Assembly: GCA_026016225.1 (NCBI GenBank)
Contig: CP061210.1
Span: 386,000 to 449,999 of the forward strand
Reading direction: 5' to 3'
Length of the DNA stretch: 64,000 bases
Origin: Candidatus Nealsonbacteria bacterium
Lineage (GTDB): Bacteria > Patescibacteriota > Minisyncoccia > Minisyncoccales > JANBVM01
Shown here piece by piece: positions 1-64,000 of the stretch. Below the pieces are notes generated by a model. The model made no database searches, was not told the DNA's origin, and worked only from the letters and a program-made list of their open reading frames with translations. The position numbers were made by a program, and so were the translations under genes. Every line of letters starts with the position of its first letter. Within the stretch, counting starts at the first letter, position 1.

Positions 1-1
1 A

Positions 2-595
2 AGCAAAACCCCAAAAGAACCCTGGAGTATTACAGACTATGTAAGATGGACTGTTGATTTCATGAAATCTCAAAAATTAGACAGATTTTTTCTTTTAGGT
101 CATTCTTTTGGAGGTAGGGTGGCAATAAAATTTGCAGTAGAATTTCCTGAAAAAGTAAAAGCCCTAATTTTGTGTGATACAGCCGGTATTAAACGAGAAC
201 CAAATCTGAAGACAAAGATAGTTTTTTTATTATCTAAAGTTGGTAATATGATATTTGCGCCTAAGTTTTTGGTAAGATTTAAAGACAAAGCTAGAAACCT
301 TTTTTATATTTTTTTACGTCACAAAGATTATGTTAAAGCCAATGGAATTATGAAAGAAACAATGAAAAAAGTTTTGGATGAAGATTTATTATCTTATTTA
401 AGTAATATCAAAATAAAAACATTGATTGTTTGGGGTAGAAAAGACAAAATAGTCCCATTAGAGGATGCTTACTTTTTTAAGGAAAAAATAAATAACTCCC
501 AATTAGAAATTTTGCCAGAAATTGGTCATAGTCCTCATTTGGAAGTTCCAGAAAAATTAGTAAATATTATTTCAAATTTTTTAAGCCCGGTATAA
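2..595 (+). CDS. alpha/beta-fold hydrolase, 5' end cut by window edge
   Basis: Reading frame is open from base 2. Nucleophile elbow HSFGG and C-terminal GHSPHLE histidine motif. Confidence 0.7.
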   Translation, partial: SKTPKEPWSITDYVRWTVDFMKSQKLDRFFLLGHSFGGRVAIKFAVEFPEKVKALILCDTAGIKREPNLKTKIVFLLSKVGNMIFAPKFLVRFKDKARNLFYIFLRHKDYVKANGIMKETMKKVLDEDLLSYLSNIKIKTLIVWGRKDKIVPLEDAYFFKEKINNSQLEILPEIGHSPHLEVPEKLVNIISNFLSPV

Positions 596-629
596 CAACT
601 AGGCTGTTTTTCTGGGTAAATACTAAGTT

Positions 630-2240
630 ATGGTTTATATTATTTTGAGTTTTTTCTGGTTTTTCCGACAGACAAAAGCAATTTTGTTCTGGCTTTATCT
701 TTGGCAGCTAAAAGAATATCACATCGGTCGCTTTATCGACCATTTTAGAACGGAAAAGGGGAAAGGGATTTTGTTGAACAAATTATTAATTTTAAAGATA
801 ATTTTGACCTTCTTTATTTACTTTTATTCCTCTTTTTCTTTATTATTTTCTTTGTTAGTAATGGTTTTGTATTCTTTGGAAACAGCTAAATTCTTTTATG
901 ACTTTTTGAGGAAAAAAATAAAAAAGCCAGTATTTACAAAAAAGACAATCTTTTTGTTATTTGTGGCATTTTCATTCCAGACCTTTTATTTTTTAATTTA
1001 TTTTTCACTGAGAACCTTTTTAGTTTTTCGCCTTCTAATCTTTGATATTTTAACACCTCTCACTGTTTCTGGAATTGTTTTAGTCTTTCAACCTTTAGCT
1101 GTTTTATTAAGAAATCAAGTTATTCAAAGGGCCAGGAAAAAAAGAGAAAAATTCAAAAATTTATTAACCATCGGAATTACCGGCAGCTACGGTAAAACAG
1201 CAACAAAAGAATTTTTGGCTCTTATCCTATCTCAAAAATTCAGGGTTCTAAAAACCAGAGAACATCAGAACTCAGAAATTGGAGTATCCCGTTCTATTTT
1301 GGATGATTTAGATGAAAGTCAGCAAATCTTTATTGCCGAGATGGGAGCTTACAATAGGGGAGGAATAAAATTGCTTTGCAATATCGTAAAGCCTAAAATT
1401 GGTATCTTAACAGGTATTAATGAACAGCATCTGGCAACTTTTGGTTCGCAGCAAAACATTATAAGAGCAAAGTATGAATTAATAGAAAGCTTACCGGAAG
1501 AGGGGACTGCGATATTTAATTTAAACAACGAGGTTATAAAAAACCAGAAGTCAAAGATAAAAGATTATAACCCTAAATTAAAGAAGATAAGATTTTGCTC
1601 AACCAGGGAAAAAACTGATATTTTTGCAGAAGATATAAAAGCCGATAAGGAATACCTTAGTTTTAAAATCTCTTCAAAAGATGGAGATTCAGCATTTTTT
1701 AAGGTTAATCTAATGGGAGTTCAAAATATTGAGAATATTTTATTAGCTGTGTCTTGCGCAAAGGAGTTAGGAATGAATTTGGAAGAGATTGCCAGCGCTT
1801 GTAAAAGAATAAAACCCTCACAAGGAGGGATGGAGCTTTTAAAAGGAATTAAAGGCATTAATATTATTGATTCTACTTATTCTGCTAATCCCAGAGGCGT
1901 AATTTCTCATTTAGAATATCTGAAACTTTGGAAGGGAAGAAAAATAATCATTATGCCCTGTTTGATTGAATTGGCTCAAGCCTCGAAACGGGCTCATAAA
2001 GAAATAGGTGAGAAAATTGCTAAAACATGCAATTTAGCAATAATAACGACAAAAGAATGTTTCTCAGAAATTAAAAAAACAGCAATAAAAAATGGAATGA
2101 AAAAAAATGACATTTTATTTATGGAAAAAGCAAAAGAGGTTATAGAAAAGGTGAAGAATTTTTCTGAACCAGAAGATATTATTCTTTTGGAAGGTAGGAT
2201 TTCAAGAGAAATTAAAAATTCACTTCTATCCCAAAATTAA
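630..2240 (+). CDS. murF: UDP-MurNAc-tripeptide--D-Ala-D-Ala ligase (MurF-type Mur ligase) with N-terminal polytopic membrane region
   Basis: Mur ligase P-loop GITGSYGKTATKE plus central and C-terminal Mur ligase regions. First ~170 aa are hydrophobic helices. Neighbours are cell-wall genes. Confidence 0.75.
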   Translation: MVYIILSFFWFFRQTKAILFWLYLWQLKEYHIGRFIDHFRTEKGKGILLNKLLILKIILTFFIYFYSSFSLLFSLLVMVLYSLETAKFFYDFLRKKIKKPVFTKKTIFLLFVAFSFQTFYFLIYFSLRTFLVFRLLIFDILTPLTVSGIVLVFQPLAVLLRNQVIQRARKKREKFKNLLTIGITGSYGKTATKEFLALILSQKFRVLKTREHQNSEIGVSRSILDDLDESQQIFIAEMGAYNRGGIKLLCNIVKPKIGILTGINEQHLATFGSQQNIIRAKYELIESLPEEGTAIFNLNNEVIKNQKSKIKDYNPKLKKIRFCSTREKTDIFAEDIKADKEYLSFKISSKDGDSAFFKVNLMGVQNIENILLAVSCAKELGMNLEEIASACKRIKPSQGGMELLKGIKGINIIDSTYSANPRGVISHLEYLKLWKGRKIIIMPCLIELAQASKRAHKEIGEKIAKTCNLAIITTKECFSEIKKTAIKNGMKKNDILFMEKAKEVIEKVKNFSEPEDIILLEGRISREIKNSLLSQN

Positions 2241-2243
2241 AAT

Positions 2244-3320
2244 ATGGACTTTAGAATAGAGGAAATAAGAAACAAAAGAATATGGGAGGATTTTTTAAGA
2301 AACGTAAAAGAAAAAAGTTTTTTACAGTCTTTTAACTGGGGAGAATTTAATAAAATGATGGGGGATAAGATTTGGAGAATTGGAATATATAAACAACAGG
2401 CAACAGGCAGCAGGCAACAGGAGTTAATAAGTACGGCTTTAGTAATTAAGATAACAGCTAAAAGAGGTGTTTTTTTATTCTTGCCTCATGGACCAAATAT
2501 AAAGCGACAAGAAACAAACGACAGGCAACAAGTATTGATTTTGTTATTAGAAGAATTAAAAAAAATAGCAAAGACAGAAAAAGCAAGTTTTATTAGAATA
2601 GCGCCTCTTTGGGAAAGAAATATAAAAAATATTGAAATTTTTAAAGAGTTGGGCTTTAGGGAAGCCCCAATTCATATTCATCCAGAATTAACCTGGGAGT
2701 TAGATTTAAACATATCTGAAGAAGAGCTTTTAAAAAAGATGAGAAAAACAACTCGCTATCTTATAAAACGAGCTAAAAAAGAAAAGGGTATTGAAATAAT
2801 AAAAAGTAAAGACATAAAAGATATTGAAGAATTTAATAAACTCTATCGGGTAACAAAAAAGCGTCACCAATTTGTGCCTTTTTCTTTGAATTATTTAAAA
2901 AATGAGTTTTTATCTTTTTTACCCGATAATGAAATATTTATATTTTTGGGAAAGTATAAGAACGAGATAGTTTCTTCAGGGATTTTTATTTTTTGGCAAG
3001 ACATTGGTTTTTATCACCACGGAGCTTCTTCCTTAAAATATCCTAAAATTCCGGTTTCATATTTGCTTTTATGGGAAGCAATTAAAGAAGCTAAAAAAAG
3101 AGAATGTAAAAAATTTAATTTTTGGGGTATAGCCCCAATTTCAGATGGTGTTAATAGTCCCTCTTTTAAAAAACACCCCTGGGCAGGATTAACTTTATTT
3201 AAAATGGGTTTTGGGGGAGGTAGTAAAGAATATATGAAGACGCAAGACTTTATCCTCTCAAAAAGATATTGGATGTCATTTTTTATTGAGAAATTGAGAA
3301 GAATAAAAAGGAGTTTATGA
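2244..3320 (+). CDS. FemAB-family peptidoglycan interpeptide-bridge aminoacyltransferase
   Basis: N-terminal FLQSFNWGEFNK and overall FemX/FemAB-like layout. 3-nt gap after murF. Confidence 0.7.
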   Translation: MDFRIEEIRNKRIWEDFLRNVKEKSFLQSFNWGEFNKMMGDKIWRIGIYKQQATGSRQQELISTALVIKITAKRGVFLFLPHGPNIKRQETNDRQQVLILLLEELKKIAKTEKASFIRIAPLWERNIKNIEIFKELGFREAPIHIHPELTWELDLNISEEELLKKMRKTTRYLIKRAKKEKGIEIIKSKDIKDIEEFNKLYRVTKKRHQFVPFSLNYLKNEFLSFLPDNEIFIFLGKYKNEIVSSGIFIFWQDIGFYHHGASSLKYPKIPVSYLLLWEAIKEAKKRECKKFNFWGIAPISDGVNSPSFKKHPWAGLTLFKMGFGGGSKEYMKTQDFILSKRYWMSFFIEKLRRIKRSL

Positions 3321-4159
3321 GAAGATACAGAAAACCACATAGGATTAAAAGAAAAAAATCAATAATTAAGAACAGATTTTTTTTGTTAGGATTTCTTATT
3401 TTTGTTTTTTTGGTATTTGCCATTTATTTTTTATTTTTTTCTGATTTTTTTCAGATTGAAAAGATTACTGTTTTTGGCAACAAAAAAATTTTAAAAGAGG
3501 AAATTATAAAAATAGCTGAAAATGAGCTTAAAAAGAAAAAAATATTTTTTCCAGCTGAAAATATTTTTTTAGCTAACCTTGGTGGAATAGAAAATGATAT
3601 CTTAAGTAACTTTCCTCAGATAGCAGAAGCTAAAATAAGTAGAAGTCTTCCCCGAACCTTAATCTTTACTATTTTAGAAAGAAAAGCTGTAGCAAAATTT
3701 TGTAAAGATTATAAACTTTTTACTAAAGATGAAACAGAATCTTCTTATCAAAAATGCTTTCCATTAGATAAAGAAGGAATAATTTTTGAGGAAATTGGAG
3801 GAAACAATCTATCTCTGCCCAAAATAAAAAACCCTAATTCAAAAGATGAATTAGAGTTAGGGCAAAGAATTATAGAGACAGATTTGCTTTTTGGAATTTT
3901 AGATATTTTTTCAGACTTAGAAAATCTTAATATTCAAACAAAAGAATTTTTAATTGTTTCAGAGGAAAGAACAAATGTTGAAGCTTTAGATAATTGGGAG
4001 ATTTACTTTAATCCTAAAAAAGACTTAGGTTGGCAATTAACGAAATTAAAAGCTGTGTTAGAAGAGGATATTCCTTTAGAAAAAAGAAAGGATTTAGAAT
4101 ATATTGAGTTAAGATTTGGAAATTCGGCTCCTTTTAAATATAGACAAGCAAAAGAATAA
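3317..4159 (+). CDS. ftsQ: FtsQ/DivIB-like cell division protein (TM anchor + POTRA)
   Basis: Basic N-terminus, one TM helix, then a POTRA-like IEKITVFGNKKILKEEI. 4-nt overlap with the upstream gene. Confidence 0.55.
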   Translation: MRRYRKPHRIKRKKSIIKNRFFLLGFLIFVFLVFAIYFLFFSDFFQIEKITVFGNKKILKEEIIKIAENELKKKKIFFPAENIFLANLGGIENDILSNFPQIAEAKISRSLPRTLIFTILERKAVAKFCKDYKLFTKDETESSYQKCFPLDKEGIIFEEIGGNNLSLPKIKNPNSKDELELGQRIIETDLLFGILDIFSDLENLNIQTKEFLIVSEERTNVEALDNWEIYFNPKKDLGWQLTKLKAVLEEDIPLEKRKDLEYIELRFGNSAPFKYRQAKE

Positions 4160-4164
4160 TTATT

Positions 4165-5907
4165 CTATTCTATGTGGTAGATAAAAATTGACTTTCCAGC
4201 CCTTGCTATAGGTTCATAATTATCTAACCATTTATAGTAAAGTGCCGGTTGATTAAAATCAGGGGTTGGATTTCCTCTACCTCCCTGGAGTAAGGTAACA
4301 GATATTGCCAACCATCCTTTTTGAGGACCTTCTAAAGGATTAAATCTCTCCCATTTATCACCGAGAGAGTAGTTTAGGTCTCCGCCTCCAAAGTAATCAA
4401 CTTTTATTTTTTTGACACCTTTTTCTTCAAGCCATTGTGCTAATCTTTTTAAATCTTGCCCCCAATCATAATTTGAGTCCACAACGTATTTGTATCCATT
4501 ATTAGATCCTGAAGCAATTTCATTAAAATAAGACAGATAATAAGGGTAAGAACTTAAAGAAGAAAAGATGTACCAGGAAAGTAAAAGTGCAATTGTTAAA
4601 ATCCCTGTTTTTTTAAAAACAGGTCTTTTTATTTTTTTAATTACAGAGATTAAACCTAAACTGACTAAAACATAGGTAAAGGGGAAGGTAGGTAAGATAT
4701 GTCTTAGCCCGATATTGAGGTTCCCGGAGATAGAAGTTGCCCAGTATATTATCAAAAAGACAGTCATGGAGAATTCAGTAAAATGATTTAAGATACAGTT
4801 TTTTAATCTATTGAAAGTATCTATCCAAAAAGGTTTGTCTATAAAAAAGATTGTTAATAATAGAGAAATTAAGGTTAAAATATGAAATGCTAAGGGCACT
4901 TTTAAAACATATACAATTGGGAAATAATACCACCATCCCGAAGCTGAAATCATATTCATAAAATAAACAGTATTTCCAAAACTAGTTCTTTGAATAGCCA
5001 TTAAAAGACCTAAAAAGTAATGGCCAAGAGCTCTTATTATTGGTTTATCTGCCATCCAGATACAAAGGTTTTTTAAGGATTTCATGGGAAAAGGTTCCAG
5101 GATAGTTATTGTGTCTGAAAGCTGTCTTTCCGGGGAATAATTTAATATATGAAATTGATAAACAGGTAAAATTACAAATATTACTCCTATTACCCCAACC
5201 AAAACAGAGAGAAAAAGGTACTTTAAAAGATTTTCTCTTTTTAATAAAGAATAAATAATGGTAATTATTATAAAAAGAGGAATTACCAGAACTACTGAAA
5301 ACTTAAGAAGCATTGAAATTCCAAAAACTATACCTGCTAAAATTACATTCTTTTTTGATGGATTTTTTAAAAATTTTAACCAAAAATAAGTAGCTAACAA
5401 AACCCCCAACGTAATTCCAACATCAGTTGTTACTAATCTGCCGTGGGCTAAAAAATTTGGCGAAAAGGAAAAGAAAGTTAAAGTTAAAAGAGCAACTTCT
5501 TTTCCAAACTCTTTTTTTGTCCAATTAAATAAAAACCATCCTAAAAAGAGGAGGACAAAAACCATCGGGAGGCGTGCCCAAAATGTAATCTGCTCAGGGT
5601 TATTCCCAGAATTATATAATAATTCCCAACCGAATGCCCATTGGCTATTTACATCTTTGTTCCAGGCATCTGAATCTGATGGGAAATTAAGATTTAAAAA
5701 CAAAAGAGGTAAGGCAGCCAGGTCTTTAATTAAAGGGGGGTGTTCAGGGTTTATTCTGAAATCTTTTTGAGACAAATAAGAGTAACCTGCAGGAATATGG
5801 GACGATTCGTCAAATGTGGTTGAATCTCCCAAATAACTGGAGAAAGCCGAAACAAACATTATTAAAAGTAATAGAGAAGCTATGATATTCGTTGATTTTT
5901 CTGACAT
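4165..5907 (-). CDS. GT-C fold glycosyltransferase (family 39/83, PMT/ArnT-like)
   Basis: About 12 TM helices, first-loop FDESSHIPAGYSY acidic motif, soluble C-terminal domain. Confidence 0.7.
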   Translation of the reverse strand: MSEKSTNIIASLLLLIMFVSAFSSYLGDSTTFDESSHIPAGYSYLSQKDFRINPEHPPLIKDLAALPLLFLNLNFPSDSDAWNKDVNSQWAFGWELLYNSGNNPEQITFWARLPMVFVLLFLGWFLFNWTKKEFGKEVALLTLTFFSFSPNFLAHGRLVTTDVGITLGVLLATYFWLKFLKNPSKKNVILAGIVFGISMLLKFSVVLVIPLFIIITIIYSLLKRENLLKYLFLSVLVGVIGVIFVILPVYQFHILNYSPERQLSDTITILEPFPMKSLKNLCIWMADKPIIRALGHYFLGLLMAIQRTSFGNTVYFMNMISASGWWYYFPIVYVLKVPLAFHILTLISLLLTIFFIDKPFWIDTFNRLKNCILNHFTEFSMTVFLIIYWATSISGNLNIGLRHILPTFPFTYVLVSLGLISVIKKIKRPVFKKTGILTIALLLSWYIFSSLSSYPYYLSYFNEIASGSNNGYKYVVDSNYDWGQDLKRLAQWLEEKGVKKIKVDYFGGGDLNYSLGDKWERFNPLEGPQKGWLAISVTLLQGGRGNPTPDFNQPALYYKWLDNYEPIARAGKSIFIYHIE

Positions 5908-5970
5908 AGATTTAACCTGAATTGAGTTCCTATATCAACAAAAAAAGACACTTTAATGAGTGAGTCTTTT

Positions 5971-6888
5971 TTATAACCATTTCTTTTTACGGAAATAAAG
6001 TATCATTCCTGCCATTACAACAAGCATGATAACTGAAATTACCCAAAAACCTATAGGGTTGCGTGTAAAAGGAAGGGAGACTGGAAAATTCATACCCCAA
6101 ATTGAAGAAATAAGAGTTAAAGGCAGTACAATTACAGAAAAGATAGTTAGAATTTTCATAATCTCATTAATTCTGGCAGAAAGCAGAGATTGGTTTGTAT
6201 CCTCCAGTGCTAAAATAGCTTCTTTATGACTTTCCAAACCATTAAGAACCTGGTCATAAATTCCTAAAATATCAGAAAAGTAAGGAGAAAGGTTTTCTCC
6301 AAAAAAATCTACCCCTTCTTTTAAAAGAGAGTCTAAAACTTCATTTTGAGGTTTGATTATTCTCCAAAAATTAATAATATCTGTTTTAACCAGAGATATT
6401 TCTAAAACCATCTCTTTTTCTTTTCCGCTGAAAATTTCTCTTTCTATTTTATCAATTCTTTCATCTATTTTTTGTAGTTTAGAGAGACAATTTTTCCAAA
6501 AACCACTTAGGACATAATAAAGAAGATGTCCCGGTCCCTCTCCCATATAATTTTTTTTAGATTCCTCATAAGCTCTGCAGCTCTTAAAAAGTGTTTTTAA
6601 GGGAAGAATAGATTTGTAATGACTGGTAATTAAAGCGTCATTAGTAGCAATAATGTTTAATTCTCGAGGAGCTGTTATTCTTTTTTCTTTATCATAAACA
6701 GGGTAATAAAGAATCATAAAGATATAGTTTTTGTGGCGTTCTACTTTTGGTCTGTGACTTGGATTTATCAGCTCATCTAAAACCAAAGGGTGAATATTAA
6801 ACCTCTTTTTAAGATAATCAAGGTCTTTTTTTGTAGGCCTTTGAATATTTATCCAGGTGACTTTTTCTCCTTTAGTAATTTTCTTCAT
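5971..6888 (-). CDS. corA: CorA-family magnesium/cobalt transporter
   Basis: Two C-terminal TM helices with the signature GMNF (IWGMNFP). Confidence 0.85.
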   Translation of the reverse strand: MKKITKGEKVTWINIQRPTKKDLDYLKKRFNIHPLVLDELINPSHRPKVERHKNYIFMILYYPVYDKEKRITAPRELNIIATNDALITSHYKSILPLKTLFKSCRAYEESKKNYMGEGPGHLLYYVLSGFWKNCLSKLQKIDERIDKIEREIFSGKEKEMVLEISLVKTDIINFWRIIKPQNEVLDSLLKEGVDFFGENLSPYFSDILGIYDQVLNGLESHKEAILALEDTNQSLLSARINEIMKILTIFSVIVLPLTLISSIWGMNFPVSLPFTRNPIGFWVISVIMLVVMAGMILYFRKKKWL

Positions 6889-7011
6889 TAGAATTATTTT
6901 ACTATATTTTTTGGAAGAAAGCTAATTAAGAAAGTTTTTTAAATTGACAATCCGATAAAAAAAATATTATGATTGCATAATATAAATATAAACATGATTT
7001 AAATAATTAAT

Positions 7012-7680
7012 ATGTGCGCTATTCGAGGTGAGAAAATAATACCTGAATATAAACCAATATCCGAAAGACCAACAACAAAGAAAACAGACAGGAAGCCAAC
7101 AATAGAAAAAATAAGAGGTGATATTGAAAAAAAACAACCAGAGCAACAAATAGAAGGAATTCCGGGTATGACTAAAGAGAAATTAGAAGGATTACCTAAG
7201 ACACTGCAAATACTTCGGGGTAATCTCCAGAGAATTGCTGGTGCTCTTGGAAAAAGAGGAAGATTTGGAGTAGAAATAAAGTTTTCTGAAGAGGGAATTA
7301 AACTGTTAAATAGATATGCTCACCGCCTTAATTCTGAGAATAGAAAATTAGGATTAGCAATGACAGAAGAATTTTTAGATGTATACGGTGAATTTAAGGA
7401 TTTAGAGGATTGTAAAGAATTTTTTGGAAATTTAAAAGAATTTACAGAGGTTCTAAAGACAGGAAAGAAAATAGAGAAGGAAATGATAGAAGGAGAAAAA
7501 GACGAAGAAAAAGAAGATTTCGAGGAATCAGTGTTAAAGCTTCTGGAAGAACTTCGGGAAGAAGGTTATTCTGATAAGTCTATAAAATCTCTAAAAATAT
7601 CCCTTATGAGATTAACTCCTGAAGAATTAGAAAGGTTTAAGGAGTCTATGGAGGAACTAAAAAAGGAATTGGGAGAATAG
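7012..7680 (+). CDS. hypothetical acidic, glutamate/lysine-rich protein
   Basis: ORF only; no motif recognised. The overlapping minus-strand ORF 6967..7149 looks like a shadow. Confidence 0.4.
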   Translation: MCAIRGEKIIPEYKPISERPTTKKTDRKPTIEKIRGDIEKKQPEQQIEGIPGMTKEKLEGLPKTLQILRGNLQRIAGALGKRGRFGVEIKFSEEGIKLLNRYAHRLNSENRKLGLAMTEEFLDVYGEFKDLEDCKEFFGNLKEFTEVLKTGKKIEKEMIEGEKDEEKEDFEESVLKLLEELREEGYSDKSIKSLKISLMRLTPEELERFKESMEELKKELGE

Positions 7681-7747
7681 TGAATTCTTGTATCTATTCT
7701 AAAGAGGCCCTTTATTTTATTATTGGACTTTTTTTATTTTCTATAAA

Positions 7748-7791
7748 TTAGCACTTGAGAGTCTTGACTGCCAATTTTGGTTTGGTATAAT
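7748..7791 (+). promoter_or_regulatory. degenerate CIRCE-like inverted repeat overlapping a sigma70-type promoter upstream of hrcA
   Basis: TTAGCACTT-N9-GACTGCCAA at 7748-7774, versus CIRCE consensus TTAGCACTC-N9-GAGTGCTAA. TTGACT at 7764-7769, 16-nt spacer, TATAAT at 7786-7791. Confidence 0.5.
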
Positions 7792-7833
7792 CAACTCAGG
7801 TAAATATGTAATGAAATTACAATAATTGGTATT

Positions 7834-8541
7834 ATGACAACCGAAAGACAAGAATCAATATTAGGAACGATAGTTAATGAATACATTAACTCTGCTTTTC
7901 CTGTTAGTTCTCAGCTTATAGAAAAAAAATATAATTTTGGTATTTGTTCTGCAACTATAAGAAATGAGATGCAAAAATTAACTGAATCTGGTTTTCTTTA
8001 CCAACCCTATACTTCAGCAGGAAGAGTACCAACTGATAAAGCTTATAGGTTTTTTGTTGACAATTTATTTAGAAAAGGACTCTCAAAATTTGAAAATATT
8101 TTTCAAATAGAAGAGATTCTTGAGAAGGAAAAAAAAGATTTTCTCAAGTTTACTGTTTGTCTTTCGAAATTTTTAGTCACAACCTGTTCGGGTTTGGCAG
8201 CTATTCATCTTTTTGAAAAGGATTTTTTCTGGAAAGAAGGATGGGAGGAAGTATTAAGAGAACCTGAGTTTGAGGAAAAAGATTTTATTTCAAATTTTGC
8301 AGAGCTTTTAAAAAAATTTGAAGTAGATATAAAAAGAATTGATATCAATTCAGAAATTAAAGTTTATATTGGAAAAGAGAATCCTTTTACAAAATCTAAA
8401 GATTTTAGTATTATCTTAAGCAAATGTCATTTTCCGGATAAGGAAGAAGGAATTGTTTCTTTATTAGGTCCTAAAAGGATGACATATGAAAAAAATATTA
8501 GTTTGATTAATTCTTTGACAGAAATGTTAGAAAGGATTTAA
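7834..8541 (+). CDS. hrcA: heat-inducible transcription repressor HrcA (short form, 235 aa)
   Basis: N-terminal wHTH with SATIRNEM and TSAGRVPTDKAYRFFVD motifs. First gene of the grpE-dnaK-dnaJ operon. Confidence 0.75.
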   Translation: MTTERQESILGTIVNEYINSAFPVSSQLIEKKYNFGICSATIRNEMQKLTESGFLYQPYTSAGRVPTDKAYRFFVDNLFRKGLSKFENIFQIEEILEKEKKDFLKFTVCLSKFLVTTCSGLAAIHLFEKDFFWKEGWEEVLREPEFEEKDFISNFAELLKKFEVDIKRIDINSEIKVYIGKENPFTKSKDFSIILSKCHFPDKEEGIVSLLGPKRMTYEKNISLINSLTEMLERI

Positions 8542-8551
8542 TTAAATTTTT

Positions 8552-9085
8552 ATGGAAAAAAAAGATAAAAAACCCTCCTCCGCCAAGGCCTTAGAGGGCA
8601 AGGAAGAAAAAAGACTTGTAGAGGAAATTAAACAAAAGTTAAAAGAAACCGAAAAATTAAAAGCTGAATATTTAGCCAGTTGGCAGAGAGAAAGGGCAGA
8701 CTTTTTGAATTATAAAAAAGGGGATTTAGAAAGAATTGGAGAAATTATAAAATATGCAGATACAGGATTGATTTTTAAATTTTTACCGGTTTTAGACAAT
8801 CTTGAATTAGCTGAAAGAAAATTACCTAAAGACCTAAAAGATAATAAGAATATAAAAGGATTATTACAAATTAAAACTCAAATTAAAGATATTTTAAAAA
8901 GCCAGGGTGTTGAAGAAATAGAGTCTTTAGGTAAGAAATTTAACCCTAACTTCCATGAGGTAGTTGAGGAGGTTGAGCAATCTGATGTGGAATCGGGAAT
9001 AGTTGTGGAAGAAATACAGAAAGGGTATAAGATTCACGGAAAGATTTTAAGGCCTGCTAAAGTCAAGGTGAAGGTTTCAAAATAA
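8552..9085 (+). CDS. grpE: nucleotide exchange factor GrpE
   Basis: Coiled-coil N-terminus and a GrpE C-terminal beta domain (FNPNFHEVV...GYKIHGKILRPAKV). Confidence 0.9.
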   Translation: MEKKDKKPSSAKALEGKEEKRLVEEIKQKLKETEKLKAEYLASWQRERADFLNYKKGDLERIGEIIKYADTGLIFKFLPVLDNLELAERKLPKDLKDNKNIKGLLQIKTQIKDILKSQGVEEIESLGKKFNPNFHEVVEEVEQSDVESGIVVEEIQKGYKIHGKILRPAKVKVKVSK

Positions 9086-9115
9086 AGGTCAGAGAATTAA
9101 AAAGAAATTAAAGCT

Positions 9116-9406
9116 ATGAAAGAAAAAAAACAAATTAAAATTAGAGCAAGAAACGAAGACTTAAAAGGAGTTTATTCAAACTTAATGCAAGTTTTTCATC
9201 TTAAAGAGGAATTTATTTTAGATTTTTTCTTAAATGCGCCTCCGGGAGGAATGTTAGCTTCCAGAGTGATTGTGAGTCCTGAACACTTAAAGCGGATGAT
9301 TAAAGCGCTTCAAGATAATATACAAAGATATGAAGAAAAGTTTGGAAAGATAGAAGAAGTTGAAGTCACTAAAGAAAAAATAGGATTCAACGTAGAAGAG
9401 AATTAA
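9116..9406 (+). CDS. DUF3467-family small protein
   Basis: GVYSNL...EEFILDF...SRVIVSPEHLKRMIKALQDNIQRYE matches my recollection of DUF3467. Confidence 0.65.
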   Translation: MKEKKQIKIRARNEDLKGVYSNLMQVFHLKEEFILDFFLNAPPGGMLASRVIVSPEHLKRMIKALQDNIQRYEEKFGKIEEVEVTKEKIGFNVEEN

Positions 9407-9423
9407 TAAATAAAATTTTTAAT

Positions 9424-11334
9424 ATGAGTAAAGTATTAGGTATCGATTTAGGTACAGCCATTTCAAAAATGGCTTCCATATTAGAGGGTGAGCCAAAATG
9501 CGTAGAAAACAGAGAAGGTTCAGTTTTAACACCTTCTGTTGTAGCATTGGCAAAAAACGGAGAAAGACTTGTCGGTATTTTAGCTAAAAGACAAGCAATT
9601 ACCAATCCCAAAAATACAATTCATTCGGTAAAAAGATTCATCGGTAGAAGACACTCTGACCCCGAGGTTCAAAAAGAACTTAAGAGATTACCCTATGAGA
9701 CCAGGGCAAGAAAAGATGGAGGAGTTGAAGTAAAGATGGGAGATTCGCCAGCTGGCGGATGGTATACCCCAATTGAGATTTCTTCAATGATTTTACAAAA
9801 ATTAAAGTTAGATGCAGAAGAAAAATTAGGTCAAAAAATAACATCTGCTGTTATTACCTGTCCTGCAAATTTCGATGATTCTCAGAGAAAAACAACTAAG
9901 ACAGCTGGAGAAATTGCAGGTTTTAAGGTTCTGAGAATTATTAATGAACCTACGGCAGCTGCGTTAGCTTATGGATTTGGAAAAAAGAAAGAAGAAATGA
10001 TTGTTGTTTATGATTTTGGCGGTGGAACTTTTGACGTTTCTATCTTGAATGTTTCTCCAGATACAGTTGAGGTTGTAGCCACTGGTGGAGAGGCGCATTT
10101 GGGTGGAGATGATTTTGACCAGATAATAATTAATTGGATTGTAGATAAGTTTAAAAAAGAACAGGGAATAGATTTATCAAAAGATTCACTGGCTTTGCAG
10201 AGGTTAAGGGAAGCTTCAGAGAATGCCAAAATAGAATTATCTTCTACAATGGAAACAGAAATTAACCTTCCTTTTATTTCTTCCGATTCTTCAGGGCCTA
10301 AACACTTATATTACAAATTAACAAGAGCCCAGTTTAATAACATGAGTAGAGATTTGGTTGAGAGGTCAATTGAGAGAGTGAAAAAAACATTAAAAGAGTC
10401 AAAATTAAAAAAAGAGGAAATTGATGAGATTGTTCTGGTTGGGGGTACAACTTTAGTTCCGGCTGTTAGAGATGCAGTTAAAAATTATTTTGAAAAAGAG
10501 CCAAATAAAGCCATCAATCCTGAAGAAGTGGTGGCAATAGGGGCTGCAATTGAAGCTGAAATCTTAAGAGCAAAAGAAGAAGGAAGAGCTCCTGAAGGAG
10601 ACATAAAGAGTGTTTTGCTGTTGGACGTTTTACCTCTATCTTTAGGGTTAGAAACTTTAGGTGGAGTAAGTACTGCTATGATTTCTAAAAACACCACCAT
10701 TCCAACTTCAAAAACTCAAATATTTTCAACTGCAGCCGATAATCAAACATCGGTTGAAATAAATGTTTTACAGGGAGAAAGACCAATGGCAACAGATAAC
10801 AGGTCTTTGGGAAAATTTATTTTGACTGGAATTCCACCAACTCCAAGAGGACTTCCTCAAATAGAAGTTATTTTTGATATTGATGCTAATGGGATTTTAT
10901 CTGTAACTGCAAAAGACAAAGCTACCAGCCGTTCACAATCAATTAGAATTGAAGGTTCCATAGGTTTATCAAAAGAAGAGATAGAAAAAATGAAAAAAGA
11001 AGCTGAATTACATGCTGAAGAAGACAAGAAAAAAAGAGAACTAATTGAGGCTAAGAACTTAGCCGATAATCTTATTTATACTTCAGAAAAGACCTTAAGA
11101 GACTTAGGAGATAAAGTTTCTCCAGAGACTAAAAAGGAGATTGAAGAGAAAATAGAGGGTTTGAAAAAGGTAAAAGAAAGTGATAATATAGAGGATATAA
11201 AAAATAAAACCTCTGAGTTGTCTCAGGTGATTCAGAAAATTGGGGCTGAAATGTACAAAGCAGCAAAAGAGAAGAAAGAAACTGGAGAAAAAAAAGAATC
11301 TCAGGCAGAAGAGGGGGAGTACAAAGAAAAATAA
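9424..11334 (+). CDS. dnaK: molecular chaperone DnaK (Hsp70)
   Basis: GIDLGT, DFGGGTFDVS, IVLVGGTTLVPAV and a C-terminal lid region. Confidence 0.97.
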   Translation: MSKVLGIDLGTAISKMASILEGEPKCVENREGSVLTPSVVALAKNGERLVGILAKRQAITNPKNTIHSVKRFIGRRHSDPEVQKELKRLPYETRARKDGGVEVKMGDSPAGGWYTPIEISSMILQKLKLDAEEKLGQKITSAVITCPANFDDSQRKTTKTAGEIAGFKVLRIINEPTAAALAYGFGKKKEEMIVVYDFGGGTFDVSILNVSPDTVEVVATGGEAHLGGDDFDQIIINWIVDKFKKEQGIDLSKDSLALQRLREASENAKIELSSTMETEINLPFISSDSSGPKHLYYKLTRAQFNNMSRDLVERSIERVKKTLKESKLKKEEIDEIVLVGGTTLVPAVRDAVKNYFEKEPNKAINPEEVVAIGAAIEAEILRAKEEGRAPEGDIKSVLLLDVLPLSLGLETLGGVSTAMISKNTTIPTSKTQIFSTAADNQTSVEINVLQGERPMATDNRSLGKFILTGIPPTPRGLPQIEVIFDIDANGILSVTAKDKATSRSQSIRIEGSIGLSKEEIEKMKKEAELHAEEDKKKRELIEAKNLADNLIYTSEKTLRDLGDKVSPETKKEIEEKIEGLKKVKESDNIEDIKNKTSELSQVIQKIGAEMYKAAKEKKETGEKKESQAEEGEYKEK

Positions 11335-11356
11335 ATATTAGAACGCTTCGCTTATA

Positions 11357-12442
11357 ATGAAAGACTATTATAAAATCTTAGGTGTTCCCAAAAAAGCTTC
11401 TTCTAAAGAAATAAAGAAGGCTTATTATAAGTTGGCTCATAAACACCACCCGGATAAAGGAGGAAATGAGAAAAAATTTAAAGAGATAAACGAAGCTTAT
11501 CAGGTGCTTTCTGATAAGAAAAAAAGAAATCAATATGACAGGTTTGGAAGGGTTTTTGAAGGGATGAGAGGGGGTCAGCCGGGCTTTGATTTTCAGTGGG
11601 GTTGGGGTAGACCGGATATAGATTTTAATTTTGAATCAGGATTCGGCGGTCTGGAGGAGATGTTAGAAGAAATCTTTGGTTCAGGTTTTTCAGGCAGAAA
11701 AAGAGATCTTAAAAAAGGCAAAGACATCAGAGTTGAGATGGATATCTCATTGGAAGATACTTTAAAAGGAAAAGAAAAGGTAATAATTTTAGAAAAAGTG
11801 GTTGTTTGTCCCCGATGTCAAGGAAGGGGAGCTGAACCCGGCACTAAAGTTAAAGAATGTTTTTCCTGCCGGGGAACAGGTCAAGTCCAGCAAATTAGAA
11901 AGACATTTTTTGGCACATTTACTAAATACATTATTTGTCCTGAATGCGGAGGCGAGGGTTATAGGCCTGAAAAACCCTGTAATGTTTGTCGGGGAGAAGG
12001 AAGGATTAAAGGTAAAGAAGATATTAAAGTTTTTATACCCGCTGGCGTAGATACGAACCAGATAATAAAAATTGAAGGAAAAGGAAATGCTGGTAAAAGA
12101 GGTGGAGCGTCAGGAGATTTGTACGTCAGGGTTTCGGTTAAAAAACACCCAATTTTTCAAAGAAGGGGAGACGATTTATATGCTTTGGTATCTATTTCTT
12201 TTTCCCAGGCAGCTTTGGGCGATGAAATAGAGATTCTGACAATAGAGGGCAAGAAAATTTTGTTGAGAATCCCGGCCGGAACAGAATCTGGAAAGATATT
12301 ACGAATTTCCAAAAAAGGAATTCCACATTTTTCAGGATATGGGAGAGGAAACCTATATGTTGAATTTGTTATTGAAACCCCAAAGAAACTTACAAAAAAA
12401 CAAAAAGAATTATTAAGAAGCTTGCGAGAAAACGGATTGTAA
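11357..12442 (+). CDS. dnaJ: co-chaperone DnaJ
   Basis: J domain with HPD, G/F-rich region, four CxxCxGxG zinc repeats. Confidence 0.95.
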
Positions 12443-12466
12443 AATTTCGCTACATTAGTTCGGATT

Positions 12467-12500
12467 AAAATCAACTGTTTCACCAGTTGATTTTCGTCTT
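12467..12500 (+). terminator. rho-independent terminator after dnaJ
   Basis: AAAATCAACTG-tttcac-CAGTTGATTTT stem-loop followed by a T-rich run. Confidence 0.6.
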
Positions 12501-12526
12501 TTAAGATGATAAAATTTAATTATAAA

Positions 12527-12599
12527 GCCCCCATAGCTCAACTGGTAGAGCAATTCCCTTTTAAGGAAAAGGTTCTCCGTTCGACTCGGAGTGGGGGCA
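12527..12599 (+). tRNA. tRNA-Lys (anticodon UUU), no encoded CCA
   Basis: Hand-folded cloverleaf. Acceptor GCCCCCA/TGGGGGC, D arm GCTC/GAGC, anticodon loop CTTTTAA, T arm CTCCG-TTCGACT-CGGAG. Confidence 0.9.
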
Positions 12600-12696
12600 C
12601 TTCTTTATGTATAAAATGGTCTGTAGAGAACAATTCTCTTTAGTAAGTAAAGTGGACTTTTGGTTTAATTTTTGGTAAAAAGAAATATTGTTAACT

Positions 12697-13905
12697 ATGA
12701 TTCGTTTAAATAAAAGAAAACTGAATTTATTTTTTTTGGTTATTGTAATTTTCGCTGTTTTTGGGCTTGGATTTTGGACAGGAGAAAATCAGGTAGTTTG
12801 TGATGTTTGTCCTCCAGAAGACATTAATTTTTCTCTTTTTTGGGAAGCTTATCATAAATTGCAAGAGAAATTTGTAGATAAAGAAAAGATTGATATCCAG
12901 AAAATCATTTACGGGGCTATTTCCGGTATGGTGAAATCTTTAGAAGACCCTTACACTGTCTTTCTTCCTCCAGAAGATACAAAAAAATTTAAAGAAGATG
13001 TTGAAGGAGTTTTTGAAGGAGTTGGGATGGAAATAGGTATTAGAAAAGGCCAAGTACAGGTAATAGCTCCTTTAGAGGGAACTCCTGCCCAGAAAGCAGG
13101 ATTAAGAGCAGGCGACAAGATTATAAAGGTTAATGATATTCTAACTATGGATTTAACTATTGATGAAGTGGTTAGTTTAATTAGAGGGCCCAGAGGAACC
13201 GAAGTCCTTTTAACAATTTATCGGGAAGATTGGGGCGAAACCCAAGAAGTTGGAATAGTAAGGGGAGTAATTGAAGTTCCTTCTTTAAAATGGGAACTGC
13301 TTACCTCGCAAGGCGAAGCCGGCGGGAAAGATGTTGATATTGCTTATATAAAACTTTATCAATTTAGCAGAAAGGCAGCTCTTGACTTTAGAAAAGCTAG
13401 TTTCGAAATATTAGATAGTCCGGCAAAAAAAATAATTTTGGATTTAAGAAATAATCCTGGCGGCTTGTTGGTAATAGCCCAAGATATTGCAGGTTGGTTT
13501 TTAGAAAGTGGAGAGCTTGTTGTTATTGAAGATTTTAGAAATGGAAACAGGATAGAATATAAAAGCTATGGAAATGGAACATTTTTGGATTATAAGATTG
13601 TGATTTTGATAAACGAGGGTTCAGCTTCTGGTTCTGAGATTTTAGCTGGAGCTTTAAGAGATAATCGTGATATATTATTAATCGGAAAGAAGTCTTTTGG
13701 TAAAGGGTCGGTTCAAGAATTGGAGGATTTAAGAGGAGGTTCAAGTTTGAAAATTACAATTGCAAAATGGCTTACTCCCAAAGGACAACTTATTACAGGG
13801 AGCGGCTTGGAACCTGATATTAGAGTAGAAATGAGTAGTGAAGATTATGATGAAGGAAGAGATCCTCAATTAGATAAGGCTGTTGAAGTAATTAAAAATT
13901 TATAG
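12697..13905 (+). CDS. ctp: S41 carboxy-terminal processing peptidase with PDZ domain
   Basis: N-terminal TM, PDZ region (GLRAGDKIIKVN), S41 motifs (NNPGG, GSASGSEI, GKGSVQ). ATG at 12697 preferred over the TTG at 12688. Confidence 0.85.
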   Translation: MIRLNKRKLNLFFLVIVIFAVFGLGFWTGENQVVCDVCPPEDINFSLFWEAYHKLQEKFVDKEKIDIQKIIYGAISGMVKSLEDPYTVFLPPEDTKKFKEDVEGVFEGVGMEIGIRKGQVQVIAPLEGTPAQKAGLRAGDKIIKVNDILTMDLTIDEVVSLIRGPRGTEVLLTIYREDWGETQEVGIVRGVIEVPSLKWELLTSQGEAGGKDVDIAYIKLYQFSRKAALDFRKASFEILDSPAKKIILDLRNNPGGLLVIAQDIAGWFLESGELVVIEDFRNGNRIEYKSYGNGTFLDYKIVILINEGSASGSEILAGALRDNRDILLIGKKSFGKGSVQELEDLRGGSSLKITIAKWLTPKGQLITGSGLEPDIRVEMSSEDYDEGRDPQLDKAVEVIKNL

Positions 13906-13948
13906 TAAATTAATTTAAATGGAATTAGGAAAGAAATTTTAGAAAATT

Positions 13949-14395
13949 ATGCGGGTTATATTTCTTAAAGATGTTGAGAATGTAGGAAAAAAATATGAAG
14001 TAAAAGAGGTAAAAAATGGCTATGCCAGGAATTTTTTGATTCCTCAAGGGTTGGTGGAACCGGCCACGGAAGATGCTTTAAAAAAATTAGAACTTCAAAA
14101 AGAAATAGAAGAAAAAAAAGCAGAAGAAGAGTTAAAAAAGGTTCAAGGATTAGCAAACAGTATTGATGGTCAAGAAATTACAATTCCTGTTAAAGTCGGT
14201 GAAGAAGGTCAGCTTTTTGAATCAATTACTTCCCAAAAAATTTACGAAAAACTAAAAAAGATAGGTTTTGATATTAAAAAGAAACAAATTGAGCTTGAAA
14301 AACCAATTGAAACCTTAGGAGAGTTTCCGGTTAAAATTAAATTTGAGCATAATTTAGAAGCAGAAATAACTTTAATTGTTATAGAAGAGACATAA
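13949..14395 (+). CDS. rplI: 50S ribosomal protein L9
   Basis: [35 protein letters not shown]-terminal signature. Confidence 0.9.
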
Positions 14396-14397
14396 TT

Positions 14398-16029
14398 ATG
14401 GCACGATATATTTTTGTAGTCGGCGGTGTAATGTCCGGCGTCGGCAAAGGAGTAGCTACTGCCTCCATAGGAAGAATCTTGAAGTCCAGGGGTTTTAAAA
14501 TCACTGCTATCAAAATAGACCCTTATATTAATGTCGATGCCGGAACAATGAACCCCATAGAACATGGGGAAGTTTTTGTTATGGATGATGGCACGGAATG
14601 CGACCAAGATGTTGGAAATTACGAAAGATTTTTAGATGAAATCTTAACAACAGATAATTATATAACAACGGGAAGGGTTTACCAAACCGTAATTAGACGG
14701 GAAAGAAATTTAGAATACGGAGGTCGATGTGTTGAGGTAGTTCCTGATATTCCAAATGAGGTTATTTCGAGAATTAAGAGAGCAGGCAGAAAAAATAGAG
14801 CTGATTTCACTTTAATTGAGATTGGGGGGACAGTAGGTGAATATCAGAATATGTTATTTTTGGAGGCTGGCAGAATGATGAAATTAAAAAATCCTGAAGA
14901 TGTAATTTTTATTTTGGTTTCTTATTTACCAATTCCCAGCACTATTGGAGAAATGAAAACTAAACCTACTCAAACAGCAGCCAAAATTTTAAATGAAGCG
15001 GGAATCCAGCCAGACATCATTTTAGGTAGAGCTGAAGTTCCTTTAGATGAGCCGAGGAAAAGGAAAATCTCAATTTTCTGTAACATACAGAAAGAAGATG
15101 TTATTTCAGCCCCTGATACTGAATCAATCTATGAAGTTCCACTTAGTTATGAGGTAGAAAATTTAGGAAATAAAATTTTAAAAAAATTTGGTTTAAGACC
15201 AAGAAAACGACGCTTAAAAGAATGGAGAAAATTAGTAAACGTTATCAAGACTGCCAAAAAAAAGATTAAAATCGGCATAGTTGGGAAATATTTTAAAACA
15301 GGAGATTTTACTTTAATGGATTCTTACATTTCAGTAATTGAAGCGATAAAACACGCAGCTTATTTCTTTGGCAGGAAACCTGAAATTTTTTGGTTGTCAG
15401 CAGAAAAATATAAGAGAACTTCTGGCTCCGTAAAAGAACTTAAAAATTACGACGGTATAATTGTTCCCGGCGGTTTTGGAAATAGAGGAACGGAAGGAAA
15501 AATAAAAGCAATTGAGTTTGTTAGAAAAAATAAAATTCCCTTTTTAGGGCTTTGTTTGGGAATGCAATTGGCGGTAGTTGAATTTGCCAGAAATGTTTGC
15601 GGTTTTAAAAATGCGAACTCCACTGAGTTTTCAAAAACAACTAAATATCCTGTAATAGATGTGATACCAGAGCAAAAAGCACTTTTGAGGGAAAAAAGCT
15701 ATGGTGGAACAATGAGATTGGGTGCTTATAAATGTAAACTTAAAAAAGACACCAAAAGTTTCAAGGCATATGGAGGACAAAGATATATTTTTGAGCGTCA
15801 CCGTCATCGCCATGAATTAAATAATACTTTCCGAAAAACCTTAGAGAAAAAAGGTTTGGTTATTGCAGGTGTCAATCCAGAAAGAGATTTGGTTGAGATA
15901 ATTGAGGTTAAAGAGCATCCTTTCTTTGTAGCTACTCAATTTCATCCAGAGTTTAAATCAACTCCGTTAAGACCCCATCCCTTATTTAGAGATTTTATTA
16001 GGGCTTCTATTAGCAAAAGAAGAAGGTAG
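14398..16029 (+). CDS. pyrG: CTP synthase
   Basis: GGVMSGVGKG, a glutamine amidotransferase domain with GLCLGMQ, and HRHRHE. Confidence 0.95.
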   Translation: MARYIFVVGGVMSGVGKGVATASIGRILKSRGFKITAIKIDPYINVDAGTMNPIEHGEVFVMDDGTECDQDVGNYERFLDEILTTDNYITTGRVYQTVIRRERNLEYGGRCVEVVPDIPNEVISRIKRAGRKNRADFTLIEIGGTVGEYQNMLFLEAGRMMKLKNPEDVIFILVSYLPIPSTIGEMKTKPTQTAAKILNEAGIQPDIILGRAEVPLDEPRKRKISIFCNIQKEDVISAPDTESIYEVPLSYEVENLGNKILKKFGLRPRKRRLKEWRKLVNVIKTAKKKIKIGIVGKYFKTGDFTLMDSYISVIEAIKHAAYFFGRKPEIFWLSAEKYKRTSGSVKELKNYDGIIVPGGFGNRGTEGKIKAIEFVRKNKIPFLGLCLGMQLAVVEFARNVCGFKNANSTEFSKTTKYPVIDVIPEQKALLREKSYGGTMRLGAYKCKLKKDTKSFKAYGGQRYIFERHRHRHELNNTFRKTLEKKGLVIAGVNPERDLVEIIEVKEHPFFVATQFHPEFKSTPLRPHPLFRDFIRASISKRRR

Positions 16030-16269
16030 ATGTTATTAAAATTAACTCAGTTTTTAAAAAAACATCAAGAAGATATAGTTTTATTAATTGGTGTTATCTT
16101 AATTTCTTTATTTTCTTTTGCCATAGGTTTTATTGTAGCTAAGCAACAAGAGAAAACACCTTTAAGAATTGAGCGCCCTCAGAGTTTTTTTTATGCAAAT
16201 GAAAAATCAAAAAGTAGCAATTATTGGAGCTGGAATATGCGGGCTTTATTTGGCTCAAAAACTATCTGA
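16030..16269 (+). CDS. hypothetical small membrane protein
   Basis: ATG abuts the pyrG stop and there is one TM helix. The 3' end overlaps the next gene by about 75 nt, so its real extent is uncertain. Confidence 0.3.
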   Translation: MLLKLTQFLKKHQEDIVLLIGVILISLFSFAIGFIVAKQQEKTPLRIERPQSFFYANEKSKSSNYWSWNMRALFGSKTI

Positions 16270-17134
16270 AAGAGGTTTTGAAGTAACTGTATTTGAAAAG
16301 AATAAAAAGATTGGAAAGGAGACCTGTTCTGGACTTTTTTCTGAAAGAATTTTAGATTATGTACCGGATAGCAAAAACTTAATTGAAAACCAGATAGAAT
16401 ATGCTCTTTTACGTTTTCCTAAAAAAACAATAAGAATTAATTTTTCAAAAAAATTTTTTGTGATGAAGCACGCTGAGTTGGATAAATTAGTTTCATCCTT
16501 AGCTGAAAAAAGTGGAGCTAAAATTATTTTTAATAAAAAAATTGATTCTTTTCCCAAAGGATTTGATAAAATAATAGGTTGTGACGGAGCTACTTCCCAG
16601 ACTCGAAAACTTTTAAAATTAAAAAATCCTCAATTTCGTTTGGGAATTCAAGGATTTATTTTTAAAAAAGACTTTTCAAGCTTTGTTGAAACCTGGCCAA
16701 CAGAATACGGCTTTTTATGGAAGATTCCGCGCGGAGAAGAAATAGAGTACGGTATAATCGAGAAAAGAGATAGGGCAAAAAAGATTTTTAACGAGTTTTT
16801 AGAAGAAAAAAAGATTGATTTAAAAAACATAAATTCAGCCCTTATTCCCCAAGGATTAATAATTCCCTCTAATCTTAAAATTACTCTCTGTGGCGATTCA
16901 ACAGGTTTAACCAAACCTTGGTCAGGGGGCGGGGTAATTTGGGGACTGAAAGCAGCTGATATTTTGTTGAAAAATTTCCCAGATTTTTTAAAATATAAAA
17001 AAGAACTTAAAAAGGACTTTTTACCAAAAATTATTTTTTCAAAAACAGCCATCGCATTAACTTATTTCTTTGGTTTCAAAACTTATTATCTTTTACCTAA
17101 AAGCATTAAAATAGAAAGCGATTTTTTACTCTAA
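16193..17134 (+). CDS. FAD-dependent oxidoreductase, geranylgeranyl-reductase family
   Basis: Dinucleotide fold VAIIGAGICGLYLAQKLSERGFEVTVFEK. ATG at 16193 or 16199 preferred over the TTG at 16169. Confidence 0.7.
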   Translation: MQMKNQKVAIIGAGICGLYLAQKLSERGFEVTVFEKNKKIGKETCSGLFSERILDYVPDSKNLIENQIEYALLRFPKKTIRINFSKKFFVMKHAELDKLVSSLAEKSGAKIIFNKKIDSFPKGFDKIIGCDGATSQTRKLLKLKNPQFRLGIQGFIFKKDFSSFVETWPTEYGFLWKIPRGEEIEYGIIEKRDRAKKIFNEFLEEKKIDLKNINSALIPQGLIIPSNLKITLCGDSTGLTKPWSGGGVIWGLKAADILLKNFPDFLKYKKELKKDFLPKIIFSKTAIALTYFFGFKTYYLLPKSIKIESDFLL

Positions 17135-17137
17135 AAC

Positions 17138-17815
17138 ATGAAAAAAACACCAAAACATTTAGGTATTATTCTTGATGGCAATCGAAGATGGGCAAAAGAG
17201 AAAGGTTTGCCTGTTTTTGAAGGACACAAAAAAGGATTGGAAAAGATAAAAAAAGTAGTTGAGTGGTGCAAGGAAAAAGGGATAAAGATTTTGACATTAT
17301 TTGTTTTCTCAACCGAGAACTGGAAGAGGTCAAAAAAAGAAATTGATTATTTAATGGGGCTTGTGAAAAAAGCTATGAATGTTGATTTAAAAGAAGCTTC
17401 TAAACAAGGAATTAAAGTAAGAGTAATTGGAGAAAGAGAGAGGTTGCCAAAAATCGTTCAAAAAGCAATTGAGAAAATTGAGAGGACGACAAAAAAGAAC
17501 AAAAAAATAACTCTGAATTTAGCTTTAAGTTACGGGGGTAGGGGAGAGATTGTTCAAGCCGTAAAAAACATAGTAAAAAAGAAAGTTTCTGTTAATAAAA
17601 TTACAGAAGATTTAATCTCGAAAAATCTTTGGGCATCTGATTTAGATATGATTATAAGAACGGGTAAAGAACAGCGTATTTCTAATTTTTTAATATGGCA
17701 GGCAGCTTATGCCGAACTTTATTTTTTTACAAAATACTGGCCGGATTTTAGTAAAAGGGATTTAAATATAGCTCTTTTAGATTATTCTCGAAGGCAAAGA
17801 AGATTTGGGAGATAA
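17138..17815 (+). CDS. uppS: undecaprenyl diphosphate synthase
   Basis: DGNRRWA, FSTENWKRS and RTGKEQRISNFLIWQAAYAELYF motifs. Confidence 0.9.
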   Translation: MKKTPKHLGIILDGNRRWAKEKGLPVFEGHKKGLEKIKKVVEWCKEKGIKILTLFVFSTENWKRSKKEIDYLMGLVKKAMNVDLKEASKQGIKVRVIGERERLPKIVQKAIEKIERTTKKNKKITLNLALSYGGRGEIVQAVKNIVKKKVSVNKITEDLISKNLWASDLDMIIRTGKEQRISNFLIWQAAYAELYFFTKYWPDFSKRDLNIALLDYSRRQRRFGR

Positions 17816-18154
17816 ATTAGTTTGATGTTAGCTTGATAAAAACACGCTAATAAAAGTAAGAATTGAATTCTTAATTATTATATTTACCAACAGACAGGAT
17901 AACCGTATGAATATTTATCTATTAGGAGACCATTTTGGTCACGAAGATAGATTATATCACAATCGTTAGTGGCAATAATATTTTTACCATTGAGGTAGAT
18001 ATGCTACTCATTTTCCCTCAAGCGACCAATTTGTGATATTTATTTTTTCTTCCTTTGTAAAAATAGTGCTTAAAGTTATTAAAGAAAGACCGTAAGACGT
18101 TTTGTTTTTGACACTGTAAATTTTTACTTTTTCAAAATAAGGAGAAATATTTAT

Positions 18155-18343
18155 TCAAAAATTCCTTTTAGCCGGGCTTAGGTCAAAGGAATTTTTTGTT
18201 CTTGCTTTAACTAAAAAAGTATATTCTTTAGATAGAGCAGGAAAGGTTATTGTTCTTTTTTTGTAATAAGTTCTCACCCAATTATCGTCAAATCCTTCAA
18301 TTTTTGTTTCAAAATATATTTGTTCTTTAAAGCAAAGAGTCAA
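18155..18343 (-). pseudogene. isolated Y_Y_Y-like domain fragment, probable gene relic
   Basis: IEGFDDNWV...TFPALSKEYTFLVKART resembles the Y_Y_Y sensor-domain consensus. It stands alone in about 950 bp of otherwise non-coding DNA. Confidence 0.3.
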
Positions 18344-18454
18344 GTTTTAATCATCAATTGTACTTGACAGTTTCTAAGAATAATATCATTTTTAAAGAAG
18401 GGAAAACTTTTTTTGAAAGCGTTAGTTTAGTATTAACTATTTATTGCCAGAACT

Positions 18455-18730
18455 ATGAAGGAGAAAAAACTGTCATATTTAAAAAAAGAAAATAGAAATT
18501 GGCAAAAGGAAGAGCAAAAAGAGATAAAGAGAATAATTAAAGAAATCAAAAAAGAAGTGAGAGAAGAGAAAAGGGGGAAGGAGAGAAAAGAATTAATAAA
18601 AAAAATAAAAGAGAGGTGGGAAAGATTTATTGTAGGAAGAAAACTTGAAAGAGAGATAAAAAAGAAAGAAAAAGAACGAAAAAGGAAGAGGGAAAAAAGA
18701 ATATTGCCAGACGAGGGTTTTGGAGATTGA
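18455..18730 (+). CDS. hypothetical lysine/glutamate-rich protein
   Basis: Low-complexity KE-rich ORF co-directional with uppP. The mirror ORF on the minus strand is S/F/L low complexity. Confidence 0.3.
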   Translation: MKEKKLSYLKKENRNWQKEEQKEIKRIIKEIKKEVREEKRGKERKELIKKIKERWERFIVGRKLEREIKKKEKERKRKREKRILPDEGFGD

Positions 18731-18771
18731 ATATTTGTGACACGGAATTTAAAAATAATCACAAATAAAAT

Positions 18772-19509
18772 ATGTGGACTTACGTTTTTTTGGGAATAAT
18801 TCAGGGAATATTTGAGTGGTTTCCAATTTCAAGTGAAGGAATTGTAGCTTTGAGCAGTCAATTTTTAGTTAAAAATATTAATCCCATTGATATAGCTTTG
18901 TTTTTACATTTAGGAACTGTTTTTGCAGTTCTAATTTATTTTAGAAAAGATTGGAAAGAGGTTTTTATGTTAAGGAATTATAAGCTGTTGCGTTTTTTAA
19001 TAATATCCACCCTTGTTTCTTTAGTAATAGGATATCCGCTTTATAATGTAGTTAAAAATGTGATTATTGGAAACAGTCTTTTGTTGATTATGGGTTTTGG
19101 TTTATTATTAACAGCTTATTTCCATAAAACAAAGAGAGGTTTTAAAACAGATTTTAACAAATTAGCAATAATTACAGGATTTTTGCAAGGTTTGGCAGTA
19201 GTTCCGGGATTATCGAGGTCAGGTTCTACTATTTTTGGTTTATCTCTGGGAGAATCCAAACCCTCAGAGGTATTAAAGGTTTCTTATATAATGTCAGTAC
19301 CCGTGATTTTAGTTTCAAGCGTTTATTTATTTTTGAAAAATCCTGTTTTTCTTGTTGAAGGATGGCCAGCTTTAATCTCCAGCTTTTTAATAGGTATTTT
19401 TAGTTTACATTTTTTGATAAAACTTGCTCAAAAGATAAATTTTTTCAAATTTGCCCTAATTTTCAGTTTCCTTTGCTTTTTGGGAGCTGTGATAGGATTT
19501 ATAGTTTAG
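18772..19509 (+). CDS. uppP: undecaprenyl-diphosphate phosphatase (BacA/UppP)
   Basis: GIFEWFPISSEG and PGLSRSGSTI motifs in a polytopic membrane protein. Confidence 0.85.
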   Translation: MWTYVFLGIIQGIFEWFPISSEGIVALSSQFLVKNINPIDIALFLHLGTVFAVLIYFRKDWKEVFMLRNYKLLRFLIISTLVSLVIGYPLYNVVKNVIIGNSLLLIMGFGLLLTAYFHKTKRGFKTDFNKLAIITGFLQGLAVVPGLSRSGSTIFGLSLGESKPSEVLKVSYIMSVPVILVSSVYLFLKNPVFLVEGWPALISSFLIGIFSLHFLIKLAQKINFFKFALIFSFLCFLGAVIGFIV

Positions 19510-19522
19510 TGCAAACTTATGA

Positions 19523-20851
<1,329 letters not shown>

Positions 20852-20877
20852 AATTGTTAATAGCTTTTAATAAAATT

Positions 20878-21750
20878 ATGAGATTTAATAAATTACTCAT
20901 AATCTTTGCAATCTTTCTGGGAATTTTTTTATTTTTGGGGGATGATTTATTGGATATATATTCAGAATTATCTCTGCAATTACCCCAGTTTGAAAAAGAA
21001 ATTGGAGATTTTTTGATAAAAGAAACTGAAAAACAGATTTTAACACCCCAACCTCTCCGGTCTCAAAGAGAAAATCCGGAAGCACTTTTAACTCAAAAAG
21101 GAATAATTAAGTGGACAAATATTCAAAGAGAAAAGTATGGCTTTTCTCCTCTTATAGAAAATGAAAAATTAAATGCCTCAGCAGAACTAAAAGTAGAAGA
21201 TATGTTTGAAAAACAATATTTTGCTCATTCTTCTCCTTTGGGTGTTGGGGTGGGGGATTTATTAGTAAATGTTGGCTATGAATTTATTATCATTGGGGAG
21301 AATTTAGCTCTTGGAGATTTTCAAACTGATGAAATACTTGTTCAGGCATGGATGGATAGTTTAGGTCATAGAGAGAACATTTTGAATACTCGCTATCAAG
21401 AAATTGGTGTAGCTGCGGTAAAAGGTATGTTTGAAGGAAAGTCTACATGGCTTGCAATACAGCATTTTGGGGTACCTCTTTCAACCTGTTCTCAGCCAGA
21501 TGAAATACTTGAGGTAGAAATTAAATTAAAACAAAATCAAATTGAGGAACTTCATAAAACTTTAATTGCTTTACAGGGAAAGATTAAAAACACGAAACCT
21601 AAGCGTGGAAGTTCCTATAAGGAAATGGTTGATAAATACAATACTTTAATTTCCCAATATAATATTCTGATTAATGAAACAGAAGTTTTAATTAATCAAT
21701 ACAACAACCAGGTTATATTATTTAATGAATGCGTTGTCGGAGTGGAATGA
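20878..21750 (+). CDS. secreted CAP/SCP (PR-1-like) domain protein with coiled-coil tail
   Basis: Signal/TM N-terminus and CAP motifs (YFAHSSP, GENLA, GHRENIL). ATG at 20878 preferred over the TTG at 20854. Confidence 0.7.
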   Translation: MRFNKLLIIFAIFLGIFLFLGDDLLDIYSELSLQLPQFEKEIGDFLIKETEKQILTPQPLRSQRENPEALLTQKGIIKWTNIQREKYGFSPLIENEKLNASAELKVEDMFEKQYFAHSSPLGVGVGDLLVNVGYEFIIIGENLALGDFQTDEILVQAWMDSLGHRENILNTRYQEIGVAAVKGMFEGKSTWLAIQHFGVPLSTCSQPDEILEVEIKLKQNQIEELHKTLIALQGKIKNTKPKRGSSYKEMVDKYNTLISQYNILINETEVLINQYNNQVILFNECVVGVE

Positions 21751-21905
21751 AAACCTTGAAAAATTTTGGATAGTGTTGTATATTAAAAATTGCAATAGAA
21801 CTTTTATATTAGAAGACGTTGACAAAGTTTTAAACTTTTTTTATTTTGAATAAGGATAGACTTTTTATATAGTTCTTTATAAAAAACAATATTGGAGGTG
21901 GAAAA

Positions 21906-22118
21906 ATGTACTTTTGTAAAGGATGCGGTATTTGGTTGCGAAGGCAATCAGGAAAATTGGTTGAGATAAATGGAGAAATTTTCTTTAAATGCAACTGTGG
22001 ATACTTGCATCCGAAAAAGGAAGTTTCAAAAGCTCCAAAAGAGCCGCATCCAAAAAATATGAAACCGTTAGTTAATTCTAACGGTTCAAAAATTTATTTT
22101 TACTTCCAAACAATTTGA
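21906..22118 (+). CDS. small zinc-ribbon protein
   Basis: CKGC...CNCG cysteine pairs. Strong SD GGAGGTGG 5 nt upstream of the ATG. Confidence 0.45.
   Translation: MYFCKGCGIWLRRQSGKLVEINGEIFFKCNCGYLHPKKEVSKAPKEPHPKNMKPLVNSNGSKIYFYFQTI
22063..22086. terminator. hairpin AACCGTTAG-ttaatt-CTAACGGTT between convergent genes
   Basis: 9-bp perfect stem with T/A-rich flanks. The same stem sequence recurs at 30557-30582, 34128-34152 and 35212-35238. Confidence 0.45.
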
Positions 22119-22149
22119 AACAGGAAAGATTAATAAAGGAAAGAAAAGG

Positions 22150-23904
22150 TTATTCTAACAATTCTATATCTCGCTCTGTTTCATATTTAAATTGAAGATG
22201 CCAGAGATAAGAATAAAGACCTTTCTTTTTCATTAATTCATCATGTGAGCCTGTTTCAGCAATTTGACTTTCCTCTAAGACAATAATTTTGTCAGCTTTC
22301 CTGAGTGTTGAAAAACGATGGGCAATAATTAAAACAGTTCTGTTTTTAGCAATTTTCCATAAAGCATTTTGAATTAGAACCTCTGATTCAGAATCCAAAT
22401 TACTGGTGGCTTCGTCAAAAATAATAATTTTTGGGTTAGTTAAAATCATTCTGGCAATAGCCAAGCGTTGCTTTTGGCCTCCGGAAAGTTTAATTCCTCT
22501 TTCACCTACCTGGGTTTTATATTTTAAAGGCAAACTCTCAATAAAGTTATAAAGGTTTGCCATTTTGGTAGCTTTTATAATATCTGTTTTTTTTGCCCGA
22601 GGATTACCGTAAGAAATATTAAAACCGATTGTGTTGTTAAAAAGTATTGGTTCTTGAGGGACAATTCCAATAAAAGAACGAAGTTGACTTTTAGTAAAAT
22701 TACGAATATTAATTCCATCAATTAATATTTTCCCTTTAGTAACGTCATAAAATCGTAATAAAAGACGGATAATGGTTGTTTTTCCGACTCCGGAACGACC
22801 TACAAAGGCAATAGAGTTACCAGGTTTAATATATAGATTAATGTTTTTTAAAACACCTTTTTTCCCATCAGGATAATCAAAAGTTACTTCTTCAAGCCTG
22901 ATTTCTCCCTTAACTTCTTTTATTTTAACTGGCTTTTTAGGGTCTTTAATTAAGATTTCGTTGTCAAGAATTGAAAAATAACGTTGGATATCAGCATAAT
23001 CTTTGGCAATTTCTCTTAAACTAAACAATAGGTCAAAAAAACGGAGATAAAAACCGGTGGTAAAACTAAAGACCATTACCAGGTCTCCTGTGCTGATTTC
23101 ACCCATCATCAGTTTCTGCACAACAATCCAAAGAATAGCTAACATGCCCAGGTTGGATAAGATACCAATTGTAATATCCATTAAGCGAAAACTATTTGCA
23201 TATCCCCAAAGTTTATCTAACCAGTCTTTGAATTCTTTTTTTAAACGTTTTTCTTCTTTTTTCTCTTGAGCGAAAAATTTAACAGTCTCATAGTTTATTA
23301 AATTATCAGTAATAATCGCGGAGATTCTGTCTTCAACTTTATTGAATATCTCCCTTTTTCTTATATTAAATTTAATCAAACGCCAACTAATAAAAGTATT
23401 ACCAACAAAAACTAAAAGCATTAACAAAGCAATAGAAGGTGTGATTTGGATGAAGAAAAACAAAACAACCAGGGAACTGATTACGATTTTAGATACGTGA
23501 ATGTTTAAGTTATGAAAAAGACTAAAAAAGGCATTATCACCTCTTTTAAAAGCACTAATCAAAGAACCTGTACTTTTATTGACGTGAAAAGCAAAATCTA
23601 AATCCTGAACGCGTCTAAAGATTTTAATTCTTGCATCTCTGCCAGCCGGAATAAGAGCTTTATCTCCCAGGTAGAAACTTAAAGTATTTAAAAGATTAGC
23701 TCCGATTCTGATACAGGCAAATAAAATGATAAGTTTTAAAAGGAATTGATAGTTTCCCGATGGGATGGCGTCTACCAAAAGTTTGTAAATGTAGGGTGTA
23801 AGATTTTGTAATATTGTCGCAATAGTCAACACAAAAACGAAGGCAATAAAGGCCTTTTTGTAATTAAATAAAAACTGATAAAATCTTTTAAATACTTTGA
23901 GCAT
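22150..23904 (-). CDS. ABC exporter, fused permease/ATPase (MsbA-like)
   Basis: Six N-terminal TM helices, Walker A GRSGVGKTT, signature LSGGQKQR, Walker B IIIFDEATS. Confidence 0.9.
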   Translation of the reverse strand: MLKVFKRFYQFLFNYKKAFIAFVFVLTIATILQNLTPYIYKLLVDAIPSGNYQFLLKLIILFACIRIGANLLNTLSFYLGDKALIPAGRDARIKIFRRVQDLDFAFHVNKSTGSLISAFKRGDNAFFSLFHNLNIHVSKIVISSLVVLFFFIQITPSIALLMLLVFVGNTFISWRLIKFNIRKREIFNKVEDRISAIITDNLINYETVKFFAQEKKEEKRLKKEFKDWLDKLWGYANSFRLMDITIGILSNLGMLAILWIVVQKLMMGEISTGDLVMVFSFTTGFYLRFFDLLFSLREIAKDYADIQRYFSILDNEILIKDPKKPVKIKEVKGEIRLEEVTFDYPDGKKGVLKNINLYIKPGNSIAFVGRSGVGKTTIIRLLLRFYDVTKGKILIDGINIRNFTKSQLRSFIGIVPQEPILFNNTIGFNISYGNPRAKKTDIIKATKMANLYNFIESLPLKYKTQVGERGIKLSGGQKQRLAIARMILTNPKIIIFDEATSNLDSESEVLIQNALWKIAKNRTVLIIAHRFSTLRKADKIIVLEESQIAETGSHDELMKKKGLYSYLWHLQFKYETERDIELLE

Positions 23905-24071
23905 AATTTATATTATACAGTAAAAACCAAATTTGTAAAACTTTAACACTCATGAAAAATTATTTATTCTCTTTTTTTCTTTATATTAACTCATTAAGTG
24001 ATGTTTTTTTTGATAGAATAAAGTATTACTTTAGCAGTTTCTTTAATAATTAAAGAAACTATCTTAATAGA

Positions 24072-24644
24072 ATGAAAAAGAAAAACAAAAAATTAACCAG
24101 AAGTTTTTACACTAAATCGACTTTAGAGGTGGCGAAAAAGCTTTTAGGTAAATACATTGTTAGAAAGGTTGGAAGGAAAAAGCTATCTGGTAAAATTATA
24201 GAAATAGAAGCTTATATTGGACCTCAAGATAAAGCCTCCCATGCTTACGGAGGCAAAGTTACTCCTCGCAATAAAGCAGAATATTTAATTGGTGGCCACA
24301 TTTATATTTATTTGGTTTATGGAATGTATTGGCAGTTAAATATTTCAACATATAAAGCAGGAAAACCAGAATGTGTTTTAATTAGAGCATTAGATTCAAA
24401 TCTAAAAACTTTAGCCTCAGGTCCCGGAAAACTTTGTCAATATTTAAAATTGGATAAATCATTTTACGGTGAAGACCTAATTAAAAGCAAAAGGATTTGG
24501 CTGGAAAATAGGGGAGTAAATATTAAACCATCTCAGATTGTAGCTGCAAAAAGAGTGGGTATTGATTATGCTGGTTCTTATTGGGCAAATAAAAAATGGC
24601 GATTTTTACTAAAAGACGATGAATTCCCTAAGTTGAAAAATTAG
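24072..24644 (+). CDS. mpg: DNA-3-methyladenine glycosylase (Mpg/AAG family)
   Basis: VAKKLLGKYIV, IEIEAYIGPQDKASHAY, TPRN, YIYLVYGMYWQLNI. Confidence 0.8.
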   Translation: MKKKNKKLTRSFYTKSTLEVAKKLLGKYIVRKVGRKKLSGKIIEIEAYIGPQDKASHAYGGKVTPRNKAEYLIGGHIYIYLVYGMYWQLNISTYKAGKPECVLIRALDSNLKTLASGPGKLCQYLKLDKSFYGEDLIKSKRIWLENRGVNIKPSQIVAAKRVGIDYAGSYWANKKWRFLLKDDEFPKLKN

Positions 24645-24664
24645 TGAGGATAGCACTATAACTA

Positions 24665-24693
24665 AAGCCCCGCAAAATTCTTGCGGGGCTTTA
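24665..24693. terminator. bidirectional rho-independent terminator
   Basis: AAAGCCCCGCAA-aattc-TTGCGGGGCTTT between convergent mpg and the zinc-ribbon gene. Confidence 0.65.
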
Positions 24694-24710
24694 TTATTCT
24701 GAGTTATCGC

Positions 24711-24902
24711 CTAATATCTTTGAGGTCCTCGTTGAGTTCTTCGCTTGGCATGACATTCTCTGCAATAAATTGGTCTGTCTGCTGACGGCTCAAATGGAAG
24801 TTCGGTTATCTCTTTTCCGCAATCAGCACATTTCCAATTTCCCTGGTACATCTTTCGGTCAGAAAAATCTCTTTTTGGGCGATCTCTAAAGTCGTTGAAC
24901 AT
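24711..24902 (-). CDS. small zinc-ribbon protein with basic tail, putative nucleic-acid binding
   Basis: CADCGKEITELPFEPSADRPIYCRECH (CxxC-x17-CxxC). Confidence 0.6.
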   Translation of the reverse strand: MFNDFRDRPKRDFSDRKMYQGNWKCADCGKEITELPFEPSADRPIYCRECHAKRRTQRGPQRY

Positions 24903-25119
24903 ACTAAATTAAGATCGTAAATCCAAGCTTTAAGTTTCAGAACTTAAAGCTTATTTGAACGCTTAGTTAGAATTAAATTAAAAGCGACCTTTTGATTACT
25001 AAGCCGTTCTATTTTCCGATCTTTATTTTTAGAAAAGATTGTTTAAATGTTTCGACTTATAATCTGAGTAGAATAATAGCATGTTATTCTAAGCAAGTCA
25101 ACTTATATTGTACTTTGGC

Positions 25120-25162
25120 AAATAATGTGTGTAGATGTCAGACTTAATATTGTGCAACATTT
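25120..25162. repeat. left copy of a 43-bp inverted repeat (partner 37354..37396); its inner end is a TTGTGCAACAT site
   Basis: Hand alignment gives 39 of 43 identical to the reverse complement of 37354-37396. Weaker similarity continues outward to about 25101. Confidence 0.8.
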
Positions 25163-25232
25163 ATTATTTAATTTTAGATATCCGAGAGTTTTTCTCAGAT
25201 TTTTTACATTATATTTATAACAGCGGACAATC

Positions 25233-25251
25233 TATGTTGTGCGACATTAAA
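25233..25251 (+). repeat. island site copy (TATGTTGTGCGACATTAAA)
   Basis: Core TTGTGCGACAT, about 40 bp upstream of the lexA promoter. Confidence 0.7.
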
Positions 25252-25291
25252 ACTAGTATTGCCAGAAAATGAGTTATCCACAGATATATTC

Positions 25292-25320
25292 TTGACACCC
25301 GACCAAATGGTCGGTATTAT
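25292..25320 (+). promoter_or_regulatory. lexA promoter with a 16-bp perfect palindrome filling the spacer
   Basis: TTGACA 25292-25297, 17-nt spacer containing CCGACCAAATGGTCGG (25299-25314), TATTAT 25315-25320, then AAGAAGGA and the ATG at 25331. Confidence 0.5.
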
Positions 25321-25330
25321 AAGAAGGAAT

Positions 25331-25945
25331 ATGAAGAAAAAAAATATTACTAAAAGACAAAAAGAGGTATTACAGATAATTTACGATAATATAAAAGATT
25401 TCGGTTTTCCTCCTTCCTTTAGTGAATTAAAAGAAGGGTTGGGTATATCCTCGAATCAATCACTTTTAGATTTTTTTACAGTATTGGAAAGAAAAGACCT
25501 GATTATTAGAGAAGAAGGTTCAGCCCGGGGTATTAGAATTCTCAAAAAGGGATACAAAGCAATCAGTGCCAGGCCCTTGGCTCCGATAGTTGGTAGTACT
25601 TCAGCAGGTGAGTTTATTGAAGCTATAGAAGAAATTGATGCTTGGATACCTTTATCAAAAGATACAGAAATCATTTCTGATAATGTAATCGTCACAAGAA
25701 TTATTGGAAACTCAATGATAGGGGCCGGTATCGAAGATGGGGATTTGGTTTTATTCAAAAAAACAAATGAGTTTTCCTCTGGAGATATTGTTTTGGCCCA
25801 GACTCCTGATGGCACTACTGTTAAACGATTTATTTCTCAAGACAAACCCCCGTATCAGTTTTTAAAGCCGGAAAATCCTAAATATAAAATTATTCTTTTT
25901 ACTGATGAAATGGAAATGATTGGTAAAATGATTAAAAAATTATAA
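25331..25945 (+). CDS. lexA: LexA-type repressor (wHTH + S24 autopeptidase)
   Basis: LexA DNA-binding N-domain, Ala-Gly cleavage site (STSAGEF), catalytic Ser in GNSM and Lys in VKRF. Start moved from the TTG at 25259 to the ATG at 25331 because of the internal promoter. Confidence 0.8.
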   Translation: MKKKNITKRQKEVLQIIYDNIKDFGFPPSFSELKEGLGISSNQSLLDFFTVLERKDLIIREEGSARGIRILKKGYKAISARPLAPIVGSTSAGEFIEAIEEIDAWIPLSKDTEIISDNVIVTRIIGNSMIGAGIEDGDLVLFKKTNEFSSGDIVLAQTPDGTTVKRFISQDKPPYQFLKPENPKYKIILFTDEMEMIGKMIKKL

Positions 25946-25947
25946 AT

Positions 25948-26727
25948 ATGTCTAAGAAAATCTGGGAAAATTTTGAAGAGACAAAGTTATATAAAAATTG
26001 GGCCAGTTTTCTTCAGGCATTTTTTAGTCCTTATCCTTTAATATTTTTAGTTTTATCAATTCTTTCTATTTGGCTTTCTTTTAAATATAAAGAAAACATG
26101 CCATTTTCGGTATTAGTCACCATAATTGCAGCGTTTTTTTCTGGATTGGCTGGTGGTTTTATTAAGGATGAATTCAGTAGCTTAATGTTGGAAAAAAAAG
26201 GAAGATCTGCAGTAAGGAATTTAGAATCTATAAATCAGCAAATTTATAAAATACGGGGCTGGATTAAAGAATTTGTAAAAGGTAAAAGAGCTAAAGAAAG
26301 CTTAAAAGAAACAGATCGTCATCTAAGTATGGCAGAATTTAACATTCAAGCTGGCATAGAGGACTGGATTGATGTAGTGCCCGAACTGGGTATTTTTTCT
26401 AAAATTATAAGAAATCAAGAAACCGCTTTGTTTATAGGAAAGGAAAAGATAGCCTCAATAGAAAGAGAATTATTAAAAGTTAGAGATAATAGAGAGGTAA
26501 AAAAGAAACTAGCAGAGCAAAAAAAGCAAATCAGAAATTTAGAAAACACCATCTATAAGTTTAAAAAAGAACGTAGTTCAATAATAAGTAGTTTTTCATT
26601 AGTCGCCCCCTATCATTTTAAAAATTTAAATGTAAATGACTTAGAGGAGCAGATAAAATATTTATTAGAACAACTTGCCGAATTACAAAATGAACTGAGG
26701 AGACTGGAAGACAAAGAGAAAAAATAA
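25948..26727 (+). CDS. hypothetical 2-TM protein with long C-terminal coiled coil, co-transcribed with lexA
   Basis: 2-nt gap after lexA, two hydrophobic helices near the N-terminus, heptad-rich C-terminus. No motif recognised. Confidence 0.55.
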   Translation: MSKKIWENFEETKLYKNWASFLQAFFSPYPLIFLVLSILSIWLSFKYKENMPFSVLVTIIAAFFSGLAGGFIKDEFSSLMLEKKGRSAVRNLESINQQIYKIRGWIKEFVKGKRAKESLKETDRHLSMAEFNIQAGIEDWIDVVPELGIFSKIIRNQETALFIGKEKIASIERELLKVRDNREVKKKLAEQKKQIRNLENTIYKFKKERSSIISSFSLVAPYHFKNLNVNDLEEQIKYLLEQLAELQNELRRLEDKEKK

Positions 26728-26745
26728 ATATTGTGCGGTATCTAA
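26727..26745 (+). repeat. weak island site copy (AAATATTGTGCGGTATCTA)
   Basis: Shares ATATTGTGCG and overlaps the stop codon of the preceding gene. Confidence 0.45.
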
Positions 26746-26842
26746 GGATAAACATATAGATAGGTATTTATTCTACTTTGAATTTTTGAAGAAAATAGAG
26801 TTATTATAAAAGTAGAATCAATTAGTTTTCGTTTTATGTAAT

Positions 26843-28027
26843 ATGGGAGTAAAACAAGCAATTAGACAAAAAAAGCAACTTGGGCAATTTTTGACCAGGA
26901 ACTCAGACTACATTTTGAGAGATTTAGATAAGTACATTAAAGGTAAAGAAGTTGTTGACCCTTTTGCTGGAGAAGGAGATTTAATGGATTGGGCGAAACG
27001 TAATAAAGCAAAAAAAGTAATAGGTTATGATGTTGATGATAAATATGTAAACGGAAAAGATATTTTTTCAAACGATAGTCTTTTAAATCCGTTAGAATAT
27101 AAGTTTGTTTTAACTAATCCTCCGTATTTAAATATTAACAAAGCGAACAAGAAAACAAAGGATAAATATTTTAGTAAGTCCAAATTTGAAGATTTATATC
27201 AGATTTCCCTTTTTTCTATCCTTAATAGTGAAGAAGGAATTGTTATCGTTCCGATAAATTTTTTATCGGCTAGAAATTCAAAAAAAATTAAAAATATATT
27301 TTTTGATAAGTTTGAGATAGTAGAAATGAATTATTTTAAACATCAGGTTTTTCCCGATACGACTAATAATGTAATAGCTTTTTATTATAAAAAGAAAAAA
27401 AATCCCTTAAGTGATAGATTTTCTATTAAAACTCATATTTACCCAGGGAATAAAATATTTGACATTGAATTAAAAAGGAATTCTTTTTGGAACATACACG
27501 GAGATTTTTTGGACATTATTAAAAAGCAAAAAAATAATTTAGGAATTTCTAGATTAGTCGAGAGAGATGTTTGCAGAAAAAGAGGTCAAGTAGAAATACC
27601 GGCTGCATACAACCACATAGAAAGCATTAAGAGAGTAAAAGTTTCTGAAGACCTTTATAATGCAATAAAATCAAATATAATTTTATTAAAAGCAATTGAT
27701 AGCGGAACAGATAGTGGCAAGATTTCTCTTGAAGATATAAGAAAGTACGGCGTTAAATGCTTAGTAAGTAAAGAATCATCACGGCATATGATTTATCTCA
27801 TTTTTAAAGAGAAAATTTCTATTACAGAACAAAAAAGAATTATAAATATTTTTAATCAAGAACTGAATAGAATGAGAGACAAATATTTATCACTTTTTCT
27901 GACTAATTATCGAGACAATGATCGAAAAAGAATATCTTTCGATTTTGTTTACAAATTTATAAATTATATATATTTTAATAAAGTTAATCCTGAAAATAAT
28001 CAAAAATTGTTATTTCAGACAAAATGA
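26843..28027 (+). CDS. N6-adenine DNA methyltransferase (gamma-class, type II)
   Basis: Motif I VVDPFAGEGDL followed by motif IV LTNPPYL. Confidence 0.8.
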   Translation: MGVKQAIRQKKQLGQFLTRNSDYILRDLDKYIKGKEVVDPFAGEGDLMDWAKRNKAKKVIGYDVDDKYVNGKDIFSNDSLLNPLEYKFVLTNPPYLNINKANKKTKDKYFSKSKFEDLYQISLFSILNSEEGIVIVPINFLSARNSKKIKNIFFDKFEIVEMNYFKHQVFPDTTNNVIAFYYKKKKNPLSDRFSIKTHIYPGNKIFDIELKRNSFWNIHGDFLDIIKKQKNNLGISRLVERDVCRKRGQVEIPAAYNHIESIKRVKVSEDLYNAIKSNIILLKAIDSGTDSGKISLEDIRKYGVKCLVSKESSRHMIYLIFKEKISITEQKRIINIFNQELNRMRDKYLSLFLTNYRDNDRKRISFDFVYKFINYIYFNKVNPENNQKLLFQTK

Positions 28028-28800
28028 ATAAATGGGTTAAAAAAAGCATAAATTTAGCTAATTCTCGGGGATATCTCGATAGACTTTTTGAGGTCTATCC
28101 TATTGAAATGGGAGCAATTAGAGGCTTACCTAAAGGAACAAAAGCAAAGGTTAAGAATGTGCTTAAGACTAAAAATAAATTACATTTAATAGAAACTCTT
28201 TTAAAATTATCTAAATTTCCAATAGACGATCCCTATATTGCTTCTTTGAGAAGACACCCCCACTTATTAAAGAAAAACCCTAAAACAATCAAAAGAATTG
28301 GCAAAAGATTATTGTCGATGGGTTTGGGTACTATATTAAAGTTAGTCGCTAAACCAAAATCACCATCAAGGCAGCTTGGTCATAGTTTTAAAAATTGGTT
28401 GTTAACAAAAAAATATCCATTTCTAAAAGAGAATGAATTTAAAGAAACCAATAAAGTAGCATTTTTAGAGGGAAGTGATAAAAAATTAAAAGAGTTCGTC
28501 ATTAATGAGTTAAAAATTAGAAGTTTAAAAAGAAGACCAGACTTTATATTGAAAACAAAGAATAAATTTATCCTTGGAGAAGCTAAATTTTTAACTGATT
28601 ATGGTGGAACACAAAATAACCAGTTTGATGGAGCTTTAACAATGACAAAAATCAAAAGAGATAAAATTATAGGCATTGCTGTATTAGATGGTATTGCGTG
28701 GTTTAAAAGTAATTCTTATATGTATAAAACGCTAAACAAGTTGAATAGAATAGCAATAAGTGCGTTATTGTTGGAAGAATTTATTAAAAAGGGACCATGA
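28024..28800 (+). CDS. putative type II restriction endonuclease (PD-(D/E)xK)
   Basis: RRPDFILKTKNKFILGEAKF fits PD...ExK. 4-nt ATGA overlap with the methyltransferase. Confidence 0.6.
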   Translation: MNKWVKKSINLANSRGYLDRLFEVYPIEMGAIRGLPKGTKAKVKNVLKTKNKLHLIETLLKLSKFPIDDPYIASLRRHPHLLKKNPKTIKRIGKRLLSMGLGTILKLVAKPKSPSRQLGHSFKNWLLTKKYPFLKENEFKETNKVAFLEGSDKKLKEFVINELKIRSLKRRPDFILKTKNKFILGEAKFLTDYGGTQNNQFDGALTMTKIKRDKIIGIAVLDGIAWFKSNSYMYKTLNKLNRIAISALLLEEFIKKGP

Positions 28801-28869
28801 GAATATTTATTTTGACTAAAGCAAAAAACCCCTCGTTGGGTATTTTTTTAACGCTTGACAAACATCATT

Positions 28870-29193
28870 ATGATGCAGCATATGAATGAAAATAATATAA
28901 CATCCGGCTATAATGCAGTAAAAAGATTAGCGAGAGAACATTCAGGCTGGCTTCCAATAGTTGAAGCTTGTTTAGAAGAGGCGAAAATTACAAGGGGTGA
29001 ATTTGCTGGAGCTTGGGTATTGAAGCAAGCCAAGAAAAAGGGAATAAATTGGTTTCCAAATTTGAGGTTACTTGTTGGTTATGGGATTTTAAAGCATGAA
29101 GATACTACGCGAGGTGGTAGAAGGGCATATTATATAATTCCCGATCCAGAAGGAGTAGCAAGAGCATTACAAGAAATAAGAAAAAAGATTTAA
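28870..29193 (+). CDS. hypothetical winged-helix-like protein
   Basis: C-terminal LRLLVGYGILKHEDTTRGGRRAYYII looks like a wHTH wing. Start is ambiguous (TTG 28855 or ATG 28870). Confidence 0.4.
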   Translation: MMQHMNENNITSGYNAVKRLAREHSGWLPIVEACLEEAKITRGEFAGAWVLKQAKKKGINWFPNLRLLVGYGILKHEDTTRGGRRAYYIIPDPEGVARALQEIRKKI

Positions 29194-29311
29194 TCTTTTA
29201 AAAGTTGAAAGATTATTAATTCAGTTGTAGTGAAATTGCCGAGACATTCGTGAAACTTACCAAAGAACAAAGTTTTAGTTTTTGGGAGTAAAAAGTTAAA
29301 ACAAGTTTTTT

Positions 29312-29788
29312 ATGACCAAGGAAGATTTTGAGAAAATTAAAGAATTAGAAGATAAAGCTCGCAAAATAGAGAGCGAGGCTAAAAGATTAAAAGGCAGTGG
29401 AGAATATGATTTGAGTGTAAGGCGCTCGCAAGAAGCTTTTGAACTTTATTTAAAATTTATTTTTACAGTTTTAGACAAAGAAGTACGTGAAATTTGGGGT
29501 CATGAATTAAGCAGTTTAATTGATAAAGAAACGGAGGCTATCAAGAAAATTTTAAAAGAATATCTCAATTTTTCGGAAAGCTATATTGATGAAATAATGG
29601 CCCGTATCAAATTAGGAAGCCTCACTTTAAACTTATGGCGAAATTTAGCTTTTTACGGTGATGAAAAACTTAAAAAGTATAAGTTTTTTAAACAGAAAGA
29701 GGCCGAGCTTGCGTTAGAATATGTCTCTGAATTATCTACATTGAGTGCATGGATAAAAAATTATTTCAATAATAAATTTTATTCATGA
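29312..29788 (+). CDS. HEPN-domain protein
   Basis: All-helical, Rx4H motif in VREIWGHEL, later RNLAFYGD, as in PF05168-type HEPN proteins. No adjacent minimal nucleotidyltransferase. Confidence 0.5.
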   Translation: MTKEDFEKIKELEDKARKIESEAKRLKGSGEYDLSVRRSQEAFELYLKFIFTVLDKEVREIWGHELSSLIDKETEAIKKILKEYLNFSESYIDEIMARIKLGSLTLNLWRNLAFYGDEKLKKYKFFKQKEAELALEYVSELSTLSAWIKNYFNNKFYS

Positions 29789-29854
29789 TCACCTGTTTCA
29801 TTATCCAAAAATCGCAACTTGATTGCGTGCATCGGCTGAATTTTACTTAAATAT

Positions 29855-30241
29855 ATGACTACAAAATTTTGTACAGGCTGTAATAAAGAAAAGGAGATTA
29901 TTAAAACTGTCAAAGAAAAAAATACAACCACTCATTTTTTGTCTTGTGGCCATAAATTTGTTGAAGTTGTTTTGCAAGATTCTGTGAATGTTAAATCATC
30001 TATTCAAATGAGAATGAAGAGAGGAGAAAAAAGCTGGAATTATATTTATTATACCTTCAGTGTTTTATTAGCAGTTTTTTCTTTCATAATTGGTATTGGT
30101 AATATTTGGTGGGTTTATAAAGTCTTTATCTTTATAATAGGAGCATTCTTTTTATATTGGTTATGTTTTTGCAGCGCTTGGTTTCAAAACAAAATTATTG
30201 GTTTTAAGATAAAATTAGAAAATACATGGAGAAAATTATAA
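29855..30241 (+). CDS. zinc-ribbon protein with C-terminal 2-3 TM helices
   Basis: CTGC...SCGH ribbon, then a hydrophobic segment YIYYTFSVLLAVFSFIIGIGNIWWVYKVFIFIIGAFFLYWLCF. Confidence 0.5.
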   Translation: MTTKFCTGCNKEKEIIKTVKEKNTTTHFLSCGHKFVEVVLQDSVNVKSSIQMRMKRGEKSWNYIYYTFSVLLAVFSFIIGIGNIWWVYKVFIFIIGAFFLYWLCFCSAWFQNKIIGFKIKLENTWRKL

Positions 30242-30371
30242 AATTTAACTTAGCTCACAAAAATTGCTAATTTAGTCTACCAATCTCACGAAGCCTGCAA
30301 AAAAGCAAAGGAATTATTGGATGAAGCTAAACAAAAGGTCGATTGAGTATATTAAATAATTAAAAAATAAA

Positions 30372-30524
30372 ATGCCATTTACAAAAGCCAACCTTTATAA
30401 AGATGCAGTAGCTTTGGCAAAAGAGCTTTTTAGGAATGGGGAGGCCTCGAAGTTTGGATCTCTCGAAAGCATTATCAAAGAAATTTTCGAGACATTAAAA
30501 GAAATAAACGAAGAAATAGAGTAA
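30372..30524 (+). CDS. hypothetical 50-aa helical protein (below the ORF-track cutoff)
   Basis: Hand-translated as MPFTKANLYKDAVALAKELFRNGEASKFGSLESIIKEIFETLKEINEEIE. It ends directly at a cassette-end element. Confidence 0.3.
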   Translation: MPFTKANLYKDAVALAKELFRNGEASKFGSLESIIKEIFETLKEINEEIE

Positions 30525-30590
30525 TTAATACTGTGCAACATTTAATTTTTAATAGAAACCGTTAGGGTAGACAACTAACGTTTTTTTATT
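30523..30590 (+). repeat. cassette-end element copy 1: site TTAATACTGTGCAACATTTAAT + hairpin CGTTAG/CTAACG + T7
   Basis: About 80 percent identical by hand alignment to 35177-35245. The hairpin at 30560-30580 plus the T-run acts as a terminator. Confidence 0.75.
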
Positions 30591-30644
30591 TTTATTGACC
30601 TTTTTTAGAAATAGAGCTATTTTGAAGGTGGATAAATTTAATCT

Positions 30645-31555
30645 ATGAAAGAAAAAATTAAGAAAATTTTAAAATTGGGGTTTATTTCTACTTTGATGTG
30701 TTTAGGCTTAGTCTTTCTTATCGCTATTATTTCGCCAGACTCTTCTCTGCTTGAAGAAAAACTTCCTGCTTCAATTCACGAAGGCATAGAGAAGGAACAA
30801 CCTCCCCTCAATCACAAAAGGAATCTCAAAAGGAAAAATCTGAATCTCAACCCCAACCCGAACCTGAGCTCGAACCAGAACCTTGTGCTAATATAACTTG
30901 TCTTTCTTGTAAGTATTGTGATTCTGGAATTTGCGTTAATTATTGTAAGGGCGATGACACTAGTTGTGGTTGCAATTCTTGTATTAACTGCAATAGCTCG
31001 GATGGTTGGGTAACTAGAGGTTCTTCGTATTCTTGCTGTGAGGGAAACAAGAAATGTGTCTGTCAAAACCAAGAATACCGTGATTACTACTGTTTGGGAA
31101 ATTCTTGCACCTATTTAATAACAAATAACAGAACTAACAAAACTAACTGTTATGAGTGTGCTTCTTATCAGTATTGTTCAGGAGGAACCTGTTATACCGA
31201 ATCTCAGGAAGAGATAATATGTTCTTACGATGCCTATAACTGTTCTAATTTCTCTACTCACGCAGAAGCTCAGAATATATTCGAATATTGTGGCGGAGTT
31301 AGTAATGATATCCACTATCTTGACGGAGATAACGATGGAATAGCCTGTGAAAGTCTAATTTCCAGCCCCACATCTCCTCCCGAATCTTCTTCTCCTAACT
31401 CATCCATAATTTGTTCCTATAATGCATATAATTGCTCACAGTTTTCTACTCACGAAGAAGCTCAATCAGTTTTTGAATACTGTGGAGGAGTAAGTAATGA
31501 CATTCATCGGCTTGATGGAGATAATGATGGAATAGCTTGTGAAAGTTTACCTTAA
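30645..31555 (+). pseudogene. secreted Cys-rich protein with two Excalibur Ca-binding domains, interrupted by a frameshift at a C4 run
   Basis: The signal/TM N-terminus is in frame 0. The P/Q/E linker, Cys-rich region and both Excalibur repeats (DGDNDGIACESL) are in frame 2. One extra C at 30804-30807 would fuse the two frames. Confidence 0.6.
31214..31549 (+). repeat. tandem duplication of a 144-bp Excalibur-domain unit (31214-31357 and 31406-31549)
   Basis: The encoded 48-aa units IICSY(D/N)AYNCS...LDGDNDGIACESL are near-identical. Confidence 0.85.
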
Positions 31556-31674
31556 AATGGAAAGTTTCTAATTTTTAATTAAAAAACCCATCGTTGAGCA
31601 ATTAATGTCGGACGAGGCATAAAAAGAGAAACAAGACTGAAGAATATTGAAAATCATAAAATTAAATAACTATT

Positions 31675-31860
31675 ATGGCTACTCTTTTTAAAGTTGATAC
31701 TTGGGAATTTATAAAAGAACTCGTTAAGAGCACGTGGTTTGCCTTGTGGTATTTTTTTATTAAGCCATTCTGGTGGCTTTTTTTGATTATAATTTTGGTG
31801 GGAGTTCTAAAAAGATGGCTTCCAGACATTATTAATAAACTAAAAAGTAAAGTAAAATAA
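31675..31860 (+). CDS. hypothetical small membrane protein
   Basis: 61 aa, aromatic-rich TM segment. A fully overlapping antisense ORF makes the call uncertain. Confidence 0.35.
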   Translation: MATLFKVDTWEFIKELVKSTWFALWYFFIKPFWWLFLIIILVGVLKRWLPDIINKLKSKVK

Positions 31861-31867
31861 ACCAATG

Positions 31868-31889
31868 TCGAACAAGGTATCTTGTCCGA
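31868..31889. repeat. 22-bp imperfect palindromic island site TCGAACAA-GGTATC-TTGTCCGA
   Basis: Arms match 7 of 8 as inverted repeats. Same half-site as the TTGTGCGA family. Confidence 0.7.
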
Positions 31890-32134
31890 ATATAGAAAAA
31901 GTCGAAGAATTAATTTAGTAGAAGATATTGGTGGAGTTCAGATTTTAAACGTGAAGGTTTGATTAAAGTCGGATTACGTTCTAGATTAAGAAAATAACGT
32001 CTAAAGATAAATAGAAAAAGCTCATCGTTGGACGATTTTTTATTCCTTGAGTTTTTCAAAAAATCAGTCTATTCTGAAAGTAGAAAGATATTTTTTAGAA
32101 AAAATAGTAAAAAAAATAATGAGTTTCTTAAAAC

Positions 32135-33775
32135 ATGGCTATTATCGCTCCAAAACCCAAATCTCTTAAGGAATTAATTCGAGATAAGTACTATCGGGTA
32201 CCACTATATCAAAGATCCTATGATTGGGAAATCGATAAGGTATCTGTACTTTGGGATGATGTATATAAAAACGCTCCCGGTTATTTTTTAGGTATAGTTC
32301 TTTTTAAACCTGGGTCAGAATCCGACCTACACCCTGTTAAATTTGAGATTGTGGATGGTCAACAACGATTGGCTACTCTTCTATTGCTTCTACGTGCTGC
32401 TGTTGAGACACTTGAACAAGCGGGGTCTAAAGATATAGCACATGAATTTCAGAGGGATTACATTAACCAAAAGTCAGCTGGGGAGAAAGAATCACGAATG
32501 ACATTAATTTTAAATAAACGCGATAAAGATAAATTTGAGCATCTTTTACTTGGCGAGCAATTTCGAATTAAAAAGAAATTGTCTTCGTGGAAAAATTTAG
32601 ACAAAGCAATCCAATTTTTTCGCGAAAAATTCGGCAATCTTATTAAGGAGCAAGGTAAAGATGGCATAATTAATTTTATAAACAGAAGAATTTTGAAACT
32701 TTCATTTACCGAAATACTTTTGGGTACCGACAGCGATGTTTATCAATTTTTTGAGACATTGAATGATAGAGGAATGGATCTATCTATTGCTGATTTAGTA
32801 AAAAATCGTGTTTGTGCAGAGGCGTCCAAGCAGAAAGCTGATGTAGAAGAAAGTGCTCTGACGATAGATAAAATTTCAGAGGAGCTTGGTTCGGGTAAAT
32901 TAAAAGGGTTTCTCCTTCATTATTGTTGGGCTAATGACGAAGGGAAAGAGCCTACACCTAGGAAGAAACTCATGGTTTGGTACGGTAATCGAGTTAGTAA
33001 GGCCGATAAAATTAACAACTTTTTAGACCATTTAGAAACATATGCTCTACAGTACTATATCAATTTTGTGAAACCAAATAAGTGTACCGATTCGAAAAAA
33101 AGAACGGCATTTACTTATTTAGATGCTTTGGGAGCAACACGTTGTTATCCTTTACTTTTGACGGGGGAAGAATCTCTAAAGAAAAAAGATTTTCTTAGCT
33201 TGTGCAATGCGATTGAGATCTTAACATTTCGCCATAGCACCATTCTGAAAAGGGACGCGAAAGTCCTTGAGGGTGTTTTCTTTAACATGATAAGAAATCT
33301 TAGAAAACGAAAACCCATTAAGGAAATCTTAGAAATTTTCAAAAGACAAAATGCCATGAAAGCTGACGAACAATTTAAGTTGGCTTTCGCTGAATTTATA
33401 CCAGCAAATCATAAAATAGCCAGGTATACCCTTTCAAAAATTGAAGAAGTTATGATTGGTAAAAAGCAAGCACCTCTTTCTTGGGACAACCTTACGCTCG
33501 AACATATATTGGCAGAAAAACTCGATTGGGAAGGACGAGAGGAATATCTAGAACGGTTGGGTAATTTAACTTTATTGTCACCTGGGATGAACATTGATGC
33601 TGCCAATGAACCTTTTAAAGAGAAGCGTAAACGGGTTTATAAAGTGGAAAAGCGCATTAAAATCACCAAAGACTTGACTAGTTTTCCTGATTTTACGAAA
33701 GATACAGTTATTTCACGCCAAAAAGATTTCGCTAAGCTTGCAATTAAAATTTGGAATTCTAAGAGAATATCATAA
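32135..33775 (+). CDS. DUF262/DUF1524 fusion nuclease (GmrSD-family, type IV restriction-like)
   Basis: N-terminal YRVPLYQRSYDWE and DGQQRL (DUF262). C-terminal LEHILAEK...GNLTLLSPGMN His-Me finger (DUF1524). Confidence 0.8.
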   Translation: MAIIAPKPKSLKELIRDKYYRVPLYQRSYDWEIDKVSVLWDDVYKNAPGYFLGIVLFKPGSESDLHPVKFEIVDGQQRLATLLLLLRAAVETLEQAGSKDIAHEFQRDYINQKSAGEKESRMTLILNKRDKDKFEHLLLGEQFRIKKKLSSWKNLDKAIQFFREKFGNLIKEQGKDGIINFINRRILKLSFTEILLGTDSDVYQFFETLNDRGMDLSIADLVKNRVCAEASKQKADVEESALTIDKISEELGSGKLKGFLLHYCWANDEGKEPTPRKKLMVWYGNRVSKADKINNFLDHLETYALQYYINFVKPNKCTDSKKRTAFTYLDALGATRCYPLLLTGEESLKKKDFLSLCNAIEILTFRHSTILKRDAKVLEGVFFNMIRNLRKRKPIKEILEIFKRQNAMKADEQFKLAFAEFIPANHKIARYTLSKIEEVMIGKKQAPLSWDNLTLEHILAEKLDWEGREEYLERLGNLTLLSPGMNIDAANEPFKEKRKRVYKVEKRIKITKDLTSFPDFTKDTVISRQKDFAKLAIKIWNSKRIS

Positions 33776-33817
33776 AAAACCGTTTAGGCCGTCATTAGAC
33801 TACAATTCTTATTAACG

Positions 33818-33839
33818 TCGCACAATACACCTTGTGAGA
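33818..33839. repeat. 22-bp imperfect palindromic island site TCGCACAA-TACACC-TTGTGAGA
   Basis: Read directly. Preceded by ATTAACG as in the 37351 copy. Confidence 0.65.
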
Positions 33840-33891
33840 CCATCTTCTCATAAGGTATAAAAACCGTCATCAGTTAATAAAAAATGATTTT

Positions 33892-34114
33892 ATGCTGATT
33901 AAAGTTAAGGTTTTCCCGGCCTCAAAAGAAGAAAAAATAATAAAAAAGAAGGAGGATAGCTTTGAGATTAGGGTTAAAGAAAAACCCATCAGGGGAGAGG
34001 CAAATAGAGCAGTAATTGATGTTTTATCCAATTTTTTTTAATGTTCCAAAAGATAAAATTAAATTAATAAAAGGATTTAAACAAAGAAATAAAATCTTTG
34101 AAATAGCTATATAA
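33892..34114 (+). pseudogene. DUF167 (YggU-like) gene split by a +1 frameshift in a T8 run
   Basis: MLIKVKVFPASKEEKII...RGEANRAVIDVLSNFF stops at 34041. The next frame continues NVPKDKIKLIKGFKQRNKIFEIAI. T8 lies at 34032-34039. Confidence 0.65.
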
Positions 34115-34157
34115 TGCTATGTTAAGAATCGTTGGAGTGGGCGACTAACGGTTTTTT
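34105..34157 (+). repeat. degenerate third copy of the cassette-end element (hairpin CGTTGG/CTAACG + T6)
   Basis: The hairpin at 34130-34150 matches the stems at 30560 and 35215. The site part is barely recognisable. Confidence 0.45.
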
Positions 34158-34168
34158 ATTTACATTGG

Positions 34169-34237
34169 CCTTTTTCAACTTCACAGTACTCAAGGAAATC
34201 GGGGATATGTTTTAAAATTGGCTTGTCAGATTTTTTT
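34169..34237 (-). pseudogene. relic of the first ~23 codons of a second tyrosine recombinase gene
   Basis: 56 of 68 nt identical to 36129-36196. It encodes KKSDKPILKHIPDFLEYCEVEKG versus MKKSKTPIIKHIPDFLDYCEVEKG. The start codon is lost. Confidence 0.75.
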
Positions 34238-34300
34238 CCTTTGTTGGTTTAAACAGATATTCTTGACAAAAGTTTTTTATGTTATAGTAAAAAAAGAGGT

Positions 34301-34801
34301 ATGAATAGAAAGAAATATAAGGTAATCTTGCATTACATCATTAAAGAATGCGGGAGTAAGCCTAATTTTGGAAAAACAGTCTTGTGGAAGCTTTTGTATT
34401 TTGCAGATTTTGACTTTTACGAGCTTTATGAGAAGCATCTTATTGGTGAGAAATATAAGAACATAAAGTATGGTCCAGCTCCTGTGCGTTTTAATAAAAT
34501 AATAGGAGAACTAAAATCGGAGAAAAAGGTTAAAGAAGTAAAAGAAAAAATTGGACGCTATGATAAAAAAAGATATATTGCATTAGAGGAACCCAATTTA
34601 GAAGTCCTTTCAGGTAATGAAAAAGAGTTGCTTGACAACATGATAAAGAGATATGGGTCTTACAATGCTTCTCAAATAGAGGAAGTCTCGCATAAGGATA
34701 TTCCGGTAAGAGCCACTGGAAGGGGAGAGCTAATTGAGTATGAACTTGTTTTCTATCGTGAGCCTCCGTTCAGTATTCGTTCTTATGAAAAAAAGGAGTA
34801 A
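34301..34801 (+). CDS. Panacea/DUF4065 (SocA-like) antitoxin-domain protein
   Basis: GKTVLWKLLYFADFDFYELYEKHLIGEKYKNIKYGPAP matches the DUF4065 signature. Confidence 0.7.
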   Translation: MNRKKYKVILHYIIKECGSKPNFGKTVLWKLLYFADFDFYELYEKHLIGEKYKNIKYGPAPVRFNKIIGELKSEKKVKEVKEKIGRYDKKRYIALEEPNLEVLSGNEKELLDNMIKRYGSYNASQIEEVSHKDIPVRATGRGELIEYELVFYREPPFSIRSYEKKE

Positions 34802-34806
34802 GAGAT

Positions 34807-35172
34807 ATGAAGATAGAGCAAGTTGATGAATTCAATAAGGATGTTAAAAAATTAGAAAAGAAATTCCGCACGATACGAGCAGATTTAGAGAACTTCAAAA
34901 AAATTTTAATTATCAACCCAGAGAAATTAGTAGGAGCTATCCCTGTACATTATCAAGAAGTTAAAATAAATCCAAAAGTAAAGGTATATAAAGCAAAAAA
35001 ATTTAGATGTAGGTATCTAAAAGGTAGAGGTTGTTTCAGCGGCATAAGAGTTATATACGGTTTCTGGTGGGCTGTTCAAAAAATTACTTTATTAGAAATT
35101 TATTATAAAAAGAAGAGGAAAAAGGATTGTGATTTAGAAAGGCTAAAATATTACTTTGGAGTACAAACATAA
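34807..35172 (+). CDS. putative cognate toxin (RelE/ParE-like features)
   Basis: 5-nt gap after the antitoxin gene, 121 aa, FNKDVKKLEKKF start and GIRVIYGF core typical of RelE/ParE-fold toxins. Confidence 0.45.
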   Translation: MKIEQVDEFNKDVKKLEKKFRTIRADLENFKKILIINPEKLVGAIPVHYQEVKINPKVKVYKAKKFRCRYLKGRGCFSGIRVIYGFWWAVQKITLLEIYYKKKRKKDCDLERLKYYFGVQT

Positions 35173-35176
35173 ACTC

Positions 35177-35245
35177 AATTAATATTGTGCGACATTTAAT
35201 AAGTGAGAGAAAACCATTAGGGTAGGCAGCTAACGGTTTTTTTTA
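35177..35245 (+). repeat. cassette-end element copy 2: site TTAATATTGTGCGACATTTAAT + hairpin + T8
   Basis: Stem AAACCATTAG/CTAACGGTTT at 35211-35239. Serves as a bidirectional terminator between the toxin gene and the recombinase gene. Confidence 0.75.
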
Positions 35246-36199
35246 TTCCTTCAGATTTTTACCACTGTGGAATTTACGATGAATGTCTCGAAGCCGCTTG
35301 CTTGTTACGTGAGTATATATTTGGGTTGTGACAATGTTTTTGTGGCCCAAAAATTCTTGGATGGTTCTTAAATCAACGCCTTGGGTTAGGAGATCGGTTG
35401 CCATACTGTGGCGGAGAGTGTGGGGAGTAGTAAATATAGGGATACCGGCTAAGATTGCATATTTTTTAACGATTCTTTCTATAGAACGAGACGTTAAGCG
35501 GGCGTCTGCACCCCTTTTAGATCTATAGTTGATAAATAGGGCTTTTTCTTTGTCTTTTCTTGTTTCCAAATATTTTTTAAGCCAAGACAAAGCTCTTTCT
35601 GAAAAATAGACTGTTCGGGGATGACCTCCTTTACCAATAACACTGAGCTCCAACCCTTTTTTGTTTTCTATATTGGCAAATTGTTCTTTATTGAGGGCCA
35701 CTAATTCAGCTATTCTTAAGCCAGTTGAGAAAAGTGCTTCCAAAATAGCCTTATTTCTTAAACCAATAGGGCTTTTGGTGCCAGGAGCTAGTAAAAGTCT
35801 CTCAACTTGCTCTAAACTGAGGAATTTGACTGTTTTTCCCTTTTTAGCGTCCTTTGGGAGCTTTATTTTATCAGCAGGCAATGAAACTATATCTTTGGCT
35901 GTGAAATAGCTTAGGAGGGCTCTCAGGGCGATTAGATAGTAGTTCTGGGTTATTTTCTTCAGGGGTTTACCCTTATAATGCTTAAATCTTGATAAATAGA
36001 GCCGGTAGTCCCAAATATCGTCTGTAGTCAGTTGGTGGGGCCTTAAATCCTCTTTTTTTGCCCTTTTTAGCCAGGAGACGAACTTCTGGAGGTAGCGCTG
36101 ATAATTTTCCTGTGTTTTATTAGATAATCCTTTTTCTACTTCACAATAATCCAGAAAGTCGGGGATATGTTTTATAATTGGTGTCTTTGATTTTTTCAT
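35243..36199 (-). CDS. tyrosine site-specific recombinase, XerC/XerD-like
   Basis: SAM-like N-domain. Catalytic residues in GLRIAEL, HTLRHS, LGH and IYTHV. No IntI-type insertion. Confidence 0.9.
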   Translation of the reverse strand: MKKSKTPIIKHIPDFLDYCEVEKGLSNKTQENYQRYLQKFVSWLKRAKKEDLRPHQLTTDDIWDYRLYLSRFKHYKGKPLKKITQNYYLIALRALLSYFTAKDIVSLPADKIKLPKDAKKGKTVKFLSLEQVERLLLAPGTKSPIGLRNKAILEALFSTGLRIAELVALNKEQFANIENKKGLELSVIGKGGHPRTVYFSERALSWLKKYLETRKDKEKALFINYRSKRGADARLTSRSIERIVKKYAILAGIPIFTTPHTLRHSMATDLLTQGVDLRTIQEFLGHKNIVTTQIYTHVTSKRLRDIHRKFHSGKNLKE

Positions 36200-36296
36200 A
36201 AATTATTTTTTATATTTTTACCTATTCTCTAAGAGTAAAAATTGAGTATTTGGGGGAGAGGTTCTAATGGAACCCTTTTGTCATATATATTAAATG

Positions 36297-36318
36297 TCGC
36301 TTAACCTACATTGTGCGA
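36297..36318. repeat. 22-bp imperfect palindromic island site TCGCTTAA-CCTACA-TTGTGCGA
   Basis: Flanked by AATG / CATT (AATGTCGC...GCGACATT). About 100 bp upstream of the recombinase start. Confidence 0.65.
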
Positions 36319-36387
36319 CATTATATCTATATATATTGTACCGTGTCAAAACACGGTGTCAAGTACTCCCCTATAAGGTATTTACAT

Positions 36388-36417
36388 GAAAAAACTATCT
36401 CTTACTAGATAGCTTTT
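36388..36417 (-). terminator. rho-independent terminator after the RT-partner gene
   Basis: On the minus strand, AAAAGCTATCT-agtaag-AGATAGTTTTTT. Confidence 0.55.
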
Positions 36418-36424
36418 ATTTTTA

Positions 36425-37291
36425 CTATTTTTCTTCTTGTTTATTAAAAAGCTCTGCTTGTAACTTTTGTACCTCAAAAACATCAAGAAGTGTTACCTTT
36501 AAATTCTCATCAATATGAGCCTTACACTTCACTTTTACGGGTCCCTTATAGAGAAAATATGGATATAATTCTTCTGGATTTTCATTAGCAAAACGATAAG
36601 TAACTCTTGTTCCGTCATTTAAAATAAAGAATCCTTTATTTGTTGATTTGGTTAAAGAGTTAAAGGCTCCAACTAACCAGAGCTCTTTTGTCTTTGTTAT
36701 TGAAACAGTCTCTGTGTCAAAATATATTTTTTCATCAAAGGTTATTTTTTCTTTCAACTCCTTTTTTTTATGGATTACCTTAATTTCTGCCGAATCTACC
36801 CTACCCTTCTCCAGTGGTTTAGCAATTTTTGCAAGATCGGGGTCTAAAATACGTTCTTTAAATAACTGGAACACATCCACAGGGATTTCTATTGTTACAT
36901 TTTTACTGTTTTTAACCGATATTAGAGTATTATCAGCCCCTGTTATTTTTTCAGTATATGGTTGGTTTCCAGTATGTTTCTTTAATTGAATAACACCTAG
37001 AATAATAGTAACTACAGTAAAAGCACCTCCCCCCAGCATTGCGCTTATAGCTTGTATTTGGTCTGAGTGTGCGCCAATCCATTCCCATGCCTCTAATAAT
37101 ATATCAAATGAGCCCCCTTCTACACCAACAATTCTTAATTTATGTTCTGAAGTAAATCCTTTATTACTAACGACCTTTCCATACGCGCTCGCAAATCCCT
37201 GAAGAACCGGTATTATGTCTTCAATTGACATCGTTCCATCGTCAACATCTTTTCCGGTATATTTTAAAGTTACCCTAAGTGACTCTTTCAT
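36425..37291 (-). CDS. hypothetical single-TM protein downstream of the reverse transcriptase
   Basis: 288 aa with a central hydrophobic helix AISAMLGGGAFTVVTIILGVIQL and a beta-rich C-terminal half. No motif recognised. Confidence 0.6.
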   Translation of the reverse strand: MKESLRVTLKYTGKDVDDGTMSIEDIIPVLQGFASAYGKVVSNKGFTSEHKLRIVGVEGGSFDILLEAWEWIGAHSDQIQAISAMLGGGAFTVVTIILGVIQLKKHTGNQPYTEKITGADNTLISVKNSKNVTIEIPVDVFQLFKERILDPDLAKIAKPLEKGRVDSAEIKVIHKKKELKEKITFDEKIYFDTETVSITKTKELWLVGAFNSLTKSTNKGFFILNDGTRVTYRFANENPEELYPYFLYKGPVKVKCKAHIDENLKVTLLDVFEVQKLQAELFNKQEEK

Positions 37292-37353
37292 ATTTTTATT
37301 ATAGCAAATTATTTTGATTAGTTCCCTATCCTAATAGCTCTACATAGGCTATT

Positions 37354-37396
37354 AAACGTCGCACAATATTAAGTCTGATATCTGCACACATTATTT
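37354..37396. repeat. right copy of the 43-bp inverted repeat (partner 25120..25162)
   Basis: 39 of 43 identical in inverted orientation. Contains the site ATTAAACGTCGCACAATATTAAG at 37351-37373. Confidence 0.8.
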
Positions 37397-37457
37397 ACCT
37401 AATAATGCCTAATATGCCTTGTACGATACTTATACAACTTAAATACCAAATTCGCTT

Positions 37458-39071
37458 TTATCTTACCCTGTAGAAATAAATAATTTCGAATTTTTCTTCT
37501 CCAAGAGTTTCAATTTTAATACGATCATAGGGACGGAAATACATTGCTTTTTGTAAATTCTTTATATAATTCACAAAAGACTTTGGCCATATCCTTTTTC
37601 GAACACTTCTATAAAAATCATTTCTTGATGCTAAGCCTAATTCTTGAACCGCCAAAGCGATACTCTTTCTAATTTCATTTTTTTCAGCTGAATTAAATTC
37701 ATCTATTAAGAGTTCTCTATCCGTATTTCTACCATATTGCCCTACTAATAAACAATATAATGATCTAACGGCCCAATTCCGATTTTTATCTAAAAATCTT
37801 CTGGATAGCTTTTTTAACAAATTTCTATTAACAGTTATCTTCATTTTTAGTAAAGCTCTCAAAACATGAAGCTCTTGCCACTCATAAATATTGTCTTTAG
37901 AGAATAAAAACTTTATCAGAAACTCTTTTATTCTTTGACTTCGTGGAAACAAAGTAAGAAAGCTACAAAAATCTTTGGAGTGATGCGGCTTTTTGGTAAA
38001 ATTATCAAGTATCAAATCAATAGCAATTTTTTCATTAAAATCAATCCCGCTAGATTTTAATATTGATAAACGAAAAATACCAAAATTTAAATGACGTCTT
38101 TGAAAAGGATTTTTATCAGAAAATCCTCCTTTAAAAATATCCTTTAGGAGAATTGATTTAATTGCCTGAATCTTAGAAAACTCCTGAGACTCGAGAGCTT
38201 CTTGAATTGAATCTAAAATCGCCTTCTTGGGATCGAATAACTCTTTCTCAATCTCAAGGTTTCGAAGTATCCTTGTTTTTTTAGCATTTATATTGAGTTT
38301 ATATTTTCTTAGCGATTTCACTATTTTAATTAATGCTTTTTTAGCTTTAATTTCTGATTTACAAAAAACTCTAATATCATCCATGTAACGGAAATAACTA
38401 GGCTCTGATTCCATTTCTCTATCAAAATTATCTAAATATATATCGCCTAAAAACGAAGAGGCTGTAGGTCCCTGCGGCAATCCAAAATTTTCTACTCGTC
38501 TAGAGCTCCAAGGTAATAAAATTTTATTATGGAGAAAATCTATTACTTCTGTAGTATTTTTATCTCTTTTGTCTATATAGTTTATCAGTTTTTTTCGTAG
38601 CTCGCGAAGGTCTATATTTTCGAAATAGCCTGAGATATCTGTTATTACTACATATAAATTACCAGATTTATACAAATCACGACTTTTATCATCAAATTTC
38701 TTCCAAGCATTAACTCGTCTTCTCCTTGGATCTCTAAAATTTAACATACTATAGCTTCGTCTGCTTGTTTTCCTAATAATTTTGGGGACTAAATAATTGA
38801 TAACGGCTTGATAGGCAATCCAGTCAGTAATTTCCGGCCTTGCCATAGGTCTTATCGTAAAATTGCTTTTGGGCACATCTATCATTAATAAAGGTTCAAC
38901 TGAATATTTCCCATTTTTTATTTTTTCTTTAATTTCTTTAAAGATTAACTTTTTATCTAAAGTAACATATGAAAATCTTAAAGGATCAGGAGTAGGGTTA
39001 TTACCCCTTCTATCGTCTCTTAATATAGATTTGAAAGCATTTTCTAAATCTAATTTCATAATTTGACACAC
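37458..39071 (-). CDS. reverse transcriptase, UG/Abi-like, with helical-repeat C-terminal domain
   Basis: RT motifs in order: TIRPMARP, VVITDISGYFENID, GLPQGPTASSFLGDIYL, FRYMDDIRVF, LNINAKKT. About 250 aa of helical tail. GTG at 39071 or ATG at 39059. Confidence 0.85.
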   Translation of the reverse strand: MCQIMKLDLENAFKSILRDDRRGNNPTPDPLRFSYVTLDKKLIFKEIKEKIKNGKYSVEPLLMIDVPKSNFTIRPMARPEITDWIAYQAVINYLVPKIIRKTSRRSYSMLNFRDPRRRRVNAWKKFDDKSRDLYKSGNLYVVITDISGYFENIDLRELRKKLINYIDKRDKNTTEVIDFLHNKILLPWSSRRVENFGLPQGPTASSFLGDIYLDNFDREMESEPSYFRYMDDIRVFCKSEIKAKKALIKIVKSLRKYKLNINAKKTRILRNLEIEKELFDPKKAILDSIQEALESQEFSKIQAIKSILLKDIFKGGFSDKNPFQRRHLNFGIFRLSILKSSGIDFNEKIAIDLILDNFTKKPHHSKDFCSFLTLFPRSQRIKEFLIKFLFSKDNIYEWQELHVLRALLKMKITVNRNLLKKLSRRFLDKNRNWAVRSLYCLLVGQYGRNTDRELLIDEFNSAEKNEIRKSIALAVQELGLASRNDFYRSVRKRIWPKSFVNYIKNLQKAMYFRPYDRIKIETLGEEKFEIIYFYRVR

Positions 39072-39087
39072 AAGATACCTTGTTTGG
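39066..39087. repeat. weak island site ACACACAA-GATACC-TTGTTTGG overlapping the RT start
   Basis: ACAAGATACCTTGTT is shared with the reverse complement of the 31868 site, and the 6-bp centre is identical. Confidence 0.5.
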
Positions 39088-39153
39088 CATTATTCCTATT
39101 TAACCTTACCTCGCTTTTTTCATTTTTTCAATATAGATTATACGGCAGTAACC

Positions 39154-39180
39154 AAAAAATCGCCCCTTCGACGATTTTTT
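39154..39180. terminator. A/T-flanked hairpin terminator at the right island border
   Basis: AAAAAATCG-ccccttcga-CGATTTTTT, downstream of the minus-strand gene 39202..39615. Confidence 0.5.
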
Positions 39181-39201
39181 AATTATTTTTTTAATATTTT
39201 A

Positions 39202-39615
39202 TTACTCCCACAAGTCTTTGAGTCTTTCCCAGAGAGATTTGGTAACCTCTGGTAATTCTTCTTTCATTTCTTGTTTTTCTTTTTCAAATTCTTGTTCAAT
39301 TATTGGTTTTCTTTTTTCATATTCTCCTTTAAATCGTGGTATTACTTCATTCTGGAAAAAATCTTTAATCTTTGACCAAATATTAACTTCAAACCAATCA
39401 TACATTTTCTGCCAGACAGGCAAAATATCCTCTTTCCAAATTCTTTCCAAGATGTCTGGTAAATTTCTTTTACCGGTTTCAAGTGCTTTTTCCCCCATTT
39501 CTTTTGCTTCTTCCAGATTTTCTGGAACTTGAATGGTTTGTTGAGCAAAAGATAGATTTGCTAAAGCAAAAGCAAAAATTATAAGGATTATTAAAATTTT
39601 TGTTGTTTTTATCAT
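39202..39615 (-). CDS. small secreted protein, unknown function
   Basis: Signal peptide ILIILIIFAFALANLSFAQQ. 4-nt overlap with the gltX stop. Confidence 0.5.
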   Translation of the reverse strand: MIKTTKILIILIIFAFALANLSFAQQTIQVPENLEEAKEMGEKALETGKRNLPDILERIWKEDILPVWQKMYDWFEVNIWSKIKDFFQNEVIPRFKGEYEKRKPIIEQEFEKEKQEMKEELPEVTKSLWERLKDLWE

Positions 39616-41228
39616 AGTAATCTTCTAGCCTCCTTAACTCTTTTTAATGTTTTTTCTTTTCCTAAGATTTCAGCTATTTCAAAAGGACCTGCTGAATCTT
39701 TTTTACCTGTTAAAGCTACTCTGAGGGGCCATAAAAGATATCCCCTATCCCCTGCCTTCGCTAAAGCTTCGGCGGGCGGGCCTACCTTTTTTATCTTTTT
39801 TCCAAATTTTTCTGCTTCTTGTAATAGAGTCTCTGACAGATTATTTTTAGTGAAATTCTCCTCTTTTATTTTATACAATAATTTATTTAATATGTCAAGA
39901 GAGGTTTTCACTTCTCTATTTGACATTTCTTTCCACCTTAACAAATCTTTGTTATATTCGATTTTACTCTTAAAGAAAAAATCAGTTAAGATAGAGACCT
40001 CCGAGAGTTTCTTTAATCTTTCTTGATAAATTGAAACAATTTGTTGAATTTTAGCCAAACTTATTTCTTCTCCGGTTTCAGCTACTTTATATTTTTGAAG
40101 AATTTCTTTTCCGCCGTAAGCTGGCGGATATTGTTTCTCTGCAAAAAAAGGTCTGATTAGTCCTTCTTTGATAAAATATGGAAGGCAGAGCTCTGTTAAT
40201 TTTTCAATTGATTTTTGTCGGATATAAAATCCGTTTAAAAAATTCAATCTTTTAGTATTAAAAACAGCTCCTGATTTCTGAACTTTTTCCAGCGAGAATT
40301 CTTTAATTAAAGAGTTTATTGAATAGATTTCCCTTTCAGTTCCAGGGTTCCATCCCAAAAGAGCCATAAAATTAACAACGGCTTCAGGTAAATAGCCCTG
40401 TTCTTTGTAATCTGAAACAGAAACTGCCCCGTGTCTCTTTGAGAGTTTGCTGCGGTCAGGTCCTAAAATTAAGGGCAAGTGAGCATATTTTGGATGAGGA
40501 AAATTCAGTGCTTCTTGTATTAAAATTTGTTTTGGAGTATTAGGAATATGGTCTTCTCCCCTGATTACATGGGAAATTTGCATTTCATAATCGTCAACAA
40601 CACAAGCAAAATTATACAAAGGAGTAGAAAAGTCTTTTGCAATAATGATATCCCCTATTAAAAAAGCATCAAATTCTATTTTGCCTCTGATTAAATCTTC
40701 AAACTCAACTTTTTTTGGTGGGACTCTAAACCTTATAACAAAAGGTTTTTTTTCTGCCAAATATTTTTCAATTAATTCTTTTGGCAAATGGGCGCATTTT
40801 CCCGGATAGCGTGATGGCTCCCCTATTGATAATTGATATTCTCTATGGTTCTTTAGTTCTTCTTCAGGACAGAAACAGTAGTAAGCTTTATCTTCCTTTA
40901 ATAATTTTTTTAAATATTTTGCATAAATTTTCTTTCTTTCAGATTGGCGGTAAGGTCCATAATTTCCACCGACATCAGGTCCTTCATCAGGTTGGATCCA
41001 TAACCAGTTTAAGCTTTCAATCATATTTTTTTCATATTCAGGTTTTGAACGTTCTTTGTCTGTGTCTTCAATCCTTATAATGAAAACACCTTGATATTTT
41101 TTAGCAAAAAGATAGTTAAAGAGAGCGACTCTTGCTACACCAATATGCAAAAGGCCGGTAGGAGAAGGAGCTATTCTTACTCTTACTTCACCTGCTTTTA
41201 TAAATTTGAATTCTTCAGGGTTCATCAA
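39612..41228 (-). CDS. gltX: glutamyl-tRNA synthetase
   Basis: HIGH-type motif LHIGVARVAL and KMSKS-type KLSKRHG. Confidence 0.95.
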   Translation of the reverse strand: MMNPEEFKFIKAGEVRVRIAPSPTGLLHIGVARVALFNYLFAKKYQGVFIIRIEDTDKERSKPEYEKNMIESLNWLWIQPDEGPDVGGNYGPYRQSERKKIYAKYLKKLLKEDKAYYCFCPEEELKNHREYQLSIGEPSRYPGKCAHLPKELIEKYLAEKKPFVIRFRVPPKKVEFEDLIRGKIEFDAFLIGDIIIAKDFSTPLYNFACVVDDYEMQISHVIRGEDHIPNTPKQILIQEALNFPHPKYAHLPLILGPDRSKLSKRHGAVSVSDYKEQGYLPEAVVNFMALLGWNPGTEREIYSINSLIKEFSLEKVQKSGAVFNTKRLNFLNGFYIRQKSIEKLTELCLPYFIKEGLIRPFFAEKQYPPAYGGKEILQKYKVAETGEEISLAKIQQIVSIYQERLKKLSEVSILTDFFFKSKIEYNKDLLRWKEMSNREVKTSLDILNKLLYKIKEENFTKNNLSETLLQEAEKFGKKIKKVGPPAEALAKAGDRGYLLWPLRVALTGKKDSAGPFEIAEILGKEKTLKRVKEARRLL

Positions 41229-41252
41229 TTTTATTTTTAAATAATGAGAAAA

Positions 41253-42380
41253 TTAATACAAGTTTAAATAACTTAGTAAATAGCCTGCTATAGTTTTTGC
41301 TGCTAAAGGTTTTGAAAATTCTTTAGCAGCTTTTTTCATCTTTTTTAATTCCTCAGGTTGAGAAAAGAGATGTTTTAATTTTTCTAAGAAAAAACGAGGA
41401 GTAAAGTTTTCTTCTTCTAATACCATAGCTGCCCCATTTGCGGCATAGGTATAGGCATTTTTTAACTGATGGCCCTGGGCAGATTCGGGCAAAGGAACTA
41501 AAATAGATGGCTTTCCAAGAGCCGCTATTTCAAAAATGCTTCCTGAACCTGCTCTGGAAACTACCAAATCACAAACGGCATAAGCTTTTTTTAACTCTTC
41601 TTCTTTTAGAAAGGGAAAAAGATGGTAATACTTTTCTAAGTCTTTATTCATCATTACTTTTGCTTCAGCTTTTACTTGTTTAAAATTTTTTTCTCCACAC
41701 TGGTGAATTAGCTCAAACTCTTTTAAAAAAACAGGTAGAATTTCTAAGATTTTATCGTTTATTCTTTGAGCCCCTTGAGAACCGCCCAAAACTAAAATGA
41801 GAGGTTTTTCCCCGCTTAATTTAAAGAATTCCTTTCCTTCTTTTTTTGAACCCTCCAAAAGCTCTCTCCTTATGGGATTTCCCACTAAAAGCATTCTTCT
41901 TTCGGAAAAATAAGGGGTTTTAGGGAAGGAAATAAAGAGCTCTACGGAGAGTCCAGCTAAAAATCTATTTGCAAGACCCGGTATTGCGTCAGCTTCATGT
42001 AAAAATATTGGTACTCTAAGAATCCACCCGGCGATAATGCTTGGAATTGAACCGAAACCTCCTTTTGAGAATATTAAGTCAGGAGCCAAAAAGAAAATAT
42101 AGAAAAAAGATTGTAGAATTCCAACAGGGATTTTAAAGAAAATGTCAATGAGGTTCTGGAAAAAAGCTTTAAAATCAAAATACCTTCTCATTTTTCCAGC
42201 CAATACCTGTTTTACCTTTATGTCTTCTTGAGAAAGTAAAAGCTTGCTAAACTCATCTTTTGGCCCGATATAATGAAAATCTAATTTCTTTTTTGGAGAG
42301 AATTTTCTAATTTCTCTAACAACAGCAATTATTGGGAAAACATGGCCTCCGGTGCCACCGCCGGTAAAAAGTATTTTCAT
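41253..42380 (-). CDS. murG: MurG, UDP-GlcNAc:lipid I GlcNAc transferase
   Basis: MKILFTGGGTGGHVFP start and GT28 C-terminal region. ATG at 42380 preferred over the upstream start at 42428. Confidence 0.9.
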   Translation of the reverse strand: MKILFTGGGTGGHVFPIIAVVREIRKFSPKKKLDFHYIGPKDEFSKLLLSQEDIKVKQVLAGKMRRYFDFKAFFQNLIDIFFKIPVGILQSFFYIFFLAPDLIFSKGGFGSIPSIIAGWILRVPIFLHEADAIPGLANRFLAGLSVELFISFPKTPYFSERRMLLVGNPIRRELLEGSKKEGKEFFKLSGEKPLILVLGGSQGAQRINDKILEILPVFLKEFELIHQCGEKNFKQVKAEAKVMMNKDLEKYYHLFPFLKEEELKKAYAVCDLVVSRAGSGSIFEIAALGKPSILVPLPESAQGHQLKNAYTYAANGAAMVLEEENFTPRFFLEKLKHLFSQPEELKKMKKAAKEFSKPLAAKTIAGYLLSYLNLY

Positions 42381-42381
42381 A

Positions 42382-43518
42382 TTAATTCGTTTGTTTTGAT
42401 ATATTAAGTAGAATTCCCACTCCGGCAAGTTCTACAATTAATGCTGAGCCGCCGTAACTAATAAATGGTAAAGGGATGCCGATTAAAGGTAGAATTCCGA
42501 GCATAGAACCAATGTTAACGAATGTCTGAATTAAAATCCATGATGTTATGCCTAAGGCCATTAGCTTGGAAAACATATTTTTGCTTTCTTTTCCAATTTT
42601 ATAACCTCTCCACAAAAACAGCAAAAAAAGAAAAATTAAAATTGACGACCCAACAAATCCTGTTTCTTCAGCTAAGATGGCAAAAATTGAATCTGATATT
42701 GGGTGTGGCAGTAATCCGAACTTTTGCTGAGACATTCCGAGGGCTAAACCAAAGATTTTACCTGAGCCCACAGCAATCAAAGATTGCTCTATTTGATAAC
42801 CAATTCCCATTGGGTCTGTTTCAGGGTTTAAAAAAACTAAGATTCGATCTAAACGGTAAGGAGTAAGTTTAATAAAGATAAAAAAACCAAATATTCCAAT
42901 TATGCCTATTAAAACAATGTGCCAGATAGGTGTTTCTGCAAAAAAATACATCAAGCCGGCGGTAGCTAAAATTACTCCTAAAGTACCAATATCTGATTGT
43001 AAATACAAGAGTAAGGTTATTACACCAAGAATTAATAAAAAAGTAATTAAGTTTTCTTTAAAATGAGATGAAGAAGCTTTTTTATTTCTGTTCTCTAACC
43101 AGCTGGCGAGATAAAGGATGAAGCTAAGCTTTAAAATCTCAGAGGGCTGGAAGGAAATATATTTTAGCGAAATCCATCTTGATGCTGTTCCTGATTTTTT
43201 TCCTATCCCGGGCAAGAAAACCATTACCATTAATACTAAGCTTATTAAAAGAAAAAGAGGAGCTTTCTTTTTTAAAAAACGAAGACTAATTTTTGTTGAA
43301 AGTAAAAAAGCTAATAAAACTCCAGGAATTAAACCAACTAATATTTGATGATTTAATAGATAGTAGATAGTATCTTTTTGTTGAGGAACAGAAGTCGAAG
43401 CACTGGCTAAAACAGCAATTCCAAAGATTATTAAAAGGCCTGTAACAAAGATTAAAATATGGTCTAAATCTTTAATTGCTTTTACCGTACTTTTTAACAT
43501 ATTTCTTAAAAAGATCAC
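42382..43518 (-). CDS. ftsW: SEDS-family peptidoglycan polymerase FtsW/RodA
   Basis: Ten TM helices, PISDSIFA and LPFISYGGS motifs. The 5' end overlaps the murD stop, so the start is uncertain. Confidence 0.85.
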
Positions 43519-44824
43519 CTTTTTCTTTATAGTTTTTAAAAAGACTAAAACTGGAAGAAGCGGTTGAAAGCAGGCAGATTTTAGTTTTTTTAGTATGCTT
43601 GAAAGCTAATTTTACAGCATCTTTCATATTGTTTACCATAAATGCTTTATATTTTTTCTTTTTAGATTTTCGAGAGGATTTATCCTGAGCGAGCGGAGCG
43701 AGTTGAAGGATTTCTTTCCAGATTTTATCTCCCGTAGTTGGAAATAAAATTACATTTTTTATTTTACTTTTTATAATTCTTTCAGCTAAATTTTTAAAAC
43801 TTATTCCCCTATCAAATCCACCTAAAAATATAGTTTCAACATCATTTCCTAAAGCATCTAAAGCAGCAATTGTTGCTTCGGGGATAGTAGATAAAGCATC
43901 ATTGTAAAACTTAATACTATTATAAGTCCCAATATATTCTAATCTGTGAGCTAAAGGTTTAAATTTTTCAATAGCTTTTATAATCTTTTTATCTGATAAT
44001 TCAAAGATTTTTCCCACGGCAATTGCAGCTCTAACATTTTGTAGATTGTATTCTCCCCTAAGGGGCATTTTTATTTTCTTAATCTTAACTGAGCTTATTG
44101 GAATTTTTTTAGCTTTTGATTTTTTAGCGATTTCTTTAACAATATTGTTTTCTGAATTAAAGATTAAGAAATCTTTTTTAGTTTGATATCTGGTAATATT
44201 TGCTTTTGCTTTTACGTATTCTTTAAAATTTCGGTAATAATCTAAATGCTCAGGATAAATATTTAACAAAACAGCAATTTGAGGGCTTTTTTTGAGATTA
44301 AAAAGTTGATGCGAAGAGAGTTCATAAACGTATATATCTTTTGGTTTAGCAGATTGTAACGGTGATAATGCGGGTTTTCCTATATTTCCGACCAGATGTG
44401 TTTTAAACTTATTTTCTTTTAAAATTTTATAGATTAAAACAGCTGTAGTGCTTTTTCCTTTTGTTCCCGTAACACCTATAATTGTTCCCGGGCAGTTTTT
44501 AAAGAAAATCTCGGTTTGTGAAATTACTCTTTGTTTTTTTGTTAAAAAAGGTTTTATTGTTTTTGGCGGAATTCCGGGTGACTTTACCACCACATCATAA
44601 TTTTTAAGAGCTTTTAGATAATTTTTTCCCAAATGAAGTCTAACCCTTTTATCTTTTTTAATTAAATTTTTAACTTTTAAATTTAAATTTTTAGCTTCTA
44701 ATCTATCCCCTATTCCTAAGGTTTTTTTTGGAAAAATTTTCCTTAAAAATTTAAAATTATCTATTCCTTCTTTCCCAAAACCTAAAATTAATATTCGTTT
44801 GTTTTCTAAATTTTTTAATTTCAT
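43472..44824 (-). CDS. murD: UDP-MurNAc-L-Ala--D-Glu ligase MurD
   Basis: [12 protein letters not shown]-loop and Mur ligase layout, in a dcw context. Confidence 0.9.
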
Positions 44825-44866
44825 TCTATATTAAAAATAACATAAAAATTAACTTTAATAAACAGC

Positions 44867-44890
44867 GAAAAACCGATGTTCTCGGTTTTT
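44867..44890. terminator. A/T-flanked hairpin AACCGA-tgttc-TCGGTT
   Basis: Lies between the 44983 gene and the murD start. A-run upstream, T-run downstream. Confidence 0.5.
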
Positions 44891-44982
44891 AACAAAATAA
44901 AAAAAAGAGCAGTTAATTGCTTTATTTAAAGAACTAATAACTGCTATAAAAAGAACTTAGAGAATTCTTACTTAATTTTTCT

Positions 44983-45294
44983 TTACAAATAATAATCATC
45001 AAATAGCTGAACAAAAGCGTCAATAGCATTTTGAACATTATCAGTCTCTCCAATCTCTACTAATACTTCTACTATATTAGGATGCTTAATAGATATACTT
45101 TTTACTCCCGGAAGACTTCTTAAAGTTTTAATTGTGGAAATAGATATGTTCGCTTTCCCTATTCCAAGTTTTAAAAAATCTGCTTCATCATCTCCGATAT
45201 AATAGTTTGGTCTGAAAGTAACCGAGGACCCCTCTGTTAATTTGAAGGGTAATAACCTTACAATCTTTTTTACTTTTTCAATCTTCTTTGTCAA
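44983..45294 (-). CDS. hypothetical protein
   Basis: TTG start preceded by a strong SD AAAGGAGGT. Upstream TTGACA-16 nt-TATAAT. Confidence 0.5.
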   Translation of the reverse strand: MTKKIEKVKKIVRLLPFKLTEGSSVTFRPNYYIGDDEADFLKLGIGKANISISTIKTLRSLPGVKSISIKHPNIVEVLVEIGETDNVQNAIDAFVQLFDDYYL

Positions 45295-45413
45295 AATAAC
45301 TTACCTCCTTTTTGTTATATTATAATAAGATTATGATATTTGTCAATTATTACACGCTAATAGATTGGCTTTTTGAGAACTTTAAATTAAAAAAAAGTGA
45401 GCAGTGTTGCTGC

Positions 45414-46847
45414 TCAAGAATCACGGAACTTTTTAAGTATTTTTACAAAATCTTTAGGTAAGTTATGTTTTTTATTCCAAGAAGTCATTATTTCTTTTGA
45501 TTCTTTTTCTAATTTAGGATATCGTGATAATCCTCTTACAAAACCCTTTCTGATTTTGAGGGGTAAGATTTTGTTTTTAAAGTATTTTAAGAGAACAGGT
45601 TCTTCCCCTACTCTATTTGCTTTTTTCCAACTTAAATAAAAAGCTATTAAACTTTCATTTTTTGTCCCCACACATTCGAAGGGTTTGAATTTTTCTATTC
45701 CAATTAACTCTTTCATTAAAGACAACAATCCCTTTTTTTTAAAAAGGTTTTGTCCAAAAATTTTAATTAATTTTTCTTTATTTATAAAGGCATAGAGACA
45801 GGTAAAAATAAAAAGACATTTAGGACATTTACCGCACCATTTCCCAATCGGCTTTTTAGTACCAGATTTAGTTTTATAAGCTTCGTTACAGCTTAAAAAA
45901 GAATTAAAATACTTTGGGTATCGAGAAAATAGTTTTGCAATTTGAATTTCATGCAGAGGTCTTAAAAAACTAAAGTATTCAACATATTTTGCTAAATATT
46001 CCTTTGAATATTTTCTAAACCTTTTTTCAAAGTTAAAACTCTTTGAATACTGATGGTTGATTTGTTTACCAAGATATATTAGATTTCCTTCGTTTGAACT
46101 TCTTTCATTTGAAAAAGCAATATACTTTTGGTCAAAAGTTACAGCGAGCAGCACACTTAAGAAAGCTAAATAAGCTGAAAATGGTGTATGTCCATTTAAA
46201 AATCCCTGCCGATTTAATTCCATCAATTTGGGGTCAATTGTTCTTTTAACAATAATTGCCTTTTTACAACCAGCTACTTTCATTACTTTTTTAGCACTAT
46301 TGGTTGTATTTAAGGAAAAACATCTGATTGGAAATTTTGTCTTTTTTAATATTTCCAATGTCACTATTGAATCCTTTCCTCCCCCTACCGGTGCTAAAAC
46401 TCGATTTTTTAACCTGCCCGGGAAAATTGGCAGAGACCGGGTCTCTGCACTTTTTGAAATGATGTCTATAAAATTTGAACTTTGCCAGTTGATTTTATTT
46501 TCATAGAAAAATTGGCCCATTCCATTGATTATTAAATCTTTCCACCATTTAATCTGTTTTTTATTCAAGCTGTGTTTTCTGATTTCAATTTTCGGTGAGC
46601 AGGTTGCCTTCCAATAGCTTAAAAGCTCAATTAGTCCTAAATGAAAAACTAAATTGTTCAATACTTCTTTTTTTATTTTTTTAATTCTGGATTTATTAAT
46701 GTTTTCTATGACTAATTTGGGTTTGAAAATAAAGTTAGGTTCAATTTTGAAATCAAAAAAAATTTCTAAACTTTTTTTAGAAATTTTATAAGAGTAATCT
46801 TTATAAATGAATTTTGGATATTTCTTCCTTAAAAATTTAGCTTTCAT
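45414..46847 (-). CDS. PP-loop-like ATPase-fold protein embedded in the dcw cluster
   Basis: LAPVGGGKDSIVTLE resembles the SGGxDS PP-loop. A CxxC pair occurs later (CGKCPKC). Located between mraY and murD. Confidence 0.5.
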   Translation of the reverse strand: MKAKFLRKKYPKFIYKDYSYKISKKSLEIFFDFKIEPNFIFKPKLVIENINKSRIKKIKKEVLNNLVFHLGLIELLSYWKATCSPKIEIRKHSLNKKQIKWWKDLIINGMGQFFYENKINWQSSNFIDIISKSAETRSLPIFPGRLKNRVLAPVGGGKDSIVTLEILKKTKFPIRCFSLNTTNSAKKVMKVAGCKKAIIVKRTIDPKLMELNRQGFLNGHTPFSAYLAFLSVLLAVTFDQKYIAFSNERSSNEGNLIYLGKQINHQYSKSFNFEKRFRKYSKEYLAKYVEYFSFLRPLHEIQIAKLFSRYPKYFNSFLSCNEAYKTKSGTKKPIGKWCGKCPKCLFIFTCLYAFINKEKLIKIFGQNLFKKKGLLSLMKELIGIEKFKPFECVGTKNESLIAFYLSWKKANRVGEEPVLLKYFKNKILPLKIRKGFVRGLSRYPKLEKESKEIMTSWNKKHNLPKDFVKILKKFRDS

Positions 46848-46885
46848 ATCATTTTAAAGGGGTTTAAAACCCGACATTGAACATT

Positions 46886-47968
46886 TTAGCCCATAAGACG
46901 AATGGCCACTCCCAAAACGGCAAAAACAACACTCATAATCCAGAATCTCATTGTCACTTTATAAGGCGGCCAGCCTCGAGCCTCAAAGTGATGATGGATG
47001 GGAGTACAAAGCCAGATTTTTTTATGGAAATATTTTTTAGATAACAGTTGTAAAATTATTGTTCCAACCTCTATTACCAGTATCCCGGCAATAATAGGCA
47101 GAACCAATACAGAATCTGTAAGAAAAGAAATAACAGCCATTGTTGATGTCAGACCCAAAATTCCTGTTTCTCCCATATAAAATTTTGCAGGTGGAATATT
47201 AAACCATAAAAAAGCAAAGAGAGCCCCGCCAATTATAGCACAGAAAGTTGCTAAATCTGCTTTTCCCTGGGCAAAAGCAATGATTGAGAAAGCCCCAAAG
47301 ATTGAGGCAAAAACTCCACCTGACAATCCGTCTAAACCATCAATTACTCCTCCTGCCCAGGAAGCTACCATTACCAGAACAAAAAGAGGAATATATAAAA
47401 CTCCTAAAACAAGGTCAACTCCTTCTGGAAAATTACCAACGATTGGAATATGAATTGTGTTCCACTCCAGCTTATAATAAAACCACAAACCACCAATTAG
47501 TCCGATGAGCATCACAATTATTAGTCTTCTGGTAAAGCTCATTCCTCCTCCGCTATATTTTCCTTTTCCATATACGGTCAAGATATCATCAATTAGTCCA
47601 ACAATAGAACCTGCGGCTAAGGTGAATAAAGGAAGCCATGTTTCGCTACGGGATAAAAAATTGAAATTTTTCAGCCACCAGGGTTCAGGAAAATAAGATA
47701 GCCCAAAGAATAAAAATATGACGATAAGAACAGATGACCAAATTAGAATTCCCCCACCCCGCGGAACAGTAATTTCTCTTTCTTTATGTAAAGAATAAAA
47801 AACTGTTGCTTCTTCATTAGTAATTGTTTTTTTTCTTGCTTCTTTTTTCCAGAACTTAATTTTTCTAAGAAACTCTATTAAAGCAGGAGCTAAAATAAAA
47901 GAAATTCCAGCAGTTAGAGCTGATAAAAATAAAACCCTGATTACATTGAAAGTGAAAAGCGTCATCAT
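46886..47968 (-). CDS. mraY: phospho-MurNAc-pentapeptide translocase MraY
   Basis: Polytopic, with GLIDD, DGLDGL and PIHHHFE motifs. Confidence 0.95.
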   Translation of the reverse strand: MMTLFTFNVIRVLFLSALTAGISFILAPALIEFLRKIKFWKKEARKKTITNEEATVFYSLHKEREITVPRGGGILIWSSVLIVIFLFFGLSYFPEPWWLKNFNFLSRSETWLPLFTLAAGSIVGLIDDILTVYGKGKYSGGGMSFTRRLIIVMLIGLIGGLWFYYKLEWNTIHIPIVGNFPEGVDLVLGVLYIPLFVLVMVASWAGGVIDGLDGLSGGVFASIFGAFSIIAFAQGKADLATFCAIIGGALFAFLWFNIPPAKFYMGETGILGLTSTMAVISFLTDSVLVLPIIAGILVIEVGTIILQLLSKKYFHKKIWLCTPIHHHFEARGWPPYKVTMRFWIMSVVFAVLGVAIRLMG

Positions 47969-48004
47969 AAACCTGATTTTATTATATCAGATTTCTCTTG
48001 AAAC

Positions 48005-48029
48005 AAAAACCGAGAGCAAAGCTCTCGGG
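48005..48029 (-). terminator. GC-rich terminator hairpin CCGAGAGC-ttt-GCTCTCGG + T5
   Basis: Read on the minus strand, 36 nt upstream of the mraY start. Confidence 0.6.
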
Positions 48030-48033
48030 CCAC

Positions 48034-48049
48034 GTCGTTCGCGAACGAC
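48034..48049. promoter_or_regulatory. perfect 16-bp palindrome GTCGTTCGCGAACGAC
   Basis: Read directly. The outer bases give ACGTCG...CGACAT, the same hexamers as the island site arms. Confidence 0.4.
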
Positions 48050-48134
48050 ATGATGAGCGACAGTGGCGTGCTTGGTTTTGGGAGAATTTTCCTGAGAAGG
48101 AGACAATTAAATTCTTTTCTCTCTAATCAAATTT

Positions 48135-48836
48135 TTAACTTTTCAGCTCCTTTAGTATTTCTTCCGCTAAACGAATTCTATAATCAGGATCTCCTTGACT
48201 AATAACTTCTTTTATCAATTTAGCAATATCAGAATTCCTATTTTCTATATCATCCATTACTTTTTTAAATCCTGGCCACCAGATTCGGTTAAGGGCATAG
48301 TAGAACTGGAGACTAGAACGAATAAATTCAGACAGTAACAAAAATAAGGTAGCTGGGTTATTATGAAATCTTTTACATTCTCTAACCAACTCAGCAAGAC
48401 GATGGCTAAAAGACAACTTTTCCTCTTTTTCTAAAGGTTCTCTGCCTTTTTTACTCATTTTTTGGTCAAATTGTTGAAGTTTTCTTAATTCTCCTGTTTT
48501 ATCAATAACTATCCAACTCTTAGCAAAAGGTGGCTCTATTCTCCATTTTACCTGTTTACGTTTTTTAAGATTCAGAGAATGATTGAAGTGAATATTGAAA
48601 TCAACTTCTCCCTCCCTGCTTAATAAAACTTTGTGGTCTTTTATTCCTTTATCAATAACTTTTAATTCAATATCGCTATTAGCATCATAATCTCCACGTG
48701 CTATTGAGCCGAAAATAATAATACCTTTTACATTAGGATTTTTAATTAGCTCTTTGACTTTTTTCTCTAAAGCTTGTTGCAAATGAGTATATCTGAGACG
48801 TGGGATGTTGCAGCTTTTTAATCTTTTATAAACCAT
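48135..48836 (-). CDS. nucleotidyltransferase-domain protein (KNTase/ANT-like)
   Basis: IIIFGSIARGDYDANSDIEL pol-beta NTase motif plus a helical C-terminal domain. Confidence 0.65.
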   Translation of the reverse strand: MVYKRLKSCNIPRLRYTHLQQALEKKVKELIKNPNVKGIIIFGSIARGDYDANSDIELKVIDKGIKDHKVLLSREGEVDFNIHFNHSLNLKKRKQVKWRIEPPFAKSWIVIDKTGELRKLQQFDQKMSKKGREPLEKEEKLSFSHRLAELVRECKRFHNNPATLFLLLSEFIRSSLQFYYALNRIWWPGFKKVMDDIENRNSDIAKLIKEVISQGDPDYRIRLAEEILKELKS

Positions 48837-48868
48837 ATTTTAATTATATATGATTTTAATTAAGACTA

Positions 48869-48897
48869 AAACCCGAGACATAACATCTCGGGTTTAA
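48869..48897 (-). terminator. terminator hairpin AAACCCGAGA-loop-TCTCGGGTTT
   Basis: 10-bp stem downstream of the carboxypeptidase gene. Confidence 0.6.
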
Positions 48898-48969
48898 ATT
48901 TCGGGGACGACGAGAGTCGAACTTTTAATTGTTTTATGGACAAAACCTCTTGAGATTATACTGCTGAAT

Positions 48970-49887
48970 TTATAGAGCTATCCAATTAATCAATTTTTGC
49001 ATTTCTTGGATTCGTTCTTTTGGAGAATCAGTGCCCAAAATTATATTTATAAAATAGTTTTCTTTTTCATCTTCTAAAACCAGTAACATACAAGCACCTG
49101 CTTTTTCGGTATAGCCTGTTTTTCCTCCGACAATTTTTTGTTCATTTAATAATATATATAAATCAGAAAGACCATTTGTGGTGCTATAAGGTCCTTTCTC
49201 TAAAGAAATTTTAAATATCAAAGGATGATTATTAAGAATGTATTTAGAAAATGTTGCTAAATCTTGAGCTGTAGAATAATTTGGTATTTGTTCTTGGTCT
49301 TCTGGGTCAAGACCTGTAGAATTTGTAAAATAAGTGTTTTTAAGTCCTAAAGATTGAGCTTTTTGATTCATTTTTTCAATAAAAAGCTCTTCACCAATAA
49401 CCTCAGAAAAAGCAAAAGCTGCATCATTACTTGAATAGATTAACATTAAATCTAAAAGCTCTTCTATGCTAAGAGCTTCTTCCTCTTTGAGATTGCCATA
49501 AACAGGGACATTATCTTGGTCAGCTGCCGTCTTAGATATCATCACCACTTTGGAAAAATCATAATCATTCTCTGGTGTGTTTTCCAAAACAATAAGAGCT
49601 GTCATTAATTTAGTTAAAGAAGCAATGGGCATTGTCCTTGTAGCACTTTTTCTTAATAATATTTTTTCTTTTCCTGATTTATTAATTTTGACTGAAATTG
49701 CTGATTCTGAGTGAAGCTCAGGTTTTGCTTTTTTTGGTGGTATTTTAACAAATGCCATTTCCTGGAGAGGTTCGGAAATTTGAGCATAAAAAAAATCCTC
49801 CAGATTTTTTTGAAAGAAAATCATCCCTTTCCAGAAAAGGATAACCGAAATTAAGAAAATAGCTAATGTGATTATATTTTTTTTCAT
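48970..49887 (-). CDS. D-alanyl-D-alanine carboxypeptidase (S11, PBP5/DacB-like)
   Basis: SxxK in ASLTKLMT, SxN in SSND, KTG in GKTGYT. N-terminal TM. Confidence 0.8.
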   Translation of the reverse strand: MKKNIITLAIFLISVILFWKGMIFFQKNLEDFFYAQISEPLQEMAFVKIPPKKAKPELHSESAISVKINKSGKEKILLRKSATRTMPIASLTKLMTALIVLENTPENDYDFSKVVMISKTAADQDNVPVYGNLKEEEALSIEELLDLMLIYSSNDAAFAFSEVIGEELFIEKMNQKAQSLGLKNTYFTNSTGLDPEDQEQIPNYSTAQDLATFSKYILNNHPLIFKISLEKGPYSTTNGLSDLYILLNEQKIVGGKTGYTEKAGACMLLVLEDEKENYFINIILGTDSPKERIQEMQKLINWIAL

Positions 49888-51257
49888 CTTTTAGAATTTT
49901 TTCTTCGCCCTTTTATAGCTTTAACTACAGATTTCTTTGGTTGTAAAACAGATAACCTTCGGTCAATTCTTCCCATATCTCTGGGGAACAAAGAGGCCTC
50001 TCTAATATTTTCCAAATTTAAAGTTTGCTTTACAATTCTTTCAAGTCCTAAAGCAAAACCTCCTTCAGGTGGCAATCCGTATTTAAAGGCTTGAAGATAA
50101 AAACTAAAATCTTTCGGTTTGTTTCCCCATTTTTTAATGTTTTTTACAAGTTCTTTATAATCATTAATTCTTTGTCCTCCGGTAACTATTTCCAAACCCC
50201 TAAAGAGAAGGTCAAAACTTAAAGTGTATTTAGGATTTTCAGGGTCAGCAAAGGTATAAAAAGGCCTTTTTTCTGTTGGATAATGAGTAATAAAAACTAA
50301 ATCTGATTTATGAATTTGTTTTGCCCAGCGACAGATTTCTTTTTCGTCCTCAGGTTCTAAATCAGACTTTTTTCGATTATCTCTTCCTGTTCTTTCAAAA
50401 ATAATTTCTTGAGCTTGACGCATTTTTAATCTCGGAATTTTTTTATTTATTTCAGGAATATTAGCTTTAAACATCTTTAATTCTTTTTGGCATTGTTTTT
50501 TAAGGTCAAGAAAAATCTTACCAATTACTGTCTCACACGTATCCATTAATTCTTCCCAGGAATTAATAAATCCCATTTCTGCGTCCAGGCTGACGTATTC
50601 GCATATGTGTCTGGTAGTCATACTGGGTTCAGCCCGAAAAGCATGAGTAACAGTGAATACGCGTTCAAAAACCCCAACTAAAATTTGCTTATAAAACTGG
50701 GGGCTTTGGGCTAAATAGGCATTATAACTAAAATACTTAATGGGAAATAATTCAGCTCCTCCTTCGGTAGCTGTAGGAACAATTGTTGGTGCTTGAAATT
50801 CGGTAAAACCCAACTTTTTCATTATCTTTCTAAAACTTTCAATTACTTTTTCTTGTATTTTAAAAATAGTTTTAACTTTTTTATTTCTTAACGTTAAAGG
50901 TCTGTAATCTAACAAAACAGGCAAGCTCACTTTTAAATCTTTCATATCAAAGGGAAGGACGTCTGCCTTGGTTATAACTTTAAGCTTTTCAGCTTTTAGT
51001 TCTACTTTTCCCGTTTCTAATTCAGAATTTACCATTTTAGCTGGTCTTTTTCTTACTTTTCCCTCTATTTCTAAAATGTATTCTTCTTTAATATCCTTGG
51101 CTAATTTTGGAGAGCAGACTATTTGTAAGATTCCCGAGCGGTCGCGAAGGTCTAAAAAAACTATCCCTCCGTGATCTCGGCGGGAATTAACCCAACCGCA
51201 AATCTTTATCTTTTTTCCAAGATATTTTGTTGTCTCAAGTAATAAAACTCTTTTCAT
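49884..51257 (-). CDS. aspS: aspartyl-tRNA synthetase, archaeal/short type
   Basis: OB-fold GWVNSRRDHGGIVFLDLRD, EGGAELF, LAQSPQFYKQ, FRAEPSMTTRH, class II motif 3. Confidence 0.85.
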   Translation of the reverse strand: MKRVLLLETTKYLGKKIKICGWVNSRRDHGGIVFLDLRDRSGILQIVCSPKLAKDIKEEYILEIEGKVRKRPAKMVNSELETGKVELKAEKLKVITKADVLPFDMKDLKVSLPVLLDYRPLTLRNKKVKTIFKIQEKVIESFRKIMKKLGFTEFQAPTIVPTATEGGAELFPIKYFSYNAYLAQSPQFYKQILVGVFERVFTVTHAFRAEPSMTTRHICEYVSLDAEMGFINSWEELMDTCETVIGKIFLDLKKQCQKELKMFKANIPEINKKIPRLKMRQAQEIIFERTGRDNRKKSDLEPEDEKEICRWAKQIHKSDLVFITHYPTEKRPFYTFADPENPKYTLSFDLLFRGLEIVTGGQRINDYKELVKNIKKWGNKPKDFSFYLQAFKYGLPPEGGFALGLERIVKQTLNLENIREASLFPRDMGRIDRRLSVLQPKKSVVKAIKGRRKNSKR

Positions 51258-51309
51258 TTAAGATATGATTTTATTTTATCAACTATCTTTCTAAGTAAGC
51301 ATCTACCGA

Positions 51310-51355
51310 TTTTATTTTATCAGACCAATTATTATACTGTCAATTGATTTTATTG
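51310..51355. repeat. repeat A copy 1 (promoter-like, reads on the minus strand)
   Basis: 45 of 46 identical to 55389-55434. The reverse complement carries TTGACA-18 nt-TAAAAT. Confidence 0.8.
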
Positions 51356-51363
51356 ATAAAAAG

Positions 51364-51444
51364 CTATCCAAAAACTATATATAGGTCAAAATTTTGCCCA
51401 AATTTAAGATAAAAATTGAAAATTAAATTTGTAAAGTAATCACT
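51364..51444. repeat. repeat B copy 1
   Basis: CAAAATTTTGCCCAAATTTAAGATAAAAATTGAAAATTAAATTTGTAAAGTAATCACTG is about 90 percent identical to 55003-55058, with an indel before it. Confidence 0.75.
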
Positions 51445-51854
51445 GGCAAAAATAAAAAAAACTCGCTTAGGAAAGAGCTTTTAAAAGATAGATGCTGGTA
51501 TTTTAAGGTTTTTTAATGACTTCTGTATTTAAGCTACTTTTTTTTAAGTTTTTCTTCTAATTCTAGGATTTTTCTCCTTGTTTTTGATTTTATTCAACCA
51601 ATTAGTTTCATATTTATGTAATTATTTTGCTACATTTGCTTTATTAAATCCTCAGTTTTCATATTTTTAAGTCTAATAAATTATAACACTGTTTGTTCTA
51701 AAATAAAAATCCAGCAGAAGATTTTTACCGAACTATTGGTTTTTTTTTGGGATAGCCTTGAATAAAAACTTTTTCTTGAATAAGTTTATTTGTAGGTATT
51801 CCGCCATTAGATTTTATATTGTAGTTCCAATTCCTCCTCTATTTCTATTCTATC

Positions 51855-51881
51855 AAAAAATCGCTTCTTCGGCGATTTTTG
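51855..51881. terminator. A/T-flanked hairpin AATCGC-ttcttcg-GCGATT
   Basis: Downstream of the XRE gene on the minus strand. Confidence 0.5.
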
Positions 51882-51913
51882 TCAAGTAACCCTTTTTATG
51901 TATTCTTTCTTTA

Positions 51914-52192
51914 TTACTTACTTTTATTTATAAACTGCAGACTAATATTTTGCTTCAGTGCAGAAGCTATTTTTTTTATATAGCTGACAGTAAGATTCTG
52001 TTTGCCAGCCTCTATTCTGGCAATAGTGCTTTGTGTAGTCCCTATCCTCTTGGATAGCTCTTTTTGAGTAATAGATTGTATTCTCCTTAACTCTGCAATC
52101 TTGTGTGCAATTTCAAAGAGAGCCTCTTTATCATCACGAGACATTTGAGATATGATTTTCTTACTGAGTTGTTTTTTAGATGATTTAATCAT
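51914..52192 (-). CDS. XRE-family HTH transcriptional regulator (antitoxin-like)
   Basis: ITQKELSKRIGTTQSTIARIEAGKQN helix-turn-helix. Confidence 0.75.
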   Translation of the reverse strand: MIKSSKKQLSKKIISQMSRDDKEALFEIAHKIAELRRIQSITQKELSKRIGTTQSTIARIEAGKQNLTVSYIKKIASALKQNISLQFINKSK

Positions 52193-52202
52193 AGAAAATA
52201 AA

Positions 52203-52241
52203 GCTATAGTTCACTATAGCATATATAGTATTGGAAATCAA
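52203..52241 (-). promoter_or_regulatory. promoter of the XRE gene with paired CTATAG hexamers over the -10
   Basis: On the minus strand, TTGATT-17 nt-TATAGT. CTATAG-ttca-CTATAG lies at 52203-52219. Confidence 0.5.
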
Positions 52242-52468
52242 CAGAGTGTACTGGTTCATATGATATAATACACTCTCTCATTTGACACCTGTTAATATTT
52301 ACCTTAAATATTTCTTTATCAACTCCGTTAAGCTCTCTTTCTGATTGGGCCAATATTTCTCAAGGAGAAGGTAATTAAATTCCTCCTTTTTCAATGAGTT
52401 TTTTAATTTTTATTTCAATCTTACCTCTAATCTTTCTAATTTGCTCTATTTGTTTCCCCAAGAGTTTC

Positions 52469-53512
52469 TCAATCTTCCAATTTTCTGTCCTTGGACAACC
52501 CCAGTTCTTTACTGTAAAAACCTATTCTAAACAAAAGGTTGTCTTTACCTGCGCTCCTAGTGGTGTGTGCGGTAGCCGTAACATCAGCTGCTCCCAACAG
52601 GACTAATTCCCAGTAAATATTTTTATACTTTGTTTTAAAATTATCAATTTTTTGTTTATCTAATTTTATTCCATCTAGGACTGAATGTATTATTCCGTGG
52701 TTCGCAACGATCTCTCCCACTATTTTTTTTTCAATGTGAGCTAGATCAAGGCGTTTCAATATATCGGCAGTTATTATAGCCCCTACTGCTTCGTGGTTGG
52801 GGCACTCCGTATCTCCATTTCCGGTCGGAATTATAGTGTCCTTTTTTGCAATATCATGCAGTAACGCGCTTAATAGAAGAAGTTTCCCTTTTGGGTAACG
52901 GTCTACTTTCACTGCTAAATACTCTTTAATTTTTGGCTTAACGTTTTCTATCATTTTAGAAATAACCTCAACGACATTTATGGTATGCTCAAAAACCGAT
53001 TCGTGATCGTGCCACATGCTATTCTCGTAGATGTCTATATTATCAGTTAATTCGGGTATATAGGGACATTTATTACGTATATCTTTAAAGTTGATTTGTG
53101 AAAGATAGTAGTTGTATATCTTTTTGCCATTCAAATATTTCTCCAAAATCAGCCTAAGTTTATCAGGAAATATTCTCTTGCATAGTATCTTATTATTTTG
53201 CACCCACTCATGATTGTCTTTAATAAAGTGATTTTGATCACCAACTATGCAAAGCTTTCCACTTATAATCTTACATTCAAAATAGTACTCTATATTATCT
53301 ATATTTTTGAACTGGGCAAATTTTTTTACAATTTGAACTCCTACCCCTAGCTCTTCTTTGGCTTCGCGGATTACTGCATTTTCTGGTGTTTCATTGCTTT
53401 CTACACCACCGCCGGGCAGAATATAATATTTTTTTCCATGCTTTTCGCGATGAAGTAAAAGTATTTTCTTATCTCTTCTTAATAAAATTGCTACTCGCTG
53501 ATTTGTTCTCAT
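52469..53512 (-). CDS. Nudix hydrolase fused to an HD-domain phosphohydrolase
   Basis: Nudix box GGGVESNETPENAVIREAKEELG. C-terminal HD domain (HTINVV...SALLHDIAKKD). Confidence 0.7.
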   Translation of the reverse strand: MRTNQRVAILLRRDKKILLLHREKHGKKYYILPGGGVESNETPENAVIREAKEELGVGVQIVKKFAQFKNIDNIEYYFECKIISGKLCIVGDQNHFIKDNHEWVQNNKILCKRIFPDKLRLILEKYLNGKKIYNYYLSQINFKDIRNKCPYIPELTDNIDIYENSMWHDHESVFEHTINVVEVISKMIENVKPKIKEYLAVKVDRYPKGKLLLLSALLHDIAKKDTIIPTGNGDTECPNHEAVGAIITADILKRLDLAHIEKKIVGEIVANHGIIHSVLDGIKLDKQKIDNFKTKYKNIYWELVLLGAADVTATAHTTRSAGKDNLLFRIGFYSKELGLSKDRKLED

Positions 53513-54303
53513 GTTTTGTCTTTGTTATTAATGTGTTTTTTAATAATATGGGCAACTACTTGATTGATATATTCAATGCCAGCAGGAAAATAATTTTCTA
53601 GACTGGTATTGTTAATTTCGTTCCACTCTTTTCTAATTTTGTAAGCCTGTTCTATTTTTTCTATATCAAACATCGTTTTATACCTTGAAACTATGTTATC
53701 CTTTATCCCTTTTTTTGTTTTTGACCAAATATTATCGTAAATTAAGCACCAATCGCTAATCTGGAAGATTCTATCAACTAATTCTCTACCATATTCTCTG
53801 ACATAATTCTTTGTATTATATTTATTTTTCGATATATATTTGCGAGTGATATTAAAACGAACCCACCTTGATTTTCTAATAATTAATTCCCTAATTTCTT
53901 TTTTAGAACACCCTCGTTTTAGCAGAATATCTTTACAAATTTTTTCAAGAGTTTCACCGCTAGCTGCATAAATAGTATTTCTAAAAGAGAAATGGGTTAG
54001 GAACTCTTTATCGATATGGGTTTCAAGGTCATCGCGTGTAAATGTTAGAATGGAAAGGTTCACATCAAATTTAGCCGATACGTCATTGGCTTTATGTTTG
54101 AGTTTGTTAATGACAGACATACTGAATCTTCCGAAATTATCAGTTTTTGGCATTACTAATAAATCAATATCGCTATAATTCGGAATTGCCTCTTTATCCG
54201 CAACACTACCCAATAAAGCGATTAGTTCGATGTTTTTCATTAATTGCTTATCTTCTAAAATAAGCTTTTTTGCTTGTTCTAATGCCTTTAAAAAAACAAT
54301 CAT
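53509..54303 (-). CDS. nucleotidyltransferase-domain protein (ANT/KNTase-like)
   Basis: LLGSVADKEAIPNYSDIDLLV NTase motif and a helical C-domain. 4-nt overlap with the Nudix-HD gene. Confidence 0.65.
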   Translation of the reverse strand: MIVFLKALEQAKKLILEDKQLMKNIELIALLGSVADKEAIPNYSDIDLLVMPKTDNFGRFSMSVINKLKHKANDVSAKFDVNLSILTFTRDDLETHIDKEFLTHFSFRNTIYAASGETLEKICKDILLKRGCSKKEIRELIIRKSRWVRFNITRKYISKNKYNTKNYVREYGRELVDRIFQISDWCLIYDNIWSKTKKGIKDNIVSRYKTMFDIEKIEQAYKIRKEWNEINNTSLENYFPAGIEYINQVVAHIIKKHINNKDKT

Positions 54304-54345
54304 GATTTGTTTAGTTTATAATATGAAAAAATTGAGGGGTGATTT

Positions 54346-54783
54346 TTACCACCCCTTGTGGCAGAATCTCGCTAGATCTTCTTTGGCGAAAAAAATTCTC
54401 GCTTCGCGCCAAGCCCCTGGCGCAGAATAACTTGAATGAATAGCGTTCTTCTGGACCGACTTACCGAACTTGTGGCGGATCGTCCCTTCTGGGGCCTCTT
54501 GTGGATCAGTGCTGCCAACTAATTCGTTGAGTCGGTTTAAAGCGTCTTTACCCTCAACAATAAAAACTATCACATCACCAGATGTTAAAAAGTTTACCAT
54601 TGATTGGAAGAACTTCTTGCCAACATGGCGTTTGTACAGTTCCCGGACCTGTTGCTCCGTGAGTAGTATTTTTTTCTTGAGCACAATCCTTAAACCCGCC
54701 GATTTAATTATTAAGAGTGCCTCTTTGGATCTATACACACCATCGGGCTTAAACATTCCAAACGACCAGTCTATCTTGATCAC
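54346..54783 (-). CDS. ndk: nucleoside diphosphate kinase
   Basis: FGMFKPDGV and active-site NAIHSS, with typical length. Confidence 0.8.
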   Translation of the reverse strand: MIKIDWSFGMFKPDGVYRSKEALLIIKSAGLRIVLKKKILLTEQQVRELYKRHVGKKFFQSMVNFLTSGDVIVFIVEGKDALNRLNELVGSTDPQEAPEGTIRHKFGKSVQKNAIHSSYSAPGAWREARIFFAKEDLARFCHKGW

Positions 54784-54988
54784 CTCTGACTTTAGAACAT
54801 TTTCTAATAGAGTTGTTCATGAAACCATCCCATTAAATATATCATATATAGTATATATCATATATAGTATATTGATGTCAAGAGGGTGTACTAGAAGGGT
54901 ACGTAGGTAACACTTTAAAATGTTTGTAAGTGGAATTGATAATATCTGGTTCGCATGCACTTTAGAGAAGGAAAATTATAAGGCAAAA

Positions 54989-55058
54989 TTATCCACAACC
55001 CCAAATTTTGCCCAATTTTAAGATAAAAATTAAAAATTATATTTGTAAAGTAATCGCT
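54989..55058. repeat. repeat B copy 2
   Basis: See 51364-51444. Here it lies on the other side of a gene relative to repeat A. Confidence 0.75.
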
Positions 55059-55134
55059 GATATAATTAAATAATTATTAAAACAAAAAGGACCGGGATAA
55101 ATCCCGACCTTTTTAAATTTTGCTAAATTGTTAT

Positions 55135-55386
55135 TTATTTTAAACCTAATTTAGACTCCACTCTTTTCAGCCGGCGGTCCAATTCTTCTACTTCAAACCT
55201 ATATGCTACTCTATCTAATTTAAGTTTTATCTCTTCTTGTCCGTTTTCCAAGTTAGTAATCTTTGTCTCAATTTTATCGAACCTTTTATCTGCTTTATTA
55301 AAATTCTTATCTACTCCATCAAAACCACGCTTTATCATTCTAGCTAATTGGTTAATTGTTGTATTTTTAGTATTTTTTTTCTTCAT
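55135..55386 (-). CDS. hypothetical small coiled-coil protein
   Basis: 83 aa, flanked by repeat A (promoter side) and a terminator-like hairpin at about 55088-55115. Confidence 0.45.
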   Translation of the reverse strand: MKKKNTKNTTINQLARMIKRGFDGVDKNFNKADKRFDKIETKITNLENGQEEIKLKLDRVAYRFEVEELDRRLKRVESKLGLK

Positions 55387-55388
55387 AT

Positions 55389-55434
55389 TTTTATTTTATC
55401 AGACCAATTATTATACTGTCAACTGATTTTATTG
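55389..55434. repeat. repeat A copy 2
   Basis: 45 of 46 identical to 51310-51355. It ends 2 nt before the start codon at 55386 and overlaps the 3' end of the CYTH fragment. Confidence 0.8.
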
Positions 55435-55605
55435 GTATGGAATTCTACGAGGACGGGTCTTGTTAGCAAAAAAATCTCTATGGCAAGGAATATAATATTC
55501 ATCAATTTGCTTTATTGATTTTACTAATTTACCAAATCCAGGCAGAATCTTTTTTACTTCCTTAAAGCTATTTATTTTAACTTTTATTTCTACTTCAACA
55601 TTCAT
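55429..55605 (-). pseudogene. truncated CYTH-like N-terminal fragment
   Basis: Hand-translated MNVEVEIKVKINSFKEVKKILPGFGKLVKSIKQIDEYYIPCHRDFF..., resembling the CYTH/CyaB N-terminus. It ends inside repeat A. Confidence 0.4.
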
Positions 55606-55609
55606 ATAA

Positions 55610-55915
55610 TTATTTCTTCTTTGCTTTATTCTTTTCGTACTTTTTTAAAAAACAAGATTCCAGATCAATATCAAGATATGAGACTAGCTTTAATGTCTGC
55701 CAAAAAATATCTGCTACTTCATCTTCTAAATTTGATGGTTCCGTAGAAACATGAAGAGAATCTCTTTTCGTTTCTTTGTACAAGATACTTCTGGCTGTCT
55801 CCCCTACTTCTTCTACCAAATGTAAAAAAGCGTGAGTTGGAGTTGTCTCAATTTTGGTATACCCTATTTCTTCTAAATGCTCTTTAACTAATTTTTGTGC
55901 TTGTTTTATTTCCAT
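55610..55915 (-). CDS. MazG-like nucleotide pyrophosphohydrolase
   Basis: LVEEVGETARS and EDEVADIFWQ acidic motifs. About 100 aa, all-alpha. Confidence 0.75.
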   Translation of the reverse strand: MEIKQAQKLVKEHLEEIGYTKIETTPTHAFLHLVEEVGETARSILYKETKRDSLHVSTEPSNLEDEVADIFWQTLKLVSYLDIDLESCFLKKYEKNKAKKK

Positions 55916-56020
55916 ATTGTTTGTTTTTTTAAATTTATGATTATAAACCTTTAGCTCATTATATCAAAAATCCGAGACATAATCCTTCTATTATAATCAG
56001 GATGAGCTTGAGGTATTAAA

Positions 56021-56362
56021 TTATTCCAATTCTATAGCTACCAGTCCAAATTTTGCTATTTTCTTATTGTAGTTGGGAAAACTATAATAAATTCTCTTAG
56101 CTTCCTCTATAGAAGAAACAAAGGGCATTATTTTCTTTAAGTTAAGTTTTTTTAACATTCTATCTATAGTTTTGAAATAACTTACTTTCTTGACTCTTTT
56201 CTCCAACCTTTGCTTCCCACACACAAAAACTAAAGTATCTCCTTTTTTAATATTGAGGAATTTATCTGTTGCTGCTCTGGTTTCTATTGTTTTAGAGCCT
56301 TGTCTTAAAGTGTCAAAAAAAAATTTATCTATTTTTCTAATACGTAATAAATATTTTTTCAT
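56021..56362 (-). CDS. ASCH (PUA-like) domain protein
   Basis: GSKTIETRA and KKGDTLVF pattern typical of ASCH. Confidence 0.55.
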   Translation of the reverse strand: MKKYLLRIRKIDKFFFDTLRQGSKTIETRAATDKFLNIKKGDTLVFVCGKQRLEKRVKKVSYFKTIDRMLKKLNLKKIMPFVSSIEEAKRIYYSFPNYNKKIAKFGLVAIELE

Positions 56363-56365
56363 AAA

Positions 56366-56638
56366 TTAATTTTTTAAGGATTTCAGAAAATCCTCGATAC
56401 TTCCAAACATTTTATCAAATGCCATTAAGTATCCGCTTTCTGCTTTTTCAGGATTTCCAATTAAAATACATTCTTTACCCAAACCTTTAGCATATCCTGT
56501 CTCTAAATGAGCTGAAATCCCAGCTGGTAAAAGTAAAATTATTGCATCAGCTTTCTTGATGCTCTTTCTATCCTCTTCTGCAACTTGTTTAACTCTTTCA
56601 TTTACCTGCCAATTTCTCATTGCTTCCCATTCTCTCAT
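56366..56638 (-). pseudogene. C-terminal part of a nucleoside 2-deoxyribosyltransferase-like gene
   Basis: KKADAIILLLPAGISAHLETGYAKGLGKECILIG matches the family core. The N-terminal Rossmann strand is missing. Confidence 0.5.
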
Positions 56639-56988
56639 TGCTTCTTCTGGGTCTTTTTGAGTACCTCTTTGAATTCACAGATACTGTCGGTGCCTTTGAC
56701 GAGTTTAAGAATTCCTTCAACACCAATCGTTTTTAGAACAAAGTTAGTGAACATCATTGGAAAACCTTTAAGGGAATGTATAAAAAAGCCACTATCCATA
56801 GCTATTAATGGCTTTCGAAAAATTTTATATGCATATTTAGCTTTTTTGACAGCTATTTCTTCAACACTGCCACGGGATTCAGGAATTTCTAAATTCTTCT
56901 GAGTAACATCAATTCCGAATCTCTTTAAATAAGTCTTAGCGGAAAAGTCTTTTGCTTTATTTGACGTGACAAAATATATTTTCTTCAT
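56635..56988 (-). pseudogene. N-terminal half of a Ham1/RdgB ITPase-like gene
   Basis: IYFVTSNKAK, EIPESRGSVEEIAVKKA and AMDSGFFIHSLKGFP match ITPase. The expected ~80 C-terminal residues are absent. Confidence 0.55.
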
Positions 56989-57130
56989 GGTTTTATTTTT
57001 TTGGTTTATCTTTTTACTTGATAAATTTTAAGTGCCTACTTACTATCTTTTTCTTTATTCTGAAAAAACAATTCTTGGAACAACTTTTGTCCCTTCTTTT
57101 GTAAATCTTTTGTCTTTTCATCTCCCAAAG

Positions 57131-57856
57131 CTAGAGTTTTTTAATTCCTAAATAAATTCCTCTGTTTTTCATTAATCCTCTTTTTAAAAACTTTGCTTGA
57201 AGACCAACTTCTTTCATAATTTCTAAAGTTTTATCAACTTCGAAAAGCCTCAATTCGTGCCTATCTATAAAATGTTTGACATCTTTATTTTTCTCTGCAA
57301 TTAAATAATGCATATCCATAACCGAGATGTTTCCTTTGATTTTTGAAATGTTTAATCTAGCAATTTTTATATTTTCTCCATTATAAATTGTTATATGGGG
57401 TAATCCTACTCTGTAAGTAGATTTTGTAAACCACGGTTCAATTATCAAAATACCACCTGCTTTTAGGTGTTTAGCGAAGTTCTGTATAGCTTTTCTTAAA
57501 TTTGAATAAGTTTTTATATAACCAATTGAACTAAACAAACAAGTAATTACATCAAATTTTTTATTGAGGCTTAACGTTACCATATCTGCTTTTTTAAAAA
57601 CAACCCCTTTTACATTTTTTCTTGCGACGCTAAGCACCTCTTTACTGATATCAACACCTGTGCAAGAAAAATTATCTTTTAGATAACTAAGGTGCTTTCC
57701 TGTACCGCAAGCAACATCAAGAAGTTCATTTCCATCTGATTTTTTATATTTTAAAATTAATTTCTTTATCGTATTTGATTCTTTCTTATAATCTTTCCAT
57801 AAGTAAATCAGGTCGTAATATTTCGCAAGCTTATGGTAAATCATTTTTTTCTTCAT
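57131..57856 (-). CDS. class I SAM-dependent methyltransferase
   Basis: Motif I LLDVACGTGKH and a post-I acidic residue. Confidence 0.8.
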   Translation of the reverse strand: MKKKMIYHKLAKYYDLIYLWKDYKKESNTIKKLILKYKKSDGNELLDVACGTGKHLSYLKDNFSCTGVDISKEVLSVARKNVKGVVFKKADMVTLSLNKKFDVITCLFSSIGYIKTYSNLRKAIQNFAKHLKAGGILIIEPWFTKSTYRVGLPHITIYNGENIKIARLNISKIKGNISVMDMHYLIAEKNKDVKHFIDRHELRLFEVDKTLEIMKEVGLQAKFLKRGLMKNRGIYLGIKKL

Positions 57857-57910
57857 ATTTATATTTATGCTAATCTTTTAACTCTTCTCCAACAGAGTTT
57901 ATTTTCTCTT

Positions 57911-58462
57911 TCAGGTTATATTAAAAGTTTTATCAATCTTTTTCTTACAAAACATTAAAAAATCATAAACTTCTTTTTCAGACCATATTTTAAGATTAAG
58001 AGATTTTAACACTTTCATTATGTATTCTTCTGGTTTTCTGATTAATTTATTATTAATAAATTCTGCTTCATAAAAATAGTAATTATTAGGACACTTAACA
58101 AGGGCAAATTCAATACTTTTATATTCAAAAATATAACTTTCTCTAATAGCAATTCCTCCTTTTTTATATCCAAGAGCAGCCAAAAGTTTCTGAGCTTTCT
58201 TAACGAACCTTGTTTCAATTGGTAATATTATCTCTTGTCTTCTTCTTGCTCCCCAAAAACCTTTTTTTACAACAATCTCTGAATCGCCATCTGTACTTCT
58301 TATCTTAAGATCAAGATTTTTGTTAGGGAAATAGAATACAAATGTTTTTCTTTTCATCTTTTTAACGAATCTTGCTTCTTTTTTTAGAAATTTAAATAGC
58401 TTCTGAAATCCAGTTATTGTTAATGGTCCACGAAACTCAATTTCTGTTGCCATATATTTCAT
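57911..58462 (-). CDS. CYTH-domain protein (class IV adenylate cyclase / triphosphatase fold)
   Basis: ATEIEFRG start pattern and alternating charged beta strands. The internal ATG at 58462 is preferred. Confidence 0.55.
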   Translation of the reverse strand: MKYMATEIEFRGPLTITGFQKLFKFLKKEARFVKKMKRKTFVFYFPNKNLDLKIRSTDGDSEIVVKKGFWGARRRQEIILPIETRFVKKAQKLLAALGYKKGGIAIRESYIFEYKSIEFALVKCPNNYYFYEAEFINNKLIRKPEEYIMKVLKSLNLKIWSEKEVYDFLMFCKKKIDKTFNIT

Positions 58463-58563
58463 TGTTTTTGGCTTTGTGGGGGTTGGTTTGATAATACAAA
58501 AGAGACTAAAATAGCAATTAAAAGCTTCACCTTTCAAAAAGTGGAGCTTTTTTTCTTTTACAA

Positions 58564-59109
58564 TTAAGATAAATCCAAAAACATTATTATCTCATCAACT
58601 AATTTTCCCTTAAATTGATTATGTTTTGGAATTTTAGCCACTTTTTTAAAACCATATTTTCTATAAAACCTGATAGCTATTTTGTTTGTGGAGAAAACAC
58701 CTAATTTGATAATTTTTGGCTTCGGTTTCAATTCTCTTTTAGCTAACTTTATTATTTCATTTGTTAAATAGGTACCCAAACCTATTCCTCGATAACCCTT
58801 TCTAATAGTAATTCCAAAATTTCCAAGGTGGTTTTGCCGTTCTTTACGCAAATCAATTTGGGTAGTGCCGACAACAATATCATTATGCTCTGCTATTAAG
58901 AAAACCGTCTTTCGATTCTTAATTCTTCTTAATTGTTCCTCTAACCACTTTTTTTCTTGTTTCAATGATAATTCTTTATTGAGGAGGATTTGTGCATTCT
59001 CTTTAATTAAAGAGTTTATGAAATTCTGGAGTTTCTTAACGTTTTTTAAATCTCCTCTTGAAAGTTTCTTTATTTTTATTTTCTTTTTACCAAAAATTTT
59101 AGTTTTCAC
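58564..59109 (-). CDS. GNAT-family N-acetyltransferase
   Basis: RKGYRGIGLGTYL acetyl-CoA binding motif. Confidence 0.8.
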   Translation of the reverse strand: MKTKIFGKKKIKIKKLSRGDLKNVKKLQNFINSLIKENAQILLNKELSLKQEKKWLEEQLRRIKNRKTVFLIAEHNDIVVGTTQIDLRKERQNHLGNFGITIRKGYRGIGLGTYLTNEIIKLAKRELKPKPKIIKLGVFSTNKIAIRFYRKYGFKKVAKIPKHNQFKGKLVDEIIMFLDLS

Positions 59110-59265
59110 GTTTCTTTAAAGATTTTTTAATTAATTTAATTTTATGTTTCCCATTATAATTTTATATTACAACTTTTTAATTCGAAAACAAACCCCCGTG
59201 CCAACGGCGCAGGGAGTTAACTTTAGACTGAAGCTATTTATATCTTCTAATAAGATTTACTTCCT

Positions 59266-59493
59266 TTACAGATATTTAAGAAACTCTTTTTTAGAAAGTT
59301 CTGCTTGTTTAACGATTCGAAAAAGAGTTGTTCGAGGGATATCCCTTGAATGAATAGGAATAGTAACTCGCAAATGAGATTTTGTTTTATGAAATAGTCT
59401 AACATGACTGCCAGTTTGATGATGGATATGAAAACCGGCTCTTCGAAGAGCACGGAGCACTTGTTTTGGCTTTAACGCTGGTAAAGCAACCAT
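59266..59493 (-). CDS. hicA: HicA mRNA-interferase toxin
   Basis: KPKQVLRALRRAGFHIHHQTGSHVRLFH. Confidence 0.8.
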   Translation of the reverse strand: MVALPALKPKQVLRALRRAGFHIHHQTGSHVRLFHKTKSHLRVTIPIHSRDIPRTTLFRIVKQAELSKKEFLKYL

Positions 59494-59763
59494 TTATTTT
59501 AGAGAAAAAGAAATTTTAACCTTTTCTTTTATTGGTTTTCTAAATGGTTGGAATTTTTTAGGAATTATTTCTCTGCTTTTTAATGCACTTTCCAGATAGC
59601 AACGAAGTGCATCTTTAGCCATTTCTTTTGCCTCCTTTAAGGTGCGGCCAAAGGTACAAATTTCTGGGATAGCGGGAAAAATAACATCAAACCCACCCTC
59701 TTTTAGGGGTTCATAGATAACTGTAAAAGAACATTCATTTGTTCTTGAGATTTTCTTTCTCAT
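59494..59763 (-). CDS. hicB: HicB-like antitoxin
   Basis: FTVIYEPLKEGGFDVIFPAIPEICTFGRTLKEAKEMAKDAL. Its stop abuts the hicA start. Confidence 0.75.
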   Translation of the reverse strand: MRKKISRTNECSFTVIYEPLKEGGFDVIFPAIPEICTFGRTLKEAKEMAKDALRCYLESALKSREIIPKKFQPFRKPIKEKVKISFSLK

Positions 59764-59914
59764 ACACTTTTATCTTAATCTATTTTGATTTTTTGTCAAA
59801 CTTGCTTGATAAAGCTATTTTCTTTCGTTCCAAAGAACAAGAAGGTATCTTAATTGAAAATCCGCTAGTAGTTAATTTATTAAAATTCTTTTTCTTGACT
59901 TTGTGGAAGTTGGT

Positions 59915-60541
59915 TTAGAGAAACTTTGTTTCTAAAACATATTTATTAACTAATTCTAACCACCACTCGTCACTGTCAGTTTTAATAAGCTGTTCTCCGA
60001 ATTGTCGGGCTTTTTTTGTTTTTAGCCTGTTTAAAGAAACTGTCAGCCATTTTTTGGCTTTTTGATTCCCCAAATTAAAACCTTCTTTTTCTAAAAGCAT
60101 GCCAGCTAAAATATCAGCATCTTTAACGAGTTTAGCTTCCAAAGTTTTTTCTGCATAGAATTCCTTGAAGAGTTTTTCAAGAGAAAATTCTTCTAACTGG
60201 TAGTTCTTGGAAATTTCTTCAATTATCTTTGGGTCATTTAAGGGCTGACTATAGAATTTATTTATTAGATTTCGTTCTCCTCCCCGAGCTTTAACTAAAT
60301 TACGAATGAGGCACATCTTTAATATTTTGTTTTCGTTTGCTGTTTCTAATTTAGCTAATATCCAACCAATTATAGCAGTATAAAAGCTATGTTCTGCTAC
60401 ATTTTCTTTCAAGGGACCTTTAAGATATGAAAGAGAGGCACGAGGAAGATGTTTTAAAATCCGAAACTCCAATAAAAAATTAACAAGTTTTTCAATTTTT
60501 TCTAAGGAAAATTTTTGTTTTACATTTTTTTTCTTTTTCAT
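59915..60541 (-). CDS. YfbR-like HD-superfamily protein with the HD dyad replaced
   Basis: ENVAEHSF and KDADILA align to YfbR, but the position of YHD...TGD reads IRN...GGE. Confidence 0.6.
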   Translation of the reverse strand: MKKKKNVKQKFSLEKIEKLVNFLLEFRILKHLPRASLSYLKGPLKENVAEHSFYTAIIGWILAKLETANENKILKMCLIRNLVKARGGERNLINKFYSQPLNDPKIIEEISKNYQLEEFSLEKLFKEFYAEKTLEAKLVKDADILAGMLLEKEGFNLGNQKAKKWLTVSLNRLKTKKARQFGEQLIKTDSDEWWLELVNKYVLETKFL

Positions 60542-60562
60542 TTTATTTTTAAATATTTAATA

Positions 60563-62125
60563 CTATTTTAGACCTTTTTTAGTTGTTTTTTTAAGCTTTT
60601 TCTCTAATTCCAAAACCTTCTTCTCTAGCTTTAAAATCTTTATTCCCTTCTCAACAGTTAATCTATAAAATCTTTCTAGATCTTCTTTTCGTTTTTTAAC
60701 TTCGCTGTACAAAAGGGTGTTTCTTAAAGCAACTGAAGCTTCAAGGGAGAAGGTTGCTAAAAGCTCTATATCTTCTTCTGAAAAGGCTTCTGAAGAAAAT
60801 CTTTCGCCCAAAAATATTATTCCAATTACTTTTCTTTCGAACAAAAGAGGTATCACAACCTCGATTTTTAATTCTTTAAGTTTGTTATTGAGGCTTTTTA
60901 GTTTTTCTTTTTCTTCCTTAGCTTTTACTTTCTTTAAAGGGATTAAAATTTCTTGAGTTCCAAAGGGCTTTTTATTTTTTTTAACCAGAGCCAAAAAAGA
61001 TTCATCTTTGGAAAACTTTAGAATTTCTTTTTTTTTAAAACCAAGAACTTTCTGTAAGTGAAAACCTTCTTTTCTTGGTTTCTTTGTCAAAATAGCTATT
61101 TTATTTAAGTCAAAAGTCTTTTTTAATGTCTCTGTGAGTAAATAAGAGAGTTTTTTCATTTCTAAAAGACAATAGAGTTCTTTTTCTAAATCTGAAACAA
61201 TAATTTTACGTTTGAAAAATCCAGGATAGAAATATATTCTGGTGAGATTCTCATAAAATTTATTTAACTGCAACAAACCAAAACTGAAAAGTAAAATTAG
61301 AGGTAAGAGTTGAAAAAAGCTAACAGAGACTGGAAGTTGATACTGAATAAAAATTATTAAAAAAATTCCCCAAAAAACAGTAAAAAGGGAAAATAAAAAA
61401 GCCACTGTTTTTCCAGGAGCTACCCCGATATCCATTAGTCGGTAACGGATAATGGTATAAGAAGTTAATCCTACCCAGACAGAAGAAAGTAAAGCACTGA
61501 TATCAGTATAAGGACCAGTTTTCCCTTTTAAAAGGGGTAGAATTCCTGTAAACAATATACCACCAATACTATAGATTACAAGACCAAGAACTAAATATTT
61601 TATCTGCAACCTTCTAAGACCTCTGCTTTGAAAATAATCTCTTAAAATATAAATTAAACCTGTTGTAATTGCAAAGATAATATAGAACCTTCCTAAAGGG
61701 TTTAATATTCCTGGTTTTATAAGGATTTCTGATGATTCTGTGTTGATAGATTCAATAAAATAAGGAGTGGTCAAAGATAAAAAAGCAATTATTCCAGCTG
61801 TTAAATACCAAAGAAAAGCTTTTAGCCGAATATGTTTTGTTTTTCTTGTAAAATAATAGAGAAAAGTAAAGTAAGCTGGTAAGATAAGGATTCCAAGCCA
61901 AGTAGCTCTTGTCCAAAAAAGTTTAATTGAATAAGAAAACGGGCCTTTCGCAGAAAGATCAGATAAGGCACACGTGAAACAGTAAAGCGCAGAAAATAAG
62001 GCAACAAAACCTAAATGAAAAGAAACTTTATTTTCCTTTCTTTTTCCAAAAAGCAAAAAAGCTAATACCAAATTAAAAAAAGTACAAAAAAAGAGTAAAA
62101 TTCCTCTCAAAAGTAAAATCTCCAT
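60563..62125 (-). CDS. membrane sensor-like protein: N-terminal ~8 TM region + GAF domain + coiled coil
   Basis: Histidine-kinase-type 7TM-like N-terminus and a GAF-like end (VIGIIFLGERFSSEAFSEEDIELLATF). No kinase or cyclase output domain. Confidence 0.55.
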   Translation of the reverse strand: MEILLLRGILLFFCTFFNLVLAFLLFGKRKENKVSFHLGFVALFSALYCFTCALSDLSAKGPFSYSIKLFWTRATWLGILILPAYFTFLYYFTRKTKHIRLKAFLWYLTAGIIAFLSLTTPYFIESINTESSEILIKPGILNPLGRFYIIFAITTGLIYILRDYFQSRGLRRLQIKYLVLGLVIYSIGGILFTGILPLLKGKTGPYTDISALLSSVWVGLTSYTIIRYRLMDIGVAPGKTVAFLFSLFTVFWGIFLIIFIQYQLPVSVSFFQLLPLILLFSFGLLQLNKFYENLTRIYFYPGFFKRKIIVSDLEKELYCLLEMKKLSYLLTETLKKTFDLNKIAILTKKPRKEGFHLQKVLGFKKKEILKFSKDESFLALVKKNKKPFGTQEILIPLKKVKAKEEKEKLKSLNNKLKELKIEVVIPLLFERKVIGIIFLGERFSSEAFSEEDIELLATFSLEASVALRNTLLYSEVKKRKEDLERFYRLTVEKGIKILKLEKKVLELEKKLKKTTKKGLK

Positions 62126-62134
62126 ATTTTTAGA

Positions 62135-63451
62135 TTAACTTTTAATTTTCAATTTTAAACTTAAATTATATATATCCCCTGCCCCCATAATTATTACTAC
62201 TTGGCCTTTTTTTATATTTTGCTTTAAGAATTTTTCTAATTTTTCTTTAGTTAGATAAATTACAGAGGATTTGTTAACTGCCTTTACCAATTTTTTACTG
62301 TTTACTTTTCTTTTGATTTCTTTTGTTTCTCTGCCAACTACACTATAAATATCAGTAATGATTAATTTATTTACAGGAGCTTTCTTGAATGCTTTAACAA
62401 ATTCATTAAACAAATAATGGGTTCTTTGATATTGATGGGGTTGATAAATACACCAGATTTCTTTTTTGGGAAACTTTTCCCGAGCTGCTTTTAAAGTCAC
62501 CCTAACTTGAGTTGGATGGTGTCCATAATCATCTATTAGGGTATAGGGTTTAGGGTATAGGATTTTAGTGATGTCAAAGCGACGCCAAGATGATTTATAT
62601 TGAGATAAAGACTTAAAAGATGTTTTATTCGGGATTTTTAGGGCTCGAGCTACGTTTAAAGCAGCTAATGCATTTAAAACATTAAAGTCACCGGGAACTT
62701 TTAAAATCTTTTTTATTTTCTTTGCTTCTTTATCTTTTAAGGAATAATAAATAATTTTATATTTTAATTCTTTATTTTTTAATATTTTAGAAATATTTTT
62801 GTCATCCTTAATTGCAATTAAGATTCCGTTTTCTGGTAAATGAGAAATGAATTTTTTAAAGCTTTTTAAAAGATTGTCTAAGTTTTTATAAAAATCTAAG
62901 TGGTCAGATTCAAGGATTGTCAAAACAATTATCTTTGGCCAGTAATTCAAAAAAGAAGCAAAATGTTCGTCAGCTTCAATAATTAAGTATTTTGACTTTC
63001 CTACCCTGCAGTTTGAGTCACCGAATTCTTTAAGCTTTGTTCCAACAATCACTGTTGGATCTAAACCTGCTCTTGTTAATAAAAGGCTGAGCATTGCAGC
63101 TGTTGTGCTTTTTCCATGACTACCTGCTACTGCAATTGTAAAATATTTTTTTGTTAGTTCTCCTAAAGCTTGGGGATAGCTTTGGACTTTTATACCTAAT
63201 TTTTTAGCTTTTTTTTGTTCTGGATTATCTTGTTTTACAGCAGGGCTATAAACCACCAAATCAATATCTTTTGATATATTTTTAGCTTTGTGTTTTCCAA
63301 TGCAAATCTTAACCCCTTTTTTCTTAAAGGCTTCGGTGAGCTCTGAAGAAACCAAATCAGAACCTGTTATTTTGTGGCCTTTTGATAAATAATATCTGGC
63401 TAAAGCTGAAACTCCTATTCCGCCTATACCGATGAAATGGATATGCTTCAT
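62135..63451 (-). CDS. murC: UDP-MurNAc--L-alanine ligase MurC
   Basis: HFIGIGGIGVSALA and the GSHGKSTT P-loop. Confidence 0.9.
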   Translation of the reverse strand: MKHIHFIGIGGIGVSALARYYLSKGHKITGSDLVSSELTEAFKKKGVKICIGKHKAKNISKDIDLVVYSPAVKQDNPEQKKAKKLGIKVQSYPQALGELTKKYFTIAVAGSHGKSTTAAMLSLLLTRAGLDPTVIVGTKLKEFGDSNCRVGKSKYLIIEADEHFASFLNYWPKIIVLTILESDHLDFYKNLDNLLKSFKKFISHLPENGILIAIKDDKNISKILKNKELKYKIIYYSLKDKEAKKIKKILKVPGDFNVLNALAALNVARALKIPNKTSFKSLSQYKSSWRRFDITKILYPKPYTLIDDYGHHPTQVRVTLKAAREKFPKKEIWCIYQPHQYQRTHYLFNEFVKAFKKAPVNKLIITDIYSVVGRETKEIKRKVNSKKLVKAVNKSSVIYLTKEKLEKFLKQNIKKGQVVIIMGAGDIYNLSLKLKIKS

Positions 63452-64000
63452 TGCTTCATTGATTCATTGCTTAATGGGATTGATTCAAGAATGTTATATT
63501 CAGCTCCTGTTCTTTTTAGTTGACTTTCCATTACTTCAATTGAATTTACCCCAAAACTCAAAGAAGTATCCTCATTTACACTGGGTCTTTCTTCAGGTTC
63601 AATTTGTCTGAATTCCCAAGCTTTTATTCTTCCCAAAGTTATATGGGGAGAATATGCTCTTTTTTCTGGTTTGATAAATTTTTTGGCAGTGGAAGCTAAA
63701 AGAGAATTTTCTAACCCTTGTTGTAGTTTTCCAAGTTCTTCTGATTTTTCACCGCTTGCCCAGACCATTCTGGGGGGCATTTTTTTAGGCGGACCGTAGC
63801 AAATTTTCTTTAAATTTATTGTAAAGACTCTATTTTTTTCAGCTATTTCTTTGGTAATTTTGCAAATTTCTGGAATTTCTTCATCTCTTGCATAACCAAT
63901 AAAAACCAAAGTGATATGTAAATTCTCTTTTTTTGTCCACCTCACCGGCAATTCAGGCCAATTTGTCTGATAATCAGCAAGTTTCTTTTTTATTTTTTCC
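63448..64000 (-). CDS. 2H phosphoesterase (LigT/ThpR-like), 5' end beyond the window
   Basis: Two HxT motifs (LHITLVF, PHITLGR). The frame stays open upstream of the TTG at 63951 to the window edge. Confidence 0.75.
   Translation of the reverse strand, partial: EKIKKKLADYQTNWPELPVRWTKKENLHITLVFIGYARDEEIPEICKITKEIAEKNRVFTINLKKICYGPPKKMPPRMVWASGEKSEELGKLQQGLENSLLASTAKKFIKPEKRAYSPHITLGRIKAWEFRQIEPEERPSVNEDTSLSFGVNSIEVMESQLKRTGAEYNILESIPLSNESMKQ

Follow-up and report, generated by a model that had tools for sequence, protein, structure and literature searches.

Accessory defence genes on both sides of a candidate dif/xer locus in Candidatus Nealsonbacteria and their probable accretion, in part by Xer-type cassette exchange

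The integrase-less elements known as IMEX (CTX-phi, TLC and the gonococcal genetic island) gather beside dif, carry dif-like sites at their ends and accrete in tandem at the terminus. XerS/difSL of streptococci and XerH/difH of Campylobacterota are single-recombinase Xer systems in which the gene adjoins dif. The dif (pdif) modules of Acinetobacter plasmids and chromosomes are gene modules, including toxin-antitoxin (TA) pairs, bounded by 11-6-11 Xer sites, often in inverse orientation; a given module turns up in different contexts, and no dedicated integrase takes part (PMC6449649, PMC12907356). The region described here lies within a window of 64 kb, the whole stretch of DNA that was analysed, from the chromosome of Candidatus Nealsonbacteria (Patescibacteria). 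With a probability of roughly 60%, it is the replication-terminus zone of this chromosome, where accessory genes have built up to either side of dif/xer, with Xer-type cassette exchange as one of the routes.

The core dif/xer unit

The cumulative G-C computed over the window reaches its maximum at 36,300, coinciding with a dif-like site; on the left of this switch the GC skew amounts to +0.186, on the right to -0.098. Gene direction changes from the plus strand (as far as 35172) to the minus strand (from 35243 onwards). Since gene orientation and GC skew both flip at xer, the locus marks the replication terminus. The core is a conserved unit formed, in order, by a left half-site, the dif-like site, xer and a right half-site, with gltX-p137 on one side and a convergent uppS-pyrG block on the other in relatives.

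The xer gene (35243-36199, minus strand) was identified by Pfam, NCBIfam and synteny as an Xer-family tyrosine recombinase, with NCBIfam scores of 225 bits for XerD and 222 bits for XerC, both under the equivalog cut-offs, and 113 bits for XerS. Because its homologs in about 90 relative loci are 58-85% identical, syntenic and always adjoining gltX, it is not the integrase of the island but the housekeeping chromosomal Xer, a core gene. Only one xer was seen within the window and the system is probably a single-recombinase one. The xer promoter (TTGACA-18-TATAAT, 36320-36349, minus strand) presents 12 of 12 consensus matches, and its -10 hexamer abuts and overlaps the left arm of the candidate dif (36293-36322, minus strand). 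This 30-bp site reads AATGTCGCACAA TGTAGG TTAAGCGACATT (12-6-12) on the xer strand and is the probable chromosome dimer-resolution site. Of 82 relatives, 58 have the 24-mer GTCGnACAATGTAGGTwAAGCGAC upstream of xer at a distance of no more than 700 bp (median 75 bp).

The core half-sites are S6 (TTAAATGTCGCACAATATTAA, 35179-35199), which together with the xer terminator hairpin occupies 35179-35242 on the minus strand and is conserved in relatives, and the left one, S8 (AAACGTCGCACAATATTAA, 37350-37402, plus strand), inverted with respect to S6. An S6-type half-site follows the xer stop codon on the xer strand in 62 of 84 relatives (median 52 bp; opposite-strand control 2 of 84), and inverted half-sites equivalent to S8 are present after the p137 gene in many of them. 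Conservation of these sites drops off directly past TATTAA, and GTCGCAYAAT is in plus orientation in 77/77 cases right of xer and in minus orientation in 26/29 left of it. The right boundary is marked by p137 (39202-39615, minus strand), a core gene for a 137-aa secreted protein with homologs between gltX and xer in most relatives. The left flank contains two semi-core genes of the xer-proximal zone, both identified by Pfam: mpg (24072-24644, plus strand), with homologs of 66-74% identity inside the xer-uppS gap of L126 and L127, and a treble-clef zinc-finger gene (24711-24902, minus strand), with homologs of 74-84% identity in the same gap of L104, L107, L123 and L124.

The original prediction placed a tyrosine recombinase and the relic of a second copy within a mobile or serially accreted defence island. 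Both are present (Pfam; relic E 3e-8) and lie inside the region, and a 53-nt inverted repeat brackets 25114-37402, as would suit a single mobile island (an ICE, prophage remnant or integrative element) inserted with its own tyrosine integrase between housekeeping genes. The relic (34120-34236, minus strand; tblastn; blastn 79% over 86 nt) retains 56% amino acid identity over 41 residues and comprises the first ~27 codons of xer fused to its last codons and a terminator copy (repeat families D2 and D4); second xer copies in L125, L136 and L142 are divergent and in tandem. This reading is nevertheless contradicted by the synteny of xer, which keeps its gltX-side position in about 90 relatives, including island-free ones with a xer-uppS gap of just 16-204 bp. 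The XerC/XerD-like scores also speak against it, as do the differing histories of the modules, with GmrSD travelling alone, and no tRNA genes, conjugation genes or phage structural modules were found in the region. A single island of this kind is therefore highly improbable. The accessory, defence-rich and accreted character stood, whereas the single mobile island with its own integrase did not; nor did the unity proposed between mpg/the zinc-ribbon gene and gltX, as two accessory blocks (~25114-35178 and 36323-39201) straddle the core xer and p137 is itself core.

Accessory modules and variability among relatives

The left block, on the S6 side of xer, has all its genes on the plus strand. 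It begins with lexA (25259-25945; TIGR00498, 132.7 bits against a cut-off of 111; Pfam), with a likely ATG start at 25331 and a promoter at 25292-25320, and with a TM/coiled-coil gene beside it (25948-26727). The type II restriction-modification (RM) pair is formed by two overlapping genes, an NPPY methyltransferase (26843-28027; weak Eco57I-type and PADLOC MTase_II matches) and a Tsp45I-family endonuclease (28024-28800; Pfam PF06300 E 1e-67; PADLOC REase_II E 3.5e-53). A block of four genes (28855-30524) comprises a 112-aa ORF, HEPN (29312-29788; Pfam E 1e-7), a 128-aa Cys-motif membrane ORF and a 50-aa ORF; the first ('wHTH'), third ('zinc-ribbon TM') and last had no family match in Pfam, PADLOC, NCBIfam or PHROGs. 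Next is a frameshifted gene with signal/TM, Cys-rich and two Excalibur domains (30645-31555; Excalibur domain matches), where the frameshift is real and the second frame is open over 30761-31555. The GmrSD cassette (31996-33825; PADLOC HEC-06/Orf5 E 3e-86) contains the promoter, the gene (32135-33775), the terminator and the left arm of site S5. A DUF167 (YggU) pseudogene (33892-34114) has a frameshift at the T8 run 34033-34040 which is also real, the corrected protein scoring 69 bits; L124 bears an intact DUF167 in the corresponding zone. The block ends with a Panacea (SocA) antitoxin (34301-34801; Pfam PF13274) and its 121-aa toxin (34807-35172), a conserved pair kept together in three other contexts. 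A weak profile match to HigB-2 (E 0.05) suggests that the toxin is probably HigB-2/RelE-like.

The right block, on the dif side of xer, comprises two genes on the minus strand. The first, p288 (36425-37291), of 288 aa, lies between the left half-site and dif, in a slot that holds other small genes in relatives. It belongs to the LAPAL family and is PDC-S42-like (NCBIfam NF053583, 88 bits against a cut-off of 60; PADLOC PDC-S42 E 9e-16; phrog_3243). Just outside this slot is a stand-alone UG21 reverse transcriptase (RT; 37458-39071, with the start at 39059 in the database copy; PADLOC RT_UG21 E 2e-89), assigned to Class 1 UG/Abi (PMC9226505). Its homologs are also stand-alone and located in other defence contexts. 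The original prediction had named lexA with its coiled-coil neighbour, the methyltransferase and endonuclease, HEPN, the GmrSD-like nuclease, the Panacea antitoxin with a toxin, the RT module and two frameshifted genes, and all of these were recovered.

Synteny comparison, which had been proposed along with these genes, indicated that the accessory gene order is not conserved. The RT, p288, GmrSD, the TA pair, the RM pair and HEPN were all absent from the locus in ~90 relatives, so the island is variable. In relatives the xer-uppS gap can be as short as 16 bp or exceed 8 kb, and the hot spot is filled mainly by ordinary accessory genes, with only some defence genes among them; the stacking of defence is thus specific to this genome and not a property of the locus. 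The k-mer test proposed as a further check showed that the composition of the region is not foreign (tetranucleotide z -0.6 to +1.0).

Xer-type sites and mobility of the GmrSD cassette

Seven Xer-type site copies besides dif were identified in the region, at module junctions: three full sites, with both arms and a 6-bp centre, and four half-sites, two extra and two core. The 13-mer site motif occurs 9 times versus 1.0 expected, with 8 occurrences within 25149-37367 (12.2 kb), in agreement with the predicted abundance of shared sites and terminator copies in intergenic DNA. The full pseudo-dif sites are S2 (AATGTCGCACAA CATAGA TTGTCCGCTGT, 25220-25248, minus strand), S4 (AATGTCGAACAA GGTATC TTGTCCGAATA, 31864-31892, plus strand) and S5 (AACGTCGCACAA TACACC TTGTGAGACCA, 33814-33842, plus strand), all with the inner palindrome ACAA-N6-TTGT and the 11-6-11 geometry of recombinase core sites. 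The extra half-sites are S1 (AAATGTTGCACAATATTAA, 25114-25166, minus strand), inverted with respect to S8 and sharing with it the 53-nt repeat (I1, 87% complementary to 37350-37402), and S3, which includes copies of the xer terminator and last xer codons (30523-30605, minus strand; 82% identical to 35176-35247; repeat families D2 and D5). Within the island the sites have mixed orientations and are not uniformly direct. The full inverted-arm site was matched in 48 viral contigs versus 1 for the control pattern.

S1 and S2 are both upstream of lexA and the core of the motif (TGTCGCACAA) is a TGT-N3-ACA palindrome, as would be the case if it served this lineage as its LexA (SOS) box and the island were a gene set under SOS control. 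The motif, however, also flanks xer in relatives without a nearby lexA and is as frequent downstream of genes as upstream, and the perfect 16-bp palindrome in the spacer of the lexA promoter (CCGACCAAATGGTCGG, 25299-25314) is a better operator candidate. An SOS role for the motif is thus very unlikely.

GmrSD is the only module with a boundary mapped to a site. Its cassette shares 88-91% DNA identity with copies in L169, L170 and L171, which lie in three unrelated and differing neighbourhoods, whereas the core genes of these genomes present 46-67% protein identity. Homology with L170 and L171 stops at 33825, exactly the border between the left arm and the centre of S5; both genomes have sites in inverse orientation on either side of the gene, and the centre of these end sites, GGTATA, resembles that of S4. 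Homology with L169 stops ~40 nt earlier (~33786), and no recognisable Xer-type site was identified at that copy. The left end of the cassette is not clean, the nearest site being 25-120 nt off. Judging from these comparisons, at least one defence gene, GmrSD, has been transferred between genomes as a cassette with an Xer-type site at its end. No Xer-type sites were found beside the TA and RT homologs elsewhere.

Three things are directly supported: the locus is variable, xer and its sites are core, and GmrSD homology with two of the copies elsewhere ends exactly at a site centre. In the proposed mechanism, circular or incoming DNA with a compatible site would be captured at dif or the flanking sites by Xer-type site-specific recombination, and modules would subsequently be shuffled or inverted between sites, by analogy with Acinetobacter dif modules and IMEX elements. 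Alternatively, the terminus would be a zone of relaxed selection where genes from DNA uptake accumulate through illegitimate or homologous recombination, the motif being a protein-binding site with another role (terminus-organising Xer half-sites, an operator or a promoter element). In most relatives both core half-sites keep their position, in keeping with a function of their own, and half-sites may do something else, for example bind Xer without being recombined; the work of Karaboja et al. 2021, in which XerD-binding sites are said to unload SMC in Bacillus subtilis, is a precedent. Some site copies in relatives have a promoter-like TAnAAT 16-17 nt downstream, the junctions also bear duplicated xer-end and terminator pieces not expected from site-specific recombination alone, and the indels beside xer that distinguish the closely related L089 and L090 do not end at sites. 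Against this stand the exact end of GmrSD homology and the inverse sites around that cassette, the full core-site geometry of S2, S4 and S5, and the different palindrome in the lexA promoter. Relaxed selection is accordingly retained as a possible but rather unlikely explanation, and Xer-type cassette exchange is preferred.

Comparison with known systems

Unrelated defence genes (RM, GmrSD type IV, UG21 RT, TA and HEPN), pseudogenes and unknown ORFs are clustered here as in defence islands generally, but the island has no integrase or transposase of its own, its position is fixed at dif/xer and its composition is not anomalous. Like XerS/difSL and XerH/difH, xer is immediately beside the candidate dif at the skew switch and is the only one in 64 kb. 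This Xer is closer to XerC/XerD than to XerS and, unlike in both those systems, dif is inside the xer promoter and the unit is bracketed by inverted half-sites. With IMEX the island shares elements lacking their own integrase, accreted by dif and with dif-like sites at their ends; these are however small gene cassettes instead of phage genomes, with mixed site orientations, and the 48 site-bearing phage contigs are known as sequences, not as integrated elements.

As in Acinetobacter dif modules, discrete modules, including a TA pair, are bounded by Xer-type sites, often inverse, and the same module (GmrSD) recurs in different contexts without a dedicated integrase. Differences are the location, here around the candidate chromosomal dif and xer at the terminus of a Patescibacterium chromosome; the arms, (T)GTCGCACAA here and GGTGCGCATAA/TTATGTTAAAT there; the recombination system, here probably with a single recombinase; the many half-sites; mobility documented for one module only; and the cargo, which here consists of anti-phage systems.

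The replication terminus and the dif-xer unit

The window has a GC content of about 31%. Nearly all genes up to position 35172 are on the plus strand and those from 35243 onwards on the minus strand, the GC skew changes from +0.186 (left) to -0.098 (right), and the cumulative G-C curve, computed within the 64-kb window, reaches its maximum at 36,300. This convergent pattern of genes and skew marks a replication terminus, at least within the available 64 kb. A dif-like site is located at 36293-36322 on the xer strand (AATGTCGCACAA TGTAGG TTAAGCGACATT) and is formed by two inverted arms and a 6-bp centre. The canonical dif XerC arm and centre is GGTGCGCATAA TGTATA. The site is the probable chromosomal dif, as judged by how it is built, by its place at the skew switch and by its likeness to the canonical XerC arm and centre. 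Its 24-mer core, GTCGnACAATGTAGGTwAAGCGAC, was identified on the same strand upstream of xer, at most 700 bp away (median distance 75 bp), in 58 of the 82 loci with enough flank, and beside xer it is a signature locating the replication terminus in these uncultured genomes. The window site directly follows a perfect xer promoter (TTGACA-18-TATAAT), which suggests autoregulation; repression of xer by dif-bound Xer would be expected.

Relatives were compared in two sets, one of 80 gltX-homolog loci in species-representative genomes and one of 80 recombinase-homolog loci in metagenomes. The closest GltX among them is just 63-66% identical, and all comparisons are therefore at genus level or above. 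The order in Patescibacteria relatives is dcw genes, murG, gltX, the gene of a 137-aa secreted protein (p137) and the recombinase; uppS, a FAD oxidoreductase gene, pyrG, rplI and an S41 protease gene face the latter convergently. The distance between xer and uppS is 16-204 bp in six loci and up to more than 8 kb elsewhere. The product of xer (35243-36199, minus strand) contains PF00589 (E 1.6e-40) and an N-terminal SAM-like domain according to Pfam, and scored 225 bits with XerD and 222 bits with XerC of NCBIfam, under the equivalog cut-offs of 330 and 335. Across relatives the recombinase keeps an identity of 58-85%, a conservation above that of GltX which, together with the equal XerD and XerC scoring, indicates a core Xer gene and not an island integrase. 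No relative was without it, not even those whose xer-uppS gap is 204 bp or less, and this contradicts an integrative element (ICE or prophage) with its own integrase. For annotation, caution is due: a tyrosine recombinase in an apparent island can be a housekeeping Xer instead of an integrase.

In 62 of 84 loci the half-site TAAATGTCGCACAATATTAA is present after the xer stop codon, at a median of 52 bp; on the opposite strand the count is 2 of 84. Conservation among the relatives collapses directly 3' of TATTAA in this xer-side copy. A mirror-image half-site is often present after the p137 gene. Over all loci, the exact GTCGCAYAAT copies to the right of xer are all on the plus strand (77 of 77), and of the 29 to its left 26 are on the minus strand. 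Given this conservation and orientation in relatives, two of the Xer-type site copies of the window (S1-S8), namely S6 (35179-35199) and S8 (37350-37402), are core features bracketing dif-xer. By analogy, the half-sites could serve a non-recombinational role such as Xer binding for terminus organisation; in Bacillus subtilis, XerD-binding sites have been reported in terminus organisation.

Other features were observed at or near xer. Its promoter shares part of the -10 box with the outer end of the left arm of dif (window 36293-36349), and in many relatives the six bases preceding GTCG resemble a -10 hexamer (GATAAT, GAGAAT). A second, divergent xer copy, 61-67% identical to that of the window, lies in tandem with the resident one in the relatives' contigs L125 (8133-9113), L142 (7962-8915) and L136 (3-473), and a variant dif-like site with other arms (GGTTCGCATAA-N6-TTAAGAGAACC) was identified in L125 and L118 (about 214). 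Together, the tandem copies and the variant arms suggest Xer/site pairs of differing specificity. LAGLIDADG homing-endonuclease genes are directly downstream of xer in six relatives (L013, 7355-8001; L014, 13883-14491; L015, 13518-14072; L019, 11349-11898; L008, 13103-13534; L147, 1690-2241), and a copy of the motif TTGTCGCAyAAT precedes at least four of the six genes, with TAnAAT 16-17 nt after it.

Accessory genes around the unit

Homologs of the reverse transcriptase (RT), p288, GmrSD, toxin-antitoxin (TA), restriction-modification (RM) and HEPN genes were absent from the locus of every relative, even at E 1e-3, and the region is therefore accessory; a conserved order of these genes in relatives, which would have refuted the original prediction of an island, was not found. 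The xer-uppS zone is occupied in some relatives by mpg, zinc-finger and DUF167 genes. The 150 ORFs of the relatives' variable zones are mixed in content and include seven LAGLIDADG endonucleases, NUDIX, TspO and transporter genes, umuDC-like pairs, a few RM genes, Cas4-like nucleases and one dGTPase, so the locus is a hot spot of a general kind, and it is this genome in particular that is heavily loaded with defence genes. The composition of the island is not anomalous: the k-mer deviation proposed for it did not appear (tetranucleotide z from -0.6 to +1.0) and a foreign origin is not indicated. A Rfam scan of 17000-42000 found no known RNA family.

Most of the predicted gene list was confirmed by family searches (Pfam, PADLOC, NCBIfam), which recovered mpg, the treble-clef zinc-finger gene, the membrane/coiled-coil gene, HEPN and the tyrosine recombinase, with LexA above the TIGR00498 cut-off; no family match was found for the 112-aa 'wHTH' and the 128-aa 'zinc-ribbon TM' genes. 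Both genes predicted to be frameshifted are so: DUF167 is broken at a T8 run, its corrected protein scoring 69 bits over the full model, and the gene with signal/TM, Cys-rich and two Excalibur segments is split into 30645-30896 and a second frame open at 30761-31555. The relic of a second recombinase is also real (34120-34236, E 3e-8).

The RM pair comprises an endonuclease of the Tsp45I family (E 1e-67) overlapped by the gene of a methyltransferase with an NPPY motif and weak family matches (E 4e-6). Adjacent and of known families, as in type II restriction-modification, the pair looks intact from its sequence. The lexA promoter (TTGACA-17-TATTAT, 25292-25320) has its spacer filled by a perfect 16-bp palindrome, CCGACCAAATGGTCGG, at 25299-25314, which is unique in the window and a candidate LexA operator of the lineage; a GAAC-N4-GTTC box was looked for at lexA and not found. 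Fusions of about 500 aa, in which the DNA-binding domain of LexA is joined to an S24 peptidase and a DNA methyltransferase, were identified in Patescibacteria contigs (L170, 4223-5773; L172, 5340-6851; both minus strand), where they adjoin GmrSD or UG21 RT homologs. Because of these fusions, and because in the window about 900 nt separate lexA from the RM methyltransferase downstream of it on the same strand, lexA may be a controller of the RM module rather than a housekeeping SOS repressor.

GmrSD is a full-length two-domain protein, with DUF262 at the N-terminus (PF03235, E 4e-35) and DUF1524 at the C-terminus (PF07510, E 2e-17), the architecture of GmrSD type IV restriction, and matched HEC-06/Orf5 of PADLOC (E 3e-86). 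The antitoxin of the TA pair is Panacea (SocA; PF13274, E 5e-20). Its 121-aa partner, kept beside it in three of three other contexts, has a weak profile match to the toxin HigB-2 (E 0.05), and its single-sequence AlphaFold model (pLDDT 40) was unusable.

The RT (37458-39071, minus strand) has RT_UG21 as its best PADLOC profile (E 2e-89, residues 4-497). UG21 is a Class 1 group, in which the RT is fused to helical repeats (Mestre et al., PMC9226505). By profile match the RT belongs to UG21, Class 1 UG-Abi, the C-terminal repeat being predicted from the class definition. Its homologs are stand-alone genes in other defence islands. In L173 (147-8543), a UG21 homolog 67% identical has hsdM of a type I restriction operon on one side and hsdS on the other, followed by an NYN-domain gene and hsdR. 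The neighbouring p288 (288 aa; 36425-37291, minus strand) matched the NCBIfam 'LAPAL' family and PADLOC PDC-S42; it lies between the left half-site and dif, a slot that holds other small genes in relatives. A two-gene system of RT and p288 was rejected, since RT homologs never have a p288 partner and S8 separates both genes.

Xer-type sites at module junctions and the GmrSD cassette

The shared sites predicted for the intergenic DNA of the island are present: the motif ATTGTGCGACATT, with up to two mismatches, occurs nine times in the window versus 1.0 expected, and eight of the nine copies are within 25149-37367. Comparison with relatives divides the copies into two kinds, the dif-like site and half-sites. 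S1-S8 lie at junctions of gene modules and several of them are half-sites. S1-S5 are specific to the island. S1 is within a 53-nt repeat 87% complementary to S8, and next to S3 the xer terminator and the final codons of xer are duplicated; S2, S4 and S5 each contain ACAA-N6-TTGT and a recognisable second arm, the 11-6-11 geometry of recombinase core sites. The duplicated terminator and xer-end pieces of the region imply that ordinary duplication or homologous recombination is also at work here.

Two other readings of the motif were considered. As a promoter element it would fit some copies in relatives, which have TAnAAT at 16-17 nt; this was rejected, the motif being antisense to the main genes and its window copies being without good -10 boxes. 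A LexA box is unlikely, since genomes that have no lexA near xer still have the motif on its flanks, and a palindrome of its own is present in the lexA promoter.

The closest GmrSD homologs (84-88% protein identity) were identified in three unrelated neighbourhoods: between a transglycosylase and an FtsQ-like gene (L170), after a Dcm methylase and an HhH-GPD gene (L171), and after a HinP1I RM system and a Vsr gene (L169). DNA identity to the window is 88-91% over 31996-33825 (89-91% in L170 and L171, 88% in L169), whereas the core proteins of L170 are just 46-67% identical. The right end of homology with L170 and L171 is the exact end of the S5 left arm (...TTATTAAyGTCGyACAA), at the border of arm and centre; beyond it the window continues with TACACC TTGTGAGAC, and L170 and L171 with GGTATA and then unrelated DNA. 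Both contigs have an inversely oriented site 25-100 nt before the left homology end. In the window the left boundary is not clean, about 120 nt from S4, and in L169 no recognisable site was found, homology ending about 40 nt short of S5. Judged by its different neighbourhoods and these homology ends, the GmrSD cassette is demonstrably mobile and ends in a putative Xer-type site. It is a single module: GmrSD alone was found in different contexts with homology ending at a site, no such sites were found at the TA-pair and RT homologs in other contexts, and these homologs are too divergent (63-74%) for mapping of cassette boundaries. Acinetobacter dif modules show a similar pattern (PMC6449649), the likeness to L170 and L171 being in homology that ends at a site and in the inversely oriented flanking site.

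An Excalibur-domain gene adjoins the cassette both in the window (31094-31555) and in L169 (8608-8853, GC 39%), with the cassette in opposite orientation relative to it. This could be due to inversion of the cassette, or to insertions that took place independently next to similar genes.

The full inverted-arm site, TGTCGCACAA-N6-TTnnGCGACA, was identified in 48 IMG/VR contigs (L262-L309), against one for the control pattern. These are tailed-phage fragments in which the site is usually directly upstream of terminase genes and often near the contig end, with a centre that is mostly TATGTA or TATACA; L274 has TGTAGG, the chromosomal dif centre. No Xer gene was seen in the fetched stretches of these contigs. 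The small podovirus-like contig L088 (60-140) contains a dif left arm and centre and then a full site with the centre TATTAA. Apart from L088, viral scans with the 17-mer half-site gave chance-level matches, as did those with a loose 15-nt pattern. The viral sites may be attachment sites using the host Xer, or an element of the cos/pac region.

Probable accretion of modules at the terminus

Capture is hinted at by the decayed second xer of the window, by the divergent tandem xer copies of L125, L136 and L142, and by a 5.3-kb segment of L124 between direct half-site repeats with similar flanks. Counter to it, L089 and L090 (96% identical) differ by two indels beside xer that are not site-bounded. 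The best description of the region is a conserved dif-xer unit at the replication terminus, with accessory and defence modules accreted to its left and right. The original prediction of a defence-rich accreted island holds in outline, for its accessory gene content, and fails for its recombinase, which is the core Xer, and for the unity of the island. Movement of the modules would be catalysed by the host Xer.

A wider reading is tentative, at roughly three chances in ten: in Paceibacteria-type Patescibacteria there would be an integron-like capture without a dedicated integrase, where the housekeeping Xer and a family of (T)GTCGCACAA-N6 sites carry small cassettes from chromosome to chromosome and to the terminus, phages integrate by the same site and the inverted half-sites around dif-xer are part of the machinery. 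The cassette cargo would then be TA pairs, defence genes and even extra copies of xer. In Patescibacteria, with their tiny genomes and scarcity of recognisable mobile elements, the gain and shuffling of anti-phage genes are poorly understood. The dif-xer unit, its half-sites and a site-ended defence cassette in different genomes point to a testable route of gene gain, Xer-type capture at the terminus.

No relevant work came up in a literature search on Xer and dif of the Candidate Phyla Radiation, and to our knowledge such accretion at dif-xer has not been described so far in this lineage. Dif modules, IMEX and defence islands are known kinds, and the variant identified here is new.

Follow-up and report, generated by a model that had tools for sequence, protein, structure and literature searches.

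A candidate dif site beside a conserved xer gene and an array of gene modules bounded by putative Xer sites at the replication terminus of Candidatus Nealsonbacteria

The motif TTGTGCGACAT, which recurs in variable chromosomal DNA of a Candidatus Nealsonbacteria bacterium, is very probably the binding arm of an Xer recombinase, with the site at 36294-36321 as dif and the other copies as joints between gene modules. We analysed one 64-kb window, the whole stretch of DNA considered here, together with ±10 kb around xer in relatives. A preliminary description of the window had read the motif as a tyrosine-recombinase core site, and this reading is supported by the layout of the sites, a conserved site near xer, a peak of motif density and homology breakpoints.

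Architecture and enrichment of the sites

With at most one mismatch, TTGTGCGACAT matches the window seven times compared to 0.32 ± 0.57 times expected from 100 dinucleotide shuffles, none of which reached seven. The matches all lie within 25150-37366 and comprise the exact copies at 25237-25247, 35185-35195 and 36311-36321 (forward strand) and copies with one mismatch at 25150-25160 (forward), 31865-31875, 33815-33825 and 37356-37366 (all reverse). The recurrent motif is thus real, and the strong copies are all at the positions first reported for them. Allowing two mismatches, the window-wide count (15 versus 7.2 expected) is not significant, and the three matches outside the island are no more than chance predicts. 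Around xer in 81 loci, motif density is 0.84, 0.38 and 0.43 per kb in three 1-kb bins and at most 0.1 per kb in all other bins. Hence the motif is clustered rather than evenly spread, and it is present in homologous regions with the same recombinase.

The head-to-head palindromes noted previously are real, but an 11-6-11 layout, as in dif sites, fits them better than the 8-6-8 layout proposed. Five 11-6-11 sites have at most six arm mismatches in total, while Markov-1 sequences gave 0.06 such sites on average and never more than 1 (200 runs). The site ACAGCGGACAA-TCTATG-TTGTGCGACAT (25220-25247, forward) overlaps 25233-25251, formerly listed as a single-arm copy, and its centre is also found in L001, L007, L020 and L023. 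The site ATGTCGAACAA-GGTATC-TTGTCCGAATA (31865-31892) lies upstream of a GmrSD cassette and ACGTCGCACAA-TACACC-TTGTGAGACCA (33815-33842) at the 3' end of this cassette, while ATGTCGCTTAA-CCTACA-TTGTGCGACAT (36294-36321) is the candidate dif. Finally, the weak site TTGACACACAA-GATACC-TTGTTTGGCAT (39063-39090, three mismatches per arm) adjoins the start codon of the reverse transcriptase (RT) gene at the right-hand edge of the variable region, where L003 carries TTGACACACAA-GATACC-TTGTCTGACAT. The centres GGTATC/GATACC are indeed common to the sites at 31876 and 39074. CGCA.AA occurs both in the arm here and in the XerC arm of E. coli dif (PMC3025954). Among the weak copies suggested earlier, 26731 (TTGTGCGGTAT) and 30531 (CTGTGCAACAT, where similarity extends over 36 nt) are plausible and 31605 (reverse) is marginal and 29235-29248, which aligns only with an indel, is unsupported; the palindrome 48034-48049 (GTCGTTCGCGAACGAC), first taken as related, lacks the 6-bp centre and has another architecture.

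The preliminary description had also considered that the motif is the operator of the island's LexA-type repressor (25331-25945), which would then co-regulate the island genes. The copies are intergenic, two of them (25144-25160 and 25220-25247) lie upstream of the lexA-like gene, and the half-site loosely resembles CGAACA. However, most copies adjoin stop codons and not promoters, and those near lexA lie at least 46 bp upstream of its -35 hexamer. Of the 81 xer loci, just two (L003 and L059) contain a LexA homologue, while nearly all have the motif beside xer, and L059 has no TTGTGCGACAT near lexA. Moreover, the three lexA-like genes (window, L003 and L059) have a palindrome of their own, a perfect CCGACC-N4-GGTCGG exactly between the -35 and -10 hexamers. 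An operator function is therefore extremely improbable.

The xer gene and the candidate dif

The gene at 35243-36199 (reverse strand) encodes a 318-aa Xer-family tyrosine recombinase (Pfam Phage_integrase, 1.6e-40) that also carries SAM-like N-terminal domains (Pfam). Its best PDB match is XerD (1a0p, 2e-41), and against NCBIfam it scores 225 bits for XerD, 222 for XerC and 198 for XerA, all under the equivalog cut-offs. Across 80 species from Candidatus Nealsonbacteria and related Patescibacteria, the identity of the protein ranges over 69-97%, and homologues at least 80% identical number thousands in Nealsonbacteria/Patescibacteria. As first described, it is the sole recombinase of the window, and the island is without any other. 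A tblastn search of the 64-kb window revealed no second xer copy except a remnant at 34120-34236 (reverse), in which the hairpin, 3' end and 5' end of a second xer are fused. This remnant was recognised from repeats, a tblastn match to Xer residues 2-42 (56% identity) and blastn matches to the xer 5' ends of many loci.

The xer promoter and start codon flank the 36294-36321 site, which lies 95 bp upstream of the start codon. The predicted promoter (36320-36349, reverse; TTGACA-18 nt-TATAAT) matches the consensus at 12 of 12 positions and shares part of its -10 hexamer with the outer end of dif; 36284-36373 is conserved at the DNA level in several species. This element probably functions as the xer promoter. 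Within 330 bp upstream of xer, 65 of 75 species have a 28-bp match with at most six mismatches, which keeps its orientation and asymmetric arm across these species and has the centre TGTAGG/CCTACA in 45 of them. In 71 of the 75 species, the locus as a whole has its best match in the dif-type site upstream of xer. Cumulative GC skew in the window reaches its maximum at ~36 kb, at 36294-36321, and of 42 species loci, 40 show a reversal of skew sign at xer. The GC-skew signal is partly confounded with convergent gene orientation. These properties make 36294-36321 a candidate chromosomal dif, which appears to behave as such. Because the recombinase is the clade's conserved terminus Xer, the sites would represent dif and dif-like sites.

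The GluRS-p137-xer synteny is maintained in 46 loci of different species, the orientation of the xer unit is identical in 46 of 47 loci, and xer is present regardless of the cargo genes in relatives. The Xer-like gene is a core gene and not an island integrase. Its earlier assignment as the recombinase for the sites is supported, with the refinement that it is a clade core gene at the terminus. This bears on the alternative that the sites are att or core sites of a mobile genomic island with the Xer-like gene as its integrase and 53-nt repeats as its ends. Overlooked previously, a 53-nt inverted repeat (25114-25166, forward, and 37350-37402; 87% complementary) brackets 25114-37402 and is also present in L003. 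The cargo consists of defence genes, the xer module is phylogenetically discordant with its flanks and there are two xer remnants in the window. Yet xer resides beside GluRS/p137 in different species, at the skew switch and whatever the cargo; the repeat is absent from L001, and the RT module and the 39063 site lie outside the repeat but still within the variable region. We consider such an island very unlikely.

Half-sites and homology breakpoints

The single-arm copies consist of one arm and the centre TTAATA, which four copies share (25144, 30525 and 35179 forward; 37367-37372 reverse), as noted before. TTAATA-TTGTGCGACAT (35179-35195, forward) is located just beyond the xer terminator, and an arm with at most one mismatch, mostly none, directly follows the xer stop codon in 42 loci. 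TTAATA-TTGTGCAACAT (25144-25160, forward) lies at the left border of the variable region and sits within the left arm of the inverted repeat. TTAATA-TTGTGCGACGT (37356-37372, reverse), between the RT gene and a 288-aa gene, belongs to the right arm; L003 has the same half-site at this place, and its polarity agrees with the clade-wide pattern. TTAATA-CTGTGCAACAT (30525-30541, forward) adjoins the stop codon of a 50-aa ORF. After this half-site come another copy of the xer-side hairpin and what remains of an xer 3' end (30557-30605). The unit of site, hairpin and xer 3' end, also overlooked earlier, occurs three times in the window. A weak half-site, TAAATA-TTGTGCGGTAT (26725-26741, forward, two mismatches), overlaps the stop codon of a 259-aa ORF and, from its position only, is plausibly genuine.

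The half-sites in the window all point toward dif, from both sides. The same polarity is seen clade-wide, with 34 forward versus 4 reverse half-sites upstream and 66 reverse versus 8 forward downstream. The distal arm holds no information across loci. Judged by sequence, the single-arm copies are a distinct class of polar half-sites, which may be competent for recombination.

XerD-specific sites (XDS) are half-sites. As Karaboja et al. 2021 is summarised in PMC11840125 and PMC11894783, XDS at the Bacillus subtilis terminus unload SMC complexes and, like the copies here, are dif-like terminus sequences besides dif, bound by Xer without recombination (PMC11840125). With this precedent, the half-sites could be single-Xer binding sites that mark or insulate the terminus, which would not conflict with dif and dif-like roles for the full sites. 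The single arm, the strict polarity, the near-invariant copy after the xer stop codon and the lack of inversion between inverted copies in 46 of 47 loci favor this possibility. However, unlike XDS as summarised there, the sites here have a strict polarity, lie within a few kb of dif and sit on cassette joints: homology breaks and a direct-repeat cassette insertion fall exactly at half-sites and xer remnants adjoin extra half-site copies. Further, in the window all lie within ~11 kb of dif and not across a large ter domain. A role in binding only is possible but doubtful.

The variable terminus DNA extends from a conserved left flank (zf/MPG) to a conserved right flank (p137/GluRS), and its modules include R-M, HEPN, GmrSD, a Panacea toxin-antitoxin pair, a UG21 reverse transcriptase and a LexA-like pair. 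Homology of the left flank (97% to L003 and 86% to L001) stops at 25160-25163. The window is 99-100% identical to L003 through dif and then 72-87% identical across xer, with near-perfect identity stopping 1 bp beyond dif. L001 shows the opposite pattern, diverged before xer and close across it, and an L001-like xer module covers 35178-36373. The L136 copy of the GmrSD cassette is 89% identical, with homology that stops at 33825, where the gene-proximal arm ends; past this point L136 differs in the centre (TATACC, strong-arm orientation) and distal arm. Compared to L009, L006 has an extra 1.5-kb cassette between direct half-site repeats. Thus the breakpoints fall at the sites, and the GmrSD cassette, the L006 cassette and the xer gene appear to behave as exchangeable modules. 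Breakpoints at short conserved sequences could also reflect homologous recombination ending where homology ends. The GmrSD copy in L135 has no site and that in L136 only one, and therefore cassettes move by other routes too.

Tyrosine recombinases require matching centres. Neighbouring sites mostly differ in their centre, and therefore these could not recombine with each other. The same-centre half-sites are inverted around xer-dif, and given the constant orientation of this unit, inversion must be rare or absent.

The full site is also present once in each of 44 IMG/VR phage contigs, where 40 of 44 copies are intergenic compared to 33% non-coding DNA, and the examined DNA of these contigs contains no Xer homologue. 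The threefold site-and-hairpin unit and the 53-nt inverted repeat might suggest a non-autonomous REP/MITE-like element that spreads intergenically and is unrelated to the recombinase. This has hardly any likelihood: the remaining ~52 kb of the window contain no copies (at most one mismatch), the sites keep a constant position relative to xer across 80 species, similarity among most copies is limited to the 11-bp arm plus 3-6 bases beside it, and the phage contigs carry single copies.

Relation to known systems

The difSL site is 31 bp long, the site here is 28 bp, and its sequence is unrelated to difSL and difH. Single-recombinase xer-dif modules are represented by XerS/difSL of streptococci and lactococci (PMC1914069) and XerH/difH of Helicobacter and Campylobacter (PMC3325230, PMC2731167). 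As in these, there is one Xer instead of XerC and XerD, and its gene is linked to an imperfectly palindromic site at the replication terminus. The present Xer, however, scores 113 bits against the XerS cut-off of 267 and resembles XerD/XerC/XerA more closely than XerH, the site is embedded in the xer promoter/5' leader and the unit is flanked by polar half-sites. XerL/dif of Legionellales is likewise a lineage-specific single-recombinase system revealed by a repeated att-like site near the terminus, with a dif mimic on mobile DNA in LME-1 (PMC9765430). Here the recombinase family and site sequence differ, many sites and small modules take the place of a single element, and the system is a prediction from sequence.

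Integrons contain an IntI gene beside attI and attC cassette arrays of variable content, with attC folded as a single strand. Similarly, a tyrosine recombinase gene here lies beside an acceptor-like simple site and a variable cassette array in which each cassette ends in a site. In contrast to integrons, the Xer scores 99 bits against the IntI cut-off of 265 and is a housekeeping dimer-resolution enzyme, the sites are double-strand 11-6-11 palindromes and the cassettes have their own promoters.

The pdif sites of Acinetobacter alternate in orientation. In pdif modules (PMC12907356, PMC11705084, PMC5790767), as here, multiple 11-6-11 dif-like sites bound gene modules that have toxin-antitoxin cargo, encode no recombinase themselves and vary in content between relatives. 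They are mostly plasmid-borne and use XerC and XerD, whereas the modules here are chromosomal, surround dif at the terminus with one Xer and include phage-defence cargo and one-armed sites. IMEX such as CTXphi, TLCphi and gokushovirus prophages exploit Xer without an integrase: they carry one dif-like site, integrate at dif and can form tandem arrays (PMC9226527, PMC4246890, PMC7062461). The 44 phage-like contigs resemble them in their single sites, but are known as contigs and not as integrated elements; the island cargo, unlike that of IMEX, is not phage genes, and most island centres differ from dif. By analogy, the module arrangement resembles pdif modules or IMEX arrays.

Collectively, the data point to an undescribed single-recombinase dif/Xer system with a cassette array bounded by Xer sites. 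In this system, the organism's own Xer would recognise TTGTGCGACAT as its DNA-binding arm, and dif would consist of two inverted arms, one reproducibly degenerate, around CCTACA, the place of strand exchange. Because dif lies between the xer promoter and start codon, Xer bound at dif may repress its own gene. The other copies would be dif-like sites in the variable terminus DNA, either full sites with other centres or recombination-competent half-sites, at which gene modules may be inserted, lost or swapped by Xer-catalysed exchange in the centre. The xer gene itself would be one such module, bounded by dif and the 3' half-site.

The recombinase gene and its candidate dif

The Xer-like gene at 35243–36199 (minus strand; xer), which encodes a 318-aa tyrosine recombinase, does not belong to the island. 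A search for related proteins gave thousands of homologues with at least ~80% identity, whose names assign them to Candidatus Nealsonbacteria and other Patescibacteria, and a scan of one genome per species yielded 80 loci with Xer at 69–97% identity. The glutamyl-tRNA synthetase gene GluRS lies 1.9–3.4 kb upstream of xer and in the same orientation in 46 loci, often with a gene for a 137-aa protein between them, and this synteny shows that the place of xer on the chromosome is conserved. The protein matches the XerD and XerC models at 1e-66 to 1e-67 and a PDB XerD structure at 2e-41, but falls below the curated equivalog cut-offs of XerC, XerD, XerA and XerS, which places it in the Xer family but not among XerC, XerD or XerA proper. 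The XerS model gave 113 bits against a cut-off of 267, the match to XerH (5jjv, 1.5e-11) was far weaker than that to XerD, and two integron integrase models, whose cut-offs are 265 and 435 bits, gave 99 and 57 bits. Judged by these profiles, the protein is a Xer-family enzyme of its own subfamily. It is also the only recombinase encoded in the window, as the preliminary description had it; in place of a second one there is just a decayed xer fragment at 34120–34236.

Upstream of xer lies a palindrome, ATGTCGCTTAA-CCTACA-TTGTGCGACAT (36294–36321), which departs from perfect symmetry by two arm mismatches and which, at ~28 bp with 11-bp inverted arms around a 6-bp centre, has the layout of a dif site. 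We searched 75 species loci that contain enough upstream DNA with the sequence ATGTCGCACAA-TGTAGG-TAAAGCGACAT, given in xer orientation. A 28-bp match with at most 6 mismatches was present within 330 bp upstream of xer in 65 of the 75 species (at most 4 mismatches in 50), at a distance of 33–280 bp from the gene (median 91 bp), and the upstream match was the best of the whole ±10-kb locus in 71 of the 75. The centre TGTAGG is retained in 45 of the 65, and the arms are also conserved in their asymmetry, one of them having CACAA and the other CTTTA or CTTAA. A full site with the CCTACA centre occurs only once in the 64-kb window and once in each 21-kb locus. The cumulative GC skew of the window has its maximum at ~36 kb, where the genes from both sides converge, so that skew is partly confounded with gene orientation; with the same confound, 40 of the 42 species loci that extend at least 5 kb to either side of xer switch from positive skew upstream of the gene to negative skew downstream of it. 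Imperfectly palindromic, unique in its neighbourhood, conserved, beside xer and at the skew switch, the 28-bp site has every sequence-level property expected of a dif, and we refer to it as the candidate dif. The XerS, XerH and XerL systems were recognised by such properties (PMC1914069, PMC3325230, PMC9765430). The arm has CGCA.AA in common with the XerC arm of the E. coli dif, GGTGCGCATAA (PMC3025954).

Directly outside the candidate dif is a predicted promoter that matches the consensus perfectly (TTGACA, 18 nt, TATAAT; 36349–36320, minus strand). Its −10 hexamer overlaps the end of the site, and transcription of xer would thus start in or just after dif. The overlap suggests that xer may be autoregulated by bound Xer.

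Full sites, polar half-sites and the LexA alternative

The 11-bp arm motif TTGTGCGACAT is present at no more than one mismatch in 7 copies in the 64-kb window, compared to 0.32 ± 0.57 expected from dinucleotide shuffles (0 of 100 reached 7), and all 7 are confined to 25150–37366. At two mismatches the signal fades (15 versus 7.2 expected), and three matches outside the island are at chance level. Five 28-bp sites whose two arms together have no more than 6 mismatches (25220, 31865, 33815, 36294 and 39063) are located inside the island, whereas 200 Markov-1 simulations averaged 0.06 such sites and never gave more than 1. Around xer, the density of arm matches among 81 loci is 0.84, 0.38 and 0.43 per kb in three 1-kb bins and at most 0.1 per kb in all remaining bins.

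The preliminary description had read the head-to-head palindromes as 8-6-8 sites; the pairs are real, but an 11-6-11 layout fits them better. Its TTAATA centre common to four copies and its GGTATC/GATACC pair were both confirmed. The copy at 25233, listed there as a single arm, is part of the full site at 25220, and the proposed weak copy at 29235 found no support. Nor is the perfect 16-bp palindrome at 48034–48049 (GTCGTTCGCGAACGAC, inside ACGTCGTTCGCGAACGACAT in an intergenic gap) the related sequence it was taken for: it has outer ACGTCG/CGACAT in common with the Xer arms but lacks the 6-bp centre, and is a different thing.

The copies other than the candidate dif fall into two classes. Full 11-6-11 sites have other centres, among which TATACC, TCTATG, TACACC/GGTGTA and GATACC recur in several genomes. 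Half-sites conform to the consensus tTaATA-TTGTGCGACAT-TTA, in which the distal arm holds no information. In 42 loci an arm with at most one mismatch, and mostly with none, directly follows the xer stop codon (35179–35195 in the window), and in 23 loci an inverted twin half-site is found 0.45–1.2 kb upstream of xer (37356–37372 in the window). Upstream of xer, 34 half-sites are in plus and 4 in minus orientation; downstream, 66 are minus and 8 plus. By this strict polarity the arm always faces dif, and the window conforms, with plus copies at 25150, 30531 and 35185 to the left of dif and a minus copy at 37356 to its right. Adjacent sites mostly differ in centre and so could not recombine with each other.

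Two features of the window had gone undescribed in the preliminary account. One is a longer unit of site, hairpin and xer 3′ end, present three times (30525–30605, about 34100–34236 and 35179–35260). Two of these contain xer remnants: at 34120–34236 the 3′ end is fused to the 5′ end, and the one at 30557–30605 combines a copied xer-side hairpin with a fragment of the 3′ end. Both remnants adjoin a half-site copy or a degenerate copy, which fits past insertion of xer-carrying segments followed by decay. Judged from their sequence, the sites are either single arms or short double-strand palindromes of 28 bp, and a scan of 23000–41000 against Rfam with E up to 1 found no RNA family, so that the site-plus-hairpin unit is not a known RNA.

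The other is a 53-nt inverted repeat, 25114–25166 and 37350–37402, with 87% complementarity, which extends ~30 nt past the half-site on its distal side and is also present as a pair in the closed relative L003. In L001, the other closed relative, the homologue of this sequence is a properly spaced full site, ATGTCAGATAA-TCTATG-TTGTGCGACAT; in the window, the outer ATGTC and GACAT are 2 bp closer together. We considered the inverted half-site pair as attL and attR of a single integration. Both copies read TTAATA-arm on their own strand, and we rejected this reading because, reasoning from the sequences, conservative recombination at one centre cannot give TTAATA-arm on both strands. The locus L007 contains two identical full-site copies with their flanks, CAGACTCACAA-TATGTT-TTGTGCGATAT, inverted and 1.2 kb apart; the sites are at +4318, +4356 and +5549 from the xer start, the pair adjoins a TCTATG site, and the segment between the inverted sites may be invertible. 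L079 (DAOSAR010000018.1) is the only locus with GluRS downstream of xer and on the opposite strand, the arrangement expected had the xer-dif unit inverted between its flanking inverted half-sites. The archaeon label of this MAG is probably a binning error.

As a competing reading, the motif had been proposed to be the operator of the LexA-type repressor encoded in the island. Only 2 of 81 xer loci have a LexA homologue, and the lexA promoter has a palindrome of its own, so we do not retain this reading. The lexA-like genes of the window, L003 and the comparison locus L059 have TTGACA-C-CCGACC-N4-GGTCGG-TATTAT in common, in which CCGACC-N4-GGTCGG is a perfect palindrome exactly between −35 and −10. 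In the window, the palindrome CCGACC-AAAT-GGTCGG (25299–25314) is unique and fills the spacer of a consensus-like promoter (25293–25322), and in L059 no TTGTGCGACAT is found near lexA. This palindrome is the better candidate and likely the operator of the LexA-like repressor. The recognition sequence of the Tsp45I restriction-modification system was also considered as the identity of the motif and was dropped because the motif occurs in genomes that lack this system.

Probable exchange of DNA at the sites and their presence on phage contigs

The variable region is a patchwork of defence genes. Its left flank consists of a methylpurine glycosylase gene and a small zinc-finger gene, its right flank of the 137-aa gene and GluRS (39612–41228). 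Between them are encoded a LexA-like repressor with a 259-aa membrane or coiled-coil protein, a type II restriction-modification pair (Eco57I-like methylase and Tsp45I-like nuclease), a HEPN protein, an Excalibur-domain protein, GmrSD (HEC-06), a SocA/Panacea pair, the Xer-like recombinase, a 288-aa protein similar to the candidate defence family PDC-S42 (36425–37291, minus strand; 9e-16) and a UG21-class defence-associated reverse transcriptase (37458–39059, minus strand; 5e-89). The last two form an adjacent pair that is 99% identical in L003 and has a half-site between its genes. In the Excalibur-domain gene, a 144-nt direct repeat (31214–31357 and 31406–31549, 78% identity) duplicates the calcium-binding domain, and the 83-aa ORF upstream of it (30645–30896) may be part of the same, frameshift-split gene. 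Most sites abut the stop codon of the preceding gene (26725, 30525, 31865, 33815 and 35179); on the opposite strand, the site at 37372 comes after the reverse transcriptase gene.

Modules are delimited by sites at 25220, 26725, 30525, 31865, 33815, 35179, 37356 and 39063, with xer as the sole recombinase gene, and their presence or absence varies among relatives with breakpoints at the sites. L001 and L003 have the same flanks as the window and different cargo between them; left-flank homology stops at 25160–25163, at 97% identity with L003 and 86% with L001. Compared to L003, the window is 99–100% identical from 37500 down through dif, the first mismatch falls 1 base past the weak arm, and beyond dif identity drops to 72–87% across xer. 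The comparison with L001 gives the reverse pattern: the sequences are unrelated to the right of ~36385, 81–97% identical through xer, and homology ends at the half-site at 35179. This xer-module homology covers 35178–36373, with the T of TTAATA as its first base. The stretch between dif and the half-site, including xer itself, thus differs in ancestry from its flanks. The mosaic junction is the one indirect sign that Xer may recombine dif. Among loci L001–L083, Xer (69–97%) is consistently better conserved across species than GluRS (51–73% outside L003, the closest relative). Relationships of Xer are also discordant with those of its flanks, as L001 has 97% identity in Xer and 73% in GluRS, and L003 has 84% and 98%, respectively. 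This discordance suggests lateral exchange of the xer module.

The GmrSD cassette recurs at 88–89% DNA identity on two other contigs, in neither case beside xer, and one of these copies has no site. On the contig L136 homology stops at 33825, where the gene-proximal arm ends; the centre and the distal arm that come next are different, the pattern that would be expected from exchange within the centre. The same contig encodes a single 516-aa product with LexA/S24 and D12-class methyltransferase domains (2223–3773). Compared to L009, the locus L006 has an extra 1.5-kb cassette with a 362-aa gene between two direct 85-nt repeats, each consisting of a half-site and a promoter-like flank, and the cargo beyond this cassette matches what directly follows the half-site in L009. 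Ends of all-against-all alignments among the 81 loci are enriched 10–13-fold near sites; since most of these alignments are of xer itself or conserved core genes, we rely on the individual cases. An exact-flank metagenome search found no alternative junctions of this strain. Neither a circular form of an island cassette nor an integration junction was found.

The half-sites could be acceptors, comparable to attI, and this reading is favoured by the breakpoints and the direct-repeat insertion that fall at half-sites. Alternatively, Xer could bind half-sites without recombining them, as at the XDS sites of the B. subtilis terminus, which are specific to XerD and unload SMC (PMC11840125, PMC11894783). 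This second reading is favoured by their single arm and polarity, which together with their closeness to the terminus fit such sites, and by the near absence of inversion, xer having the same orientation in 46 of 47 loci. Both readings of the half-sites may hold.

Full sites are also present on phage DNA. The full-site pattern ATGTCGNNNNANNNNNNTTGTGCGACAT, with 18 fixed bases, matched 44 phage-like IMG/VR contigs with exactly one site each, and no Xer homologue was detectable in the available DNA of these contigs. Of the 44 sites, 40 are intergenic, compared to 33% non-coding DNA when estimated in the same crude way. At the arm positions left free by the pattern, the consensus [C/T/G]A[C/A/T]A reappears, and several sites closely mimic dif, with centres CCTACA or TGTAGA. 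A search of viral contigs with the half-site 17-mer gave 8 matches, of which 7 were judged to be chance, being single copies alone in their contig and without the usual TTA after the arm. The informative one, L091 (IMGVR_UViG_3300021399_000735), is a phage-like contig with tail and connector-like ORFs. At 86–134, in intergenic DNA, it has ATGTCGTAAAA-TTAATA-TTGTGCGACAT followed directly by TAAC-CCTACA-TTGTGCGACAT, that is, a full site with the TTAATA centre and a half-site with the dif centre. This is a candidate attachment region of a phage of the Patescibacteria (CPR) that would use the host Xer. In metagenomes, the full-site pattern was found on at least 120 contigs. The contigs listed span G+C contents of 0.29–0.63, and among them the site most often takes the form ATGTCG(C/T)AAAA-GATATA-TTGTGCGACAT. 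A Xer homologue (26–76% identity) is 0.1–2.4 kb away in 23 of the 120 listed, or in 5 of the 11 in which the site has 3 kb or more of DNA to either side. The arm is thus used well beyond this genus.

A proposed Xer cassette platform at the terminus

The sites are observed to have a defined architecture, enrichment, conservation, terminus position and polarity, to coincide with breakpoints and to be present on phage contigs. In the working that we propose, Xer dimers would bind the arms and dif would serve chromosome-dimer resolution. Resident sites would recombine with the dif-like sites of incoming DNA, or with those of neighbouring modules that match in centre, and such recombination would build and reshuffle the cassette array around dif.

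This working resembles that of gene-linked modules (XerS/difSL, XerH/difH and XerL/dif) and of Xer-dependent modules (Acinetobacter pdif, IMEX). As in the single-recombinase systems XerS/difSL and XerH/difH, the site is immediately beside the recombinase gene, and as in the Xer-dependent modules and IMEX, modules without their own recombinase are bounded by dif-like sites. The recombinase differs, in that it is neither of the XerS or XerH family nor an IntI-type integron integrase, as its scores lie below the respective model cut-offs. The location of dif inside the xer promoter, the strictly polar flanking half-sites and the exchange of xer itself at dif may be new. This combination was not found in the literature searched, and it is not known from other Xer systems. 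Within that limited set of literature, we also found no description of a dif/Xer system of Patescibacteria or of the arm sequences. Published surveys of these streamlined genomes report frequent genomic islands and transferred defence genes; the survey consulted for this work mentions no recombinase (PMC12455944).

Tentatively, and with the odds somewhat against the whole, we suggest that in these ultra-small bacteria the housekeeping recombinase for dimer resolution also drives an integron-like cassette platform at the terminus. Acceptors would be the invariant one-armed site that follows xer and the inverted twin upstream of the gene. Lineages would gain, lose and trade defence and other genes as cassettes that have a promoter and end in Xer sites, and xer would itself be a cassette swapped at dif, which would help to explain why Xer is more conserved across the clade than GluRS.

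Dif within the xer promoter, polar one-armed sites on both sides and exchange of xer at dif would together constitute a new Xer arrangement. The finding as a whole would offer a concrete, testable mechanism for gene flux in streamlined genomes, namely for their islands and transferred defence genes. If the dif/Xer reading is right, the site would be a sequence marker for the replication terminus in CPR genomes and MAGs, and phages that carry it could be assigned to CPR hosts via dif mimicry. It would also represent a basic chromosome-maintenance element for the Patescibacteria, which are almost uncultured and make up a very large share of bacterial diversity.
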